Part shown: one piece after another, positions 1 to 64,000 of the stretch | How positions within the stretch are numbered: position 1 is the stretch's first letter | How the letters are laid out: each line of letters starts with the position of its first letter | IMG/VR virus record: IMGVR_UViG_3300021962_000036 | Span: 32,001 to 96,000 of that record | DNA from: a virus | Strand: one strand, 5' to 3' | DNA length: 64,000 bases | Notes under the pieces: generated by a model | Seen by the model: only the letters and a program-made list of their open reading frames with translations | The model's database searches: none | Told to the model about the DNA's origin: nothing | Position numbers and translations under genes: made by a program

Positions 1-711
1 AACACTACAATACCATGTATTCCAATTCCTGTATCTAATATTCAAATAACAGATGTAACAAGCACAGGTTCTAAAATAACTTGGTCTGCTCCAAATAATG
101 GAACTGTGTCAGAATCACCTTTACAATATTTACTAAAAGTATATGAGTGGAATGGTTCATCAACAGTAGGTTCACCTATTGTTAGTGTTATCAAACCTTT
201 TGGAACAAATTTTCATGACATAACACTTGTTCCTGATCCAGCAAAAGATTATCAAATACAAATTACAGCTGAATATTCTTGTGATCTGTCTACTGTTGCA
301 ACTACCATTGGTAAAATTGCTTTGACAACTGTCCTATATTGTGTAGCTGTAACAGATGTTGCATATGATGAAATCAATCAATTATGTGATGGTAATTCAT
401 ATGTTACAAAAAGAAGAAAAACAACCCTTACACTAAAAGATATAGTTTCAGGTAATCCTGTAGCAAATACTTTAGCACCATTTACTGCTGTAATTAATTA
501 TGACATAGATGGAGATTGTGCTTTAATTACTTCAGAATCAATTACAAAAACATTTGCAACAGGTGTTTCTAGTGTAGATCATATTTATGAAATGGAAAAA
601 TATGTTCAATGTGCATCAGATCCATGTGCTCCTAAGATTAAATCCTACAATTGTATTGGAAGTATCTCAAGCACAAGAGCTGTAGCATGTAGTGGTGAGG
701 TAACTTGTTAA
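1..711 (+). CDS. 5'-truncated Cys-rich virion surface protein with an FN3-like domain
   Basis: Frame 1 is open from base 1 (NTTIPCIPIPVSNIQITDVTSTGSKITWSAP...YLLKVY...YQIQITA), an FN3 signature, so the track start at 106 is internal. C-terminus is Cys-rich. Confidence 0.75.
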   Translation, partial: NTTIPCIPIPVSNIQITDVTSTGSKITWSAPNNGTVSESPLQYLLKVYEWNGSSTVGSPIVSVIKPFGTNFHDITLVPDPAKDYQIQITAEYSCDLSTVATTIGKIALTTVLYCVAVTDVAYDEINQLCDGNSYVTKRRKTTLTLKDIVSGNPVANTLAPFTAVINYDIDGDCALITSESITKTFATGVSSVDHIYEMEKYVQCASDPCAPKIKSYNCIGSISSTRAVACSGEVTC

Positions 712-740
712 TTAAATAGAAACAAATAAAATATAATATA

Positions 741-2342
741 ATGTATCCTAATCAATATTGTCATCCTTGCACAGAGCCAACACCATGTGTTCCAGCTCCA
801 CCACCACCAGATTGTATAGGTGAACCATGTGAAGAAATTGTTCTAGACACATGTGTAAGATATACAGGACCTGCAATTCCATGTCTTGGAATTACTACAG
901 GTGCAGATCTTAGTCAAGTACTACAAATTATTGCAGCAAGACTTTGTGATTGTTGTGATGGAACACCTCCAGTTGTAAATTGCGTAGTTTCTGCATGGTC
1001 AGAATGGTCAGAATGTATAGATGGTGTTCAGACAAGAACTAGAACAGTAATTCAAGCTCCACAAAATGGCGGTACTGCTTGTCCTCCATTAATAGAAACA
1101 AGATCATGTTGTGAGCCTGTTGACTGTGTAGTATCTGCATGGAGTGATTGGTCAATTTGTGATGGGGATGTTAGAACAAGAACAAGAACTGTTGTTACGC
1201 CAGCATCATGTGGTGGAGTAGCTTGTCCTGTTTTAATTGAAACAGAATCTTGTAACTTACCATTGCCATGTCAACCAATAACAAATATTCTTGGTAGATC
1301 ATTAGATTGTGAAACAATTGAAGTATCATTTTCAGATGGAGCTACAGGTCCAGCAACAAGTTTAGTTGCAGAATTAGTTAGTACAAGTGCACCTTCTGTT
1401 GTTTTACAGTCATTTACTTTCACAACAACTGGCGCTGCTGCATCATATTCTCATACATTTACAGCTGTTGCTCCTGGTTCATACCTTATAAAAGTTTATA
1501 AAACTAGTGCAGCAGGAACTTGTGATGTTGTTACAACTTCTGCTGTAACAGTTGAAGTTTGCGCAACATGTGTGCCATTAACAGACATAGATGTTTTATC
1601 TGACAATTGTGAAACTTTACAAATTTCATTAACTGATGATGGAAACGCTACTGTTTTGTATGCTGAATTATTTAACAATAATGCACCAACTATAGTTGTA
1701 TCTACCAAAACATGGACTCCATTAGGATCAGCTACTGTTTATAGTCATACTTTCACAGGATTAACTCCAGGAAATTATTTTGTAAAAATTTACAAAGATG
1801 CTGGTACTGTAAAATGTGATACAGTTGTAACAAGTGCTGTTTTAGTACAAGGATGTCCTGTAGATTGTGTTGTTTCAGATTGGTCTGCATGGTCTGAATG
1901 TATTGAAGGTGAACAAACTAGAACAAGAACAATAGTTACACCTGCATCAAATGGTGGAACTCCATGTCCTGTATTGACAGAAACACAACCTTGTGAAATA
2001 CCATGTGTCCCTTTAACAAACTTTACAGCAATATCTGATAATTGTGAAACGTTAACCGTTTCAGCAGTAGATAATGGAGAAGCAACAGATTTACATGTAA
2101 CATTGTATAATGCATCTAACCCAACAGTGCCTTTATTTACTCATGATTGGATTCCTACTGGAAATCCTGGATCATACACACATACATTTACAGGTCTTTC
2201 AGGAGGAACTTATATTGCAATAATTTACAAATTGTCAGATCGTTCAACTTGTGATCCAATATCATCAGCAAATGTTGTTGTTGAAACATGTAAATCAGCA
2301 TGTCCTGCACCAACAGGAGTATCAGCTACAGTAACAGCTTAA
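741..2342 (+). CDS. Cys-rich protein with three TSP1 (spondin-type) repeats and three Ig/FN3-like repeats
   Basis: Three copies of C-V-V-S-x-W-S-x-W-S-x-C...R-T-R-T...GGxxCP...C (981-1109, 1125-1253, 1866-1994) plus three CxPxT..CET..YxHTFT..G.Y beta-sandwich repeats. Confidence 0.85.
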   Translation: MYPNQYCHPCTEPTPCVPAPPPPDCIGEPCEEIVLDTCVRYTGPAIPCLGITTGADLSQVLQIIAARLCDCCDGTPPVVNCVVSAWSEWSECIDGVQTRTRTVIQAPQNGGTACPPLIETRSCCEPVDCVVSAWSDWSICDGDVRTRTRTVVTPASCGGVACPVLIETESCNLPLPCQPITNILGRSLDCETIEVSFSDGATGPATSLVAELVSTSAPSVVLQSFTFTTTGAAASYSHTFTAVAPGSYLIKVYKTSAAGTCDVVTTSAVTVEVCATCVPLTDIDVLSDNCETLQISLTDDGNATVLYAELFNNNAPTIVVSTKTWTPLGSATVYSHTFTGLTPGNYFVKIYKDAGTVKCDTVVTSAVLVQGCPVDCVVSDWSAWSECIEGEQTRTRTIVTPASNGGTPCPVLTETQPCEIPCVPLTNFTAISDNCETLTVSAVDNGEATDLHVTLYNASNPTVPLFTHDWIPTGNPGSYTHTFTGLSGGTYIAIIYKLSDRSTCDPISSANVVVETCKSACPAPTGVSATVTA

Positions 2343-2366
2343 CAAAAAAATAAAAAAAATAAACAA

Positions 2367-3149
2367 ATGGCAACATTAACTATAAATTTTACACCAGTAT
2401 CAGGAATATCAAGTTATGAAATTTGTTATAGACCTGTAGGTGCAACAACTCCTTTTATTTGTATAGAAGATTCCGCATCACCTGTTGTTATAACTTCAGG
2501 GATTGAATGTGGTGTTGCATATGATGTGACAGTAAGAACAAACTGCCCTCCAGGAGAATATTTATCAGACCAAAGTACATCTGCTGTTGCAGTAGCTACA
2601 GCACTAGAATGTCCTCCTGAAATAGTATGTGTATCTTACACAATATCAACATCATCAGCTCAAGGACAAACTTCAGCTTATATTGATTGCATGGATCAAA
2701 TTCAACAAGTAACTGTAGGAGGTGTTAGTGGATATGACGCAACTACATTCTGTGCAAAAGAAGGTAGCGTTGTAATAGCTGGTGAATGTAATCTAACAAT
2801 TAATGGCCCATGTGGTGACCCAGTAGGTCCAATTACAGTAACTGGTGCGTATGGTTCAATGGAACCATGTATTGGCGGTACAATTGATGATTATATGAGT
2901 GCTAGTGTTAGTTTAGATGCTCCAGTTTCTGTAGACACAAATTTTAACGTAAATGTTTTATGGACTCAGTTAAATGGTGGCAGTTGTGCCAGTCCTAATA
3001 CTCAATCATTTACAGTTCTTGTACTAGCTGGGCAAGTATCTGGTCAATTAAATGCATGTAATCAAGGAGCTTATTTTGCACAAGGAGCATCTATTTGTGC
3101 AGCTCAAGTAATGGGTCATGACAACACAGTTGACATAATTAATTACTAA
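2367..3149 (+). CDS. Cys-rich virion protein with an N-terminal FN3-like domain
   Basis: LTINFTP..SYEICYRP..YDVTVRTNC FN3-like pattern; Cys-rich; follows an A-rich leader. Confidence 0.7.
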   Translation: MATLTINFTPVSGISSYEICYRPVGATTPFICIEDSASPVVITSGIECGVAYDVTVRTNCPPGEYLSDQSTSAVAVATALECPPEIVCVSYTISTSSAQGQTSAYIDCMDQIQQVTVGGVSGYDATTFCAKEGSVVIAGECNLTINGPCGDPVGPITVTGAYGSMEPCIGGTIDDYMSASVSLDAPVSVDTNFNVNVLWTQLNGGSCASPNTQSFTVLVLAGQVSGQLNACNQGAYFAQGASICAAQVMGHDNTVDIINY

Positions 3150-3203
3150 TAAAGATAATAGTCATGCATTAGGTTTGTTGGTTTTCCTACTGTTTTGATG
3201 GAA

Positions 3204-3235
3204 GTGCCCCTGGCGAAAGCTGGGGGTATCTTTTT
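3204..3235 (+). terminator. Intrinsic terminator
   Basis: GTGCCCCTGGC-GAAA-GCTGGGGGTAT stem with a GNRA tetraloop, followed by CTTTTT, after the Cys-rich gene cluster. Confidence 0.8.
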
Positions 3236-3274
3236 AAAAACCAATTGTTTATAAGAAATTATAAATTAATTTCC

Positions 3275-3282
3275 TATTTTTG
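3275..3282 (+). promoter_or_regulatory. Possible Bacteroidota sigma-A -7 box
   Basis: TATTTTTG matches TAnnTTTG, 28 nt upstream of the ATG at 3311; no well-spaced -33 TTTG. Confidence 0.4.
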
Positions 3283-3310
3283 CTAAAGTTTAACCATATT
3301 AAAATAACCT

Positions 3311-4657
3311 ATGAATATTATTTCAGCAGTATACCATAGTTTAAAAAGAAAGAAGTCAGCAGAAGCTGAGTCTCAAAGACTAGGTATTTCAGTATCTTAT
3401 TATCAAAAGATAAAAGAAGAAGTCATTAAAGTTTTAAATGAAGCAGGTTCAAGAATAGATTCTGTTGTCATTCAAATGGTAGAAGCAAATTTAACAAAAA
3501 AATCTGAGTCAGTTTCAAATGAAGAAATTTTATTTGAACTAGAACAACAACTTGGCATTGATGCTAAAGACAGATTCTACAACAAAGAGGAAGATTCTAA
3601 AAGAATTGAAATTCATGAAGATCTAGAATCAGGAACCAGTAAGATCACTGGCCTGTCTGCAACAGAGCCACGTAGTGCAGAAGAAATTATTGCATTATTA
3701 AAGATAGACACAAAGAAATGGAAACTATCTCAATATTGGAATAAAGAGAAAGGCACAAAATGGTTAGTATCTGCTTTAGTTAGTAGAGTACCACAAGAAG
3801 AAAAAATACAAAGTACATTCTTAGAGTTACTTGAAACATATCAAGTTCCACAAATAACACCACTAGACCCTGCAGCTTTTTGGCAGAACACAAGTTCTCA
3901 AGAAAAAGTTTGCGGGGTTCTTTCATTACAAGACTTGCATTTTGGTAAAGTTGGAAATGAAAACATGAAAGAGATCTTAAATGACTCTGTAAGCTACTTA
4001 ATTGACAAAGCTAATAGAAACTACGTCTTGGAGAAGATAGTGTTTGTAATAGGCCCAGATACGCTCAACATGGATACATTTGGTGGTACAACCACTAAAG
4101 GAACTCCAGTAGAGAACTCTGAGATGGCAACAGAGGCTTACATAAAAGCTTTTGATGGTATATGTCAAGCAATAGGTACAGCTAAACAGTTTTGTGAGAA
4201 GCTGGAAGTATTGTTTATACCTGGTAATCATGATAGGTTAAGTTCCTTTCATTTGTTACACGCTGTTTCTCAAGCATTTAAGACATGGGATGATATTAAT
4301 TTTAACGTAGCCTATGCTGAGAGAAAAGTTGTAACTTATGGCTTGAACATGCTTTGTTTTGAGCATGGTGACGTGACTGCCAAAAATAATCCTTTGGTTT
4401 ATGCAGTTGAGTTTCCTAATGAATGGGGAGTTTCTAAGTATAGAATGCTTTATACAGGACACTACCATGGACGCAAGACAACTCAGTTTGTGACTGAAAA
4501 TGAACAAAATGGTTTTGTTACAAGAATAATTCCAGCATTGACTTCATCTGATTATTACCACTATCATAATAAATATGTGGGAAATACGCGTTCTGCTATA
4601 ATGCATATTCATGATTCTTCTAAAGGATTGATCAGTGAATTTACATATACTGTCTAA
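3311..4657 (+). CDS. Calcineurin-like metallophosphoesterase with an N-terminal helical/HTH-like region
   Basis: Motifs DLHFG, GPD, PGNHD, HGD, GHYH in canonical order. Confidence 0.85.
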   Translation: MNIISAVYHSLKRKKSAEAESQRLGISVSYYQKIKEEVIKVLNEAGSRIDSVVIQMVEANLTKKSESVSNEEILFELEQQLGIDAKDRFYNKEEDSKRIEIHEDLESGTSKITGLSATEPRSAEEIIALLKIDTKKWKLSQYWNKEKGTKWLVSALVSRVPQEEKIQSTFLELLETYQVPQITPLDPAAFWQNTSSQEKVCGVLSLQDLHFGKVGNENMKEILNDSVSYLIDKANRNYVLEKIVFVIGPDTLNMDTFGGTTTKGTPVENSEMATEAYIKAFDGICQAIGTAKQFCEKLEVLFIPGNHDRLSSFHLLHAVSQAFKTWDDINFNVAYAERKVVTYGLNMLCFEHGDVTAKNNPLVYAVEFPNEWGVSKYRMLYTGHYHGRKTTQFVTENEQNGFVTRIIPALTSSDYYHYHNKYVGNTRSAIMHIHDSSKGLISEFTYTV

Positions 4658-4695
4658 TTAATCAAGGAAGTTCTTTATAATGTCCCAAAAATTTA

Positions 4696-4713
4696 GTAAA
4701 TTCTTATTGTAGG
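4696..4713 (+). promoter_or_regulatory. Putative phage promoter motif, copy 1
   Basis: GTAAATTCTTATTGTAGG, near-identical to 16136-16153; intergenic, 6 nt before the ATG at 4720. Confidence 0.55.
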
Positions 4714-4719
4714 TATCAT

Positions 4720-5298
4720 ATGAAAGATGCAAGAAAACCAAATCTTAATGCGCCTCGTTTCAGACCCAGTGCTGAAGGAACTTTAAACTCAGAATTTATT
4801 GAGTTACTTAAACAAAAAGTCCCTTCTGCAAAAGACTTAAGTGCTGCTGATGTGAAGAAAATAATTCACACATTCAACACAAACCTTTGGTCTACTGTGA
4901 TTGAAAATAGAGATGGTGTTGAGATTCCAGAACAAATTGGACATCTTTTTATAGGAACTTGTCAACCAAGGCGTAGTCCAAATGTTGACTACAAGACTAG
5001 TGCTGAATATATGAAAGTCATAGAATTTCGCAACTGGGAAAGTGATCAACATTTGGCAAAGATTTTTTATACAACCTATGGTACAAAGTATAGGTTTAAG
5101 AATCATGAACTTTGGGGATTTAAACCTACAAGAGCATTTAAAAGAATGGTCAGTAAAACATATCCTGAAAAATGGAAACAATATGTGGAGATTGATCCTG
5201 CAATAAAAATATCAAGTATGTTCAGAACTAAAGGTTATGAATCTTTTAAAGAACAGATTGAACCAGACATAACAATGTATAACGAATTTGAATTATAA
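4720..5298 (+). CDS. HU/IHF-like DNA-binding protein (crAss-type)
   Basis: Helix-helix (LSAADVKKIIHTF..LWSTVIEN) then GVEIPEQIGHLFI strand and a later FKPTRAFK; position before the tail ring genes as in crAss-like phages. Confidence 0.6.
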   Translation: MKDARKPNLNAPRFRPSAEGTLNSEFIELLKQKVPSAKDLSAADVKKIIHTFNTNLWSTVIENRDGVEIPEQIGHLFIGTCQPRRSPNVDYKTSAEYMKVIEFRNWESDQHLAKIFYTTYGTKYRFKNHELWGFKPTRAFKRMVSKTYPEKWKQYVEIDPAIKISSMFRTKGYESFKEQIEPDITMYNEFEL

Positions 5299-5301
5299 CA
5301 A

Positions 5302-5973
5302 ATGATTACAATAGGTGAAGTATTATCAAGGCTGCGTAACCAAGTAAAAGCTGTTAAGCAGGATGCTTTCCTGACTGACCGTTTCTTGTATTCTCTTGTT
5401 AATAAACATGCAAAACTAATGATGCGTAGACAAGACAACTTGAATCGCATTATGAAATATCAATCAGTGTTTCAAACTCTAGATTTTATAGAGTTAATTG
5501 AAGTAGATAGAGCACAAGCTCAATGTCATGGTATTGAAACAGGTTGTTACTTTAAAAGAACAAAAGATAAATTACCTGAATTGTATGATGGATACTGGGG
5601 ACCATTGATTAGAGCTGTTACGTCATTAGATTTATCAGAAGACTTAACAAGCACATATCCTACTACTTACCAACAAATGGAAAGACAAAAAACATTTAAG
5701 TACAATAAGAAAAAGTATTATTGGTATTTAGATGGTCATTTGTACTTTCCTAATTTAGAATGGGACGCTGTTAGAATTGAAGGTGTGTTTGAAGGTGATA
5801 TTTCTAAATACAATTGTGATCCTGCGGATGACTGTCAATATGTTCAAGATAGTCCATTTAATGTTCCTGAACACTTGTTCCCTGAAATAGAACAACTTGC
5901 TATGAGAGATTTAGGATTAATGATGCAGGTTCCACAAGATGCTGCACAGGATCTTAAACACACTGCTAGATAA
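5302..5973 (+). CDS. Putative tail ring / tubular structural protein
   Basis: Helical N-terminus, beta-rich YYWYLDGHLYF core, C-terminal PFNVPEHL..IEQLA helix; synteny upstream of the muzzle. Confidence 0.5.
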   Translation: MITIGEVLSRLRNQVKAVKQDAFLTDRFLYSLVNKHAKLMMRRQDNLNRIMKYQSVFQTLDFIELIEVDRAQAQCHGIETGCYFKRTKDKLPELYDGYWGPLIRAVTSLDLSEDLTSTYPTTYQQMERQKTFKYNKKKYYWYLDGHLYFPNLEWDAVRIEGVFEGDISKYNCDPADDCQYVQDSPFNVPEHLFPEIEQLAMRDLGLMMQVPQDAAQDLKHTAR

Positions 5974-5990
5974 TTTTAATATAAAACACT

Positions 5991-7091
5991 ATGTTGACTG
6001 AAGTACAATATAAAGAATTTGATGAACTACTTGAGAGTGTCAAGATAGATATGAGAACTTATGACTTAGAAAGTTCAATAGATCCTCAGCAACTAATTAA
6101 AGTTGCCATGAAGGTTAACTATGAGCTAGGTCTTAAAGTAAACCCATCACGTTCAAAAGCTATAGAAATTCATAAAGGTAAAGGTAAGTTACCTCAAGAC
6201 TTTTATGTGTTAAACTTTGCACTTGTATGTGAAGGTCATAATTCATACTACCTACAAGAAAGAGCAAAAACTTATACAGAAGGAATGCTAGAGGGAGTCC
6301 TGCTTGCTCAAAAAATGTTTAAACTTACAGGTGGTAGTAATGTAAGACAATATAGTGTTATAAGAAATATTCTACCAGGAATCAATGTTATAAATCACAA
6401 CATTGGTACTGCAAATATTTTAGTTCAAGCTTTGAGCATTGATGGCAATCTGCTTTCATTTGAAATTCATCATTTAGATAATAATAGTTTTGAATTAATA
6501 TCAGAATCTAGTGAAATTATCACAGAAGTAAGATTGGTTGTAATGGGTGGTAACACAATTGCAACTACAAGTGGTGGAACAAGTGCTGAAATTGTTAGTG
6601 ATTCACAAGGTAAAAAAGTTGTAGCATATAACTTAAATGGTAGAAGATATGAGCATTCTCATTTGATACCATTAAGAATTGAAAAAAGCAAATCAGTATC
6701 AGCTGATTGTTTTAATTTAAACAGTCATGATCCTAATGTAGCGTATATAAAGAATGGATTTCTAGTAACAAACTTTGATGAGGGTGTTGTTTACATTAAC
6801 TACCAAAGTTTAATGGAAGACGACAAAGGAAACTTATTGGTAATGGAACATCCATTGGTAAATGAATACTATGAGTATGCTTTGAAACAGAGAATATATG
6901 AAAACTTGTATATGTCTGGAGAGAATGTACTTAACTATTTACAGTTAGTAGAACAAAAACTTAGAGCATCAAGAAACAATGCTTTGTCTTTTGTGAATAC
7001 ACCTGACTTTAGAGAATTAAAGCAGACATGGGAAATGAATAGAAAAGCACAGTATCACAATTACTATAACATGTTTAAGAGTAGAATCTAA
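5991..7091 (+). CDS. Putative tail tubular / ring protein (P22 gp4-like role) with an inserted beta domain
   Basis: IEIHKGKGKLPQDF...AYIKNGFLVTNFDEGVVYINYQS...EYYEYALK pattern; directly upstream of the muzzle. Confidence 0.55.
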   Translation: MLTEVQYKEFDELLESVKIDMRTYDLESSIDPQQLIKVAMKVNYELGLKVNPSRSKAIEIHKGKGKLPQDFYVLNFALVCEGHNSYYLQERAKTYTEGMLEGVLLAQKMFKLTGGSNVRQYSVIRNILPGINVINHNIGTANILVQALSIDGNLLSFEIHHLDNNSFELISESSEIITEVRLVVMGGNTIATTSGGTSAEIVSDSQGKKVVAYNLNGRRYEHSHLIPLRIEKSKSVSADCFNLNSHDPNVAYIKNGFLVTNFDEGVVYINYQSLMEDDKGNLLVMEHPLVNEYYEYALKQRIYENLYMSGENVLNYLQLVEQKLRASRNNALSFVNTPDFRELKQTWEMNRKAQYHNYYNMFKSRI

Positions 7092-7462
7092 TGGCTGCTA
7101 AAATATTTAAAAAAAAAATAAATCTTGCTATCTATGAAGCTGTAGTAAACTTACGCGTTGTAGAAAGTATGCAAGACATGCAAGAGTATCTTGACAAAAA
7201 AACTAAATCTTTAGTAGATGTTACAGATAGTTATGGATGTGTTTTTGATTTACCTGGTGCAAAAGGATTGGAATATTATATTGTTTATGAAAAAGATAAA
7301 CTTACTATAAATTTAATCTCTCATGAGGTATATCATTTAGCTATTAGAATTTTAACAAACATAAACATAACAGATGAGGAATCAACTGCATGGTTAGTAG
7401 GTTACTTGACAGAAACAATATATAAAGTATTACGTCAGAAAAATTACAACATCAAAGACTAA
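7091..7462 (+). CDS. Small HExxH protein, putative minimal zincin metallopeptidase
   Basis: LISHEVYHLA followed by DEESTAWLVG; TAATG overlaps with both neighbours. Confidence 0.6.
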   Translation: MAAKIFKKKINLAIYEAVVNLRVVESMQDMQEYLDKKTKSLVDVTDSYGCVFDLPGAKGLEYYIVYEKDKLTINLISHEVYHLAIRILTNINITDEESTAWLVGYLTETIYKVLRQKNYNIKD

Positions 7463-10400
7463 TGAGCGAAAATTTTACAAATACAAGTGCTGCCAAAACT
7501 AATGCCTTCAACAAAGGTATGGTTAAAGACTATACTGATATTTACATTTCAGAAGGTCTTTGGACTAATGCAGTAAATGCTATAAACAATGCTCACTATG
7601 GTGAGACAGGCTCTATTGGCAATGAGCCATCTAATAAGTTTTGTGCAAACGCAACTTATGATGTTATTGGTATTTCTCACAAAACTAAAACTTCTTGGGT
7701 TGTATTTTCTACAGATGATGTTTCTTCTGAGATTGGTATTTTTGATGAAAGAGATTGCTCATATACAGTAATTGTAAATGATCCATGCCTTGGTTTTAAG
7801 AAAACAAACTTGATCACAGCAGTTACAAAAGAAAACTATGACTGCACACATTCAACATATTTTCAGGATAACTTAAATCCTGATAGAGTTTTAAACTTAG
7901 ACAGAGTTCCTTATAAAACAACAGGAAACAACTTGTCTCAGGATCCAGATTGTTTTATTCCTGAATACACAACTGACTTAGATTGTGATGCACTAAGATT
8001 ACATCCTCTTGTAACACAACCATGTGTAAATGTAAAAAAAGCACAAGGAGCTGGCCAATTAAATAATGGTAGTTATATGGCAGTTGTAGCTTATTCTGAA
8101 AACGGAATAAGACTTACAGATTACTCACTACCTAGTCAACCACAAGCATTGTGGGATCATACTGGAATTGGTGGATCTTTGGATATTACTATTGACAATC
8201 TAGACAAAGACTATGATGAGTATGAACTTGTTGTTATTGCTGTAATTAATCAACAAACTATAGCAAAAAAGGTTGGTTATTATTCAACTAGGCAAACATC
8301 AGTACATCTTGACTTGTACAATCAAAGTTTAGAAACTGTTGAACTTGCAGTAATACCTTTAAAATCAATAGTTTATGAAAAGAGTGAAAAAATGCACTCT
8401 GTAAATAACTATCTTATCAGAACAGGAGTTACTACACAACCATACTTTAATTATCAAAAACAAGCAAATGATATAAAAGTGCAGTGGGTTGCTGCACAAT
8501 ATCCTACAGATTATTACCATAATGGAGGTAATGTTACAGGATACATGCGTGATGAGGTGTATGCCTTTTTCATTAGATGGGTTTATAAAACAGGAGCAAG
8601 AAGTGCTTCTTTTCATATTCCTGGTAGGTTGTCTACAGGAGTTGACACAAACCCTGTATCAACACCTGACGTTATTTATCCTACAGAAACTAAAGTGTGG
8701 CAAGTATATGATACTGCAACAAAATATTTAGCATCTGGTACTACCAAAGATGGTGGTGTTATCATTGCTAAAGGAGACATGGCATACTGGGAATCAACAG
8801 AAAAATATCCTGATGACAAACCAGATGTTTGGGGTACACTATGTGGTAAACCAATTAGACATCACAAAATGCCTTCAAATGAAACTATACATATCCATAG
8901 TCAAGGAGGAGATTATATTTATAATTTAGGTGTTGAGTTTTCAAATATTCAACATCCTGTAGATGAGACACTTACTCCAATTAAAGATATTGTAGGATAT
9001 GAGATATTAAGAGGATCTAGAGAAGGAAACAGAACTATTGTTGCGAAAGGTTTATTTAACAACATGTTTGAGTTTAATATTCAAGGAAGTACTGGAAGAA
9101 AAGGTTTGTTCCAGAATTATCCTTACAATGATATTAGACCAGATAACTTCTTAACAAACGATTTTTCAGTTCTTGATTCTGGTAGAGGAAGTCAATCTGG
9201 TGTTGAGTCAGCATCTAAACTTGACACTCACAAAAGAAACTATTTATCTTTTCATGCTGTAGAAACAAATTTTGTTAAACCATATATTGGTTCTAACTAC
9301 GTAAAAGTATATACAGAAGAAAGAGGAACTGTAACAGGTAAGTATGAGTTTCCACATAAACATCCTAAACATGTAATTTTAACTGATGGTGCGTTTGTAA
9401 CAGCAGGTATTGTTGGTTTAGGAATTGCACTTGTACAAGCTGTTGGTAAAACAACATTGACATCAGAAGTTGCTCCATGGGCTTTAGCTTTAGGTACTGG
9501 ATTTTATTATGGTGGAACACAAGTAAGTAAAGAATCAGCACCAGCATCTATTATTGGTGATTTAACAACATATGGTATTACATCAGGTCTTTCAGGATTT
9601 GGTGCAGGAAATGCCGCAGCTGCTATTGCATCTGTTGCAGTAATGATTGTTAGTGGTACTTATTATTGGGGACAAGCTACTGATCAAGTTTTGGATATAT
9701 TTAGAAAACTTGGTAAGGATAGACAATACATGCTTCAATACAATAGTCATGGATTCTATCATTCATATTCAGGCGTATCTAACTCTGCAGTACCTTCAGG
9801 ATTACCAAAAGCATTTAGAAGAAAGATTGCTGATTCAGGAGCAAAATATATTGGTTCTGGGATTCATGATTTAGATGCTACATATAGAATTAACAATCTT
9901 AATAGAAACAAATATGTAGCTATTAAATTAACTTCTGATTTACCAGATGTATCATCAACAATAGATAATACAAAACATAGAATTCAAGATGGTGGAATAG
10001 ATCGTTCTAATCCTACAAAAGAATCAATTAGTACAACAACAGTTGCATATTATGGTGCATTAAAAGTAGATTTTGAAAATCAGTATGGTCAATTAACATC
10101 AGTTGTTCAATTACCTACAGATTCTTGCATATACGCAACTGAACCACAACTTACAACTCTTTATACTACATCAACAATATTTGGTGGAGACATCTATATT
10201 AATAGATACACTGAAAAGAATCCATACATGTTCTTTAACACATGGATGTATGATATGCCAACTGGTACAGAATATGATTACAAAAATTATGTAAATGGTC
10301 CTGTTCCAAGATATTGGATAAACTTTGATAAATTTGATGTCACAGATTTTGATGTTAATATAAGTTTGTCAAATGGTGTAAGTTTTACAACGCCTAGTGA

Positions 10401-13077
10401 CTTCCATAGAATGGATAGAGCAGGTAGTACTGGTACATGGACTTTGAGAAACTGCTTTGCATATCTTTTCCATAACGGTATTAGAGACTTTTATACAGAA
10501 TCTGAACTTAACATGGCGTTTAGAGACTATGGTGAAGAAGATTTTCAAAAGTTCTATGATGTATATGGTAACTCATTTAATGATGAGGCTACTATGTTTA
10601 GATCAGATTTGATAACTAAACCAATATATAACAAATATGACTTATCACTTAGCACATCCAAGTTGTTTAACAACTTCGCGACATGGGGACAAATTCTCCC
10701 TAGGGACTATGACCCAGCCATATACAACACATGCTTTGAGTACTACCCTAAACGTGGAGTGTACTCTCTCCAACAGCAGTCAGGTCTTAAACGCGATAAC
10801 TGGAGAAACTTCTTACCTCTTAACTATAAAGATTTTGGAGGAAAAATCAACACAATAAAGTCACTGAATGGAACAGGTGCTATAATACTTTTTGAAGATG
10901 CTGAACCTACACAATTTGTAGGTGTTGATCAATTGCAGACTAAAGGTGGTGTAAAAATCACAATTGGTGATGGAGGATTGTTTCAACAAAACATGCAAAG
11001 TCTTGTAAATGCAGATGATGCGTTGGAGTATGGAGCATGCATTTCTTCAAGATCTGCAGTAAATACACCACATGGTTTATTTTATGCTTCTCAGAAGTCA
11101 GGTAAAATTATGCATTATTCTGGTGGCATTGATGAGATATCAAGAAATGGATTGAAGTTTTGGTTTGCTGAAAATTTACCTTCAGAACTATTACGTCAAT
11201 ATCCAGACTATCCATTATATGATAATCCAGTAGCAGGTATTGGAGTACAAGCAATTTATGATCCTCAATATGAATTAGTATACTTTACAAAGAAAGACTA
11301 TATTCCTTTGAGATCAGATTTACACTTTGATGACCCTTCTGGTGTACCATATTATATTTGTGGAACTACTGGTGATATTGACATACCATCTGAAATAGTC
11401 TCAACAAGTATGTTGGAAACTCCAACAACACTTGCTGAAGATCCAGATGCACCATGTAAAGCACCATTAGATTTAGTTTTTGTTATTGACATTACAGGAA
11501 GTATGGGAACTGTTTTAAATAACATTAAAACAAGTGTTGCTAATATTGCTACTGATGCTGTGACAAAATCAAATAATGATTATAGATTTGGATTAATAAC
11601 TGTGAATCAATCTGGTAGTGTTCTTAACGTTGTAAGAGAAGTAATGTCTGCAAATAATGTTGCAACATTTAACACTGCATTACAAGTTGTTACATTGGGA
11701 AGTGGTGGCGGTGAACCAGAACCTACAGACATAGGTGTTAAGATGGTATTAGATGGACAAGCAGGAGTTTTCAGATCAAATGCTATCAAAATGATTATTA
11801 TGGTTACAGATGCTAGACCATCTGGTACTGATGATGCTTATGTTGTAGGTGTTGATGATGTAAATGTTCAAAATGTTTCAAATCAAGCATTAGCTCAGGA
11901 TGTTTTAATATTCCCTATTGCAACAGGTTATGGAGTTAGTGGTCAATATGCATCTACTATTTTACCATTGCATGACATTTATGCAAATACTACAGGAGGT
12001 GTTGCAAGTCAATCACTTACTGGAATTGTAGCAGATATAATTGGTGATTCTATTTTAAATGTACCATGTCCAGAAGTACCATTAGAATGTACTTTTGAAT
12101 CTAATCCATATACTATAAATTTAGGACAATCAATAACGTTGACATGGTCTGTACTTGGTACACCAGAATCTGTAGTATTAATGCCAAATAATGTTGTGGT
12201 AAACGCAACAGGTTCATTGACAGTATCACCAGTTGTAAACACTATTTATCAATTGATAAGTACTAAAGGTGATGTAACAAATATTTGTGAATTAGAAGTT
12301 ATTGTAGTTCAACCAGAAATAATTCAGTGTCCATGCGCATATGATGATCCTAAATGTTTTACTCCATGTGGTTGGACAATCAGTTATGATCCAAAGCAAA
12401 AATTATGGATAAGTTTTCATGATTGGAAACCTAGTTTATTAATGCCTTCACATGAGCACTTCTTTACAATTAAAGGCAGAGGATTTTGGAAACACAATGA
12501 TAGATGGGATAGTTTTGCAAATTACTATGGAGTAGATTATCCATGGGAAGTAGAATATCCTGTGACAACACCTAATAGCGTAACAACTCTTAGAAGTATA
12601 GAATATACACTAGATGTATATAAGTTCTTCAATGATGGTAAAGATTTCAATCATGTACTTGATGAAAACTTTGACAGAGCTATTATACATAACTCAGAGC
12701 AAATGTCTGGTTTGTTGAAACTTAAAATTAAAGGTAAAAACAATCCTTTAGAATTGGTCAATTACCCACAAGCAACAGCTAATGGTATTGACATACTATT
12801 CTCTAAAGAAGAAAACAAATTTAGATTTAATCAATTTTGGGATATTACAAAAGATAGAGGTGAGTTTACAGGTAATGATACACCAATGTGGATTACAAAA
12901 TGTTCAGGTTATGAAAGATCAATTAATCCTAATTATGTAAACTACTTTAAGACACCAACTGAACATAAAAAATTCAGACACTATGGAAACAAAGTGATCT
13001 TACGCAAAAATGTAAGTGGTGACAAGAAAATGATTTTAAAACTAACAAATTCAAAACATCTTAATAGTTCAAGATAA
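7462..13077 (+). CDS. Tail stabilization / muzzle protein with VWA and Ig-like insertion
   Basis: N-terminal FNKGMVKD..W..AVNA, GYMRDEVYAF, IRHHKMP, FGGDIYI, WTISY..WISFHDW motifs typical of crAss-like muzzles; DLVFVIDITGSM MIDAS at about 11470. Confidence 0.75.
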   Translation: MSENFTNTSAAKTNAFNKGMVKDYTDIYISEGLWTNAVNAINNAHYGETGSIGNEPSNKFCANATYDVIGISHKTKTSWVVFSTDDVSSEIGIFDERDCSYTVIVNDPCLGFKKTNLITAVTKENYDCTHSTYFQDNLNPDRVLNLDRVPYKTTGNNLSQDPDCFIPEYTTDLDCDALRLHPLVTQPCVNVKKAQGAGQLNNGSYMAVVAYSENGIRLTDYSLPSQPQALWDHTGIGGSLDITIDNLDKDYDEYELVVIAVINQQTIAKKVGYYSTRQTSVHLDLYNQSLETVELAVIPLKSIVYEKSEKMHSVNNYLIRTGVTTQPYFNYQKQANDIKVQWVAAQYPTDYYHNGGNVTGYMRDEVYAFFIRWVYKTGARSASFHIPGRLSTGVDTNPVSTPDVIYPTETKVWQVYDTATKYLASGTTKDGGVIIAKGDMAYWESTEKYPDDKPDVWGTLCGKPIRHHKMPSNETIHIHSQGGDYIYNLGVEFSNIQHPVDETLTPIKDIVGYEILRGSREGNRTIVAKGLFNNMFEFNIQGSTGRKGLFQNYPYNDIRPDNFLTNDFSVLDSGRGSQSGVESASKLDTHKRNYLSFHAVETNFVKPYIGSNYVKVYTEERGTVTGKYEFPHKHPKHVILTDGAFVTAGIVGLGIALVQAVGKTTLTSEVAPWALALGTGFYYGGTQVSKESAPASIIGDLTTYGITSGLSGFGAGNAAAAIASVAVMIVSGTYYWGQATDQVLDIFRKLGKDRQYMLQYNSHGFYHSYSGVSNSAVPSGLPKAFRRKIADSGAKYIGSGIHDLDATYRINNLNRNKYVAIKLTSDLPDVSSTIDNTKHRIQDGGIDRSNPTKESISTTTVAYYGALKVDFENQYGQLTSVVQLPTDSCIYATEPQLTTLYTTSTIFGGDIYINRYTEKNPYMFFNTWMYDMPTGTEYDYKNYVNGPVPRYWINFDKFDVTDFDVNISLSNGVSFTTPSDFHRMDRAGSTGTWTLRNCFAYLFHNGIRDFYTESELNMAFRDYGEEDFQKFYDVYGNSFNDEATMFRSDLITKPIYNKYDLSLSTSKLFNNFATWGQILPRDYDPAIYNTCFEYYPKRGVYSLQQQSGLKRDNWRNFLPLNYKDFGGKINTIKSLNGTGAIILFEDAEPTQFVGVDQLQTKGGVKITIGDGGLFQQNMQSLVNADDALEYGACISSRSAVNTPHGLFYASQKSGKIMHYSGGIDEISRNGLKFWFAENLPSELLRQYPDYPLYDNPVAGIGVQAIYDPQYELVYFTKKDYIPLRSDLHFDDPSGVPYYICGTTGDIDIPSEIVSTSMLETPTTLAEDPDAPCKAPLDLVFVIDITGSMGTVLNNIKTSVANIATDAVTKSNNDYRFGLITVNQSGSVLNVVREVMSANNVATFNTALQVVTLGSGGGEPEPTDIGVKMVLDGQAGVFRSNAIKMIIMVTDARPSGTDDAYVVGVDDVNVQNVSNQALAQDVLIFPIATGYGVSGQYASTILPLHDIYANTTGGVASQSLTGIVADIIGDSILNVPCPEVPLECTFESNPYTINLGQSITLTWSVLGTPESVVLMPNNVVVNATGSLTVSPVVNTIYQLISTKGDVTNICELEVIVVQPEIIQCPCAYDDPKCFTPCGWTISYDPKQKLWISFHDWKPSLLMPSHEHFFTIKGRGFWKHNDRWDSFANYYGVDYPWEVEYPVTTPNSVTTLRSIEYTLDVYKFFNDGKDFNHVLDENFDRAIIHNSEQMSGLLKLKIKGKNNPLELVNYPQATANGIDILFSKEENKFRFNQFWDITKDRGEFTGNDTPMWITKCSGYERSINPNYVNYFKTPTEHKKFRHYGNKVILRKNVSGDKKMILKLTNSKHLNSSR

Positions 13078-16000
13078 TGAAGGATACAAATAATGTATTG
13101 ATGAAATTTATTAGCACACAGGGTTACAAAAATAGTAGCCCTGATGTTAACAATCCTATTAATGTAATTCCTTCAAATAGAATTACAATGAAGGATGTAG
13201 ATTTTCCAGTACAAGGAATTGATAATTTAGGCAACTCACAATTAATGATGCCAGGTGGTGAATATCTATTTGGTGGCGATTATGTTATTGAAACACCAAT
13301 GAAAAAACAAGGTGGTGAAAAAGATGCAGATATTAAATGTGGCAATTGTGGTTGGTCTTGGAAAGTTTCTAATGGAGGATCAGATCCTTACACATGTCAT
13401 AAATGTGGAGCTGAAAATGCAGAGGTTCAAATGAAAAATGGTGGCCAACATGGTGGTTTAGATAGATGGTTTGCTGAGAAATGGGTTGATGTCAAAACTG
13501 GCAAACCATGTGGTAGACAGAAAGGTGAAAAGCGTGATGGTTATCCTGCATGTAGACCTTCTAAAAGAATTAGTAGTGAAACACCAAAAACAGCTTCTGA
13601 ACTTAGTCAGTCTGAAAAAGATAAATTTAAAAGATCAAAAACATCAAGCAAACGCATTGATTACAATCACAAAAAAAATGAGTTTGGTGGACAAAACATA
13701 TTTGAAAAAAACTTTACAATGGAAGATTATAACAAATTAGAAATGATGGCAAAAGGAGGCAACGTTCCTACTAATCCTGCTTTATGGTCAAGAGCTAAGG
13801 CAGCAGCAAAAGCTAAGTATGACGTTTATCCATCAGCATACGCAAATGGTTTTGCATCAAAATGGTATAAGTCAAAAGGTGGTGGTTGGAGAAAAGCTGA
13901 ATTTGGTATGGAAGTAATGGGTGATGGCGGCACACCAAACAATGCTGGATTTAATGCTTTACCTGATTATGTTCAACAAAAAATAATGAACAATATGGCA
14001 GAAGGTGGTGAAAAAATGCCAGCTGATATTGCACGCGCACGTTTTGCTGCAGCAGGTAATCTTGATCAAATGGATGAATATGGATACGCCTTTGGAGGTT
14101 TCGTACCTGAAATGATGTATGGGGGTGATTATGAAATGAAGAATGGAGGATGTATGGAATGTGGCGGTCAAATGCAAGAAGGAGGAGAACAACCTCAACA
14201 AGAACAAGGATCAAACATTAATGATGCATTAGGTGAAATATCAATGATGTTGGAAAATGGAACAAATCCTAATGACATTTTACAAATGTTAATTGAGCAA
14301 GGTGTTTCAGAAGAGCAAGGTATGGAGATTATTCAGTCAGCTCAAAATGACGTTGTAGAATCTGATTTAGAAGAAGAAGATGTGCCAGTAGATACAGAAG
14401 ATATTGAAGATGATTCTGAAGAATTGTTATCATCTGATGATGAGATGAAGTATGGTGGTATTAAACTTGACCCTAAAAAGAAAGGAACATTTAAAGCACA
14501 AGCTACTAAGATGGGCATGTCTGTACAAGAAGCAGCAGAACACATTTTAGATAATAAAGAAGAATATTCACCAGAGATGGTAAAAAAAGCTAACTTTGCT
14601 AGGAACTTTGCTAAAGAACTTGGAGGACAAATGTATGAAATGGCATCAGGTGGAACAGTTCCTGATCGTTATAAGAATATGGGTTTCTCAAAGGTGGGTG
14701 TTAAAAAACAATCTACGCGTCCTGGAAAAAAATGGATGGTGCTTGCAAAAAAAGGTGATCAATATAAAGTAGTACATGGTGGATGGAAAGGAATGAAAGA
14801 CTTTACACAACATGGTTCTGAAAAACGCAAAGATAGATTTTGGGATAGAATGGGTGGTAGAGATTCTGCAAAAGCAAAAGATCCTTTTTCACCTTTGTAT
14901 TGGCATAAGCGTTTTGGTACTTGGCAAGATGGTGGAGAATCTACTTCAATGTATGACTATGAAAACTATAAAGTTGGAGATCAAAGAACAAACAAGACTG
15001 AATCAAATACAATAAGTTCATTAGAAAATAATGCTTGGAATAGAGGATTAGCTACAGCTAATACATTAGGAGATCCTAGATCAATGATTTGGGCACTACC
15101 TAATAAGGGAATACTTGGAACAGTAAAAGGCATTGCTGGTGCAGCTGCTGGTTTATCTGGTGCTATTTTAGGATATGAAAAATTGTTTAGTAAACCAAAG
15201 ACAACTGAGTATGTTGTAAACAATGATACAAAAGAATCTGGAAAATTATCTGACGTACTTGCAAAAAGAAAAGAAGATCAAGATAAGCTAATGAAACAAT
15301 ACTCTCAACCTAGCATGTACCAAGAAGCTCCTAAAGATGAAATGAATAGAAAACAAAATATGTTACCAGCTGACCCAATGATGCAACCATGGATGAATGA
15401 TGGTACAATACCAAATAATCCTAATGTTGGAATGATGGCTAAGTACGGTGGTGCAATGCAAGAATATCAAGTTGGCGGTCAAAGCAAACCTTTAACATAT
15501 GATGAGTGGCTTGCTGAAAATAATAGAGGTTTAATGGGTGAAGAAGGTAGAGATATGAATGATTATCAACAATACCTTTCATCATTTCAACCTGCTGTAG
15601 CAACAAGTGTTGGAGGTACTGAAGTAGCTCAAACTCCTGGTGGTGCTGCACAACCTACTGACAAATCAGATGTGGCAAAACAATCAACTCAAACTTTTAA
15701 AGGTGATAACGTTGGTGTTATTGCAGCAAACAATGCACTTGCTGGATTAGGAATGGTTAATGAAGTACTTGGTGCAGGTGATTATGAAAAAGAATATAAT
15801 CAACGTTTGAGAGAAATGGGTAATACTATGAATAGATATAATCCTCAGAACGCTGTCAATCCATTTGGTAACTATACATTGAACGCAGGTCCTGCATCAA
15901 ATTTTGCACTTGTTGCAAATACACCAATACAAGACTTTGGTACTAAAATGTCATCAGCTAAATATGGAGGATTAATTCCTTTTATTCCTGCCACAAGACA

Positions 16001-16088
16001 ATATGAAGAAGGCGGTGAGTTTTATGCTGATGAAGATGAGATCAAACGCATTCTTGCAATGGGTGGAGAGATAGAATATCTTGACTAA
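13077..16088 (+). CDS. Modular virion cargo protein / putative polyprotein punctuated by xxxGG motifs
   Basis: About 20 motifs such as MKNGG, MAKGG, MAEGG, MKYGG, AKYGG, YEEGG separate a Zn ribbon, basic modules and acidic spacers. Confidence 0.7.
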   Translation: MKDTNNVLMKFISTQGYKNSSPDVNNPINVIPSNRITMKDVDFPVQGIDNLGNSQLMMPGGEYLFGGDYVIETPMKKQGGEKDADIKCGNCGWSWKVSNGGSDPYTCHKCGAENAEVQMKNGGQHGGLDRWFAEKWVDVKTGKPCGRQKGEKRDGYPACRPSKRISSETPKTASELSQSEKDKFKRSKTSSKRIDYNHKKNEFGGQNIFEKNFTMEDYNKLEMMAKGGNVPTNPALWSRAKAAAKAKYDVYPSAYANGFASKWYKSKGGGWRKAEFGMEVMGDGGTPNNAGFNALPDYVQQKIMNNMAEGGEKMPADIARARFAAAGNLDQMDEYGYAFGGFVPEMMYGGDYEMKNGGCMECGGQMQEGGEQPQQEQGSNINDALGEISMMLENGTNPNDILQMLIEQGVSEEQGMEIIQSAQNDVVESDLEEEDVPVDTEDIEDDSEELLSSDDEMKYGGIKLDPKKKGTFKAQATKMGMSVQEAAEHILDNKEEYSPEMVKKANFARNFAKELGGQMYEMASGGTVPDRYKNMGFSKVGVKKQSTRPGKKWMVLAKKGDQYKVVHGGWKGMKDFTQHGSEKRKDRFWDRMGGRDSAKAKDPFSPLYWHKRFGTWQDGGESTSMYDYENYKVGDQRTNKTESNTISSLENNAWNRGLATANTLGDPRSMIWALPNKGILGTVKGIAGAAAGLSGAILGYEKLFSKPKTTEYVVNNDTKESGKLSDVLAKRKEDQDKLMKQYSQPSMYQEAPKDEMNRKQNMLPADPMMQPWMNDGTIPNNPNVGMMAKYGGAMQEYQVGGQSKPLTYDEWLAENNRGLMGEEGRDMNDYQQYLSSFQPAVATSVGGTEVAQTPGGAAQPTDKSDVAKQSTQTFKGDNVGVIAANNALAGLGMVNEVLGAGDYEKEYNQRLREMGNTMNRYNPQNAVNPFGNYTLNAGPASNFALVANTPIQDFGTKMSSAKYGGLIPFIPATRQYEEGGEFYADEDEIKRILAMGGEIEYLD

Positions 16089-16135
16089 AAAATGTAGAAA
16101 AAGCCTTCTAAAATTGGAAAAATCAAATTAAATTT

Positions 16136-16153
16136 GTAAATTCTAAATGTAGG
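16136..16153 (+). promoter_or_regulatory. Putative phage promoter motif, copy 2
   Basis: GTAAATTCTAAATGTAGG in the intergenic gap before 16195. Confidence 0.55.
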
Positions 16154-16194
16154 AGGTTTATAATATAATAAAGTTTAAACTTCATAAGTTTATT

Positions 16195-19100
16195 ATGCAA
16201 AAGATTAGAATCAAAAAAGCACCAAAACCTGGAGACCAACAAGACTATAGTTTAGTTGGTAGAAATGTTAGTTTTACTGACACTGGTAAAAGCACAAGTA
16301 ATGTTAAAAATACTATGGGTGCTGTTCCTGAAGAAGAAGCTAACATTGAAGTAGAGGGTGGTGAAACAGTAGTTGGTGATATCAACAAAGATGGTTTCTT
16401 AGAACAATTTACTTTTGTAGGTAAACGTCACTCTAAGGGTGGCATGCCTGTAAATATACCTGAAGGTTCATTTATATTTTCTGACACAAAGAAATTAAAG
16501 ATTAAGGACAAAGAAGTTCTTGAATCTATCTTTGGTTTAAAAGAAAAGAAAGGTGGTTATACTCCTGCAGAAATTGCAAAGAAATATCAAATCAATCAGT
16601 TTGTTCAAGACTTAAAAAGTGAAGATACTGATGCTATTCAAAAACGTTCTTCTGCTGAGATGCTTAAAAAGAATACTCAAAAGTTGGGTATGCTTGCATT
16701 GGTACAAGAATCTATGAAAGGATTTCCTGATGGAATTCCTGCTATTGCAGAATCTGTAATGGCTGGATTAGGTGGAACACAAATACCTGGAATGGAAAAA
16801 GGTGAAAGTGTTCAGGAAGAAGTAATGGAAGGACAGGAAGAAGGAATGAAGTATGGTGGTTCAATGAATAGAAAATTCCAAGATGGAGGTTTTCAATTGA
16901 GTTACACACCTAACATGGTTATATACTTAAATGGTGAACCATTTAAATACAAAACACATGAAGATGCTTTTGGTTGGGGAACTGGTGATATTATTACATT
17001 CCAAGGACCTAATGGTAGAACATATAAGACAAACTCTGAAGACTTAATGGAAAGAGTTGACTCTGGTAAATATGTTGACACAGGATTTGATGGTACAAAA
17101 GCTAAAAGATTTTATGTTGAAAGTAAACCAGGTGGTAGAAATTATTACGCGTCAAACTCAAACACAATTGGTAAAACCACATTAAAGCAAGGGCAGCAAT
17201 TTTATATTGGCAATGAGCAATATGAAGTAGCTAATGCTTATGCTAAAACAACACAGACTGGATATACTGCAGGGTATCAAGGTACAGGTATGGCTAATGC
17301 TGGCTCATCATACAAACAAGATGTTAATACTGTATCTGTTTATAAAATTGATCCAAACACAGGAAAAAGAGTTGGTAATGCTTTTGCTATTGACCCAAGT
17401 AAAATTGAGCAAGGCGTAAGAAATAATACATTTGCTTATGTTAAAGGAACAGCACAAGCTGCTCCAGTATCTGTACCAGTTAATGGTGCATACAATAGCT
17501 ATGACAGTGGTGTTACTGAAAAAACAAAACCTGCAGGACAAGAATATAAGATTGCTGGTAGAGATAAGTATACTTATTACAAAGATGCTAATTCTTCAAC
17601 AGGTTGGACTTATGTAGATACTGATGGTAATAGAGGAAATGTTACAAACAACGAAAGTGTAGCAACCTTGAATAAACAAGTATCAGGCATGCAAACTAAA
17701 GCACCAGCTAAAACAACAAGTACACAACAAACACCTGTTAAATCTGCTCCAAGACCTACAGGCAAACCTAAGACAGCTCAAGAAGCATTAAACTATTTTG
17801 CGTCAGGTGGTTCAGTTTTTGGTTATTATCAAGAAGCAGGTACTGTTACACCTGGTCCTGGTGATCCTCCAAATAATGGTACTTTAAATACTACAGTTGC
17901 TACTAAACAAGATGCACAAGCATCAGGAAACAAACGTGTAGATCCTAATCAAGAAATATTTGCAGGTAACATTACATTAGAAGATGGTACTGTATTAAAA
18001 GCTTATTACAAAGGAAACCAAAAATATTTAAAAGATGCTAGTGGTGCAATTGTAGCACAAGCAACTAGAACAGACGTTCAGAATGAACAATATGGTTCTC
18101 AAAACATTAATCAGATTTTATCTAAAGCTGAGAATGTTAAATATACAAACACAAACTTTGGTACATTTAAAAATCAGCCAAACGTAAAAGGTACTGGTAT
18201 TTATCTTTCTTCAGGAAATGCAGCTGCTAGAACAAGTGGTGATTTATCACCTGAAGAATGGGCTGACTTTCAAGATAGACATGGTGACTGGATTGATAAA
18301 CAATACACAGGAGGATTTGCTCAATACAAAAAAGATTTACAAACTAGTAAAGCAACAGGTGATAAAGCAGCTGCTTGGTTTCAAGATGCTGTAAATGAGA
18401 AATCAATGAAGCAATTTGGTGTACCTTATTTTGCACCATTAGGTTCTAATAAGGAAACCAATCCATATTTTAGAGATTCTAAGTTTGGACAGGTTACATA
18501 CTCTGTACCTAGATTTTTTGATGCTCCTGTTAAAACAGAACCAGGACAAGAAGTTGCATATTTCTGTGTTGAATACACAGATGGTTCTAAAAACGTTGTT
18601 TCTGTTTCTCATAAAACTGGTGAACAACCACTTGCTCCTTCTGGAACAACTATTAAAGCAGTTGGTGCAGCTTCAAAAGATAAAGGAGTTGTTGATGGTC
18701 AATGTATTGGCGTTCCAGGAAAAACTTTTGAGAAAAAACCTAAGAAAGAAGGACCATGGTGGTTACAAGACATTGTCAACTTTGTAGGAACTGCAACAGA
18801 TCAAGTTAATCGTTATGAACCTACACAAGGTAAGATTGACTTAGTTACACCAGGTTATGACTTATTAGACCCTACAAGAAAGCTTGCTGCTAATCAAGAG
18901 CAAATGGCAAGATACCAAAATCAAGTACAAAATACTGCTGATGGTAACGTAGGATTAGCAACAACTCTTGGTGCATCTGGTGAAGGATTTGCTAATGCAG
19001 CAAATGTATTAGATACAACAGAAGCTGCAAATATTGGAATTGTTAATCAAGCATATAATACAAATGCTCAAATTCAAAACCAAGAAATACTTGGTAATGA

Positions 19101-19632
19101 AAATGCACGTCAAAAATATGTTGAAGATATGGCAACATTGAATCAACAGTATGACAATTCATTACAACAAAAGAAATGGAGAGAGATTGCAGCATTTAAT
19201 AATGGTACAACTAACTGGTTTAGAAAAAAACAAATGGAGAATGTTTTATTCCCACAAGTTTATATAGATCCTATTTTAGGAGATGTAGATTTTTCTGGTC
19301 AAGGTAGAGAGATACTTGGTGATGAAGGAACTGGAATGGCTCCTGATGTATACCAAAATCCATATGGAGGTGGTGCAAGAGGTGGTGTTGGTACTGGTTA
19401 TGATCCTTCAGCAATGACTCAAACTGCAAATGCAGCATGGAAAAAAGCTTATGATGAATCAGTAGGTACAAGAGGAGAAGAAGAAGCACGTAAATATGCA
19501 ACTCAAGTATCTAATATGTATTTACAAACTGCTAAGCAGTCTCCTACATGGAAGAATAATTTTCAACAAGCATATATGAGTGGCATGACTACTCCTGCTC
19601 AAGCTAATATGACTCCTTGGGAAGATCAATAA
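16195..19632 (+). CDS. Virion cargo / ejection protein
   Basis: N-terminal NIEVEGGE..GKRHSKGG..FIFSD module; MKYGG, FQDGG and FASGG motifs; Gln/Asn/Ala-rich helical C-terminus. Confidence 0.6.
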   Translation: MQKIRIKKAPKPGDQQDYSLVGRNVSFTDTGKSTSNVKNTMGAVPEEEANIEVEGGETVVGDINKDGFLEQFTFVGKRHSKGGMPVNIPEGSFIFSDTKKLKIKDKEVLESIFGLKEKKGGYTPAEIAKKYQINQFVQDLKSEDTDAIQKRSSAEMLKKNTQKLGMLALVQESMKGFPDGIPAIAESVMAGLGGTQIPGMEKGESVQEEVMEGQEEGMKYGGSMNRKFQDGGFQLSYTPNMVIYLNGEPFKYKTHEDAFGWGTGDIITFQGPNGRTYKTNSEDLMERVDSGKYVDTGFDGTKAKRFYVESKPGGRNYYASNSNTIGKTTLKQGQQFYIGNEQYEVANAYAKTTQTGYTAGYQGTGMANAGSSYKQDVNTVSVYKIDPNTGKRVGNAFAIDPSKIEQGVRNNTFAYVKGTAQAAPVSVPVNGAYNSYDSGVTEKTKPAGQEYKIAGRDKYTYYKDANSSTGWTYVDTDGNRGNVTNNESVATLNKQVSGMQTKAPAKTTSTQQTPVKSAPRPTGKPKTAQEALNYFASGGSVFGYYQEAGTVTPGPGDPPNNGTLNTTVATKQDAQASGNKRVDPNQEIFAGNITLEDGTVLKAYYKGNQKYLKDASGAIVAQATRTDVQNEQYGSQNINQILSKAENVKYTNTNFGTFKNQPNVKGTGIYLSSGNAAARTSGDLSPEEWADFQDRHGDWIDKQYTGGFAQYKKDLQTSKATGDKAAAWFQDAVNEKSMKQFGVPYFAPLGSNKETNPYFRDSKFGQVTYSVPRFFDAPVKTEPGQEVAYFCVEYTDGSKNVVSVSHKTGEQPLAPSGTTIKAVGAASKDKGVVDGQCIGVPGKTFEKKPKKEGPWWLQDIVNFVGTATDQVNRYEPTQGKIDLVTPGYDLLDPTRKLAANQEQMARYQNQVQNTADGNVGLATTLGASGEGFANAANVLDTTEAANIGIVNQAYNTNAQIQNQEILGNENARQKYVEDMATLNQQYDNSLQQKKWREIAAFNNGTTNWFRKKQMENVLFPQVYIDPILGDVDFSGQGREILGDEGTGMAPDVYQNPYGGGARGGVGTGYDPSAMTQTANAAWKKAYDESVGTRGEEEARKYATQVSNMYLQTAKQSPTWKNNFQQAYMSGMTTPAQANMTPWEDQ

Positions 19633-19660
19633 TTTAATAAAAGTAAAGTAGAAATAAAAC

Positions 19661-22285
19661 ATGGCAACATTTATAAAAGGACTTACTGATCAATTTGGTC
19701 CAATGCAATTGTACAAACCTGACTATCAGTTTCTGACTCAGGTGTATGGTACAAGACAGGCTGAATATGATCGTGGTTTTAGCATGGTCAAAAATCTTTA
19801 CAACTCTGTGCTAAACAGTGCATTGACAAATTCTGACAATGAAAGTTTTAGACAGGAGGCTTTTAAAAAGCTACAAGGAGCATTGAAAAGTGTTTCTAAT
19901 GTTGACCTTTCAAATCCTACTAATATCATGCGTGCACAAAGTTTGATTGATCCTATTTCTCAGGATCAAGATATGGCGTATGATATGGCTGTAACAAGAT
20001 TTCATCAAGCACAAAAGCAAAAGATGGAGCAGTACAAAAATAGTTCTGATCCTAAGATGCGTGCAATGTATAGTGATTACAGTAAAATGGATATTGCTTT
20101 TGCAGAAGAAGATTTAAGAGGTGCTAAAAGAGGAGATGGATCTGTACAAAAAGTACAGCCACGTGAGTTTGTTCCATTTGAAGATACAATGGAATATCTT
20201 AGAAAAGCAGCTAAAGAACAAGGATTAGAAATTACACAGTCTGGTCCAGATGGTAATGGTTATATTATTAAACGTGTGAATGGTGCAGGTGTAGCTCCTA
20301 TTTTTACTGAGTGGGCAAAGGCCACAATGGGAACTAGATTTGACAGACAGTTTCAGGTTATGGGACGTGTTGCTGCTGAATCTTCTATCAGAAATGAAAT
20401 GTCAACAAATGGCATAAAAAGAGAAGAAGCAATACAAAAAATCTCACAAAAATTATTACCTGTTTTAAATGAAAAAACTTCTACAGAAGGTGTAACAGCT
20501 GATAAAGAACTTAAAAAAATAGATGATGAAATTTCTCTTTATGAGAAAAAATATCCTAATGGATTCCCTCCAACATTACCACATGTAAAAGAAGACTATC
20601 AAGAACTTTTGAAAAAAAGAGATGATTACAAAAATACACTTGATGGTTCTAAATCTGAAGTTGCTAAAATGCAGCAAGAAGGGCCTCAATATGTAGCATC
20701 TAATCTTTACTCATTATATACAAAAGAGGCAAGAGAAAATGCTGCTCAAACTTTTGGTGGTACGCTTGCTACAGCAAAACAATCTATTGAATATAGACCA
20801 GATACTACGTGGGCAACAAAAGCACACATTGCTTCTAGCGAAAGAATTGCTGGTGCAAGACTTGCAATGGATCAACAAAAACTTAATTGGGATAAAGAGA
20901 AGTTTGGTATTACTACTGAACTTAAGATGATGGAATTAAAAGGTAAAGGATATGTGCCATCAGAAGAATACTTAGGTTCAGGTTTAGGTGCTGCACAAAG
21001 TGGAGCTGAACTTGTTTCTAAAGGTATGAACATCAATAGAGAAAAAGCATTTTCTACAGCATTTAATGCTGAGAATGGTTTAGCTTTACTTGTATTGAAT
21101 GAAGACGCAAAACAGTATTCAGATGTTTACAATACTGTAAATAAGATTAAACAAATGGGTGCTGGTCAGAGAGTTACATTAACAGCTCAAGACAAGGCTA
21201 CATTAAAAATGTATGGTGACAAGTTAGGTATTAATATTACAGCTCCAGGAAATGCTGCACAAGCAACTGGATTAGTTGATGCACTAGCAGGATATACATA
21301 CAAAGCTGCTACAGATAAATTACCAGCTTATTCAAGATTACACAAAACAGGTGACGCAGCAAAATTTGTTCAAAGTTTTAGAGGAGCATCTAATGCATTT
21401 AAAACATTAGAATCAGAAAGAACAAACCTTAATCAAAACATGTTGAGACTTTCTCAAGAAGTTGTTGGTGCTAACGGAAGAGTTAAAGATGCTTATAAAG
21501 GTGCGGTAATTAGAGGAAGACTTGCAAATGGAGCATATGATTTGGACTTATCAAACACAAGTGCTGCTGCAAAACAAAGACTAGGTACTTTAGTGACATC
21601 TGAGTATGCTGCTAGAACAAGACCTGTAACATCTAATTACAAATTCAGTAAGTTAAACGCTGCTGAGATAGAAGTTCTTGTTAAGAATCCATATGCTGTA
21701 AAGTCAATCACTTCATCAGATGGATCTGCTATTGATATGAGTGTGTTAAAGAATATGAATGCATCTGACTTAGCTGAGTTGTTTGGTGATCAAGCAACAG
21801 TTAATTATGATGGTAACAATGCAAATATTCAAGTTAACATTTCTCAGAAATCTGATATAGGTAAAAAGATAGGAATTAAAAATCCTGGTACATTAACATT
21901 TGTATTACCTTATGAGTCTGCTAGAGCAAACAGTGCTTTAGGAAGAATTAACAAGTACGCTACTGTTAACTCAGTGTCATCACAATCACTTGGTGTATTA
22001 GATGATTTCTTAACTAACCCTGGTGCTTCTGTTAAAGGTGAGCAATCTTATAAAGGTTTTGATTTTGATTACAATTTGCAAGGATCTCAAGATGCATCTG
22101 GTAATCCTGTGTTAATTTATAACATTGATTTTTACAATCCTCAAACTAAAAAACGTGAAAATAAAACTTCATATATTCCTTTTAGACCAGGTGATGTAAA
22201 TAGTTTGCTAAAAGCAAATGAAACTATTAACTCTACGTTTGATAATTACATCAATCAGAGAATTCAACATGAATTAGGACAATAA
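19661..22285 (+). CDS. Virion cargo / ejection protein with no cysteine
   Basis: 874-aa ORF, helical/coiled-coil; lies between cargo and RNAP-block genes; no Cys seen. Confidence 0.6.
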   Translation: MATFIKGLTDQFGPMQLYKPDYQFLTQVYGTRQAEYDRGFSMVKNLYNSVLNSALTNSDNESFRQEAFKKLQGALKSVSNVDLSNPTNIMRAQSLIDPISQDQDMAYDMAVTRFHQAQKQKMEQYKNSSDPKMRAMYSDYSKMDIAFAEEDLRGAKRGDGSVQKVQPREFVPFEDTMEYLRKAAKEQGLEITQSGPDGNGYIIKRVNGAGVAPIFTEWAKATMGTRFDRQFQVMGRVAAESSIRNEMSTNGIKREEAIQKISQKLLPVLNEKTSTEGVTADKELKKIDDEISLYEKKYPNGFPPTLPHVKEDYQELLKKRDDYKNTLDGSKSEVAKMQQEGPQYVASNLYSLYTKEARENAAQTFGGTLATAKQSIEYRPDTTWATKAHIASSERIAGARLAMDQQKLNWDKEKFGITTELKMMELKGKGYVPSEEYLGSGLGAAQSGAELVSKGMNINREKAFSTAFNAENGLALLVLNEDAKQYSDVYNTVNKIKQMGAGQRVTLTAQDKATLKMYGDKLGINITAPGNAAQATGLVDALAGYTYKAATDKLPAYSRLHKTGDAAKFVQSFRGASNAFKTLESERTNLNQNMLRLSQEVVGANGRVKDAYKGAVIRGRLANGAYDLDLSNTSAAAKQRLGTLVTSEYAARTRPVTSNYKFSKLNAAEIEVLVKNPYAVKSITSSDGSAIDMSVLKNMNASDLAELFGDQATVNYDGNNANIQVNISQKSDIGKKIGIKNPGTLTFVLPYESARANSALGRINKYATVNSVSSQSLGVLDDFLTNPGASVKGEQSYKGFDFDYNLQGSQDASGNPVLIYNIDFYNPQTKKRENKTSYIPFRPGDVNSLLKANETINSTFDNYINQRIQHELGQ

Positions 22286-22302
22286 AGAAATAAACCATTT
22301 AC

Positions 22303-25300
22303 ATGGCAGAGAATATAACATTTGATTTTAATCAAGGTATACCTGATCAAGGCTTGATTGGTGAAACAACTTCACCATTAGAAACTCCTATTGATCCACC
22401 TAAAAAAGGCAAAGGTAGTTTTAGTAGTAGTTTTGATTCTCTTAATACTCAGAGTGTTAAAGATATATACTACAGCGACCAACCTAAAAGTATCTTAGAT
22501 AAATTAAACAGACCTGTTGGACCTAGCGGTGTTGCTTATGCACCAGAGTCTTTGACAGATCAATATATGTATCAAGAAGGATTTGAAGCAAAACACTTTA
22601 ATCCATTTGATACTACAAACTATCAAAAATTTGCTGATAAAGAAACATGGGGTTCTGCATTAGATAAAGGTTTTGATTCATTTGGTTATAAGTTTGGTAA
22701 TACTTTTTCAGATTACTGGAAAGGTTATGGACGTATGGCTGAAGCATTGTTTACTCTTGACTGGGACAAAATGAAACCAGATGAGACCACAATGATGGAA
22801 ACATACTATCAAGACCAGTTAGACATGAAGAAAAACTTTGTGTTTGAACAACCTCAAAATGAGGATAGTATCTTTGGTAAAAGAACAATGTCTGAGTTTA
22901 TTGGTAATGCTGGTTTTGCATTAGGAACATTTGCAGGACTTGGTATTGAAATTGCAGCTGATATTGCTATTACTGCTTTAACAGGAGGTGCAGGTGCTGA
23001 AACATTTGCATTAACTGCTGCTAATCAGGCTGCAAGAACTGCTGCAAGACAAGCTACAAAAGGAGGACTTAGAACTTTTGGTAGAGATGTATTACAAGGT
23101 TTTGGTAAACTTGGTGCTAAAAGTGTAGACGAACTTGCTGTATTAAACAAAATAGATGAAGCTGCAACAATAGCTGGAGCATCAGCATCACCATTAAGAA
23201 GTACAGTTGCACAAACATTTGAAGCATTTAATTATAGTTGGCTTAAAACTTTAAAGTCTAAATCATTTAGTGAATTTGGAGAAAACCTTTTAAAAGGTAC
23301 TCCATTACTTGGTACAGGAATTAGATATGGAGAAAGAGTTGCTGCAGCTGCCAAAGGTGGTGCATCAGCTGGTCAACTAGTTGGACTAGGTTTACAGGGA
23401 GTAAGACGTGTTGGTCAAGAAATGAACATGGCAGCTACTGAAGCAAGTTTTGAAGCAGTAACATCTTATGGTGATACTCTTGACAAAATGGTTCAGCAGT
23501 ACAAGATTGATAATGAAGGTGGTGTTCCAACAGCAGAAGAATTTGAAAAAATGAGAGGACTTGCAATGAAAGCAAGTTCATCTAACTTTAATACTAACAT
23601 GGCAGTATTACTTGCAACAAACCAATTACAATTTGGTACATTGTTTAGTAAATTCTTGCCAGCAAACATGTTAGCTAATGACGTTGCTGAGCAAATTCTA
23701 AGAGTAGAAGGAAAAGCAGCAGCTGCTAAACTTTACAAAAAAGGATTTACTGGAACTTATGGTGTATTAGGTCAAGTTGCAAAAGACTTTGGTAAAAAAG
23801 AAGCAGCATATCAATTTGGAAAAGCATTCTTTAAAGATGCCCTAAAGTTTGAAATTGCAGAAGGTCTTCAAGAAAACGTACAAGAAACAACTGCTGCAGG
23901 ATGGAGAGACTACTATGCTGGTCAAATGAATGGTACAAAGTATTCTTTATCACAAGCATTTGGAAAAGGAGCAGAAGAACAATTTACAAAACAAGGTTTA
24001 AAGACATTCTTAATGGGTGCTTTAACAGGTTCTGTAATCAGACTCCCAACAGCTGTTGCATCACGTTCTTTAGATGCTGCAAATAAAGCTGTTATCAGTA
24101 ATCAATATAAAAATGATCCAACGTCAAATCCTATTGTAAAAGCTGAAAAGCAATTAGATGAGGACTTGGCACAAATGAACTCATTGTTTAAACAAGCTCA
24201 TGAGGGTAAGTTTGAACAAAAAGTATTTAACTTTAATGCACAAATGAATGCTGCTCAAGAAGTAGCAGAAGGCGCAGCGCAGGGTTCAAGATATGATTTT
24301 GAAAATGGTAAAGATAACTCATTGTTATCTGCTGTAGCAAGTGCAAAACGTACACACTCAATTGACATGCTTTACAAAGCTGTAAAGGATATGGGTGTAG
24401 AAATGACTGCTGAAGATTTTGAAAAATCATTTGGTTACAAATTAGAAAACACAAAATATGCTACAGCTCAAGACTTTTCTGAATCTGTAGCTAGAGATAT
24501 TAAAAAGTATTCTGATACTATTGATAATGTAACAAGTCACGTTAAGAATAAATTAGCCAATCCAATGGCTTATTCTGCAGGTAGTAGAGGTAAATTTGTT
24601 ACAAGTTTAACAAGACAAGCACAAGAAGATGCTATTCAGGTAATTGCATTGAATAGTGTTAAAGGTGAAATGGCTGCAAATCGTGCTAAACAAGTTGCAA
24701 GTGAAATACTAGCTATGCCTAACATGGGCATTTCTGCAGATTTTGCATTAAGAACTTTGACAAATGCAGGATCAGTTGACGCTGAAGTAGGTAATATTGT
24801 TGCAGAACTTAAGATTTTAAATACAAACATGCAGGCAGAAGGTCTTGAACCTGACGCAAAGAAAGCATTGGCTGAACAGATTGCAAATAAACAAGAAGAA
24901 CTTGCATTAGTTAACAAATGGAAAACATTCTGGGACACTAGAAAAAATGTAATAGGGAAAGACTCTGAAGGCAATGATATTGCAGAAGATGAATCTGACT
25001 TGTTTGTAGGCCAAAAGTATAGAGGAAAACTTGAAACTCAAGATGAAAATGGTGACTTTATTTTATCAGAAGAGGAACAGGACTTATTTAGTATAGACCA
25101 TCCTGAAGTTATAAACACATTCAGAAAGTTAATGTCTATTAAAAATAAACAAGCTGGTAACAATACTGAAATATCTGAACAAACACTAAGAGATTCTTTT
25201 GAAAAGGTTTATGACTACATGAGATTAGACCAAGACACTAAAGACTATATGAGGTCTGTAGATGTGTTAATGAATCCTGAAAATTTCCAAAGAGCATTAG

Positions 25301-26739
25301 CTAGAATGGCTGATGGTAAGTTTAAACATAAGTTAATCAATTATGTAGATACAGTATCAGCGCGTTATTCAGTCGCTGCTATGTCTGCTGCAGTAGAACT
25401 TGGATTAAATCAACAAGAGTACATAAATCTATTAGCTGATATTGGAACTGCTGTAACGTCAAGTGAAGCATACAATAACATTCTTACTTTGGCAGTAGAT
25501 CCAAATGTTGGTATTGAAAACGCAGAGTATGCTCAAAAATTATCAGAGCAGATAAATGAAACCATTAAAACTGCAGTTAAAGAAGGTATTGCAAAATACA
25601 AGTCTGATGGCATATCTGATTTGTCAGTAGAAGAATTAGATGAAATTATTGCAGCTGGTACAATAGATGATGCAAGTGTTAGAAAGTTAGTTATTCTTGA
25701 CAAGTTAGTAAAGAATCAACCTTTACTTCCTAATGAACAAAAGGTTTATGATTTGTTTAAAGAAGATTTTGACAAAGAAGCAGAAGCACAGAAAGCTGCA
25801 CAACCTGTTGCGCAAGAACCTATTATTCCTGTAAATCAAGAAGAGTTGCCTGAAATTGGCCCTGATGGTGAGTTAGTTGATAGAGTTCCTGTAAATGGTG
25901 GTGATCAAGTAGAGGAAGAAGCACCTGTTACATTTGTAGATGAAAATGGTGAAGTTGCAGAAGAACCTGCACCTATTGAAACAGAAGTAGAAACTTTAAC
26001 TCCAGTAGAACCAGCTCAAACACAAACAACAACTGAGGAGGGTGTTGAAGGTGTTGGTGCTCAAGATGCGTCTAGCATGCTTGCTGGACTACTTGGTATT
26101 GAACCTGTAGAGAATGAAGAACCATTTGTTGTTGAAGGTACTACAGAGTCAGGATTTGATGTTGTAGACAAAAGCAATACTCCAGTAACAAATGAGAAGT
26201 TTGAAACAGAAGATAAAGCTCAAGAACTTTCTGACAGTTTAAATGCTACAAGATTGAACTTAGAGTTTGCTAAACAATTTATATCTCCAATGTTAGAAGA
26301 TCTTTCTGACAATGGTAAAATTGTAGAGATGCATGATCGTGCGATGAAATCAATGAAAAGATTTAACAGCATGAACAAGACAAACTTTGAAACTCTTGAA
26401 GAATATTACAAGACTCCAAAAGGTAAAGAGTTGTTAAATGGTATTAGAGATTCTGTCATTTCAGGTCAACCTGTTAAGTATGGTAAACCTAAAGCAATTG
26501 TTGTTACAACAAATGATGAGAATCAACCAACATTATTTGATACAACAACATCACCAGCAACTTCTGCAAGTTTAACTCTTGAAAGTTTACAAGCATTACA
26601 CAGTAAAATCCAAGGTTCAATTTCTACACCAGAAGTACAACAAATATCAGAAAAAAATAGTAAATTTGTAGAGGGAGGAATTGTCACAGAAGAATCAATT
26701 TTAGATGAGTTGAGGAAGATAACTGACTGTTTCTCTTAA
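22303..26739 (+). CDS. Large ejection protein with Gly/Ala-rich membrane-type helices
   Basis: GNAGFALGTFAGLGIEIAADIAITALTGGAG and FLMGALTG segments, EGLQENVQ motif, acidic linker; first gene of the giant triplet. Confidence 0.65.
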   Translation: MAENITFDFNQGIPDQGLIGETTSPLETPIDPPKKGKGSFSSSFDSLNTQSVKDIYYSDQPKSILDKLNRPVGPSGVAYAPESLTDQYMYQEGFEAKHFNPFDTTNYQKFADKETWGSALDKGFDSFGYKFGNTFSDYWKGYGRMAEALFTLDWDKMKPDETTMMETYYQDQLDMKKNFVFEQPQNEDSIFGKRTMSEFIGNAGFALGTFAGLGIEIAADIAITALTGGAGAETFALTAANQAARTAARQATKGGLRTFGRDVLQGFGKLGAKSVDELAVLNKIDEAATIAGASASPLRSTVAQTFEAFNYSWLKTLKSKSFSEFGENLLKGTPLLGTGIRYGERVAAAAKGGASAGQLVGLGLQGVRRVGQEMNMAATEASFEAVTSYGDTLDKMVQQYKIDNEGGVPTAEEFEKMRGLAMKASSSNFNTNMAVLLATNQLQFGTLFSKFLPANMLANDVAEQILRVEGKAAAAKLYKKGFTGTYGVLGQVAKDFGKKEAAYQFGKAFFKDALKFEIAEGLQENVQETTAAGWRDYYAGQMNGTKYSLSQAFGKGAEEQFTKQGLKTFLMGALTGSVIRLPTAVASRSLDAANKAVISNQYKNDPTSNPIVKAEKQLDEDLAQMNSLFKQAHEGKFEQKVFNFNAQMNAAQEVAEGAAQGSRYDFENGKDNSLLSAVASAKRTHSIDMLYKAVKDMGVEMTAEDFEKSFGYKLENTKYATAQDFSESVARDIKKYSDTIDNVTSHVKNKLANPMAYSAGSRGKFVTSLTRQAQEDAIQVIALNSVKGEMAANRAKQVASEILAMPNMGISADFALRTLTNAGSVDAEVGNIVAELKILNTNMQAEGLEPDAKKALAEQIANKQEELALVNKWKTFWDTRKNVIGKDSEGNDIAEDESDLFVGQKYRGKLETQDENGDFILSEEEQDLFSIDHPEVINTFRKLMSIKNKQAGNNTEISEQTLRDSFEKVYDYMRLDQDTKDYMRSVDVLMNPENFQRALARMADGKFKHKLINYVDTVSARYSVAAMSAAVELGLNQQEYINLLADIGTAVTSSEAYNNILTLAVDPNVGIENAEYAQKLSEQINETIKTAVKEGIAKYKSDGISDLSVEELDEIIAAGTIDDASVRKLVILDKLVKNQPLLPNEQKVYDLFKEDFDKEAEAQKAAQPVAQEPIIPVNQEELPEIGPDGELVDRVPVNGGDQVEEEAPVTFVDENGEVAEEPAPIETEVETLTPVEPAQTQTTTEEGVEGVGAQDASSMLAGLLGIEPVENEEPFVVEGTTESGFDVVDKSNTPVTNEKFETEDKAQELSDSLNATRLNLEFAKQFISPMLEDLSDNGKIVEMHDRAMKSMKRFNSMNKTNFETLEEYYKTPKGKELLNGIRDSVISGQPVKYGKPKAIVVTTNDENQPTLFDTTTSPATSASLTLESLQALHSKIQGSISTPEVQQISEKNSKFVEGGIVTEESILDELRKITDCFS

Positions 26740-26767
26740 TCTTCGTAAAATCAAAGAATATAAAGGT

Positions 26768-29700
26768 ATGGCATGTCAAATACAAACTGACAAGTACACT
26801 TCAGTTGTACTTAACTTAATTAAATTAGACCCTTCAGTATATAGTAATTTTGATAACGCTTCAAAGTTTATACTTGGCAGTGCATTGACACCTGAGCAAA
26901 AGATGATGTCATTGCATAACATGGCATATATCTACAAGGGCCTGGCTGGTATTGATAATAAATTTTACAATGCTGGAAATGCTGAAGGTATCATTAGTGC
27001 TGTTGTATTAATGGATGATCCATCAAAGTATGTGTCAAGTGTTAGTGAAATATTAGGTGTCAAGAAACCTTCAGCTTTAAAAGTTGAGAGTATTTCTAAA
27101 GCAATTGATAAGCTATCTTCTAAGAAGAACATCACACGTCAAGATTTAATTTCTTCTGAAGGTATACTTACATCTGTAAAAAACTATTTCAGTGTTACAG
27201 TATTTCCTACTAACGAAGAAAGAGAGCAATTACTAAATGAATTTTCTACTGCAATTAAAACTGCAATTACAGAACATGATTCACCTCAAGCTCACAAAGA
27301 CTTCTTAATCAAGCAAGTAGATGAAGCAATAAATTCTTTAAGAAAATCTTCTAGTTTTATTCCATTGTCAGATATTGCTAATCTAGCAGATTTGAACAAT
27401 GTATTGATTACTTTGACAAATGGTCAAATGGTTGAGGGCGTTAGACAAGATGAGCAATTTAAAATTATTACAAGTGATGGTTCATTACAAACAGTAGAAG
27501 CATCACAGATTCTTACAGCAAAAGATGCACGTGTTGCAGATAACTCAAGAAGTAATGCTGGAGAACAAGTATTTCAAGAACACACTTTACTTTCTAGTTT
27601 TTCAATTAAAGCTGTTGATTCAGCGGATCAATTTGAATTAGAAAAGAAATTGGCTAACATGAAAAATCCACAAGCTGGTATTAAAATTCATGCAGTCAAG
27701 TTAAGCGATGTAGCAGATAGAAGAGTAGAACGTATACAAGAAGCTGCAAAACAAAATCCTAAGTATTCATCTCTAGAGAATAGAGAACATGAGACTTTTG
27801 AAAATGCTACACAAATAAAAGCATTACAATCATCTTCTTCTAAGAAGATTATGACTGTGTCTAGACCTAAAGCAAGTGAACAACAGTTTGTTCTTGTTGG
27901 TGAGATTATTGGAAGTGGTGAGAAATTTTATATGTATTCTTCTGACAACTTTGTTTTTGTTAGTAGTGATAACACAACAGAAAGAGTTGACTTTACAAAT
28001 CCAGAACATATGGAATTGGTTAAGTCTCTTGCTGTAAAGAACACAAAAGAAGGAAACAAATCATTGTCTGATACAGATATCATTGCAATGTCTGAGTCTA
28101 ATAAATTATTCCAAGGTTTTAAAGCAAGTCTTTCTGACAAGGTTGCAAGTTTATCTGATAACTCACTTGATGTTACTAGTGAATTTTTTAATGCTTATGA
28201 AGCTAGTTCAAAAAGAACAGACATAAACAAAAAACAATTATTAAAGAATGAGATTGAAGTAGATACTACTTTATCTAAACCTTTGACAGTTGTTACAATG
28301 GTAGATGGAGTTATTGCTAATACAGAAGTAGTTAGTGTACCATTCATTTATACAAAAGTAAAAAATGACCCATACATCTTAAAACCATTCTTGGCAAAAG
28401 GGCAACTTATTCAATTAGAAAATGGTGCTACTGTTTCTCAAGAAGTATACGCAAGTGATGTGTTAGGTATTAATCCTTCTGAGATACAAGGTAAAATTGT
28501 AAAACCAGAGCATGGTAATCAACTAAACATATTGTTACGTTTCAACAATGATGGTACAATTGGATATAGAAGTATTGCTCCTGTATTACAAATGTCTCAG
28601 CAAGTAGAGTTTGCAAAATTCATTGTATCATTGGCTAATATTCTTCAGACATCTGCAAACAGAACTGGTGATATTAGAAACTTTGATAGAAACTCATATG
28701 GTTTTAAGTTTTACAATAAAGCAAAACAAGGACCTAATGATGACAATAGAGCACCATTGCGTGTAAACTTTGCAACATCAAAAGCAGGACAGTTACAAAT
28801 AGAAATAAGACCAATGGACAAACAAGGTCCTTATGGTTTTATTGCTGAAACAGAAAACAAGAATCAATTTAACTTTCCAGTTAATGAAGCTATTATAACA
28901 AACTTAGCTAAAGCATTACTAGGAAAGGGTAATTTAGTTAATCAAGTAAAAGAAGCATATCCTGCTTTGAAGACTTTGGATTTAACAAATACAAAAGACT
29001 TAGTTACATTCTATGAGCAGGTAAACAAATTAAGTAATTCAGAAACTGCACTTCCTGTTTTAAAACAGTTAAGTGATAGTATTGAGAAAGCTCAAAAAGA
29101 ATTTGCTGAATACTTGGTTAATAATATTATAAACAAACTTGCTGAAAGAACAACAATGTTCCCAGAGTTTGTAGAACAATTAAAGAAAGACTTTACATTC
29201 AATGGTGTGTACAGACCAGAATTGTTAGTGGCTGACACTGATGAATCAGGTGTATTATATCCTAGAATAGAATATGCACAACCTGCAGAACGCAAAGAGT
29301 ATCGTGAAGATCTTGCAAACTTTAAAATATTACAAGCAAACAGTAAGAAGTTTACAGTAGTACCAAAAGCTGCAACTCCACAAGTTACAAAATCACAAGA
29401 AGTATTAACTCCAATTGTAGAAAGTGAAAAGATTCACAAACAAGAACCTTTAAATACAATTGAAGATGACACTACAGATATTCCTGATATTGAAGTATTC
29501 TCTTTAGTTGGGGATGAGAATGTTATTGTAGAGACAGATGAACAAAGATTAGCAGCATCTGAGTGGTTGTCACAATCTTTACCACAATTTGAAATTGATA
29601 ATGGTTCTCTAGCAGACATTATTGATCTTACTAAATTAGACGGTACTGTTCTTGGTGCATTTAAAGATAGAGTTATCTATTTAAATAATGCATTAAAAGG

Positions 29701-32700
29701 ACAAGGTGTAATTTATCATGAAGCTTTCCACGGTGTATTCAGATTCTTAATGAGTTCTGAAGAAAGACAAAATCTTATCAATGCTGTTTCTGATAATAAA
29801 AAGCATGCTGGTAAGTTCACAGAAAGCGCTCTAAAGGAGTTTGCACGTCAACGCAACTATGTGTATAACAAAGAAGAAATGACGCGCTTACAGGCAGAAG
29901 AAATTCTAGCTGATGGATTCCAAAACTACATGTTAAAGAATACTAAACCAAAAGGTATTCTTGGTCAGTTTATGGCAATGCTTAAAAAGTTATTGGCAAT
30001 GTTTGCTTCTAAAGGAGCTTACATTGATAACGTGTATGGTAAAATCAAAAACGGTCAATATAGAAATGAGGTAATCTCTTCTGGTATACATGAAGGTCAA
30101 ATAGCTTATGAATTAATACCAGGACTTAAGCAGGTAGTATCAACCCCAGCAGGTGTTGGGCAAAGAACAAGTGTCTTGTCTAAAGCAGATCAAGATCAAC
30201 TTGTAAACATGCTTGCAGGATATGTAATTGAAGATGGTCAAAAAGAAGCATTCTCTACAAAATTTGATAGAATTGCTCAGTTAGTATTAGACTATGAATA
30301 TAACATGGATGTTTTGTTAAGAACAAACTCTGAGTTATTTAAGTCTAACCCTGGCCTTAAGGAAAAAGTAATCAAAACAATGGGACCTTTGTATGCTAAC
30401 TACAGATTTATGTTGGGAGCTAGAGCAAAAGGTGAAGCATTGTATGATTTAAATACAACAGATAATCCATCTTATGACAACAGGTTTAACAAAAACAATT
30501 CTGTTAAAGTATATGGTGAAGAAGAAGCACAGGATAATCACTTGGGTCAAGTGTCATATGAGATGCTTAAAAAACAAGTTAAAGAGCAAGTTGATAAAGT
30601 AAACTCTATTCTTGATGGTACTGAAAAGACTTCTGATAAAGATGTTGTTGAAAAAGAAATAGCTGGTGCAAATGAAAATACAATTGCAAATGATGATGCA
30701 GAAGACGAACAAGAAGTTTCAGAATCATCTGATTTTGATGCTTCATTCAATGAGATAAATGCATTAGAGTCTTTGCCAAGACAAATTAGAAAGTTCTTAG
30801 CAGTAGTAAGATATGACCAAGTTCACCCAACATTAGGAATTAAAGTTCCAAGAATGATTGCAGGTGAACAATTGTTTGGTTCACTTATTAAAGTATCTGC
30901 AGAGATGGACCCAAGAAATATTATTGAGCACATCAAGATTGTTGCAGAACAACAAATTGAAGATGGGTACTTTAATTCTGGAAATGACCTAATGGCTGTT
31001 TATGACAAGTTAAGTCGTTACACCAAAATGGATGAGTCAGGAACACCTCAATCTAATAAGCAATTATATAACATGATAGTTGATGTCTTACATAAGACTG
31101 AGATTGATTATGTAATGATTGATGTAAAAACATCACAAACTTTCTTGGAAGGGGATGAGGTTCTTACAGATACAAGAAACTTTACACTTGTTGATAAAGT
31201 ACATTCACAAGATGTAAATAATAAGAAAAGAAATTTAGTTACATCTGTTATTGAGATGTACAAAGAAAATAAAAATAATCCTGAGTACTTAGCTGCAGTA
31301 AATAAATTGTTGCAATTGTCACGTACAATTAAGACAAGCAGTTTTATTTTAAGTGATGTTACATCTCAAAATGCAAAATTAGAAAGTATTACTACTGAAC
31401 TACAAAAAGCATTTGAAGATGTAGGCATGAAGTTTCCTAAGTCTTTGATTAGAATGTCTGTTATGGCAATTGATCAAGTTGATAATAAAGCAACTTTAAA
31501 TATTACAGGAACTCCATTAACACATTATAATAATCACTCTAAATTTATTTCTGAGAAGAAGTATTTAGAAAAAGATTTCTTTACAGATGTGATTAATATA
31601 TTTGAAAAGATAAGTGTAAACAAAATCTCTTCAAATGACTTTGCAGTATTGCTTGATGAAAAGAATAGCAAAAGTGATACAGTTAATCGTTTTAACTCAA
31701 TCATTAAAAAAGCTGCAGAATATATTGTTAAGTATGATCCTAATGAATTACCAAGTACTGTGCGTAACGCAGAGGGTAAACCAATTTACAGATACGTAAG
31801 TTATACTCCTGCAACTATTATTGCTCAGTCTATACGTACAAAAGGTTTACTTGAAACTTTAAAAGAAGATCCTTTCTATGCAGATTTCTTAGAATCTTTC
31901 TATGCTGATAATGCAATGTTAGGTGACTTACTTAAAGGATTAGATACACAAAAAGCAAGAGAAATGAAATTGTTTATGGACAACTTCAAAGTATCATTGT
32001 TTGGAGGTGTATCTCAAACTATTGGAGAAAAACAAAAAGAAGGTAAAAGTTTTAAAAACATTGATGAAAAATCATTGTACATCACAAACATACTTACATT
32101 CTTACAAAGAACTACTGAGGCTAGTTTCAAACAAGAACTAGATGAAAATGGAAAAGTAAAAGATGTAGCTACAAAGATACAAACATATGTACGTTCCTTC
32201 TCTCAGTTAGAAGCATCTCAAACAAACTTCTTAGTGACAGCATTGTATAATCAATTTGCTGATTCTAAAGGTCTTGTTATGAATGCTGACAAACGTCTTA
32301 AAATTGTAGATACTCTTGAGGCTGTTGTAAAACAAGAATACAACCGTATTGCAAAAGAGTGGGCAAGAAGTGGTGAAAATAAAACAAACTTTGATAATGC
32401 TGACTCTAACAAAATCATTAATAAATATAATGGTGAGTTAGATAAGAATGATAAATCAAAAGCTGTTACAGATAGTTCATCATTAAGAGCTTACAAATTT
32501 AATAAGATTGCAGATTTCTTTAGTGCAAATCCAGAGTTAGAGTCTAATGAAACTAAAACTGGTTTAGCAGATTTTGCAAAAGAAGGAATTGCATTTGAAG
32601 ATCTTGATCAAGAGGTTAAAGATGCATTGCTAGATACATTGGAGAACTACGCAAAAGAACAGTTAAACAAACATGCTACTAAGCTTATTGATTTAGGTAT

Positions 32701-35700
32701 CCTGCAAAAAGCAATACAAAAACAAAGAAACTCTAAAGGCGATGTAATTACAAGAGGAGTAGGTGGGCCAGAAGCAGAAGCAATTACTTACTATACTTCT
32801 ACACTTATACCTTCTGTATTAAAAGTTGACAGTGCTCCTGCGGTATCTATTGATGGACTTTACCAAAAGACTAAAGAGAACTACAATGAGGCTGGATTTA
32901 AAATAGATTCTTCAACTGATTTAAGAGGGTTAGTTGCTGATGCTTTCTTTAATAACTGGATGAACGCATTACAATTTAATGAGATCATTGATGGTGACAT
33001 TGCAATGAACGTTAAAGATGCAACTGATTACTTTAAACGTAATAAAAAATTATTAGCTGGAGGTAGCACAATGAAAGAAGGTTACCATAAAGTAGCTTTC
33101 TTAAATACTATTGAAGGATACATCAATGAGAGCTATCCACAGTATGGTCCTTACTATTCTAAGCAAGAAGTTATTGAAGATGAATCTATTAAGTCAGATG
33201 CAGTAAGAGAAAAGATTCTTAAAGAATATGGCTCTTCTATGTATGAAATATTTGATGGTCAAAGTGTATCATCCCTTATGCATCAAATTGACATGCATGA
33301 GTCCATGGGTAGATTGAGTCCTGAAATATTACACTCTCTTATTGCTAAGCATTACCGTGAGCTTTCTGAAACAGAAATACGCGTAATGGAAGCGGGTAAG
33401 GTTGTAAACAATCCTAAGAAGACTGTTACAGCTGCAAGAAATAGTTATCATAAACAATCTGAGAACTATATTGACAGAAATGACGTAAGTGTTCTTACAC
33501 CAAAAGCTGGTCAAAAGGTTAATGATGCTTATGAAGCATTGCATGGTTTATACATGGACATTTATAACTTGCGTGGACAACGCCAAGATTTAGTTCTTGC
33601 TGGTGAATTAGGCGCTCTTACAGATATAGATAACGCTATTATAAAGAATGTAGAAGAAATTCATACATACTTTAAACCATTACCACACCGTGAGATTTTA
33701 CATAACATTTTAAATGCTATGGAGTATCATCAAGTTGATCAACTTATGGATACCACTGCATCTAAAAATGCTACAATGCTTCCTGTAGATTATGCAACAG
33801 AATCAGAAAGAATTGCAGGAAAAGATAGTTATATTAATCTTGCAATGTCTTCTTTGAGTGTAGATAATAAGTTCAAGTTCTTACAAGTAGAGACTTCTGG
33901 TGTTAAAGATAAAGCTAAGTTTTCTGTACAAAGTAAGGCCCTTATTGCTGCTGACTTAATTAATCTTGCTGAGATTGCTAGAGTTAGTGGATTAGACATT
34001 ACAGATTCTGAACAAAAAGCAATTGATAACATTGCTAGTGTTCTTGAAAATTATCAAAGCACATTAAAAGAAATTGGTGTTTCTAACTTAGCTAATTTAA
34101 AAACTATCTTGAGAAAAGATGGTGACTTTGAAGTAGGTAAAATATTTACACTTATACGTACAAGTTTAGAAGAACAGGGTGCTCCAACAGCAACATTAAA
34201 GTTATTTGATGTAGATGCTTCTGGTAAGCCAGTTCATAGTGCAAACCTTCCAGGTGTGCGCAACATGCTTGAGTATTATTTCTTTTCACAATATTCTAAA
34301 AATGTTACAGATGAAAAAGGTTCTGGTTTTAAAAATATACATATCTCTTCTTTTGGTTATAATGTACTTGAAGATGAAAATGGAAATGTTATCACTACAG
34401 AACAATATCGTAAGAATCCTACAGCTTTTGGTATAGTAAGATCAAGACCATTAGGTGTTACCATTGAAGAAGTAAATGGTGTTAAGACTTACTTTGTAGA
34501 AACAATCATGCCTAAGCCTTTATTTAAAAGTGCTGCACATGAAAGATTTTACATGGAAAACTTAACCAAAATGTTTGGTGTACGTATTCCTACAGAAGAT
34601 AAGCGTTCAATGATAGCAATCAAAGTAGTTGACTTTATTGATAGTTCTAACTTGAATGGTGTAATTGTACCACACTTTGTACATTTGCTTGCTGGTTCTG
34701 ACTTTGACGTAGATGCTTTATATGGTCAAACATTTGCACACTACTTTGATTTATCAGGTAATCCTAAGTTATATGGTGAGTATCAAGATGGAAAGAATAC
34801 AAACTTAAACAAGTATGCTGAGTTTGTTCAGTACATGAGTAAGGATGCTGATCTAAAAGCGTTAATTAAAAAAGAAACAAAAGGACTACTTGAAAATAGT
34901 TCTTATGAAATAACAGAAGAAGCTTTAAGTATTCTATACCATTCTGGATTTGATGAGTCAGATTATAATGGTGCAATGAATTTTGCAGAACTTAAAGAAT
35001 CTTATGATAATCTTGTTATTGACATTGAGGAATTGATGGAAATAAGAGATGAAGCTAAAGAAGAGTTTGTTGATGCTATTAGAAGAAATGAAGTTAATCC
35101 TTCAGATAGACGCGCACTACAAGATAGACTTGATTTAGGCAAAGAGGTAGGTGAGTATAATGAAGAACTTGGACAGAAACGTGATCAAAGAAATCAATAT
35201 GGTAGAGAAGTAAGTAGAGCTAAGCGTTTTACATTTGCAGGACTGAAAGTTGCTGCTACATTACAAGCGTTTACTAAGATGGGATTACCAACAAGTGCAC
35301 AAGCATTTGAAGCAAATCCTAACTATGCATTATCTGTACGTCCTATATTCCAAAATAAAAACTTACAAGCTAAATTAGACATTGTTTCTAATGAGGCTGT
35401 ACACAAATTCTTGTACATTCACGAAAGATCTTCTACTCAACGTTTTGAAGATATCTTAGAATCATTTGGTATTGACATTAAAGATTTCTCTACCAAATAT
35501 AATATGTACACAACTGATGGTGTAGTTTCCACAAAAGTAGGAAACGCCATGAACAAGGATGGTATTGGTATTACAGCAAACATTAACAAGTTCTTGGCTC
35601 TTGCATCTCAATATGGTTTGGAATTAAAACCTGAAAATGTTATTTGGGCATTTAAAAATGCAGATTTAGACCAAGTAAACTTGAATAAATTTGGTACATT

Positions 35701-38089
35701 AAATGCTGAAGATCAACGTGTTATAGCATTAATTGGTAACATTCTTGGTATGTTTGCGGATGGTGCTAAGAAACCTATTCCTGCAGCATTGCAAATGAAT
35801 GAGGTAAATGCTGGTGTTACACTTGCTATGATTGGTGTAGGTATGTCACCTGAGTTTGCTATTGGATTTAACTTTATACCTGAGATTAAAAAAGCAGTAC
35901 AAAGTGTTCAGTCTACAAAATATGCTATCAGTGAGTCTATGGCTACTGCATATAAATTCTTAAACAATGAGGTAGCTGAACAAATAAAATTGTTAGCTGC
36001 TGATAACAAAGATGCATTGAACAACTTAATCAGTTCAGGTTTAATATCTCCAAGATCAAATCCTTATAACATTATTATCAATAAAGACAAACTCTTAATT
36101 GATTTTAAAGCAAGAGCATTAGATCCAAAAGCAGTATTAAGTAATACATTATCTTCTACAGATATTGGTTACAAAGTATCTGCAATTGTAGAATCTAAGT
36201 CTGAAGAAAATGCTGCAGAAAAAATATTGAACAGAGTTGAACTATCTGAGGTTGAACAAAAAATGATTTTGTTACAGCTTTATAAAGAACAGGCTCAACA
36301 AACATTTGACATTAAACGCGCAGGTTCTCTTATTGACTTATTCAAAAAACTTAATCCATCTTTTGTAAACTTTGATAAGTTACTAACTAACGTTAGAAAT
36401 TTACAAGCAGGTGAAAGTATCTTTACAAGAGAAACAAGTGATAAAATATTTGAAGGCAATCAAGTATGGCCACAATTGTTAGAAGCTATTGAAGACTTAA
36501 ATGAGCAATCATCTAAAATATTCTTAGAAAGAACAGAGTTCTTTGCTCCAATTAAAAAAGCATTTGAAAGTGTATTTACTGATCAAGCTAATATTGCTAA
36601 GATTATCACAAGCTTTGTAGCATTAAGAAAATACCAAATGTCTATGCCAGGTAGCAGGATTACAGGTACAGCAATGGATGCTTTGATACAAGAAGATGAT
36701 CAAAACTTAATACAATCATTTACTCCTGAGTTCTGGTTTACAAATGATTTAGCAGGAGAATTAGAGGATATGCAAAAAAGATATCCTCAGAATAAGTTCT
36801 TGCAATTACTAAGACCTGATATATCTGATAACAAAGTATTCTTGAAGTCTGGTGGTTATCTAAATGAAAGAAGTATTAAGATGATCAACAAATCTAAGAT
36901 TTCAGGTAAGTTGGCAGACGAGGTATCAGATGACGCAGATTTCTTATTGAGAAATGAGAATATGTTTATGAAGAAGTTATTCTATCATGAGCTTGCTAAA
37001 ACTGGTATGCAATACAAATCAGGTTCTTTCTTACAGTATATGAATCCTGAAATGCAATTAGATTTATCTGGTTACATTGAAACATTCATTTCTAAACTTG
37101 AAGAAACAAAGGGTGACCGTTACAAGTTAATTAGTGCTATTCAAGAATTTTTAGGTAAAGAAGTTACTGAGAAAGAAGTTTATGATTTGTTTGATGAACT
37201 GTTTGTTCAAATGGCTCAAGCTGCAAGTAAAGAAGTTGGTAATACCAAAATTAAAATTGCAGATCCACTATCATTGAACAACATGTCAAACATAATGACA
37301 TCACTTCAGTTTGAAGAAGGGACCAAAGATAGAGAACGCAGAGCTGTTGCTAGAGAAGTAATAGCTAGAGTTACAGGTCAACTTACAGAAGGTGATGCTA
37401 TGCGTGTAAGATTGGTTGACACAATAGATAAAAAACCAGTAGAAATATTGGATATTAACATGGATGTACCTAAAGATGTTGCACAAGCATCTAAGAAAAC
37501 TGTAGATGAGATTGGCAAGAAGTTGGGTATTAGATTTAATCCTATTGATGAGGTATATCAATTTCCATTAATGATTTCTATTGGTAGAAGTAAATACTTA
37601 CTGCAAGGTGTTGATGATGAGATTGGTAATAATAGTTTTGGTAAAACAGTTATCAATTCTATTGTAGGGAAGGGAGAATACATCAGTAAAGGTATGTCTG
37701 CTAGATATGCATTGATTCCATCACAACTTACAGCTGGAACATTAAGTCCTATTGGGTTTACAAAAGAGAACACTAAGAAATATATGGATTATGTTTCTGG
37801 CAAGGAAAAAATGGAGTATATTGCACCAGAGATTAAAAAGTCTGAAGAATCAGTAGCAAAACTACCAGAATCTACAGAAAAACAAACTCAAGAATCTGTA
37901 ACTAAATCTCAGTTGCAAATTGATATGGACAACTTAAACTTAACTGATGAGGTTGTTAATTCTTTATATTCAGAAAGTAGTAAGAGAATGGCTCCAGATG
38001 TATTTAAAGCTGCAGCGCAAGGTATGATTGCTAACCTAAGAGCAACAATGTCAAATGAACAAATTATAGATAAAATTAAGTGCTTATAA
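26768..38089 (+). CDS. Virion-packaged DNA-dependent RNA polymerase (crAss/phi14:2 gp66-like) with a zincin-like domain
   Basis: GSDFDVD catalytic loop (DFDVD at 34700-34714), preceded by RIPT and an upstream DGQS; HEAFH at 29717-29731 and EEILA; 3773 aa. Confidence 0.85.
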   Translation: MACQIQTDKYTSVVLNLIKLDPSVYSNFDNASKFILGSALTPEQKMMSLHNMAYIYKGLAGIDNKFYNAGNAEGIISAVVLMDDPSKYVSSVSEILGVKKPSALKVESISKAIDKLSSKKNITRQDLISSEGILTSVKNYFSVTVFPTNEEREQLLNEFSTAIKTAITEHDSPQAHKDFLIKQVDEAINSLRKSSSFIPLSDIANLADLNNVLITLTNGQMVEGVRQDEQFKIITSDGSLQTVEASQILTAKDARVADNSRSNAGEQVFQEHTLLSSFSIKAVDSADQFELEKKLANMKNPQAGIKIHAVKLSDVADRRVERIQEAAKQNPKYSSLENREHETFENATQIKALQSSSSKKIMTVSRPKASEQQFVLVGEIIGSGEKFYMYSSDNFVFVSSDNTTERVDFTNPEHMELVKSLAVKNTKEGNKSLSDTDIIAMSESNKLFQGFKASLSDKVASLSDNSLDVTSEFFNAYEASSKRTDINKKQLLKNEIEVDTTLSKPLTVVTMVDGVIANTEVVSVPFIYTKVKNDPYILKPFLAKGQLIQLENGATVSQEVYASDVLGINPSEIQGKIVKPEHGNQLNILLRFNNDGTIGYRSIAPVLQMSQQVEFAKFIVSLANILQTSANRTGDIRNFDRNSYGFKFYNKAKQGPNDDNRAPLRVNFATSKAGQLQIEIRPMDKQGPYGFIAETENKNQFNFPVNEAIITNLAKALLGKGNLVNQVKEAYPALKTLDLTNTKDLVTFYEQVNKLSNSETALPVLKQLSDSIEKAQKEFAEYLVNNIINKLAERTTMFPEFVEQLKKDFTFNGVYRPELLVADTDESGVLYPRIEYAQPAERKEYREDLANFKILQANSKKFTVVPKAATPQVTKSQEVLTPIVESEKIHKQEPLNTIEDDTTDIPDIEVFSLVGDENVIVETDEQRLAASEWLSQSLPQFEIDNGSLADIIDLTKLDGTVLGAFKDRVIYLNNALKGQGVIYHEAFHGVFRFLMSSEERQNLINAVSDNKKHAGKFTESALKEFARQRNYVYNKEEMTRLQAEEILADGFQNYMLKNTKPKGILGQFMAMLKKLLAMFASKGAYIDNVYGKIKNGQYRNEVISSGIHEGQIAYELIPGLKQVVSTPAGVGQRTSVLSKADQDQLVNMLAGYVIEDGQKEAFSTKFDRIAQLVLDYEYNMDVLLRTNSELFKSNPGLKEKVIKTMGPLYANYRFMLGARAKGEALYDLNTTDNPSYDNRFNKNNSVKVYGEEEAQDNHLGQVSYEMLKKQVKEQVDKVNSILDGTEKTSDKDVVEKEIAGANENTIANDDAEDEQEVSESSDFDASFNEINALESLPRQIRKFLAVVRYDQVHPTLGIKVPRMIAGEQLFGSLIKVSAEMDPRNIIEHIKIVAEQQIEDGYFNSGNDLMAVYDKLSRYTKMDESGTPQSNKQLYNMIVDVLHKTEIDYVMIDVKTSQTFLEGDEVLTDTRNFTLVDKVHSQDVNNKKRNLVTSVIEMYKENKNNPEYLAAVNKLLQLSRTIKTSSFILSDVTSQNAKLESITTELQKAFEDVGMKFPKSLIRMSVMAIDQVDNKATLNITGTPLTHYNNHSKFISEKKYLEKDFFTDVINIFEKISVNKISSNDFAVLLDEKNSKSDTVNRFNSIIKKAAEYIVKYDPNELPSTVRNAEGKPIYRYVSYTPATIIAQSIRTKGLLETLKEDPFYADFLESFYADNAMLGDLLKGLDTQKAREMKLFMDNFKVSLFGGVSQTIGEKQKEGKSFKNIDEKSLYITNILTFLQRTTEASFKQELDENGKVKDVATKIQTYVRSFSQLEASQTNFLVTALYNQFADSKGLVMNADKRLKIVDTLEAVVKQEYNRIAKEWARSGENKTNFDNADSNKIINKYNGELDKNDKSKAVTDSSSLRAYKFNKIADFFSANPELESNETKTGLADFAKEGIAFEDLDQEVKDALLDTLENYAKEQLNKHATKLIDLGILQKAIQKQRNSKGDVITRGVGGPEAEAITYYTSTLIPSVLKVDSAPAVSIDGLYQKTKENYNEAGFKIDSSTDLRGLVADAFFNNWMNALQFNEIIDGDIAMNVKDATDYFKRNKKLLAGGSTMKEGYHKVAFLNTIEGYINESYPQYGPYYSKQEVIEDESIKSDAVREKILKEYGSSMYEIFDGQSVSSLMHQIDMHESMGRLSPEILHSLIAKHYRELSETEIRVMEAGKVVNNPKKTVTAARNSYHKQSENYIDRNDVSVLTPKAGQKVNDAYEALHGLYMDIYNLRGQRQDLVLAGELGALTDIDNAIIKNVEEIHTYFKPLPHREILHNILNAMEYHQVDQLMDTTASKNATMLPVDYATESERIAGKDSYINLAMSSLSVDNKFKFLQVETSGVKDKAKFSVQSKALIAADLINLAEIARVSGLDITDSEQKAIDNIASVLENYQSTLKEIGVSNLANLKTILRKDGDFEVGKIFTLIRTSLEEQGAPTATLKLFDVDASGKPVHSANLPGVRNMLEYYFFSQYSKNVTDEKGSGFKNIHISSFGYNVLEDENGNVITTEQYRKNPTAFGIVRSRPLGVTIEEVNGVKTYFVETIMPKPLFKSAAHERFYMENLTKMFGVRIPTEDKRSMIAIKVVDFIDSSNLNGVIVPHFVHLLAGSDFDVDALYGQTFAHYFDLSGNPKLYGEYQDGKNTNLNKYAEFVQYMSKDADLKALIKKETKGLLENSSYEITEEALSILYHSGFDESDYNGAMNFAELKESYDNLVIDIEELMEIRDEAKEEFVDAIRRNEVNPSDRRALQDRLDLGKEVGEYNEELGQKRDQRNQYGREVSRAKRFTFAGLKVAATLQAFTKMGLPTSAQAFEANPNYALSVRPIFQNKNLQAKLDIVSNEAVHKFLYIHERSSTQRFEDILESFGIDIKDFSTKYNMYTTDGVVSTKVGNAMNKDGIGITANINKFLALASQYGLELKPENVIWAFKNADLDQVNLNKFGTLNAEDQRVIALIGNILGMFADGAKKPIPAALQMNEVNAGVTLAMIGVGMSPEFAIGFNFIPEIKKAVQSVQSTKYAISESMATAYKFLNNEVAEQIKLLAADNKDALNNLISSGLISPRSNPYNIIINKDKLLIDFKARALDPKAVLSNTLSSTDIGYKVSAIVESKSEENAAEKILNRVELSEVEQKMILLQLYKEQAQQTFDIKRAGSLIDLFKKLNPSFVNFDKLLTNVRNLQAGESIFTRETSDKIFEGNQVWPQLLEAIEDLNEQSSKIFLERTEFFAPIKKAFESVFTDQANIAKIITSFVALRKYQMSMPGSRITGTAMDALIQEDDQNLIQSFTPEFWFTNDLAGELEDMQKRYPQNKFLQLLRPDISDNKVFLKSGGYLNERSIKMINKSKISGKLADEVSDDADFLLRNENMFMKKLFYHELAKTGMQYKSGSFLQYMNPEMQLDLSGYIETFISKLEETKGDRYKLISAIQEFLGKEVTEKEVYDLFDELFVQMAQAASKEVGNTKIKIADPLSLNNMSNIMTSLQFEEGTKDRERRAVAREVIARVTGQLTEGDAMRVRLVDTIDKKPVEILDINMDVPKDVAQASKKTVDEIGKKLGIRFNPIDEVYQFPLMISIGRSKYLLQGVDDEIGNNSFGKTVINSIVGKGEYISKGMSARYALIPSQLTAGTLSPIGFTKENTKKYMDYVSGKEKMEYIAPEIKKSEESVAKLPESTEKQTQESVTKSQLQIDMDNLNLTDEVVNSLYSESSKRMAPDVFKAAAQGMIANLRATMSNEQIIDKIKCL

Positions 38090-38090
38090 T

Positions 38091-41000
38091 ATGAACACAT
38101 GTCCAAATCCAAATAGTCCTGAGTGGAAAGAACTAGTAGCAAAACTAGGTGAAGGTCAGGCTATGACTGCTTATACTTTAAATGGAAACAACACTCCTTC
38201 TGTTGAAGAAGCTGAAGCATTATTAAGCAAACTTAAGGTTGAAGAAAAAGATGAACAAGTATCAAGATCTTCAGATGAGTTTAAACTACAACGTGCTGTA
38301 CAACAAAGAACTTCTTTAGAAAAACTTAAGTTCCAGGCTAATCCTAAACAGAAAGCTACAATTGATCAGCTTATCACAATGAATGATAACTATCAAGAGT
38401 TCTTAAGAAAGAACATAGAACTTGCAAAGAATGGACAACCTATTATAAAAACAGTAAGTGTTTCTAACTTTATTGGTTCTTCTGACTTTAATGTAGATCC
38501 TAAAGAGTATGAGGCGTTCAAATTATTTGGAACATTCATGCATGAGGTGTTAGAGTTGGGGCAACTTAAGTCTTTGGATACAGGAAAATCTATTTTTGAA
38601 ATTGTTGATGAAGACTTCTTTAAAGAAGCTTATGATAACTACACAAAAAAGAATCCTTTCTTTATTGAAAACTTGGATGAGTCAACCATGTTTGATATGG
38701 CAAAGCGTTTAGCAATGCATGTATCTATACACAACGACAGAGGATACATGATTCTTCCAGAGATTACAGTAACAGGTACTACCAGAACAGGGACTACAGT
38801 TATTGGACGTTTGGATTTAATGTTGGTAGATACTCAAGGACGCGTAAGTGTATTTGACTTTAAGACTAAGAAAGTAAAACGTCTTGTAGAGTATGATCCA
38901 ATTGGTCAACCAGTAATGAATGAAGATTTAGCATTTGTTGATCTTGCAGAAAAATCATTTCCTGTTTCAAATAAAGAAGGAACATCTCCTGCGTTTAGAG
39001 GTCAGGGTAGAACAGCATATGATACTTGGACATTGCAATTAAAGGTGTATGAAAATATCTTGCAGCAAAGTGGTCTTGAGGTTAACGCTCAATCTATTGT
39101 TGCTCTTATGTATCAAACAGATGATAACAAGAAGTTTGTTGGAGCTACTGTCCATGTATTTGATGAAGATAACTATTACAACTATGCAGGTTCAGCAGAT
39201 ATTCCAAATAATAATGGTCACTGGGTTGCAGATCCTACAAGAGGCGCAGACTTAATTAAAAGTCTAAGAGATGTTGTAGATAAAGAAATACCAACATCTG
39301 ATGTAGAGGAAGAAGAAAAAGCAAAAAAGGAAGCAAAACTATTGGAGTTTGAACCTACTTCTAAAAATGATGAAACATTAAGAAATAGGTTAAAGCAAAT
39401 TGTAGATGCAGAGTTAGATGAAATTGGCAAACAAATTAAAGAACTTGATTCTAACCAAAGTAATCCTGCACTTAGAGAAATATTAGCAACTAGACGTAAA
39501 ACATTAAATGATTTTAATGCTATTATGTCAAGACCTCAATCTGAAGAAGATGTAAAGTATTCAGTAAACTTAGCATTAGCTATTGAATCTGTAGGTGTTG
39601 ATTTGGAAACTTTATCAAGATTGTCAGATGAGGCAATTGTAAATTTTAAAATAAACAAAGATTCTTATACTTCAAAAGAAGGTGCACAAATTCTTGAAGC
39701 TTACAAAAAGTCTAAATCATTAGACATTATTGTAGACATTATCAAAGAAATTGTAGATGATGCTAGAAGTAATCCTGATAATAACATTACAGTTGACAGT
39801 GAAATAATGAAACGTCTTTCTGAGATGGAGTCTTCATTAGCTAGAGTACAATCAAACTTTGCAAAGGTTGCAATGCACAACAGCATTCAGGTATTAAAAA
39901 CTCCTGGAAGCAAAGTATTTGCAGAAGTAAATGCTGACATAAAAGAGGCATTACAAGCTAAGTTAATCAGTTTAAAAAAACAACTTGAAAATTTAAAAGC
40001 TGGAAAAGCTAATAGTATATTTCAGTCTATTAAATCTTCTGCTCTTTCTTTTATGAGTAAAGAGTACAAACAAAAACTTGCAGAGAAACTAGAAAAGGAT
40101 GGCAACAATGATACTCCAGGTTTAATGTTAGAGATTGAAAAGCTTGAAAAACAAATACTTACAGTTGAAGCTGTCATTGATGGTGGATTAGATTTTGATG
40201 ACGCTGCTTTAGAAAGATATATTTCTGGTGTAACAACGTCAACGTCAAATCTTTATTTAGGTTCTAACACAGCATTCAATAGTAATAGTTGGTTACAAAA
40301 CTTAATGTTAGATAAAGCAATTGCATCTGCTTCAAATAGTAGTGTTGAAATTGCAGCGTTTACAATGATGTTAAAAAATGCTGAAGGATTGGCTAGAATG
40401 GAAATTCAAAACAACCTTGCTGTGTTAAAGTTTGATCAGAAGAGAGACTCTCTTTTAAAGAGAATGTCAGTTGAACAACTTAATGAAAGAGTATCTGAGT
40501 GGAGAAAAACTACAAGTATAGATAAAGAAGGCAATCCTGTAGAGAAGAACATTCTTTATATGACCAAACCTTTTGGTGAAGAGTATGAAAATACATACAG
40601 ATCATTTAGTGCTACAATCAGACAGTTAAATAAAGAAATTTATGAAGCTAAGATTAAGTACAATGAAAACATTAAAACTGCAGAAGCACAACAATATAAA
40701 GATGCTTACCTAGCAAAGCAATCAGAAAGAGAAGCAGAAAATACCAAGTATATTAAATGGATGATGGACAATGCTCATTTACCTTTTAATGAGAAGTTTT
40801 ATGAACTGCAACTTGGAATGCCTCATGATATTAAAGATAAGTTACAAGAGAAGTATCTTGAAATTGAAACAATAACCTTCCAGGTAGGTAAAGGTAATGA
40901 AGTGCTACTTGAGGATCATGACTTTGAACGTTTGCAAGAGTTGGAGATTGAGATTAAAAAACTTAGAGTAGAAGCAAAAAAACTTAACCCAAAGTATGCA

Positions 41001-43988
41001 GATATGATAGATGAGTTTAACTCACTATTTGAATTTGATACTAACCAAGCATTCTTTGATAGAATGCAGTTCAATGCAAAATCTAGATATGAATCTGAGC
41101 ATCCAGAACTATGGGAGAAATGGAAAAAAGATAATACTGTTAATAGACCAACTTCTGAGTGGTATGAAGAACTTAGTGCTTTATATGAAGCAAGAGCTGC
41201 TATATTTGGTTCAGATCCACAGATTGCTGACCTTATGCAAAAGCGTAGAGACATACTTTCTCCTTACAAAATTGGTGGAAGAATTAAACCTCAGTATTTA
41301 AGTCAGTCTGAAATTGATTCTTTAAGTGAGATTGATGCAGAAATTGAAAGCATCATTGAACAAAATTCTAAATCTGGAGGCACGCTTACTGCTGATGAGA
41401 AAAAAGCATCAAGAGAAATAACAGATGCTATTAAAAGAATATCATCACTTCAATTGAGTGAATCTTATAATGATACTTTTGAATCAAAAGTAAAATCATT
41501 GTACGCACATCAAAGATCAATCATTGATGCTGAAAATAAACTTGCTACTGCTAGAACAGCAGGAGATAAGAAAGCAATTGAAGATGCAGAAGAAGCATTG
41601 ATTTTTGAGGAAACTCAATATGGAATGCAAGAGGCTGAATTTGAGACATGGTATAACATGCACCATGAAAACAAATATCAAAGTATTCTTAGTGGGTATG
41701 ACATTAGAAATAATAGAGTACCAAAAAACTTTAACTTTGAAAAACTACCTGCTGCAACTGTAAAGGATCAGTACATGGAAACTGTACCTCATCCTAAATA
41801 TAAAATCAAACGCTTAAAAGAATCTTCTAAGAATCCTGAATTCTTGAAGTCACCTGACGGTGTTCCAATGCCAAAAGCAATTAGTAAAAACAAGGATGGC
41901 AATTATATAGTTACTCCTGGTTATGAGAACTCTCCTAACATTAATCCTAAGTATAAAGAGTTAATGAAAGACCAAGAGTTATTTAGTTTTTATAATGACA
42001 CAATGAAAATGTTCTTTGAACTTCAAATGAAAACTGAAGGACGTAAGATTGGTTATCAAGTTCCAGGATTTGCTGCATCAACTGTTGAGAATATTTCTAG
42101 TAAAGGAATGTTAAGTTCTATTGATGCTGAATGGCAAAAGTTTGTTGACAAAAGTGTAAAAGTATATGGTTCACAAGATGCTGTTGAAAATGTATTTGGT
42201 GATCTTGGTTCTAAGATTAGACATAGATTTACAGATCAATTACCTGAAAACTTGCAGTCAAGAGATGCAATTGGATCAATTATAAAGTACACAACAGAAG
42301 CTCATTACAATATTGCAATGCAAAGTGTTGCTCCTCAAGCAGATATGTACATTGAGCATTTAGAGTTTATGGCTGAACAATTACAAAAAAATATTCAGCA
42401 GGATAAACCTATGTTTCTTAGAGATGAAGCAACAGGTAAGGAAGTTAAAGTAGATATGTCTAAGCGTTTAGGTGAACTTAAAAATGTAATTAGCATTCTT
42501 CAGTTTGAACGCAGAAAATTCTTATACGGTCAAACAGAAAGTGGTAATGACTTAAACAGAAAGCTTACCAAAAGAATGAACTCTGTATTTGCTTATACAA
42601 GTTTTATCAGAATTGGTTTTGATGTTGCCAACCAGGCAAAGAACTACATCTCTGGAAACGTGCAAGCATTTATTGCTGCAGGTGGATTAGCAGGTGATAA
42701 GTATACACAAGCTGATTACATGTGGGCTAAATCTAAAGTATATGGATACAATGGATTCTTGCATAACTATTTTGCTGATTGGGGTAAAGTAAGTGATGTT
42801 AGTGATTCTACAATGTTATATCGCTTTTTTAATCCTGCACAAAAAGACTTTTTAAAATATGTTTCTGAAATTACAGGTACAAAAGGGCGTAGACTAAAAG
42901 GTAAAGCGTTGAATGTCCAAGAGTTAGGATACATGTTACAAGATAAAGGTGATACTGAAATTGCAGTTACAGTAATGTATGCTGTCATGAATCACCACAG
43001 ATTTAGAGTTATTGATAGTTTTGACAGCCAAGGTAATCCTGTTTACAAGAAAGATGCTAATGGTGAAGATGTAACAGTACCAGTTCATGAAATCTACATG
43101 AAAGATTCAGAAGGACGTATGGTTAAAAGAAGTGATGTAGAGTACACTCAAGATGATGAAAACAGAATAAGAAACATTATCTATTCTGAAATGAGGCGTG
43201 CTCAGGGTAACTACGCTAAAGCTGACCAAACAAAGTTTGAAGAAAACATGATTGGTAAAATGGTATTCTTCTTTAGAAAATACCTTGTGCCTCAGTTACT
43301 TAATAGATTTGGTTACTTAAGACCAAACTGGGAAGGTTCAGAAGCAGCAATGGGATACTGGAGTGCAGTAGCTACAGCATGGAAAGCATATGGTCCTCAA
43401 GAAGTTGGTAAACATTTATTACTAGGAAGTAAAAGAATGTCTAAAAACAATAAGAATCAGATGGGTAGCTTTTTGACAAGAAAGGTTAACCAGGCAAGAA
43501 GAGATGCAATTGCAATGTTAGTATTGACTGTGTTAGGTATCTTGGCTAAGAGTTATGTTAATAAGAAAGATGATGATGATGAGGAACTAAGTTTCTTAGA
43601 AGGTAACGCCATTAGGGTTCTATGGGGCGTAAAAGGTGAAACTGTATCAATGTTCCCTGTTGGTGGAGGTTCTGAAGAATACATCAGAAACTTTACAACT
43701 GTATCATCTTATACTAGAGAGTTAAATGCTCTTAAGAAGTTTGGTTCACACGCAATTAGTTATGGTATGGCTATGACAATAAATGGTGGTGAGGAGCCAG
43801 ATCCAGATAATGACAGCGAACTTTACCAAGATATCTGGAAAGATGCATTCTATGGACGTAAGTATGGAGCATACCAAAAAGGTGATGCTAAAATAGGAAA
43901 AGACCTTATGGATCTTACAGGTATTAAAAACTTTAGAGATCTAGTCAACCCTAATTACAGAATAGATCAGATGAAAGGCAAGCAGTAA
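38091..43988 (+). CDS. Giant ejection protein with an N-terminal PD-(D/E)xK nuclease-like domain
   Basis: GTFMHEVLE..E..GRLDLMLVD..VFDFKT..QLKVY RecB-family pattern; long coiled coils; hydrophobic segment near the C-terminus. Confidence 0.7.
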   Translation: MNTCPNPNSPEWKELVAKLGEGQAMTAYTLNGNNTPSVEEAEALLSKLKVEEKDEQVSRSSDEFKLQRAVQQRTSLEKLKFQANPKQKATIDQLITMNDNYQEFLRKNIELAKNGQPIIKTVSVSNFIGSSDFNVDPKEYEAFKLFGTFMHEVLELGQLKSLDTGKSIFEIVDEDFFKEAYDNYTKKNPFFIENLDESTMFDMAKRLAMHVSIHNDRGYMILPEITVTGTTRTGTTVIGRLDLMLVDTQGRVSVFDFKTKKVKRLVEYDPIGQPVMNEDLAFVDLAEKSFPVSNKEGTSPAFRGQGRTAYDTWTLQLKVYENILQQSGLEVNAQSIVALMYQTDDNKKFVGATVHVFDEDNYYNYAGSADIPNNNGHWVADPTRGADLIKSLRDVVDKEIPTSDVEEEEKAKKEAKLLEFEPTSKNDETLRNRLKQIVDAELDEIGKQIKELDSNQSNPALREILATRRKTLNDFNAIMSRPQSEEDVKYSVNLALAIESVGVDLETLSRLSDEAIVNFKINKDSYTSKEGAQILEAYKKSKSLDIIVDIIKEIVDDARSNPDNNITVDSEIMKRLSEMESSLARVQSNFAKVAMHNSIQVLKTPGSKVFAEVNADIKEALQAKLISLKKQLENLKAGKANSIFQSIKSSALSFMSKEYKQKLAEKLEKDGNNDTPGLMLEIEKLEKQILTVEAVIDGGLDFDDAALERYISGVTTSTSNLYLGSNTAFNSNSWLQNLMLDKAIASASNSSVEIAAFTMMLKNAEGLARMEIQNNLAVLKFDQKRDSLLKRMSVEQLNERVSEWRKTTSIDKEGNPVEKNILYMTKPFGEEYENTYRSFSATIRQLNKEIYEAKIKYNENIKTAEAQQYKDAYLAKQSEREAENTKYIKWMMDNAHLPFNEKFYELQLGMPHDIKDKLQEKYLEIETITFQVGKGNEVLLEDHDFERLQELEIEIKKLRVEAKKLNPKYADMIDEFNSLFEFDTNQAFFDRMQFNAKSRYESEHPELWEKWKKDNTVNRPTSEWYEELSALYEARAAIFGSDPQIADLMQKRRDILSPYKIGGRIKPQYLSQSEIDSLSEIDAEIESIIEQNSKSGGTLTADEKKASREITDAIKRISSLQLSESYNDTFESKVKSLYAHQRSIIDAENKLATARTAGDKKAIEDAEEALIFEETQYGMQEAEFETWYNMHHENKYQSILSGYDIRNNRVPKNFNFEKLPAATVKDQYMETVPHPKYKIKRLKESSKNPEFLKSPDGVPMPKAISKNKDGNYIVTPGYENSPNINPKYKELMKDQELFSFYNDTMKMFFELQMKTEGRKIGYQVPGFAASTVENISSKGMLSSIDAEWQKFVDKSVKVYGSQDAVENVFGDLGSKIRHRFTDQLPENLQSRDAIGSIIKYTTEAHYNIAMQSVAPQADMYIEHLEFMAEQLQKNIQQDKPMFLRDEATGKEVKVDMSKRLGELKNVISILQFERRKFLYGQTESGNDLNRKLTKRMNSVFAYTSFIRIGFDVANQAKNYISGNVQAFIAAGGLAGDKYTQADYMWAKSKVYGYNGFLHNYFADWGKVSDVSDSTMLYRFFNPAQKDFLKYVSEITGTKGRRLKGKALNVQELGYMLQDKGDTEIAVTVMYAVMNHHRFRVIDSFDSQGNPVYKKDANGEDVTVPVHEIYMKDSEGRMVKRSDVEYTQDDENRIRNIIYSEMRRAQGNYAKADQTKFEENMIGKMVFFFRKYLVPQLLNRFGYLRPNWEGSEAAMGYWSAVATAWKAYGPQEVGKHLLLGSKRMSKNNKNQMGSFLTRKVNQARRDAIAMLVLTVLGILAKSYVNKKDDDDEELSFLEGNAIRVLWGVKGETVSMFPVGGGSEEYIRNFTTVSSYTRELNALKKFGSHAISYGMAMTINGGEEPDPDNDSELYQDIWKDAFYGRKYGAYQKGDAKIGKDLMDLTGIKNFRDLVNPNYRIDQMKGKQ

Positions 43989-44027
43989 TTGAGCAACTGG
44001 TTGCAACATGTGACCAGTTATTCTCAA
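43989..44027 (+). other. Long RNA hairpin after the RNAP block (terminator or processing site)
   Basis: TTGAG-C-AACTGGTTGCA-ACA-TGTGACCAGTT-ATT-CTCAA; no U-tract. Confidence 0.5.
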
Positions 44028-44065
44028 ATTATGGAAGTATTTTATAGATATTTCTGGATTATTTC

Positions 44066-44083
44066 TTATATTATAATAGAGGA
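44066..44083 (+). promoter_or_regulatory. Putative phage promoter motif, copy 3
   Basis: TTATATTATAATAGAGGA in the gap before the tail-fibre cluster. Confidence 0.45.
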
Positions 44084-44151
44084 CACCATTTCTTTAGGAA
44101 TCTCTGTTCTTATACAGATTTGTAACATTTAACATATAAAAATAAAACATT

Positions 44152-45330
44152 ATGGCATCAAAATTCTTAGTGCCTTTACAGCTCCCTGAACTAAATGGTG
44201 CTACCATTGCTAATCCAGGTGCAGGTTTTGTGAAGGCTTACATCTTAAATGGTTGGTTAACCAAGAAAGACAGTGCAGGTACAGTCATTGATTTGGTACT
44301 TGACAGAACATTGACAACTTATTCTGTTGCAGCAACAGCTGCAGCAATTTCATCTGCTGATACTCTTGTAGTAGCATTGGGTAAATTGCAAAAAAGTTTA
44401 AACAGTATCAATCTTACAGGTGATGTTACTGGTTCAGCGTCTTATGTGTCTGGAGCATTAACAATTTCAGCAACAATTGCAGCAAATAGTGTTACTCTTG
44501 GTGCTGATACTACAGGTGATTATGTAGCAGGTGTTGCATCTGGTACAGGTATTACTGTATCTTCTTCTGGTGGTGAAGGTTCAACTCCAAGTGTAGCATT
44601 GAAAAATGCAGCTAACTTGAGTGACAATACTTTACCTATCTGGGATGGTGCTGCAGGTAATTTAAAAAATTCACCTATTCAGTTTAATGGTAGTGATATT
44701 ATTATCAATGCTAACTTTGTAGTAAACGGAACTACCACAACTGTAAATACAGAAACTGTACTTCTTGCTGATAATATTATCACATTAAACAGTAACTATA
44801 CAGGATCAGCTCCTACAGAAAATGCAGGTATTGAAGTAGAACGTGGAACATTAGCAAATGTTTCTTTACGTTGGAATGAAACTACTGATAAGTGGGAACT
44901 GACTTCTGATGGTACAACTTTTTACACAATCACAACTTCACAGGATTCTCCTAATGTTGTTGCGGGTGCTGGTATTACAGTATCAACTGTTGGTAATCAA
45001 GTTACTGTATCACATACAGATACATCATCTGCAGCTACAACATCAAATACTTTAAGTCAAGTTGTACAAAATATTACAGTAGATACTTTTGGTCACGTTA
45101 CTGCAATAGGTACATCAACATTAAAGTATAGTGCATTAGTTGGCGATGGTACAGCAACTACATTTAACATCACTCACAGTAAAGGAGACAACGTTTTGGT
45201 ACAAGTTTATGAAGCTGCATATCCTGCTGAATTAGTTGAGTGTGAAGTTATTGCTACATCTGCAAATGTTGTTCAATTGATATTTGCTTTGCCACCATCA
45301 TTGAATGAATTTAAAGTTGTTATTATCTAA
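44152..45330 (+). CDS. Tail fibre / spike-associated structural protein
   Basis: LTGDVTGS, VTLGADTTGDYVA, ADNIITLN..AGIEVERG and VDTFGHVT fibre modules; C-terminal ITHSKG beta domain. Confidence 0.7.
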   Translation: MASKFLVPLQLPELNGATIANPGAGFVKAYILNGWLTKKDSAGTVIDLVLDRTLTTYSVAATAAAISSADTLVVALGKLQKSLNSINLTGDVTGSASYVSGALTISATIAANSVTLGADTTGDYVAGVASGTGITVSSSGGEGSTPSVALKNAANLSDNTLPIWDGAAGNLKNSPIQFNGSDIIINANFVVNGTTTTVNTETVLLADNIITLNSNYTGSAPTENAGIEVERGTLANVSLRWNETTDKWELTSDGTTFYTITTSQDSPNVVAGAGITVSTVGNQVTVSHTDTSSAATTSNTLSQVVQNITVDTFGHVTAIGTSTLKYSALVGDGTATTFNITHSKGDNVLVQVYEAAYPAELVECEVIATSANVVQLIFALPPSLNEFKVVII

Positions 45331-45374
45331 TTGGATAACAATAAATAATGTCTTAGACATAAAACAATACTTAC

Positions 45375-45944
45375 ATGAGTCGTAGAGTAGAAGCAGATTT
45401 ATTAATAAGAGGAATGCTGTCAGTTCACAATCTCCCTAATTTGGGGATTGTGGCTGACAAATTTTTAGTTTATGACCCTTCCACCAAAGGAGTAAAATTT
45501 AGAACAGCTGTTCAAATGCTTTCTGATCTTGGTGCTGCGTCTTCTAGTATTGGAATTGATCAGGTATTAGCTAACGATAACATCACTAGTTTAAGCTTAA
45601 CTCTTGGTGGACTTGCTGTTAATGGTGCTGTTGCTTTTACATCATTAAGTAATGGTGTATTAAAAGTTGATGTAAATGGTAATGTTTACGCAGATGCATC
45701 ATCAATAGTTGATATTACTGATTATGATTATGACATCATTGGTGTCAGAAATGGAGTTAATTCAGCTTTTCAATTAAGAAACGTGTATGTGCCTGATAGC
45801 ACAAGAGTATACATTAATGGTATTAGACAAACACTTGGTGTAGGATATGATTATGATGAGGCTGGTCCAAACATGATTCAATTTTTTACTCCACCTGCAG
45901 TAGACGATTTGCTAACTGTTGATTACAAAATAACCATACCATAA
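45375..45944 (+). CDS. Tail fibre adaptor / structural protein
   Basis: C-terminal GVRNGVNSAF..VYINGIRQ..DYDE..IQFFTPP..LTVDY domain common in phage tail proteins. Confidence 0.6.
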   Translation: MSRRVEADLLIRGMLSVHNLPNLGIVADKFLVYDPSTKGVKFRTAVQMLSDLGAASSSIGIDQVLANDNITSLSLTLGGLAVNGAVAFTSLSNGVLKVDVNGNVYADASSIVDITDYDYDIIGVRNGVNSAFQLRNVYVPDSTRVYINGIRQTLGVGYDYDEAGPNMIQFFTPPAVDDLLTVDYKITIP

Positions 45945-45967
45945 CAAAAATTATAATTACTTAAGAT

Positions 45968-48900
45968 ATGTCAATAACTCTAGTTAGGAAGTCTCAGATA
46001 AGACCTCTGAACATTATAAGAAGTGATATAAACACTACTACTTCAGGTTCAGCTTTGATTACAAAAGTCATAGCTGGAACAGGATTGACGTTGTCTTCTT
46101 CAACTGGAATTAATTCAGGTACAGGTGATGTAACAATTGCATTAAGTATTGCGTCAGCTTCTGTATTAGGTGGTGTTAAAATAGGTTCAGGATTAAGCAT
46201 TGCTGTTGATGGTACAATTAGTGTAATAAGTACATCTACAACATGGGGTTCTATAACAGGAAATCTCCCTAGTCAACTAGATTTACAAACAGCACTTAAT
46301 GCAAAGTACAATAATCCTACAGGAACAACTTCTCAGTACATTGATGGTACTGGTGCTTACCGCTCATTTCCAACTTTTCTTTCTTCTAACTCAATAAGTC
46401 ATGAAGTAAAAGCAGGTGTAGCAATAAATAAAGGACAAGCAGTTTACGTGACAAGTGCTGATGGAACCAATATGATTGTTGGTTTAGCGTCTAATTCTTC
46501 TGAAGCAACATCTTCTAAAACAATGGGTTTACTAGATGCAACTGTTTCTACAAATGGTTTTGCTAGAGTTGTAACTGAAGGTCTTTTAGCTGGTTTAAAC
46601 ACAAATGGTGCAAATGCTGGAGATCCTGTTTGGTTAGGTACTGGCGGAAACTTAATTTATGGTTTAGCAAACAAACCTTACGCTCCTGCACATTTAGTAT
46701 TTATTGGTATTGTTACAAGAGCAAACTCTAGTAATGGTGAAATCTTTATAAAAGTACAGAATGGCTTTGAGTTTGGCGAATTACATGATTATGTACAAAA
46801 TGGCGTACAAGATAATTTTGTAATATCATATGAAGCATCTACAAGTTTATACAAACCCAAATCAATTGCAACTCTTTTAGGATACACTGCTGCAAACGAT
46901 GCAAACGTAGTTCATAAAACTGGTGCAGAAAGCATTGCAGGTGTTAAAACATTTTCTGATACTACCCAATCAACTTCAGTTTCAAGTGGAGCAGTTGTTG
47001 TTAGTGGAGGTGTTGGCATAACAAAAAATTTATATGTTGGTGGTGACATTAACATTTCAGGTAATTTAACAATTGGTGGTACAAACACAATTATAAATGC
47101 CCAAAACTTATCAGTTTCAGATAACATGATTTATCTGAACAATGGTATTGAAACAACAATTACAAATGTTGTAGCTAATGGCACAACAATAGTATATACA
47201 ACTCAACAAGTTCACAACTATTCTATTGGAATGGTTGTAACAATTTCTGGAGTAACTCCAGCAGGATTTAATTTAAATAACCAAGCAATAACTGCAGTAG
47301 GTACAAATTCATTTACTATTGCAAGTTCTGTTACAGGATCTTATGTTTCTGGTGGTACTGCTAGAGCTAAATCATCAGCAAATCCAGATCTTGGTTTTGC
47401 AGGTGGATACAACGATGGTACTTATGGACATGCTGGTTTATTTAGAGATGCTACAGACAATGTTTGGAAATTTTTTAAAGGATATACTCCTGAACCAGAC
47501 GCATCTCCTTTTATAGATACATCACATGCATCTTTTGCATATGCTGATTTACGTGCTTTTAATATTACAGGTAATTCTTTTGTTAAAGTAGGAGGGACTT
47601 CTTCTCAATTTCTAAAAGCAGATGGTAGTATTGATAGTTCAACTTATGCAACTACATCTCAATTACATAATGCTGTAACTATTGGTACAGCAAATGGCCT
47701 TAGTTTAAGTACTCAAGTGTTATCTTTAGGATTAGCTAGTGGTTCTGCAACTGGAGCTTTAAGTTCTGGAGATTGGACTACTTTTAACAATAAACAGGCA
47801 GCATTAAATGGTACAGGTTTTGTAAAAATATCTGGTACAACAATATCTTATGACAACAGTGTTTATCAATTAGCTAGTACAGCTATAACAACAACTAACA
47901 TTGGAAGTCAATCAGTAAGCTATGCTACCACAGCAGGTAGTGCAACTGTTCTTCAAACAGCAAGAAATATTAATGGTACAAGTTTTAATGGTTCTGCAGA
48001 TATTACAACAGCCAACTGGGGTACAGCAAGAACTATCACAATTGGTGGTACAGGAAAATCTATAAATGGTTCTGCTAACGTGTCATGGACTCTTGCAGAA
48101 ATTCAAGCAGAATATGAAGTTCCTTTGAATACTTTAAGAACTAATCTTGGATCTCCAACTGTTCGCGAAGCTGCCCTTTTTCATGGTCAATTTAATAATA
48201 AATTTAGATTTATAGTTCCAACTTTACAAGAAGAAAGTACAGATGGAACAACTTGGGTAACATCAACAAGAGCCAGTGCATCTGTACTTGGAGATATGAT
48301 GATTGGTGAAGGTCAAGGTACTAGTTTTAATGCAATACCTACTGGTACAGTTGGTACATATGGAGCGTACCGTTTAACTTGGAATGTTGTTGGTTCTACA
48401 GGATATGTATTCTTAAATGCTTTATATATTTATAACTCAACAAATGGTAATAATGTAACCGTTACTATTGAAGCGTTTCATAATACAAATGGTTGGCAAG
48501 TAATCACAGGTCCTCACACAACAAATAACTGGCCTGGTCACTCTTATATTCCACATTCAAATATTCCATATAGTAATAGTGCTGCTCAGTATAGTCAAGT
48601 ACGAGTAACATTTACTACGACTCATAATGCTAACACAAATGCTTTTAATATTAATGGGATTGAATGGTTTGGTGGATATCCTCAAGGTAGAAGAAATGCA
48701 GAGTCTTATGACAGACTAAAGAATGTAACTTTCCCAGCTGCAATTACTGGTACTAATATTATAAAATCAGGTGGAACATCTTCTCAGTTTTTGAAGGCAG
48801 ATGGTTCTGTAGATTCAAGTGCTTATATTACATCTAGTGCATTGACAGGATATGCAACTCAATCATGGGTTACATCTCAAGGATATTTATCAGCTGAAAT

Positions 48901-51553
48901 AGATACACTGGCAACAGTAACATCTCGTGGTAATTCTACATCAACTGCTGTTGTTGTCAATAATACATTAACAGTAAATAACACTTCACACTATGATTCA
49001 ACTCAATTCTCATTAGATGTTAATGGTGGATTGTTAGTAAAGAACTCTGGTAAAGTAGCTCAGTTTGTTTTAATAAACTCAGACCCTGCTTCTGGTGGTA
49101 ATGCTGGATTTGTTGTGCACACTGTTGGTGGTGCAACTACAACTTCATATGTAGATATTCAAGGATATTATGGAGCGTCTATTGCAGGTAGCACTACACT
49201 TAGATTAAATGCGTTAGGTGGTGCTGTCACAATTAATGGAAATACAGCTTATCATGCTGGTAATTTAACCAATCTAAATCAGCTTGCCAATGGACCTGGT
49301 TACATTACATCATATACAGAAACAGATCCAACTGTACCTTCTCATGTAAAATCAATTACTACTACAAATATAAGTAATTGGAATACAGCATTTGGTTGGG
49401 GCAATCATGCAAGTCAAGGATACTTAACAAGTGTTACAAATATTTCAGGATATGCTGGAACTTTAAATAGAGAAGATAATAGAACAATATCTCCTAGTGA
49501 GTTGACAGCTGGCCAAATGAAATTTGGTTTTACATCTTGGAATAATAATAATTCAACTCCTTATGCAGATTTCATACACATGCGTTCTTATACTGACGCT
49601 TCTGGTGGGTCAGATAATCTCATCATGTTTAAGAAGACTGGTATTGGTATGCGTATTTGGCAACAAACTTGGGGTTCTTCTACTGCTTATTCTGGATTTG
49701 TTGATGTATGGACAACTGGAAACTTTACACAAACAGATGTAGATACTTGGAACACTGCATACTCTTGGGGAAATCATACAAGTGGAGGTTATTTAACCTC
49801 TGCAATTGCTGCTACAACATATGTATCTCTTACAGGAAGTTACACAAACCCATCATGGATAACTAATTTAAATTATTCTAAGATTACAGGTGGAACAGCC
49901 TCTCAATTTTTGAAAGCTGATGGTACTGTTGATAGCAACATTTATGCTCTAGATAGTGCTGTAGTCCATTTAACTGGTAATGAAACTGTTGCTGGAGTTA
50001 AAACATTTACAAACACTGGGAATTCTCAAACTAACGGAGTAAGATTTATTAATAACGGTGTTGCTGCAAGTTTCTCATTGTACACTAACAATTCTAATGC
50101 AGGATATGGTGTATGGACAACCAACGGTGGTTCAGGTACAGGTTTATATTCTCAGAACTCAGGTACTGGAAATGCAATTGTTGCAGAAAACGTAGCTCCT
50201 AATGGAATTGCTTTAAAAGCAAGAAATCAGTTTGGTGGTAAAGGGATAGAATTAACCAATGAAGGGGCTGGCTTAGGTTTAATAATTAACAATCTTACTG
50301 CAGCAACTGGAATGCCTTTTAGCATTCAAAAAAATGGTTCTGACAAATTTACTATCAATGACGCAGGAGACGCAACCGCAACTAAATTTGTAAAATCAGG
50401 TGGTACATCCGCTCAATACTTAATGGCAGACGGAACTGTTTCTACAGGTCCTAACTTAGCTGGGTATTTAGCATTAACTGGAGGTACTCTTACAGGTGTG
50501 TTGAATGGTACTAGGCTATCTTTTACACAGTCATCAGCTTTTGATACATTGTATGCTTACAATGGTTCAGTTGGTGCAATAGCTATTAGTGGTGGTGCTG
50601 CTAATGGAACAGGTGGTTATTTTGTCAACAACTCAACTACATATCCTGTACTTAAAGTATTAGGTTTATCTGGCACTACATTAATTGAAGGTAGAAGTAC
50701 TAGTGATGCAATTATATTTTCTGTTACATCTACTGGTATAGTAACTGGTTCTTCTTTTGTTAAAAGTGGTGGTACAGCTGCTCAAATACTTGCAGCTAAC
50801 GGAACTGTTATTACAGCTGGTACAGGAATTACAATTAGTGGAGGAACAATTTCAGCTTCTGCTGTAGGTGGAGTTTCTTCGTTTAATACAAGAACTGGAG
50901 CTATAACATTAACATTAGCAGATGTCACAGGAGCTTTAGGGTACACACCATACAACAGTTCAAATCCATCAAGTTACATAAGTTCATACACTGAAACAGA
51001 TACATTTGCTAGTGTTACAGGTAGAGGAGCTACAACTTCAACTCCAATAACCATAACTGGTACTGAAGGAAGAGAAGTTGCTGTATACATGCCTTCATCA
51101 TATACCACAAATGATTTAGTTTCTGGTCATGAATATGGATGGTATAGTGATCATTGGAGACTTGGAATGACTCGTTCAGGAGCTGCTGCTGGTGCTGATT
51201 TTGTAGTTCAATGGAATGGAGCTAGAAAACTTTCATTAAGTAACGCAGGTGACATCATTGTAACTGGAACTGTTACTGAACAGTCATCAAAAAGATACAA
51301 AGAAAACATTATAGATTTAGAACCAATTTCTGAGAAAGTAAACAAACTTAGACCTGTTAGATATAACAAAATAGGATTTGCAGAACAAGAAATTGGATTA
51401 ATTGCAGAAGAGGTTGGTGAGTTATTTCCAGAATTTGTAAATTACAATGATGCTGGTCAAGCTGAATCACTTAACTATACAAGATTGTCAGTGCTATTAT
51501 TACAGACAGTAAAAGAATTATCAGATAAAATCAAAAAATTAGAAACTAAATAA
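45968..51553 (+). CDS. Long tail fibre with a C-terminal peptidase S74 intramolecular chaperone
   Basis: Gly/Thr/Ser-rich modular repeats; SSKRYKENI..LRPVRY..IGLIAEEV..LNYTRL plus a terminal coiled coil. Confidence 0.85.
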   Translation: MSITLVRKSQIRPLNIIRSDINTTTSGSALITKVIAGTGLTLSSSTGINSGTGDVTIALSIASASVLGGVKIGSGLSIAVDGTISVISTSTTWGSITGNLPSQLDLQTALNAKYNNPTGTTSQYIDGTGAYRSFPTFLSSNSISHEVKAGVAINKGQAVYVTSADGTNMIVGLASNSSEATSSKTMGLLDATVSTNGFARVVTEGLLAGLNTNGANAGDPVWLGTGGNLIYGLANKPYAPAHLVFIGIVTRANSSNGEIFIKVQNGFEFGELHDYVQNGVQDNFVISYEASTSLYKPKSIATLLGYTAANDANVVHKTGAESIAGVKTFSDTTQSTSVSSGAVVVSGGVGITKNLYVGGDINISGNLTIGGTNTIINAQNLSVSDNMIYLNNGIETTITNVVANGTTIVYTTQQVHNYSIGMVVTISGVTPAGFNLNNQAITAVGTNSFTIASSVTGSYVSGGTARAKSSANPDLGFAGGYNDGTYGHAGLFRDATDNVWKFFKGYTPEPDASPFIDTSHASFAYADLRAFNITGNSFVKVGGTSSQFLKADGSIDSSTYATTSQLHNAVTIGTANGLSLSTQVLSLGLASGSATGALSSGDWTTFNNKQAALNGTGFVKISGTTISYDNSVYQLASTAITTTNIGSQSVSYATTAGSATVLQTARNINGTSFNGSADITTANWGTARTITIGGTGKSINGSANVSWTLAEIQAEYEVPLNTLRTNLGSPTVREAALFHGQFNNKFRFIVPTLQEESTDGTTWVTSTRASASVLGDMMIGEGQGTSFNAIPTGTVGTYGAYRLTWNVVGSTGYVFLNALYIYNSTNGNNVTVTIEAFHNTNGWQVITGPHTTNNWPGHSYIPHSNIPYSNSAAQYSQVRVTFTTTHNANTNAFNINGIEWFGGYPQGRRNAESYDRLKNVTFPAAITGTNIIKSGGTSSQFLKADGSVDSSAYITSSALTGYATQSWVTSQGYLSAEIDTLATVTSRGNSTSTAVVVNNTLTVNNTSHYDSTQFSLDVNGGLLVKNSGKVAQFVLINSDPASGGNAGFVVHTVGGATTTSYVDIQGYYGASIAGSTTLRLNALGGAVTINGNTAYHAGNLTNLNQLANGPGYITSYTETDPTVPSHVKSITTTNISNWNTAFGWGNHASQGYLTSVTNISGYAGTLNREDNRTISPSELTAGQMKFGFTSWNNNNSTPYADFIHMRSYTDASGGSDNLIMFKKTGIGMRIWQQTWGSSTAYSGFVDVWTTGNFTQTDVDTWNTAYSWGNHTSGGYLTSAIAATTYVSLTGSYTNPSWITNLNYSKITGGTASQFLKADGTVDSNIYALDSAVVHLTGNETVAGVKTFTNTGNSQTNGVRFINNGVAASFSLYTNNSNAGYGVWTTNGGSGTGLYSQNSGTGNAIVAENVAPNGIALKARNQFGGKGIELTNEGAGLGLIINNLTAATGMPFSIQKNGSDKFTINDAGDATATKFVKSGGTSAQYLMADGTVSTGPNLAGYLALTGGTLTGVLNGTRLSFTQSSAFDTLYAYNGSVGAIAISGGAANGTGGYFVNNSTTYPVLKVLGLSGTTLIEGRSTSDAIIFSVTSTGIVTGSSFVKSGGTAAQILAANGTVITAGTGITISGGTISASAVGGVSSFNTRTGAITLTLADVTGALGYTPYNSSNPSSYISSYTETDTFASVTGRGATTSTPITITGTEGREVAVYMPSSYTTNDLVSGHEYGWYSDHWRLGMTRSGAAAGADFVVQWNGARKLSLSNAGDIIVTGTVTEQSSKRYKENIIDLEPISEKVNKLRPVRYNKIGFAEQEIGLIAEEVGELFPEFVNYNDAGQAESLNYTRLSVLLLQTVKELSDKIKKLETK

Positions 51554-51554
51554 T

Positions 51555-54500
51555 ATGGCTACTTTATTAATTGGTACAACAATAGGTGGGTATGCTGCCA
51601 TACATGCTGGAAACATTGCTTCTCAGTCAGTTAATTATGCCAATACTTCAGGGTCCACAACAGGTAATGCTGCAACAGTTTCAAGTATAACTGCTAACAC
51701 TGGATTATTGAGGGATAGGCTTGCAGCGTCTGCTGTAATAGATGGACTTACTGCATCTAACTTTAGAACTACTTTATTTGGATCTACTACTAGTGGTTAT
51801 CAAATATCAACAGCAAGATGGAACACTGTTCCAGCACCTTTATCAGGCATTAACTCTTATGGCACAATGATAGCTTGGGCTGGCTCTGACACTCATGGTT
51901 TTTTAGCTGTAAATTATAATGATGCAGGAGCAATAATAGGTGGAGGTAATGGTGATCTTATTAGCTGGAGTAAAAAATTAGCATTTGCAGATGGTACTTC
52001 CGCTTCAGGAACATGGGGAATAAACATAACTGGTAACGCATCTTCAGTAAATACTACTTACGTAACAACAAATGCTGAGTACTATTTAACTTTTGTAGAC
52101 GCAAACAATGGTTCACCATCAGCTGAATTTCTTTATACAATTGGTACAATAAAAGTAAACCCTAGTACTGGAAATTTAACAGCAGCAACTTTTACAGGCG
52201 CTGGTACAGGATTGACAGGAACAGCAGCATCATTAAATATTGGTGGTAATGCAGGTACTGCAACAACTCTTCAAACAGCTAGAACAATCAATGGTGCATC
52301 TTTTAATGGGTCTGCTAACATAGTTGCTACAGAAAGAATACATTCTGATAGAGATTTTCCTAATGGAACATTAATAACAACAAGTATAGACTATTCTGTT
52401 ACTAATGGTGACCCTTTTATTTTAGAAATAACAGGTAATAGTTATGGTAATATCATACCACTTGACTTACAAGTTCAAGGGTATATTTATTCTAATACTA
52501 TTATAAACGTAGGTGGTTTAAGTAATGGTAGAAACATAACAGGACTAGTTGCGTTAAATGTTGGTGGTAATTTATGTTTCTGGTTTCCTAGTCAAGGTTA
52601 CTGGAATGGTTATAATGTTAAAGCATACACTGCATATGCAACAAGAGCTGTTAACAAAGTAACGTCTATAACAGGGCAAGCAAAACCATCTGGTACAAAA
52701 GAGGTTGATTTGTCATCGCAAATTAGACAATCATTACATTCTGATAATTATACATCATATGCCGTACCTACAACTAGAACAATAACTATTAATGGTACTA
52801 CATTAGATTTATCAGCTAACAGAAGTTGGACTATTACAGCTAATGCTGTTGAAACAGATACTCTGGCAACTGTAACAGCTAGAGGAAACACAACAACAAC
52901 CTCAATAAGAGCAGAAAGATATATAGGTAATAATAGTTTAATATTAAATTCTTATACAACGGTTAATCCAGCGTCCAATGTATTTTTATATAGTCAACCT
53001 AATGACAGGGATTCTTGGCTATATTTAGATAGTGCTGATACAGGAAGTAACTGGGGTATATACCATAGACAAATTGATTCTGCTGTTTCAGGATTAGAAG
53101 GTAATGCAATTGGATTTATTGGTGGAGGAAATAGTGCATTAAAAGCATTTATAGGACTATCAACAGGTAATGGATATTTTGCAGGTACATTGAATGCTGT
53201 AACATTACAGCAAAATGGAACAGCAGTTGTAACAAATAACGGTGGAGTTTGGGGTATAAATATTACAGGTTCATCTTCATCAGCTAATAGTGCAACTTAT
53301 GCTAATTACTTACCAACAGCTTATGCAGGAGGTCAACAGACTAATCCTCAAGTATATTTCAATAATGGTATTGGAGTAAAAGCTGCTATGACAGGAGCTT
53401 GGTCAGTATGGTCTGATACTCTTTGGATTAATGGTTATTCTGGTTCTGATGTAAAACAAATGTGTGCATTGCATACATTAAGAAATGGTACACCAAGAAT
53501 GGCTATTAGTGTTCAAGCACATGATGCAACATCTTACGGTACATTTTATGAATTTATTACAGCATACAATATTGCATCTCAAACTGTTGCTTCTGCAGGT
53601 AATGCAACAACAGCAGGTGGGTTAGCAGTACATGGTGGAAGAAACAATGAGGTTAATAAAATTGTCAGAACAGACGCTAATGGTTATATTCAAGCAGGTT
53701 GGATTAACACAACTTCAGGTTCTTTTGGAAGTGCTATAAATAAAATATACTGTTCTGATGACGACTATATGCGTTATCAAACTCCAGCAAGTTTTATATC
53801 AAACTTAGGTTTAATTACTACTTCTAGTATAGGTTCTCAATCTGTAAACTATGCGTCTAGCGCAGGTTCTGTAGCATGGGGTAACGTTTCCAGTAGACCT
53901 TCTTGGATGACAAGTGCTTCTTTAATAGCAAGCCATTCAAATGCAAATGAGTGGAGAAACTCTGGATTCTATGAAAATGATGGTGGTGGATCAAATTGGC
54001 CTAGTGGAACATGGTATAATTCAATAAACGTAAGACATAGTAATCAAGGTAACTATCATGGATTCCAAGTAGCAATGAGTTACTATGACAATCTATTATG
54101 GTTTAGAAGTTATCAAGGTTCTGGTACTTTTCAATCATGGGCATATGCAATATCAAATCAAAATATTGGTTCACAATCTGTTGCGTATGCATCTAACGCA
54201 GGAACTTTAAGTGGTTATGCATGGGATTCTGCTGGTAAAGTGATTCGTGGTTCTGATATTTATGCTGATAGTTGGTTAAGAAACTATAATATTAACACAG
54301 GTCTTTATAATCAAGCTACAGGAACGCACTTTTATTCAAATTCTTCTGAAGGTTTTGCAATAACTGGTTCAGGTGGAATTGTACAATTACAATTTAGAAG
54401 TAATCATCAGAGTACCTTAAGAGGATATGTTTATGGAGATACTTCATCAAACTTTGGTTTATTAAATGATCAAGGTGGATGGTCAGTACGTTGTTATGCA

Positions 54501-54842
54501 GGTACTGGTTATGGTGGTGCTTTGACAGGATCATGGACTGCTTCTGGTGACTTGATTGCATATTCTGATGCACGTGTTAAAACAGATGTATCTACTATAG
54601 AAAATGCTTTAGAAAAAGTATTATCTTTGAGAGGTGTTACATATGTACGTACAGATGGAGAAGATCATTCTCAAAAAATTGGTGTAATTGCACAAGAGGT
54701 TCAAAAAATATTACCTCAAGTAGTACATGAACAACAAGACGGAATGCTTGGTGTATCATATGGAAATATAGTTGGAGTTCTGATTGAAGCAATCAAAGAA
54801 CAACAAAAAGAGATTGAGGAACTTAAAGCAAAACTAAACTAA
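51555..54842 (+). CDS. Second tail fibre with a C-terminal peptidase S74 chaperone
   Basis: YSDARVKTDV..LRGVTY..IGVIAQEV..VSYGNIVGVLIEAIKEQQ; repeated WGINITG and SQSVxYA modules. Confidence 0.85.
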   Translation: MATLLIGTTIGGYAAIHAGNIASQSVNYANTSGSTTGNAATVSSITANTGLLRDRLAASAVIDGLTASNFRTTLFGSTTSGYQISTARWNTVPAPLSGINSYGTMIAWAGSDTHGFLAVNYNDAGAIIGGGNGDLISWSKKLAFADGTSASGTWGINITGNASSVNTTYVTTNAEYYLTFVDANNGSPSAEFLYTIGTIKVNPSTGNLTAATFTGAGTGLTGTAASLNIGGNAGTATTLQTARTINGASFNGSANIVATERIHSDRDFPNGTLITTSIDYSVTNGDPFILEITGNSYGNIIPLDLQVQGYIYSNTIINVGGLSNGRNITGLVALNVGGNLCFWFPSQGYWNGYNVKAYTAYATRAVNKVTSITGQAKPSGTKEVDLSSQIRQSLHSDNYTSYAVPTTRTITINGTTLDLSANRSWTITANAVETDTLATVTARGNTTTTSIRAERYIGNNSLILNSYTTVNPASNVFLYSQPNDRDSWLYLDSADTGSNWGIYHRQIDSAVSGLEGNAIGFIGGGNSALKAFIGLSTGNGYFAGTLNAVTLQQNGTAVVTNNGGVWGINITGSSSSANSATYANYLPTAYAGGQQTNPQVYFNNGIGVKAAMTGAWSVWSDTLWINGYSGSDVKQMCALHTLRNGTPRMAISVQAHDATSYGTFYEFITAYNIASQTVASAGNATTAGGLAVHGGRNNEVNKIVRTDANGYIQAGWINTTSGSFGSAINKIYCSDDDYMRYQTPASFISNLGLITTSSIGSQSVNYASSAGSVAWGNVSSRPSWMTSASLIASHSNANEWRNSGFYENDGGGSNWPSGTWYNSINVRHSNQGNYHGFQVAMSYYDNLLWFRSYQGSGTFQSWAYAISNQNIGSQSVAYASNAGTLSGYAWDSAGKVIRGSDIYADSWLRNYNINTGLYNQATGTHFYSNSSEGFAITGSGGIVQLQFRSNHQSTLRGYVYGDTSSNFGLLNDQGGWSVRCYAGTGYGGALTGSWTASGDLIAYSDARVKTDVSTIENALEKVLSLRGVTYVRTDGEDHSQKIGVIAQEVQKILPQVVHEQQDGMLGVSYGNIVGVLIEAIKEQQKEIEELKAKLN

Positions 54843-54843
54843 C

Positions 54844-55773
54844 ATGCCAATAGGAAGTGGATCAGTTGCTGCAACAGGTATAAATATGGAGTTAGGTAGA
54901 TCATCTAACTCTAACTTATCTATTGATGCTGCAGAAAATGGAGGATATGGTGCTATAAACACTTGTAGTCCATCATATCCAAGTGGGTCAAATCCTGCAT
55001 CTTTTAGTGAATGGAGAAATTATAATCATGGATTTGCGTGTTGTAATGCTCCTTCTATATCTGCTGGTAACGTAGGTTCTGGTAGTGTAGGTGTTTCAAT
55101 AAGTTATTCTAACTGTTCTTCTATGCATTTTGAGTACAGCTCAAACTATGGAAGTAGCTGGAGTACAAACTCTGGAGGATGTACTTCTTTTTGGACACAA
55201 AGTGGTTTGGCATCTAGTACAACGTATTTAATCAGAGTAAGAATAATATGCGCAAGCACAGGTGGTTATTCAGGATATTCTAACACAATATCAATGACCA
55301 CTTCTGGAAGTTATCCTGCATATGGTACATACTTGTCACAATATTGTTCAGGGTGTACATTATACTATAGATATGCAAATGGATCTGGAGGTACGTATGA
55401 TGTAAGTCAAGGATGTACTACTGCATGTGGTGGATGCTGCTGTGCTCCTGCATATGGAACATATCAGTATGCTGGTTGTTCTGGTTGTGATTATAACTAT
55501 TATTATGCAGATGGATGTTATGGAGTATATGCTTCTTTAATAGAATCAAATTCAACAAGTTGTGGATGTGGTGGCGGAGGAGGAGCGTGTTTTTTTGCGT
55601 ATTCTGATGGAAGTGGACGTATGAGAGGGGCATACTGCGATGGTTCTATTTATTCTGGTTTCTCTTTTAGTTATGGAGAACCTACAGGAGCGTGTATAAA
55701 TTTTGATCAAGGTACTGTTGGACTATATCACGAAGGTCAATCTTGTAGTCCTGGTGAACTAATGCCATTTTAA
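54844..55773 (+). CDS. Cys/Gly/Ser-rich fibre-tip protein with an FN3 domain
   Basis: GLASSTTYLIRVR FN3 motif; two PAYGTY..CSGC..YYxYAxG repeats. Confidence 0.65.
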   Translation: MPIGSGSVAATGINMELGRSSNSNLSIDAAENGGYGAINTCSPSYPSGSNPASFSEWRNYNHGFACCNAPSISAGNVGSGSVGVSISYSNCSSMHFEYSSNYGSSWSTNSGGCTSFWTQSGLASSTTYLIRVRIICASTGGYSGYSNTISMTTSGSYPAYGTYLSQYCSGCTLYYRYANGSGGTYDVSQGCTTACGGCCCAPAYGTYQYAGCSGCDYNYYYADGCYGVYASLIESNSTSCGCGGGGGACFFAYSDGSGRMRGAYCDGSIYSGFSFSYGEPTGACINFDQGTVGLYHEGQSCSPGELMPF

Positions 55774-55784
55774 AACATAAAATT

Positions 55785-56039
55785 ATGACAAACTTAAACT
55801 CATATACTATTGAAAATCACCTATATAGGATAGGTGATGAATATTTATTTGGTAGAGACCAACTAAAAATAGAATCTATAATCAGTGTTATAGACACAGT
55901 TTTCTTTTTTTGTAGTAAAAAAGAAAGTAAATTTACAATCAGAATTACCACAAATAGGACAGTTGCATCTGATATTATGCCTATAAATGCAATGGTGTTT
56001 CACCATAATATTAAGGCAATCCTTGAAGAACAGCAATAA
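55785..56039 (+). CDS. Hypothetical protein
   Basis: 84-aa ORF in operon context with an A-rich leader. Confidence 0.55.
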   Translation: MTNLNSYTIENHLYRIGDEYLFGRDQLKIESIISVIDTVFFFCSKKESKFTIRITTNRTVASDIMPINAMVFHHNIKAILEEQQ

Positions 56040-56062
56040 TTTGCTTATTTGATAGACTTTTT

Positions 56063-56080
56063 GTATATTATTAATGTAGA
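56063..56080 (+). promoter_or_regulatory. Putative phage promoter motif, copy 4
   Basis: GTATATTATTAATGTAGA, intergenic before 56104. Confidence 0.5.
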
Positions 56081-56103
56081 AATTAACTTAAAAAACATAA
56101 AAA

Positions 56104-56622
56104 ATGGCACTAAAAATCACATCTGAAATTGGTACAGATCAAGGAATTACCAGTGAAGCGTATGTTCGTATTGTAAATTACAATATCAACAAAACTGGTA
56201 GCGCAAACTTTGCGTTACAAATTTTTAATTCAGAAGCTGAGGCAACTGCTTTATCAGCAGGATCTCCACTTGTAGGATCTTTTCAAAATGGCATTGCTAA
56301 AAATGTTCAAATTGGAGATAACTTTAGCATTGGTTTGACAAAAGAAGTAACTGAGACTATCACTGTACAACGTAGTATCCCAACAGAAGTTGAGGTTACT
56401 GAAGAAGTTATTGTACCTGGAGTAGATAGTTCTGAGTCAACTATTGAAACTATTACAAAAACTGTTATTCAATCTGTATTGACAGATGTTCAAGAAGAAA
56501 GAGTAGTAGTAGTACCTGATTTGTCTTCTTTAGCAGAAGTTGATATCTTTACATTTGCTTATGGTAAATTAAAAGAAAAATTAGAAGCTGCTTTTGGAGA
56601 AGGAAACGTTATTGATTGCTAA
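56104..56622 (+). CDS. Hypothetical protein, tail-fibre associated
   Basis: 172-aa ORF with an acidic Val/Thr/Glu-rich central segment. Confidence 0.65.
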   Translation: MALKITSEIGTDQGITSEAYVRIVNYNINKTGSANFALQIFNSEAEATALSAGSPLVGSFQNGIAKNVQIGDNFSIGLTKEVTETITVQRSIPTEVEVTEEVIVPGVDSSESTIETITKTVIQSVLTDVQEERVVVVPDLSSLAEVDIFTFAYGKLKEKLEAAFGEGNVIDC

Positions 56623-56625
56623 CAT

Positions 56626-56775
56626 ATGGCAGCTAAAAAAGGTGGTGCAGTTAACTCTGTGGTACACAAAGTTAAGCCCAAAATAAAAAGACCAGGTGTT
56701 CATTCTAAAAATAAACATTCTGTTGGCAAAAACTCAAAAAATTATGTAAAGCCTTACAGAGGTCAAGGTAGATAA
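56626..56775 (+). CDS. Small basic protein ending YRGQGR (49 aa, not in ORF track)
   Basis: Own translation MAAKKGGAVNSVVHKVKPKIKRPGVHSKNKHSVGKNSKNYVKPYRGQGR; fills the gap 3 nt after the upstream stop. Confidence 0.75.
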   Translation: MAAKKGGAVNSVVHKVKPKIKRPGVHSKNKHSVGKNSKNYVKPYRGQGR

Positions 56776-56776
56776 A

Positions 56777-56807
56777 TTTGCATTTATCAAACATTTGACT
56801 ATCTTTG
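56777..56807 (+). promoter_or_regulatory. Bacteroidota sigma-A promoter (-33/-7)
   Basis: TTTG-N19-TATCTTTG, an exact match to the TTTG/TAnnTTTG consensus, 30 nt upstream of the ATG at 56838. Confidence 0.75.
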
Positions 56808-56837
56808 TAAAGACTTTTAATATTAAAAAATCAACTT

Positions 56838-57275
56838 ATGGCAGAATCAACTAAAATCAAATTCAATGTTGCAGAGATCTTAACATTGGATGCGGAACTT
56901 AATGGAACTGAGAAGTTTCAGGGATTGTTATCCCAAAAAATGGGACTGGCAATAAAGTATCAACTTACTAAAATTGCTAAAATTACTGGTGAAGAAAAAG
57001 AAACATTTGAAAAAATGCGTCTTGATCTTATTAAAGAACTAGGTGTAGAAAAAGATGGTCAGATTTCTATTCCAGAAATTGAAACTATCAAAGGTGAAAA
57101 TGGTGAAGCAGACAAAGTTCAGTTACACCCTAACTACATTAAATTTAGAGAACAGCTTGAAGAGTTGTTTGTTCAAGAAAAAGAACTTGATCAACCAAGT
57201 TTTAAAATTGAAGACTTTAGTGAATTAGAAACTGAAGGAAACTTCCCTGCATTTTTTAAGTTGCTTGGATTATAA
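56838..57275 (+). CDS. Hypothetical helical protein (DUF1617-like)
   Basis: YQLTKIAK..EKETFEKMRLDLIKELG..FREQLEELF pattern resembles phage proteins found after tail fibres. Confidence 0.55.
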   Translation: MAESTKIKFNVAEILTLDAELNGTEKFQGLLSQKMGLAIKYQLTKIAKITGEEKETFEKMRLDLIKELGVEKDGQISIPEIETIKGENGEADKVQLHPNYIKFREQLEELFVQEKELDQPSFKIEDFSELETEGNFPAFFKLLGL

Positions 57276-57299
57276 TAGTAGATTTGTTTGTAGTAATTT

Positions 57300-57331
57300 A
57301 AAAGGGCCCTGTTTTGCAAGGCCCTTTTTTT
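57300..57331. terminator. Bidirectional intrinsic terminator between convergent operons
   Basis: AAAAGGGCC..GGCCCTTTTTTT with A- and T-tracts on both sides. Confidence 0.85.
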
Positions 57332-57479
57332 ATTTACTTTCTTCAGCTTTAAACTTATTGAGATAGTTGTGAATTGTTTTTGATGTAACTCCTAGTTCTT
57401 TTGCAGCTTTTGTTTTACTATTGTTATGCTTTATAAGAGCTTTTTTAATCATCTCTTCTCTTAGCTCTAACAGTGTCAT
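57330..57479 (-). CDS. Stand-alone Fis-type HTH protein (49 aa, not in ORF track)
   Basis: Own translation MTLLELREEMIKKALIKHNNSKTKAAKELGVTSKTIHNYLNKFKAEESK matches the HTH_8 pattern; ATGA overlap with the thyX stop. Confidence 0.8.
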   Translation of the reverse strand: MTLLELREEMIKKALIKHNNSKTKAAKELGVTSKTIHNYLNKFKAEESK

Positions 57480-58183
57480 AATTCAAATGCTTTAATAGTT
57501 TTCTCAAAAGGATTACCTGGAATATCTTTTACAATCTGCAACATCTGCTGCGCTAATTCTCTAACTTCTTTTTGAGCGTGTTCTGAATTACGTAGTTTTA
57601 AAAAGTGAGCAAAACTTCTCCAGTTAAACATTATATCCATAGTAATTTGTGAATTAAAAGTCTTAAAGAATCTTGCAGACTCTTTTGCACGTTTACGTCC
57701 TATCAATGGCGTTAGATCTGTTAAGGCGTTATGGTAAAGGTAGTTGCCAATTTCTGTGTAGTCTTGCAGTAAAGAAGCCCAATCAGTTCCTTTTTTCCAA
57801 GACAATTCTCCTCCTTCTTCATTTCCATTTGAGTCTTCGTCATGAATAAACAATTCTTCAGATGTTTTTAAGCCTTTCCAATCTTCTGGAATATAAAACT
57901 TATCTTCCTTAAGTTCTTTGTATCTGGCAGACTCACCGTTGATACTTACACCAACGCGATGCTTTAATAAATGTATGTGTGTAGCTTGATCTACAGTCAC
58001 AAGAAAATGCAATGATGATTTTTCAAAAGGAGTATGATGTCCTTCAGAAGCAAGCATTGCTAATAGTTTGCCAACTCTTTCTAGTTTGTCTTCTGACAAA
58101 TCTCTGGAAGTACTGGTCCATGCTGATTGTGCATGAACCAGATCTGTTCCATAGTATCCTAATAATTCTACTTTGTTATCCAT
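57476..58183 (-). CDS. thyX: Flavin-dependent thymidylate synthase
   Basis: GHHTPFE, KHRVGVSINGESARY (ThyX motif variant), KESAR, NWRSFAHFLKLR..HAQKEVR. Confidence 0.92.
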   Translation of the reverse strand: MDNKVELLGYYGTDLVHAQSAWTSTSRDLSEDKLERVGKLLAMLASEGHHTPFEKSSLHFLVTVDQATHIHLLKHRVGVSINGESARYKELKEDKFYIPEDWKGLKTSEELFIHDEDSNGNEEGGELSWKKGTDWASLLQDYTEIGNYLYHNALTDLTPLIGRKRAKESARFFKTFNSQITMDIMFNWRSFAHFLKLRNSEHAQKEVRELAQQMLQIVKDIPGNPFEKTIKAFEL

Positions 58184-58578
58184 TAGAATGAAAATATTTG
58201 TGGGGGTTTTGTTAGATGTTCCTGATACAGTTTTATTTCTTCTTCATCAAGAAATTGTATCATATCAGAAACTTGTTCAACTGTGAATGTAGTATCAGCG
58301 TTACCTCCTTCATCATCTGTACCTACTATAAGAGCATGACCAAACAATGGTTGTGCAGGATAGATATCAATAAAGAAAGCACCTGGAATTTTGTCAAGAG
58401 GTTTCATTAAACCTTCATCATCTACATAGATAACTTCTGATGTAGGTTCTACTGTTTGCGGATATGCAACAGTCATAATGTTACATTCAAGTAACTCATA
58501 AATGTCACTGAGTTGTGGACCTAAATCCACAATCTCAATGCATCTATTTTTTGCGTCAATTTTAATTGCTTTAACCAC
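58183..58578 (-). CDS. DUF3846-like hypothetical protein
   Basis: IYVDDEGL..LFGHALIVG pattern. Start placed at GTG 58578 to avoid overlap with the upstream gene (track start 58635). Confidence 0.6.
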   Translation of the reverse strand: MVKAIKIDAKNRCIEIVDLGPQLSDIYELLECNIMTVAYPQTVEPTSEVIYVDDEGLMKPLDKIPGAFFIDIYPAQPLFGHALIVGTDDEGGNADTTFTVEQVSDMIQFLDEEEIKLYQEHLTKPPQIFSF

Positions 58579-58588
58579 TGTATTATAT

Positions 58589-59212
58589 TTAAGGGCCAAA
58601 ATAATGATAACCAGATTCTGAAACATCTTCATCATTTCCTTCAGCTATGTTATAACATATACCTGCAAGATTTGAAATTGTGTTCTTACTCTTGTCATCT
58701 TTTTTAATAAAGTATCTTGATGTTTGCATGTATGTATAGTCTGAATTAGATTCAAAGCTTTCTACATACTTTTTAGTTGCATTAAAAACATCATCCCAAG
58801 TGTATTCAGGATATTCTTTAAAGAACCATACAAATGCAGCAACAAGTTCTTTAGGATTTGTACGAAACGCCAAGCTTGTACCAGCTTTCTTACCAGCAGG
58901 AAATAACTGATTGTATTCAGCAATCTTATCATCCCATTCAGCAAGAGCAATTGGATTTTTCTTAGCACGTTTTGCTTTGTTTAGGATGTGTTCACATTCT
59001 TTTAAAAGGTGCTCACCTGTCAGAGTTATTTTGTAAATATCATTTACACCTGTACTTTCTTTTACAAGATGTCCTGTAGTTTCAAGACGGTATTGTTCTG
59101 TCTTAAAATTCACATAGGATGGATACATGTAATTGTTAAAGGTGCAATGCAATACAAACAATCCATTAGGGCTTACCTTGTTCTTCACTAAGTAATCATA
59201 TAGATCTTTCAT
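58589..59212 (-). CDS. Hypothetical protein, possible wHTH replication initiator / helicase loader
   Basis: N-terminal wHTH-like segment (LETTGHL..YKITLTG); C-terminal YNQLFP..YTWDDVFNATKKY..YMQTSRYFI. Confidence 0.5.
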   Translation of the reverse strand: MKDLYDYLVKNKVSPNGLFVLHCTFNNYMYPSYVNFKTEQYRLETTGHLVKESTGVNDIYKITLTGEHLLKECEHILNKAKRAKKNPIALAEWDDKIAEYNQLFPAGKKAGTSLAFRTNPKELVAAFVWFFKEYPEYTWDDVFNATKKYVESFESNSDYTYMQTSRYFIKKDDKSKNTISNLAGICYNIAEGNDEDVSESGYHYFGP

Positions 59213-59231
59213 GTTGTTGGTTTTACTTTTA

Positions 59232-59263
59232 CAAAGTTAATTATCCTGCACAAGACTCACAAG
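59232..59263 (-). promoter_or_regulatory. Bacteroidota-type promoter
   Basis: On the - strand, CTTG-N20-TAACTTTG, 19 nt before the ATG at 59212. Confidence 0.55.
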
Positions 59264-60896
59264 AAAGAATGTCTCTAGCAAATTCTTGAGCAGCGTTTTG
59301 CCCCAATTGATAGTACAATGTTTTGATACCCAACTCATGGGCTTTCAGTAACAAAGTATTAATATCTCTTGTTGGCGTTTGTGGATGGATCATAAGATTC
59401 AATGACTGTCCTTGGTCAACAAATTTCTGACGCGTAGATGCTTGAATAATAATTTCCATCTGGGAGATTTCCATGAATGTTCTAAACACAAGTTTCTCAT
59501 CTTCTGATAAGAAAGATAAGTGTTGAACACTACCTGCGTTTTGCAGAATTGATTGCCAAACTTCAAAAGTATCCTGGCCTTTTTCTTCTAAGAGTGTTTT
59601 AAGATAAGGATTCTTAACAGAATGCTTAACTTTTGCAGTCTTCTTAATATAGTAATTACTAGTGTAAGGTTCTATACTTTGGGATTGTTGTCCCATGATA
59701 AAAGAAGAAGAAGTGTTTGGAGCTATTGCAGTAAGAGTAGCATGACGTCTGTCATAATTGTCAGAAGCAAGAACATCAGGTTTACCAAAGCGTGACGCCA
59801 TTTCACGACTTGCTGCCCAGCATTGATCTTGTATTGTTTTGAAAATCAAAGTATTTGCAAGTTTAGCTTGCATTGATTCAAAAGGAATCATATTACTTTG
59901 CAAGTAAGAATGATAACCAGATGCTCCAATACCAATAGCTCTATGTCTTTCTGCAAAATGTATAGCTCTACTAATAAAAGGTACGTCTCTGTACTTATTT
60001 ATAAATTCTGTAAGTACAGCATCAGCAATGTAAACAGCAATACGCACAGCGTCTGTATTTTTCCATTCATCAAACTTTACTAGGTTCATACCTACTAAGT
60101 CACATACAAAAGATTCTTCTTCTGTAGAAGGAAGTAATATTTCTGTACACATGTTAGAAGAATTTATAATAGACTTACTGTCTTTGTAAACATCAACAGT
60201 TCCATTGTTTACATTATCAGTATAGAATATGTAAGGAAAACCTGTTCTGTTTCTACTGTCAATTACCATGGCCCAAAGCTCACGTTTGTCCATGTCGCCA
60301 GCTTTCATGTCTTCAAGCCATTTGTCAGAAACACAAACACCAAAAGGAAAACGTTGAAGTTTGTGGCCCTCACCATTGATTCTTAAGAAATCTTTAATAT
60401 CACCATGATCAATGTCAAGATACGCAGCAAACTCACCACGTCTAACATTACCTTGGGAAATTACATTTTTTGTTGTGTCAAACATTTGCATAAAGTGAAC
60501 AGCTCCATAGGTTTCACCACCTGTTGAAACAGCACTACCTGCAGGGCGTAATTCACCAAAATAACCAGATGTTCCACCTCCTATTTTACAAAGCATTCCA
60601 ACTTCAGCATTGGCCTTTACAATAGATTCAATACTATCACTGACATGTGTGTTAAAACAAGAAATACCAGAACCACGACCAGTACCTACATTACTCCATA
60701 CAGGTGACGGAAGCACATAGTAACCTTTTTCAATGTAATCTTTTACTTTGTCTTTTACCTCTTCATCTTTAAATGTTTCACCAACTAAGTTAGCAATAGA
60801 ATTGATTCTATCTTCAATAGATTCATTGTTGTGAAAATACCCTCTTCCCATGAATTCTTCACTGAGGGGTGTGTACCAGTCCATTTTTGTTGTCAT
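59241..60896 (-). CDS. nrdA: Class I ribonucleotide reductase alpha subunit, short form without ATP cone
   Basis: SCF, GGGTS, NMCTE, VCDL, AIAPNTSSS, DQGQSLN, KTLYY, C-terminal CESC. Confidence 0.93.
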   Translation of the reverse strand: MTTKMDWYTPLSEEFMGRGYFHNNESIEDRINSIANLVGETFKDEEVKDKVKDYIEKGYYVLPSPVWSNVGTGRGSGISCFNTHVSDSIESIVKANAEVGMLCKIGGGTSGYFGELRPAGSAVSTGGETYGAVHFMQMFDTTKNVISQGNVRRGEFAAYLDIDHGDIKDFLRINGEGHKLQRFPFGVCVSDKWLEDMKAGDMDKRELWAMVIDSRNRTGFPYIFYTDNVNNGTVDVYKDSKSIINSSNMCTEILLPSTEEESFVCDLVGMNLVKFDEWKNTDAVRIAVYIADAVLTEFINKYRDVPFISRAIHFAERHRAIGIGASGYHSYLQSNMIPFESMQAKLANTLIFKTIQDQCWAASREMASRFGKPDVLASDNYDRRHATLTAIAPNTSSSFIMGQQSQSIEPYTSNYYIKKTAKVKHSVKNPYLKTLLEEKGQDTFEVWQSILQNAGSVQHLSFLSEDEKLVFRTFMEISQMEIIIQASTRQKFVDQGQSLNLMIHPQTPTRDINTLLLKAHELGIKTLYYQLGQNAAQEFARDILSCESCAG

Positions 60897-60897
60897 T

Positions 60898-61872
60898 TTA
60901 AAATAAGTCTTTACTTGTTATAGATTTTTGGAATTTAGTGTAGTTAGTTCCTTGTGTATTGAAAAAGTCATTACGCACATAACCATAGATAGCTTCAACC
61001 ATCCAATAAAGTTCTGCAAGTTTTTCTTGATCAATTTCAAAAAGTTCTTTACCACCAATAGCAACTAATGAATCATTAAATCTTGACTTAATAAATTCAA
61101 TAACAGCTTCTTTTGAAATACTATCAATTGCACCTTCTTCAAATATCCAGTCAATGATTTTTACTTCTGCCTCAAAAGCTTTTTTACAAGCTCTATAGAT
61201 TTTGTCATAAAAGTCTTGTCCAAACCATTCAGGATATTCCTTCTTAATAAGATTGATAACATGCATACCAAGCTGCGCATGTATAATTTCTTCTTTCATT
61301 GTTGCTTCAATAACAGTGTCTACTTCTTTCAACATGTTTTTCTTTTCAATAAAAGACTTTACAATGGCAAACTGGCTAAATAATGATACGTTCTCAATAA
61401 ACATAGAGAAGAGAGCAAGGTTTAGAGTATAGACCTGTTTAGCATTTTCTCCACTGTTTTTAAGATATTTTGTCAAGTAATCAACGCGTCCTCCAATAAC
61501 TGGATTCTGCAAGAGCATGTCAAATTCATTGTTTAATCCTAAAACTTCTAGCAACTTGCTATATGCTTCAGAGTGTACAACTTCATTTTCTGCAAATGTA
61601 ATCCCTACTGAGTTAAATTCTGGTTTTGGAATATGTTCACCAAGCTTTGACCAAAATGTTTTTACAGATACTTCTATCTGTGAGATTGCCAAAAGTGTTC
61701 TTTTGATTGCCTCTTTTTCATGAGGACTTAATTTGTGTTTGAAGTCAAAAGCATCAGAGTCAAAGTTGAACTCTTCTACATCCCAACGACTGTGTTTGAT
61801 TGCATCCCTGAACTTGATAATTTCAGGATACTCATAGGGCTTAAAAGCCACACGTTTGTCAAAAATACCCAT
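60898..61872 (-). CDS. nrdB: Class I ribonucleotide reductase beta subunit
   Basis: KPYEYP..W, QIE, ENEVVHSEAY, FIENVSLFSQF, EEIIH, DFF..TNY. Confidence 0.93.
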   Translation of the reverse strand: MGIFDKRVAFKPYEYPEIIKFRDAIKHSRWDVEEFNFDSDAFDFKHKLSPHEKEAIKRTLLAISQIEVSVKTFWSKLGEHIPKPEFNSVGITFAENEVVHSEAYSKLLEVLGLNNEFDMLLQNPVIGGRVDYLTKYLKNSGENAKQVYTLNLALFSMFIENVSLFSQFAIVKSFIEKKNMLKEVDTVIEATMKEEIIHAQLGMHVINLIKKEYPEWFGQDFYDKIYRACKKAFEAEVKIIDWIFEEGAIDSISKEAVIEFIKSRFNDSLVAIGGKELFEIDQEKLAELYWMVEAIYGYVRNDFFNTQGTNYTKFQKSITSKDLF

Positions 61873-61933
61873 AGTTGTTTATATTTGTTGTTAATTATTA
61901 ATTTTTAGTTAGTGATTACCAATACTTATTGGC

Positions 61934-61967
61934 AAAAAAACCTGGCAAAGTTATCACTTCCCAGGTT
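61934..61967 (-). terminator. Terminator-like hairpin in the nrdB leader
   Basis: - strand AACCTGGGAAGT-GATA-ACTTTGCCAGGTT followed by a T-tract; it also contains a TAACTTTG -7 box. Confidence 0.5.
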
Positions 61968-61997
61968 GTGTATAGATAAAGTCATATTCTGACTTCA

Positions 61998-62011
61998 CTT
62001 ATATAAGATAC
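61998..62011 (-). promoter_or_regulatory. Putative phage promoter motif, copy 5
   Basis: - strand GTATCTTATATAAG, pointing toward nrdB. Confidence 0.4.
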
Positions 62012-62150
62012 AAAAAACACTATTCTTTACCAAGAATAAGAGTGTTAAGTTTTGTGCTTGTTTTGATATTTCATAGAGTGCAAAGATGATAAAAATATTT
62101 GAAAAGTGATATATTAATTTGAGATTCTTTTGTGATTTCTGAATTATTCT

Positions 62151-62168
62151 GTATATTATATATGAGAG
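62151..62168 (+). promoter_or_regulatory. Putative phage promoter motif, copy 6
   Basis: GTATATTATATATGAGAG before the lysis module. Confidence 0.5.
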
Positions 62169-62215
62169 AGGTAGGGGTATAATTTATCTTATGAAAACTT
62201 ATATTCTTACATAAA

Positions 62216-62542
62216 ATGAGCACAAATAAAACAGAATACCCTAAAGAACAGGTTATTAGCATCCTTAAGGAGTGGGCTAGTCCTGCTCTAATTGGCCTTG
62301 TAGGCATGTTACTCTGGAGAGATGTAACAGAAATGCGTTCTGACGTAAAACTTTTGCTTACACAGCAAAGCGCAGATAGGGTGAAAATTGAACAGCTTGA
62401 AGATGATGTCAAGCTATTAAAAACGTATGTACTTACACCTATAAGTGCACCTTCAAAGTCAGTTCCTCCAGCAAAATCAGAAGAGAAAGTATCAGCAATG
62501 ATAAAAGATGAGGAGTACGAGCTAGTACCAAAGAAGAAGTAG
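62216..62542 (+). CDS. Membrane protein with one TM segment and a coiled coil (lysis module)
   Basis: WASPALIGLVGMLLW followed by a heptad-like segment. Confidence 0.6.
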   Translation: MSTNKTEYPKEQVISILKEWASPALIGLVGMLLWRDVTEMRSDVKLLLTQQSADRVKIEQLEDDVKLLKTYVLTPISAPSKSVPPAKSEEKVSAMIKDEEYELVPKKK

Positions 62543-62560
62543 TAACTTAAAACAAACCAA

Positions 62561-63166
62561 ATGAACCAACGTATATATTTAATTGTGATTGCTGTACTAG
62601 TGTGCATTATACTTTTACAGAGATCATGTAGCTCACCAGGAAAAGTATTTGTTCCAGGTAAAGATAAAGTAGTGTATGACACAGTTTGGAAAAATGTTGT
62701 CAAAACTCAGGTTAAAAAAGTACCTTTTATTGTAAGAGATACTGTTCCTTTACCAGGAGATAGTATTTTTATTCCAGATGCTAATTATGCCAATCTTAAA
62801 TTACAATTTGAAAATCTAGCTAAAAACTATGGCGTCAGAAATATATATCGTGATTCAGTACAAGTGGATACTCTTGGATTTATTGTCATAACAGATACAC
62901 TTCAGTACAACGCTTTAAAGTCTAGGTTCTATCAGCATAATTATAAAATACCTACAGTTACAGGATATGTACAACAAGAACAACGCAGGCAGTTGTATAT
63001 AGGAGGTGGAATTTCTATAAACAAAAGTCTTGAGTTAGCTAATCTTCAAGTAGGTTTACTTTACAAAACTAAAAAGGATCAAATTTATGGAATACAAACA
63101 GGTATCTCACAAAATTTGCAACCTTACTTTGGCGTTTCTTCATACTGGAAAATCAAATTAAAATGA
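62561..63166 (+). CDS. Putative spanin-like lysis protein
   Basis: N-terminal TM (IYLIVIAVLVCIILL), repeated DTV/DSI/DTL stalk, C-terminal amphipathic beta strands. Confidence 0.55.
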   Translation: MNQRIYLIVIAVLVCIILLQRSCSSPGKVFVPGKDKVVYDTVWKNVVKTQVKKVPFIVRDTVPLPGDSIFIPDANYANLKLQFENLAKNYGVRNIYRDSVQVDTLGFIVITDTLQYNALKSRFYQHNYKIPTVTGYVQQEQRRQLYIGGGISINKSLELANLQVGLLYKTKKDQIYGIQTGISQNLQPYFGVSSYWKIKLK

Positions 63167-63420
63167 AAAACTTATTAGGATTTTTTAAGTCAATGCTTTC
63201 AGATGAAAAAGGATCTGTTAGTTCTAAGCGTGTTGTTGGAATAATGTGTTCTATTACACTTTGTTTTACACTAGCTTATAGTTTATTCACAAAAACAAAT
63301 AACACAATATCTCCTACACTTATTGAAAGTGTAGCTTTATTAGCGTTTGGTTGTTTAGGTTTAACAAGTTTGGACAAGTTTACTTTTGGTAAAAGGTCTG
63401 AAGATAAAACAGAGATATAA
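63163..63420 (+). CDS. Putative holin
   Basis: 85 aa, SSKR followed by two TM helices, charged tail; directly upstream of the endolysin. Confidence 0.65.
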   Translation: MKNLLGFFKSMLSDEKGSVSSKRVVGIMCSITLCFTLAYSLFTKTNNTISPTLIESVALLAFGCLGLTSLDKFTFGKRSEDKTEI

Positions 63421-64000
63421 TGAATATTAAACAAGTAGCTTTTCCAATAAGTCAATACTTTCAGGAAGAGCATCCAAAGAAACAAATCTATTTACATCAC
63501 ACTGCAGGTAATGCAAGTGGTGAAGCTGTGTTTTTAGGATGGTCATCAAACTCTGAAAGAATTGCAACATGCGTTTCTATTTCTGGTATAGGTAAGAATT
63601 GTGTAGATGGTCAAATTGTACAGGGTTTTAGCTCTAAATATTGGGCATATCACCTGGGATTAAAACAAGATGTGTTTACAAAAGCTGGCGTTAAGTATCA
63701 GAGCATAGATAAGATATCAATTGGTATTGAGATTTGTAACTGGGGACAGTTAACATTAAAAGACGGTAAGTTTTACAACTATGTAAATAGAGAAGTGCCT
63801 GCTAGTGAGGTTTGTACACTTGAAAAACCTTACAAAGGATTCAAATACTACCATAACTATACAGACGCACAGATTGCTAGTGTAAAAGAATTATTACTTT
63901 TATGGAAGGAAACTTACAAAATTCCCTTATCTTATAATGAAGACATTTGGGACATCAGTAAAAGAGCTTTGTCTGGTGAACCTGGAGTTTACACTCATAA
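63420..64000 (+). CDS. N-acetylmuramoyl-L-alanine amidase endolysin, 3'-truncated (not in ORF track)
   Basis: Own translation MNIKQVAF..QIYLHHTAG..WAYHLG..SIGIEICNWG..YTDAQIASV..GVYTH matches the Amidase_2 pattern; TAATG overlap with the holin. Confidence 0.88.
   Translation, partial: MNIKQVAFPISQYFQEEHPKKQIYLHHTAGNASGEAVFLGWSSNSERIATCVSISGIGKNCVDGQIVQGFSSKYWAYHLGLKQDVFTKAGVKYQSIDKISIGIEICNWGQLTLKDGKFYNYVNREVPASEVCTLEKPYKGFKYYHNYTDAQIASVKELLLLWKETYKIPLSYNEDIWDISKRALSGEPGVYTH

Follow-up and report, generated by a model that had tools for sequence, protein, structure and literature searches.

Why should three giant viral proteins that are almost devoid of cysteine carry the few cysteines they have at the very ends where one protein faces the next? 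The question is raised by a 64,000-nucleotide stretch of viral DNA, here called the window (positions 32,001 to 96,000 of the 119,946-bp IMG/VR virus record IMGVR_UViG_3300021962_000036). Three open reading frames of 1478, 3773 and 1965 aa, referred to below as protein A, RNAP and protein C, contain four cysteines in 7216 residues. Protein A has only C1476, near its C-terminus (...RKITDCFS). RNAP has C3 (MAC...) and C3772 (...KIKCL) and no further cysteine, and protein C has only C4 (MNTCPNPN...). The outer ends of the block, namely the N-terminus of protein A and the C-terminus of protein C, are free of cysteine. The first-pass annotation of this DNA had noted the four residues, proposed that they link A to RNAP to C in gene order, and remarked that the 874-aa protein encoded upstream has none; our recount of the ORFs reproduced the number, residues and coordinates of the four cysteines, and likewise gave zero for the upstream protein (Table 1).

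Table 1 Features of the polymerase module and its surroundings, in window coordinates
Feature	Position	Strand	Basis or remark
Pfam CrAss_Ring_1	5991-7091		E 4.3e-9
Upstream protein in cargo position, 1145 aa	16195..19632	+	Internal Cys 791 and 837; termini Cys-free
Upstream protein in cargo position, 874 aa	19661..22285	+	0 Cys; outside the proposed chain
Protein A (1478 aa), opens the proposed chain	22303..26739	+	Position; weak similarity to g067, gp47
Cys codon TGT of protein A, third residue from C-terminus (...ITDCFS)	26728..26730	+	
Virion RNA polymerase (RNAP), 3773 aa, crAss-type two-barrel RNAP	26768..38089	+	tblastn, blastp
Cys codon TGT, residue 3 of RNAP	26774..26776	+	
DFDVD catalytic metal-binding motif, RNAP aa 2645-2649	34700..34714	+	Alignment, homology to g066
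C-terminal helical mini-domain of RNAP, ~60 aa, conserved, ends ...KIKCL	37907..38086	+	Alignment A2; AF2 model
Cys codon TGC, second residue from RNAP C-terminus	38081..38083	+	
Protein C (1965 aa), closes the proposed chain	38091..43988	+	blastp to g065, gp49
Cys codon TGT, residue 4 of protein C	38100..38102	+	Predicted coil ahead of first helix
PD-(D/E)XK nuclease domain, protein C aa 139-262	38505..38876	+	Pfam PF12705, E 1.6e-5, 25.4 bits vs cut-off 22

Cysteine content of the block

The three proteins together contain 0.055% cysteine, compared with 1.28% in the 100 other ORFs of the same genome, but all four junction-facing termini bear one. In those 100 ORFs a cysteine falls within the first 8 residues in five cases and within the last 5 residues in six. 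At these background rates, four occupied termini out of four have a probability of ~9e-6 by simple arithmetic, a figure that ignores the absence of cysteine from the other ~7200 residues.

Depletion of cysteine is also seen in other ejected proteins. We counted no cysteine in N4 gp50 (the virion RNAP, 3500 aa), which agrees with the first-pass annotation on this point, and none in gp51 or gp52; T7 gp15 likewise has none, nor do the first 1135 aa of gp16. N4 polymerase is of the T7-like single-subunit type. The ejection operon of the N4-like Schitoviridae (N4 gp50-52; DEV gp71-73) resembles the window in that a giant RNAP and its companions are injected via a short tail with cysteine suppressed, which the main text of PMC11445570 puts down to passage through the periplasm. 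However, no sequence relation to the window was seen, and where the N4 proteins lack cysteine altogether, the window proteins are strongly depleted but retain four conserved terminal residues.

Identity of the polymerase module

The phage is a distant, environmental member of the crAss-like group, and its virion RNA-polymerase module lies within the window. All 59 phage records matched by the window RNAP in tblastn are crAss-like (best E 2e-13); they include the "RNAP catalytic subunit" of crAss002 and Carjivirus (E 1e-11 to 2e-13), and blastp recovered crAss001 gp50 (E 4e-12) and p-crAss gp44 (E 6e-17). The polymerase carries the DFDxD motif, with isoleucine or valine in fourth place, of crAss-type two-barrel RNAPs: DFDVD is invariant in our alignment A1 and shares a local alignment with DFDID (aa 1361) of phi14:2 g066, whose aspartates have been shown to be essential and whose structure was modelled over 2166 residues (preprint 10.1101/2020.03.07.982082, main text). 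Protein C is the counterpart of phi14:2 g065 (blastp E 5e-8) and crAss001 gp49 (E 1e-4), a homology we judge to be good from these alignments. Protein A shows weak similarity to phi14:2 g067 (E 0.001) and crAss001 gp47 (E 0.033), and its designation as their positional counterpart rests mostly on position. Downstream of the module lie tail-fibre PHROGs and Peptidase_S74, a neighborhood of tail genes.

The phi14:2 polymerase was not matched among PDB sequences by 1200 aa of the window RNAP around the motif or by a four-sequence profile, and consequently the homology of the RNAP rests on BLAST chains. No match was found for the giant proteins in PHROGs, nor by megablast against phages. The architecture is that of the Crassvirales modules (phi14:2 gp67-gp66-gp65; crAss001 gp47, gp50 and gp49; p-crAssphage gp45-gp44), with a giant two-barrel RNAP containing a DxDxD motif, flanked by two giant proteins and located downstream of tail genes. 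The relationship is nevertheless very distant; the window polymerase is larger, at 3773 aa, and its break points are unlike those of crAss001. The module proteins of phi14:2 and crAss001 are present in virions by mass spectrometry (PMC10172136 and preprint 10.1101/2020.03.07.982082, main texts), and by homology proteins A, RNAP and C of the window would likewise be carried in the capsid and injected.

Conservation of the terminal cysteines

In 33 contigs of the window clade, the window included and four loci that repeat counted contigs left out (L005, L024, L029 and L036), both facing termini carry a cysteine at 64 of 64 block junctions. The residue lies 1-3 residues from the end on the C-terminal side and at position 3-5 on the N-terminal side, and the intergenic spacers at these junctions measure 1 to 32 nt. 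No free chain end has a cysteine within 12 residues (0/21; 3 N-termini of protein A and 18 C-termini of protein C).

Homologues from the protein database, which are interrelated and therefore do not count as independent events, follow the same pattern. Exactly one cysteine, at -1 to -3, is found in 58 of 59 homologues of protein A, the sole exception being a record named "partial" with none. RNAP homologues have a cysteine at most 4 residues from the C-terminus in 97 of 98 cases, or 96 real ones, since P0134 is a truncated protein, and an N-terminal cysteine in 84 of 98. Protein C homologues have it at the N-terminus in 102 of 105 and at the C-terminus in none (0/105). A profile of the protein C head, searched against 1.84 billion representatives with only alignments starting at profile position 6 or lower being classed (129 hits), found the cysteine kept in all 127 hits in which the head domain is N-terminal. 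Both synonymous codons are used at the terminal sites (TGT 80, TGC 22). Departures occur among distant homologues: P0262, the most distant relative of protein C, has no cysteine at all; the A+RNAP fusion P0157 has one at -58 and none within 12 residues of its end; and five RNAP homologues (P0152-P0156) lack the N-terminal cysteine and have an N-terminal extension of ~580 aa. The last five may be read as fusions to an upstream part on the strength of that extension. A search of viral and metagenome contigs recovered no locus for P0157 or P0262.

All 20 of the reference crassviruses that we examined, from three families, obey the rule (phi14:2, crAss001, DAC15, cr108_1, cr116_1, eight Intestiviridae and seven Suoliviridae; p-crAssphage is among the 20). 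In phi14:2, the sole cysteine of g067 is C1797, the final residue; g066 has C3 and C2179 and no other, and g065 has C3 alone. In crAss001, gp47 contains only C2339 of 2341 residues, gp50 contains C5, C1334 and C2404 of 2412, and gp49 only C5. The terminal cysteine can lie further inward, at -9 in crAss001 gp50 and at -11 in cr10_1. Cysteines stand on both sides of 24 of 24 junctions in the reference genomes, with a shifted start for two of these: in crAss002 gp33 and cr110_1 the N-terminal cysteine fits only with a start 32 or 14 codons downstream, at an internal MSC. None of the free outer chain ends in these genomes has a cysteine.

Terminal cysteines that vary among relatives or lack a partner across the junction would speak against linkage, as the first-pass annotation had pointed out. 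They are kept down to ~25% identity in three ICTV families as well as in the window clade, and they are paired at every junction counted, with the two moved starts noted above; the linkage idea withstood these sequence-level checks. From these sequence comparisons, the terminal-cysteine rule is neither chance nor local to the window. A third point raised there, that the proteins should contain no additional internal cysteine, stands for the window clade, phi14:2 and a few others and falls for the gut lineages, whose polymerases have up to 15 (cr271_1 and cr8_1; 13 in cr7_1). Possession of only four cysteines is therefore a trait of the former group and not of the whole order, and the internal cysteines of gut-lineage polymerases could compete for pairing.

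Cysteines follow protein ends

The first-pass annotation had also suggested looking at genomes in which the genes are split or fused differently, and there the cysteines prove to track the ends of proteins, not of genes. The C-terminal mini-domain of the window RNAP, which is homologous to small ORFs of L017, L025 and L026, is in some relatives borne by a separate protein of 193-665 aa. Where the RNAP tail is separate in this way, as a protein of 193, 326 or 665 aa (L016-L020, L034, L025 and L026), both new ends have a cysteine; at the homologous position of the unsplit window RNAP there is none.

Fusions show the converse. In Intestiviridae, where RNAP and C are fused, the terminal cysteines left are those at the C-terminus of A and the N-terminus of RNAP, and the C-terminus of the fusion is free. 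In Suoliviridae, where A and RNAP are fused, those left are at the C-terminus of RNAP and the N-terminus of C, and the N-terminus of the fusion is free. In terms of sequence, these would be exactly the two pairs predicted by the chain model described below. A profile of the protein C head gave no significant match that would place the ancestral RNAP-C junction in the Intestiviridae fusions, and loss of a pair on fusion consequently holds only in the sense that no terminal cysteine remains. In cr4_1 a lone cysteine at 2180 lies near the expected end of gp47 homology and is suggestive of nothing firm. For L028 and L031-L033, removal of a pair by fusion was considered and dropped, the ~297-aa N-terminal extension of their 2232-aa C protein being without detectable similarity to the small tail ORF.

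The break points themselves differ between families: aa 933-1100 of the window RNAP are homologous to aa 2105-2292 of crAss001 gp47. Despite break points that are not homologous, the cysteines sit at whichever protein break exists. Moreover, the genes for crAss001 gp47 and cr116_1 gp047 run on the other strand relative to their own RNAP, yet each protein has a lone cysteine at its end, so that the pattern is not a nucleotide signal of gene junctions. The RNAP gene of cr108_1 has a group I intron (RF00028, 80 bits, E 8e-21) inserted in the stretch that codes for the catalytic motif; no cysteine is found at this pseudo-junction, whereas the true junction has the pair (...NLCK and MANVCPN).

Structural models of the termini

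In the AF2 model of the RNAP tail (200 residues), a low-confidence linker precedes a small domain of four helices, and C199 directly follows the helix formed by residues 190-198 (pLDDT 78-88). In the model of the protein C head, residues 1-9 are coil and the first helix begins at residue 10. Both terminal cysteines look accessible in these models. The proposal of the first pass that both C-terminal cysteines cap similar amphipathic helices is borne out in part, by the helix position in the RNAP model; for protein A the tail was compared by eye only. By eye, the short motifs that precede the two C-terminal cysteines in the window clade are alike (...SILDELRKITDCFS and ...EQIIDKIKCL). A complex prediction for the last 81 aa of RNAP and the first 130 aa of protein C, made from 15-row alignments, scored 0.28 against a mark of 0.32 in a run without controls and is given no weight in either direction.

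A proposed disulfide-linked chain

One cysteine on each facing terminus and none on the free ends is the sequence arrangement to be expected of a disulfide-linked hetero-chain. We hold it to be rather probable that the paired terminal cysteines form head-to-tail disulfides between the proteins in the virion, in the order A(C-term)-S-S-(N-term)RNAP(C-term)-S-S-(N-term)C. In this way A, RNAP and C, although products of separate genes, would become a single linear, unbranched thread of ~7200 residues, equivalent to the fusions by which other crassviruses close the same junctions with peptide bonds. Lying at the very termini, the cysteines would keep each joint thin enough for the narrow tail channel, and the thread would fix co-packaging as well as the order and N-to-C polarity of ejection. 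Once in the cytoplasm, host thiol reductases would cut it into working subunits. We infer the bonding itself, its timing, travel as one thread and release by reduction from the arrangement of the cysteines.

A broader proposal, which we advance tentatively and regard as somewhat doubtful in its full extent, is that, throughout Crassvirales, a peptide bond and a terminal disulfide serve equally well to join these injected proteins. Since a cysteine pair would replace a peptide bond wherever a giant gene is cut, the virion would always hold one linear thread. This thread of 0.6-0.8 MDa would be drawn through the tail N to C in a set order and cut after entry by host thioredoxin-type reductases, switching on the polymerase, and would thus amount to a redox-cleavable "polyprotein in trans". 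For phi14:2, gp67, gp66 and gp65 add up to 5398 aa, or ~0.6 MDa.

Counted against the disulfide reading are the assembly of phages in a reducing cytoplasm and the anoxic habitat of gut crassviruses, together with the sequence departures noted above: the cysteines that lie further inward, the internal cysteines of gut lineages, the two moved starts, the cysteine-free P0262 and the five RNAP homologues without an N-terminal cysteine. A search of the phage's own genome for a thiol oxidase or thioredoxin gave no PF00085 match, and the PF04777 search was uninformative, its control being equally without a match. In crAss001, disulfides between subunits occur in the tail and portal-vertex proteins of the virion, and passage through the tail requires partial unfolding of the cargo (PMC10172136, main text); in some crassviruses the three module proteins are fused (preprint 10.1101/2020.03.07.982082, main text). 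Crassvirus particles hence use disulfides between different proteins, but those described in the main text of PMC10172136 are rigid joints of ordered, cysteine-containing tail proteins, with none reported for the cargo, which was unresolved. The crAss001 tail disulfides may also owe something to sample handling.

Alternative explanations

The terminal cysteines might instead bond elsewhere, either in homodimers (A-A, C-C or RNAP-RNAP) or with cysteine-rich capsid, portal or tail proteins, and thereby anchor the cargo without chaining it. According to PMC10172136 (main text), a crAss001 virion probably packs its cargo proteins in multiple copies, such as six apiece for the polymerase-associated proteins, and disulfides occur in its tail. 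The structural proteins of these phages are rich in cysteine and disulfide-bonded, and we count 10 cysteines in the crAss001 muzzle gp44. Lone terminal cysteines without a facing partner are found as well, in the upstream cargo protein of Intestiviridae (...RCGG...) and in the window ORF at 56104-56622. However, such bonding leaves unexplained why the outer ends are always free of cysteine (0/21 in the clade, 0/105 protein C C-termini, and throughout the 20 reference genomes), why two cysteines arise together at a new split, and why exactly one C-terminal and one N-terminal cysteine of adjacent proteins remain after fusion. We therefore consider it unlikely. The strict one-plus-one pairing is not demanded by a thiol-dependent step that leaves no stable link, whether a protease or chaperone recognizes or processes the termini while the cargo is packaged, a redox switch holds the polymerase silent up to entry, or a ligation chemistry operates. 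The similar short motif before both window-clade C-terminal cysteines would suit such a role, as would the self-inhibited crystal form of the phi14:2 RNAP and the zincin protease domain in a neighboring protein (preprint 10.1101/2020.03.07.982082, main text). The flanks beyond the cysteine are not conserved between families, which makes a shared recognition site unlikely, and the N-terminal cysteine stands at residue 3-8 and not at 1, so that a further cleavage would be required for ligation-type chemistry; the whole class of explanation appears distinctly unlikely.

Facing cysteines could also hold a metal ion between two termini without any disulfide, and a clasp of this kind would likewise keep the chain connected and could later open. 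In the Rad50 zinc hook and the CD4-Lck zinc clasp, thiolate pairs from two chains share a metal. The window termini, in contrast, have one cysteine each, with no conserved histidine or second cysteine beside it in alignments A2 and A3 or in the homologue tails; the two cysteines per partner, in CxxC or a similar spacing, that make up the four-ligand site of hooks and clasps are not present. Cysteine numbers of two per junction (2, 4 or 6) fit pairs rather than a fixed four-ligand site, and we regard a metal clasp as very improbable. Finally, a few cysteines might have survived at the termini of cysteine-poor proteins by chance or shared ancestry without function, given that ejected proteins are generally poor in cysteine (N4 gp50/51/52; T7 gp15, gp16) and there are few to place. 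Survival of this kind is scarcely credible, since the cysteines are kept at <30% identity, across families and at non-homologous break points, with both synonymous codons in use, are regained at new splits, and stand against a background rate of 5-6% at 1.28% cysteine content. Two lipid modifications were set aside by inspection and from general knowledge: lipidation, with no signal peptide or lipobox and a cysteine that stands anywhere between positions 2 and 8, and CaaX-type prenylation, for which the spacing is wrong and the host bacterial.

Discussion

The proposed disulfide chain has functional parallels outside phages. In AB-type toxins, a reducible interchain disulfide holds the translocated chain to its partner until the reducing cytosol is reached, and in von Willebrand factor and mucins terminal disulfides make linear end-to-end multimers. 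However, the AB chains come from a single precursor, and one of them makes the pore, a likeness of function without membership. In von Willebrand factor and mucins the joined subunits are identical and meet head-to-head and tail-to-tail via cysteine-rich domains, again without membership. The arrangement proposed for the window differs from both in that single cysteines would join the products of three different genes head-to-tail. In the main texts covered by our literature search, we found no description of terminal cysteines in crassvirus cargo. The word "cysteine" is absent from the main texts of PMC10172136 and of the preprint on the crassvirus RNAP module (10.1101/2020.03.07.982082).

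Whatever the chemistry, the terminal cysteines are of use in annotation, as they mark true protein ends. The rule flags mis-called starts (crAss002 gp33 and cr110_1) and an unannotated gene in cr10_1, and it tells real splits from intron interruptions (cr108_1 and cr116_1).

Crassviruses are the most abundant human-gut phages, and it is an acknowledged question how they move megadalton amounts of protein through so narrow a tail and which protein goes first. One-plus-one cysteines at every protein junction offer a concrete hypothesis that is testable in cultured phi14:2, crAss001 and DAC15. If true, it would mean a cleavable polyprotein built from separate genes, which to our knowledge is undescribed in virus biology.

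Cysteines at the facing ends of a virion RNA-polymerase block

Three giant neighbouring proteins of the window (A, RNAP and C; table below) together hold four cysteines in 7216 residues, and translation places all of them at the codons that the first-pass annotation had claimed. The 874-aa protein upstream of A has no cysteine, again as proposed, and the 1145-aa protein preceding it has two internal ones. Across 100 other ORFs of the same virus record (119,946 bp, estimated to be 99% complete), cysteine makes up 1.28% of residues, and it occurs within the first 8 residues in 5/100 and within the last 5 in 6/100. The three-protein block contains 0.055% cysteine, yet each of the four ends facing a junction between consecutive proteins bears one.

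The RNAP has no match to PHROG or Pfam families. Its tblastn matches, 59 records with a best E of 2e-13, fall exclusively in crAss-like phages at "RNAP catalytic subunit". Its DFDVD motif at residue 2645 shares one local alignment with the DFDID of phi14:2 gp66, described as essential in the text of the phi14:2 polymerase preprint (10.1101/2020.03.07.982082). C, which has a PD-(D/E)XK nuclease domain, is similar to phi14:2 g065 (E 5e-8) and crAss001 gp49 (E 1e-4), A is weakly similar to phi14:2 g067 (E 0.001) and crAss001 gp47 (E 0.033), and a CrAss_Ring_1 tail protein is encoded upstream. Together, these similarities identify the block, at the level of sequence, as the virion RNA-polymerase module of a distant crassvirus, with A, RNAP and C as the counterparts of g067, g066 and g065.

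Coordinates of features in the window and in the genomes compared (L-numbers denote loci or reference genomes)
Feature	Position	Strand	Description
Protein A	22303-26739	+	1478 aa; single Cys C1476 (...RKITDCFS)
RNAP	26768-38089	+	3773 aa; two Cys: C3 (MAC...), C3772 (...KIKCL)
Protein C	38091-43988	+	1965 aa; single Cys C4 (MNTCP...)
Window ORF	741-2342	+	533 aa, 37 Cys; thrombospondin type-1 repeats (TSP1_spondin, E 2.8e-36), adhesive repeats of animal type, here within a phage structural region
Window ORF	2367-3149		14 Cys
Window ORF	54844-55773		22 Cys
Window ORF	56104-56622	+	172 aa; sole Cys is the last residue (...GEGNVIDC); no Pfam family
cr108_1 intron	L055:16371-16689 (NC_055878)		group I; RF00028, 80 bits, E 8e-21
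cr116_1 intron	L057:17016-17858 (NC_055882)		215-aa endonuclease-like ORF; two partial RF00028 matches, E about 1e-6, below gathering score
cr10_1 C-type gene	L049:19965 onward (NC_055875)		unannotated long ORF, start MKIICPNL; overlaps the end of gp32; extends to end of linear record
crAss002 gp33	L039:16278		annotated start, 32 codons before an internal MSC
cr110_1 RNAP	L045:16050		annotated start, 14 codons before an internal MSC
Intestiviridae upstream cargo	L038:5189-7762		p-crAss gp47; C-terminal Cys
Intestiviridae upstream cargo	L039:5583-7256		crAss002 gp30; C-terminal Cys
Intestiviridae upstream cargo	L042:4788-7166		C-terminal Cys
Intestiviridae upstream cargo	L047:5071-7344		C-terminal Cys

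Conservation in the clade and in protein databases

Two scans of viral contigs yielded 36 loci on 32 contigs, with polymerase identities of 39-95%. With the window included and four duplicate loci excluded (33 contigs), cysteines flank 64/64 block junctions on both sides, in line with the proposed pairing across gene junctions. The C-terminal-side cysteine is the last to third-last residue and the N-terminal-side one lies at residue 3-5, while none of the 21 complete outer ends (3 A N-termini, 18 C C-termini) has a cysteine within 12 residues. Intergenic spacers at these junctions span 1 to 32 nt, and the terminal cysteines are encoded by TGT (80) and TGC (22).

Among database homologues of A, 58/59 have exactly one cysteine, at -1 to -3; the lone exception has none and is named "partial". 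RNAP homologues have a cysteine within 4 residues of the end in 97/98, a count that includes the truncated P0134, which stops in the catalytic region and whose cysteine is not a genuine terminal one. They have a cysteine at residue 3-7 in 84/98; the other 14 comprise eight shorter, N-truncated calls, five distant forms (P0152-P0156) that are extended by ~580 aa at the N-terminus and P0157, an A+RNAP fusion whose nearest cysteine is 58 residues from the end. C homologues have a cysteine in the first 8 residues in 102/105 and near the C-terminus in 0/105; the three exceptions lack cysteine altogether, two of them missing ~200 aa at the N-terminus and the third, P0262, being the most distant match. 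A profile covering residues 1-200 of C, searched against 1.84 billion representatives, placed the C head (M..CPN...) N-terminally in 127 proteins, each of which has the cysteine, and internally in two short calls, in one of them directly behind an internal Met. Since the counted proteins are related to one another, these numbers show constraint at the sequence level rather than independent events.

Some of the clade's polymerases, among homologues P0078-P0149, contain inserted domains (RNase H PF00075, PF08719, PF25176, PF18760, PF13532), and several sub-lineages share one internal cysteine near aa 2620-2670; P0134, cut off near this region, ends ...TYFVECIMP. The lineage of L028 and L031-L033 has DLDID in place of DFDxD, a polymerase ending ...ETKC without the KCL mini-domain, and a C protein of 2232 aa with an additional ~297-aa N-terminal part.

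Conservation across reference crassviruses

We compared 20 genomes, all from the families Steigviridae, Intestiviridae and Suoliviridae. The rule fits 24/24 junctions (22/24 with annotated starts), and no cysteine occurs in the terminal 12-14 residues of 20 chain starts and 19 complete chain ends. In phi14:2, the sole cysteine of g067 is C1797, at its very end; g066 has two, C3 and C2179 (of 2180 residues), and g065 one, C3. In crAss001, gp47 has only C2339 of 2341, gp50 has C5, C1334 and C2404 of 2412, and gp49 only C5; of its upstream cargo, gp45 has two internal cysteines and gp46 none. DAC15 _61 has C2220 of 2222, _63 has C5, C2265 (last residue) and three internal cysteines, and _62 has C4 and C619. 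The Steigviridae cr108_1 and cr116_1 conform as well.

In the eight Intestiviridae, RNAP and C are fused: the A-like protein has its cysteine at -1 or -2, and the fusion starts MSC, MAC or MANNC and has no cysteine at its C-terminus. Two of these polymerases, crAss002 gp33 and cr110_1, conform only with an internal MSC as start, and their annotated starts are probably mis-called; this MSC matches the MSC/MAC start of all other Intestiviridae polymerases. In the seven Suoliviridae, some with recoded TAG, A and RNAP are fused; the fusion has a free N-terminus and, at -1 to -11, a C-terminal cysteine; the protein that follows, unannotated in cr10_1, starts M(x1-4)C.

In four Intestiviridae (L038, L039, L042, L047), a protein at the upstream cargo position has a single cysteine 2-11 residues from its C-terminus, mostly as part of a conserved ...[RK]CGG... 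terminus, and the protein that follows it has no N-terminal cysteine. Small thioredoxin genes are annotated in the replication modules of p-crAssphage (L038), cr8_1 (L046), Rudgehvirus (L047) and cr108_1 (L055); a search of the window's own genome found none.

Gene splits, fusions and introns

In L016-L020, L034, L026 and L025, the conserved C-terminal stretch of the polymerase (~60 aa) resides on a separate small protein of 193-195 aa (L016-L020, L034), 326 aa (L026) or 665 aa (L025). This new split is accompanied by a new cysteine pair, in keeping with the proposed chain: at its C-terminus the large part reads ...NNC, ...TDC or ...LDC; the small protein, which begins with MKC, MPC or MAKSC, has ...KCL as its last residues, and the start of C is unchanged. 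The unsplit polymerase of the window has no cysteine at the split position. Conversely, the fused families retain the predicted pairs, A-tail/RNAP-head in Intestiviridae and RNAP-tail/C-head in Suoliviridae. Residues 933-1100 of the window's RNAP match aa 2105-2292 of crAss001 gp47 (E 1.6e-9) and aa 1997-2101 of cr4_1 gp26; the break points are thus non-homologous between lineages, yet the cysteines sit at whichever break exists.

The gp47-type gene and the polymerase gene occupy opposite strands in crAss001, DAC15 and cr116_1, yet a lone cysteine still closes the gp47-type protein; the pattern is therefore not a gene-junction signal. The polymerase gene of cr108_1 is cut in the catalytic motif (...AGSD / ...YDID...) by an intron, and this pseudo-junction has a cysteine on neither side, while the real junction has both (...NLCK / MANVCPN). 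In cr116_1, an intron with an endonuclease gene occupies the same place in the catalytic GSD/xDxD motif; the annotated upstream piece ends ...EIKMC, which we read as intron read-through, making that cysteine ambiguous. The polymerase pieces of both phages are annotated as separate hypothetical proteins.

A putative disulfide-linked chain of cargo proteins

Where two ends must meet, single cysteines appear and disappear on them jointly, and a disulfide is the simplest reading of such a pair. An AlphaFold2 model (15-row alignment) predicts four short helices in the last 60 residues of RNAP (pLDDT 78-88), preceded by a ~40-residue low-confidence stretch, with the C-terminal cysteine directly behind the last helix; residues 1-9 of C (MNTCPNPNS) are predicted as coil before the first helix. 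Both cysteines look exposed in the models.

A four-ligand metal site formed by the facing cysteines does not fit one cysteine per end without a conserved neighbouring His, nor a total of cysteines proportional to the junctions present. Anchoring of the cargo to other proteins, or homodimers, would leave the bare outer ends unexplained. Pairing of A with C, or self-pairing of the polymerase, would leave the cysteines that remain in the Intestiviridae and Suoliviridae fusions without partners. Against the disulfide chain itself stand virion assembly in the reducing cytoplasm, the life of gut phages without oxygen, terminal cysteines 9-11 residues inward in crAss001 gp50 and cr10_1, and the deviating P0157 and P0262. 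The near-absence of internal cysteines holds for the window's three proteins, which have none, but not for gut lineages, with up to 15. N-terminal positions depend on start calls, and the RNAP/C junction inside the Intestiviridae fusions could not be located.

As the first-pass annotation had stated for the N4 virion RNAP, the ejected proteins of N4-like phages are entirely without cysteine, an avoidance attributed in the text of PMC11445570 to the oxidising periplasm; in contrast, the crassvirus block retains terminal cysteines, which therefore stand out. The ejected core proteins of phage T7 (L058, NC_001604) are likewise cysteine-poor: gp15 has none, residues 1-1135 of gp16 are free of it, and gp14 has a single one at residue 2 (MCW...). 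Full-text searches and the consulted passages of the crAss001 atlas (PMC10172136), of the phi14:2 preprint and of papers on N4 and DEV yielded no mention of cysteines in crassvirus cargo. The atlas text does describe inter-protein disulfides in the tail of crassvirus particles, and that of the preprint (10.1101/2020.03.07.982082) the proteins of the polymerase block joined by peptide bonds in some lineages.

We favour, from the pattern of termini, inter-protein disulfides between facing cysteines, which may form after assembly or release and would join the proteins head to tail into a linear, unbranched chain. Past the putative bond, the stubs mostly comprise 0-2 residues at one end and 2-4 at its partner, as a joint would need to pass a channel in which, according to the atlas text (PMC10172136), the cargo must partly unfold. 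The proteins would then exit as one thread, N to C and in gene order, and cytoplasmic reductases may free them.
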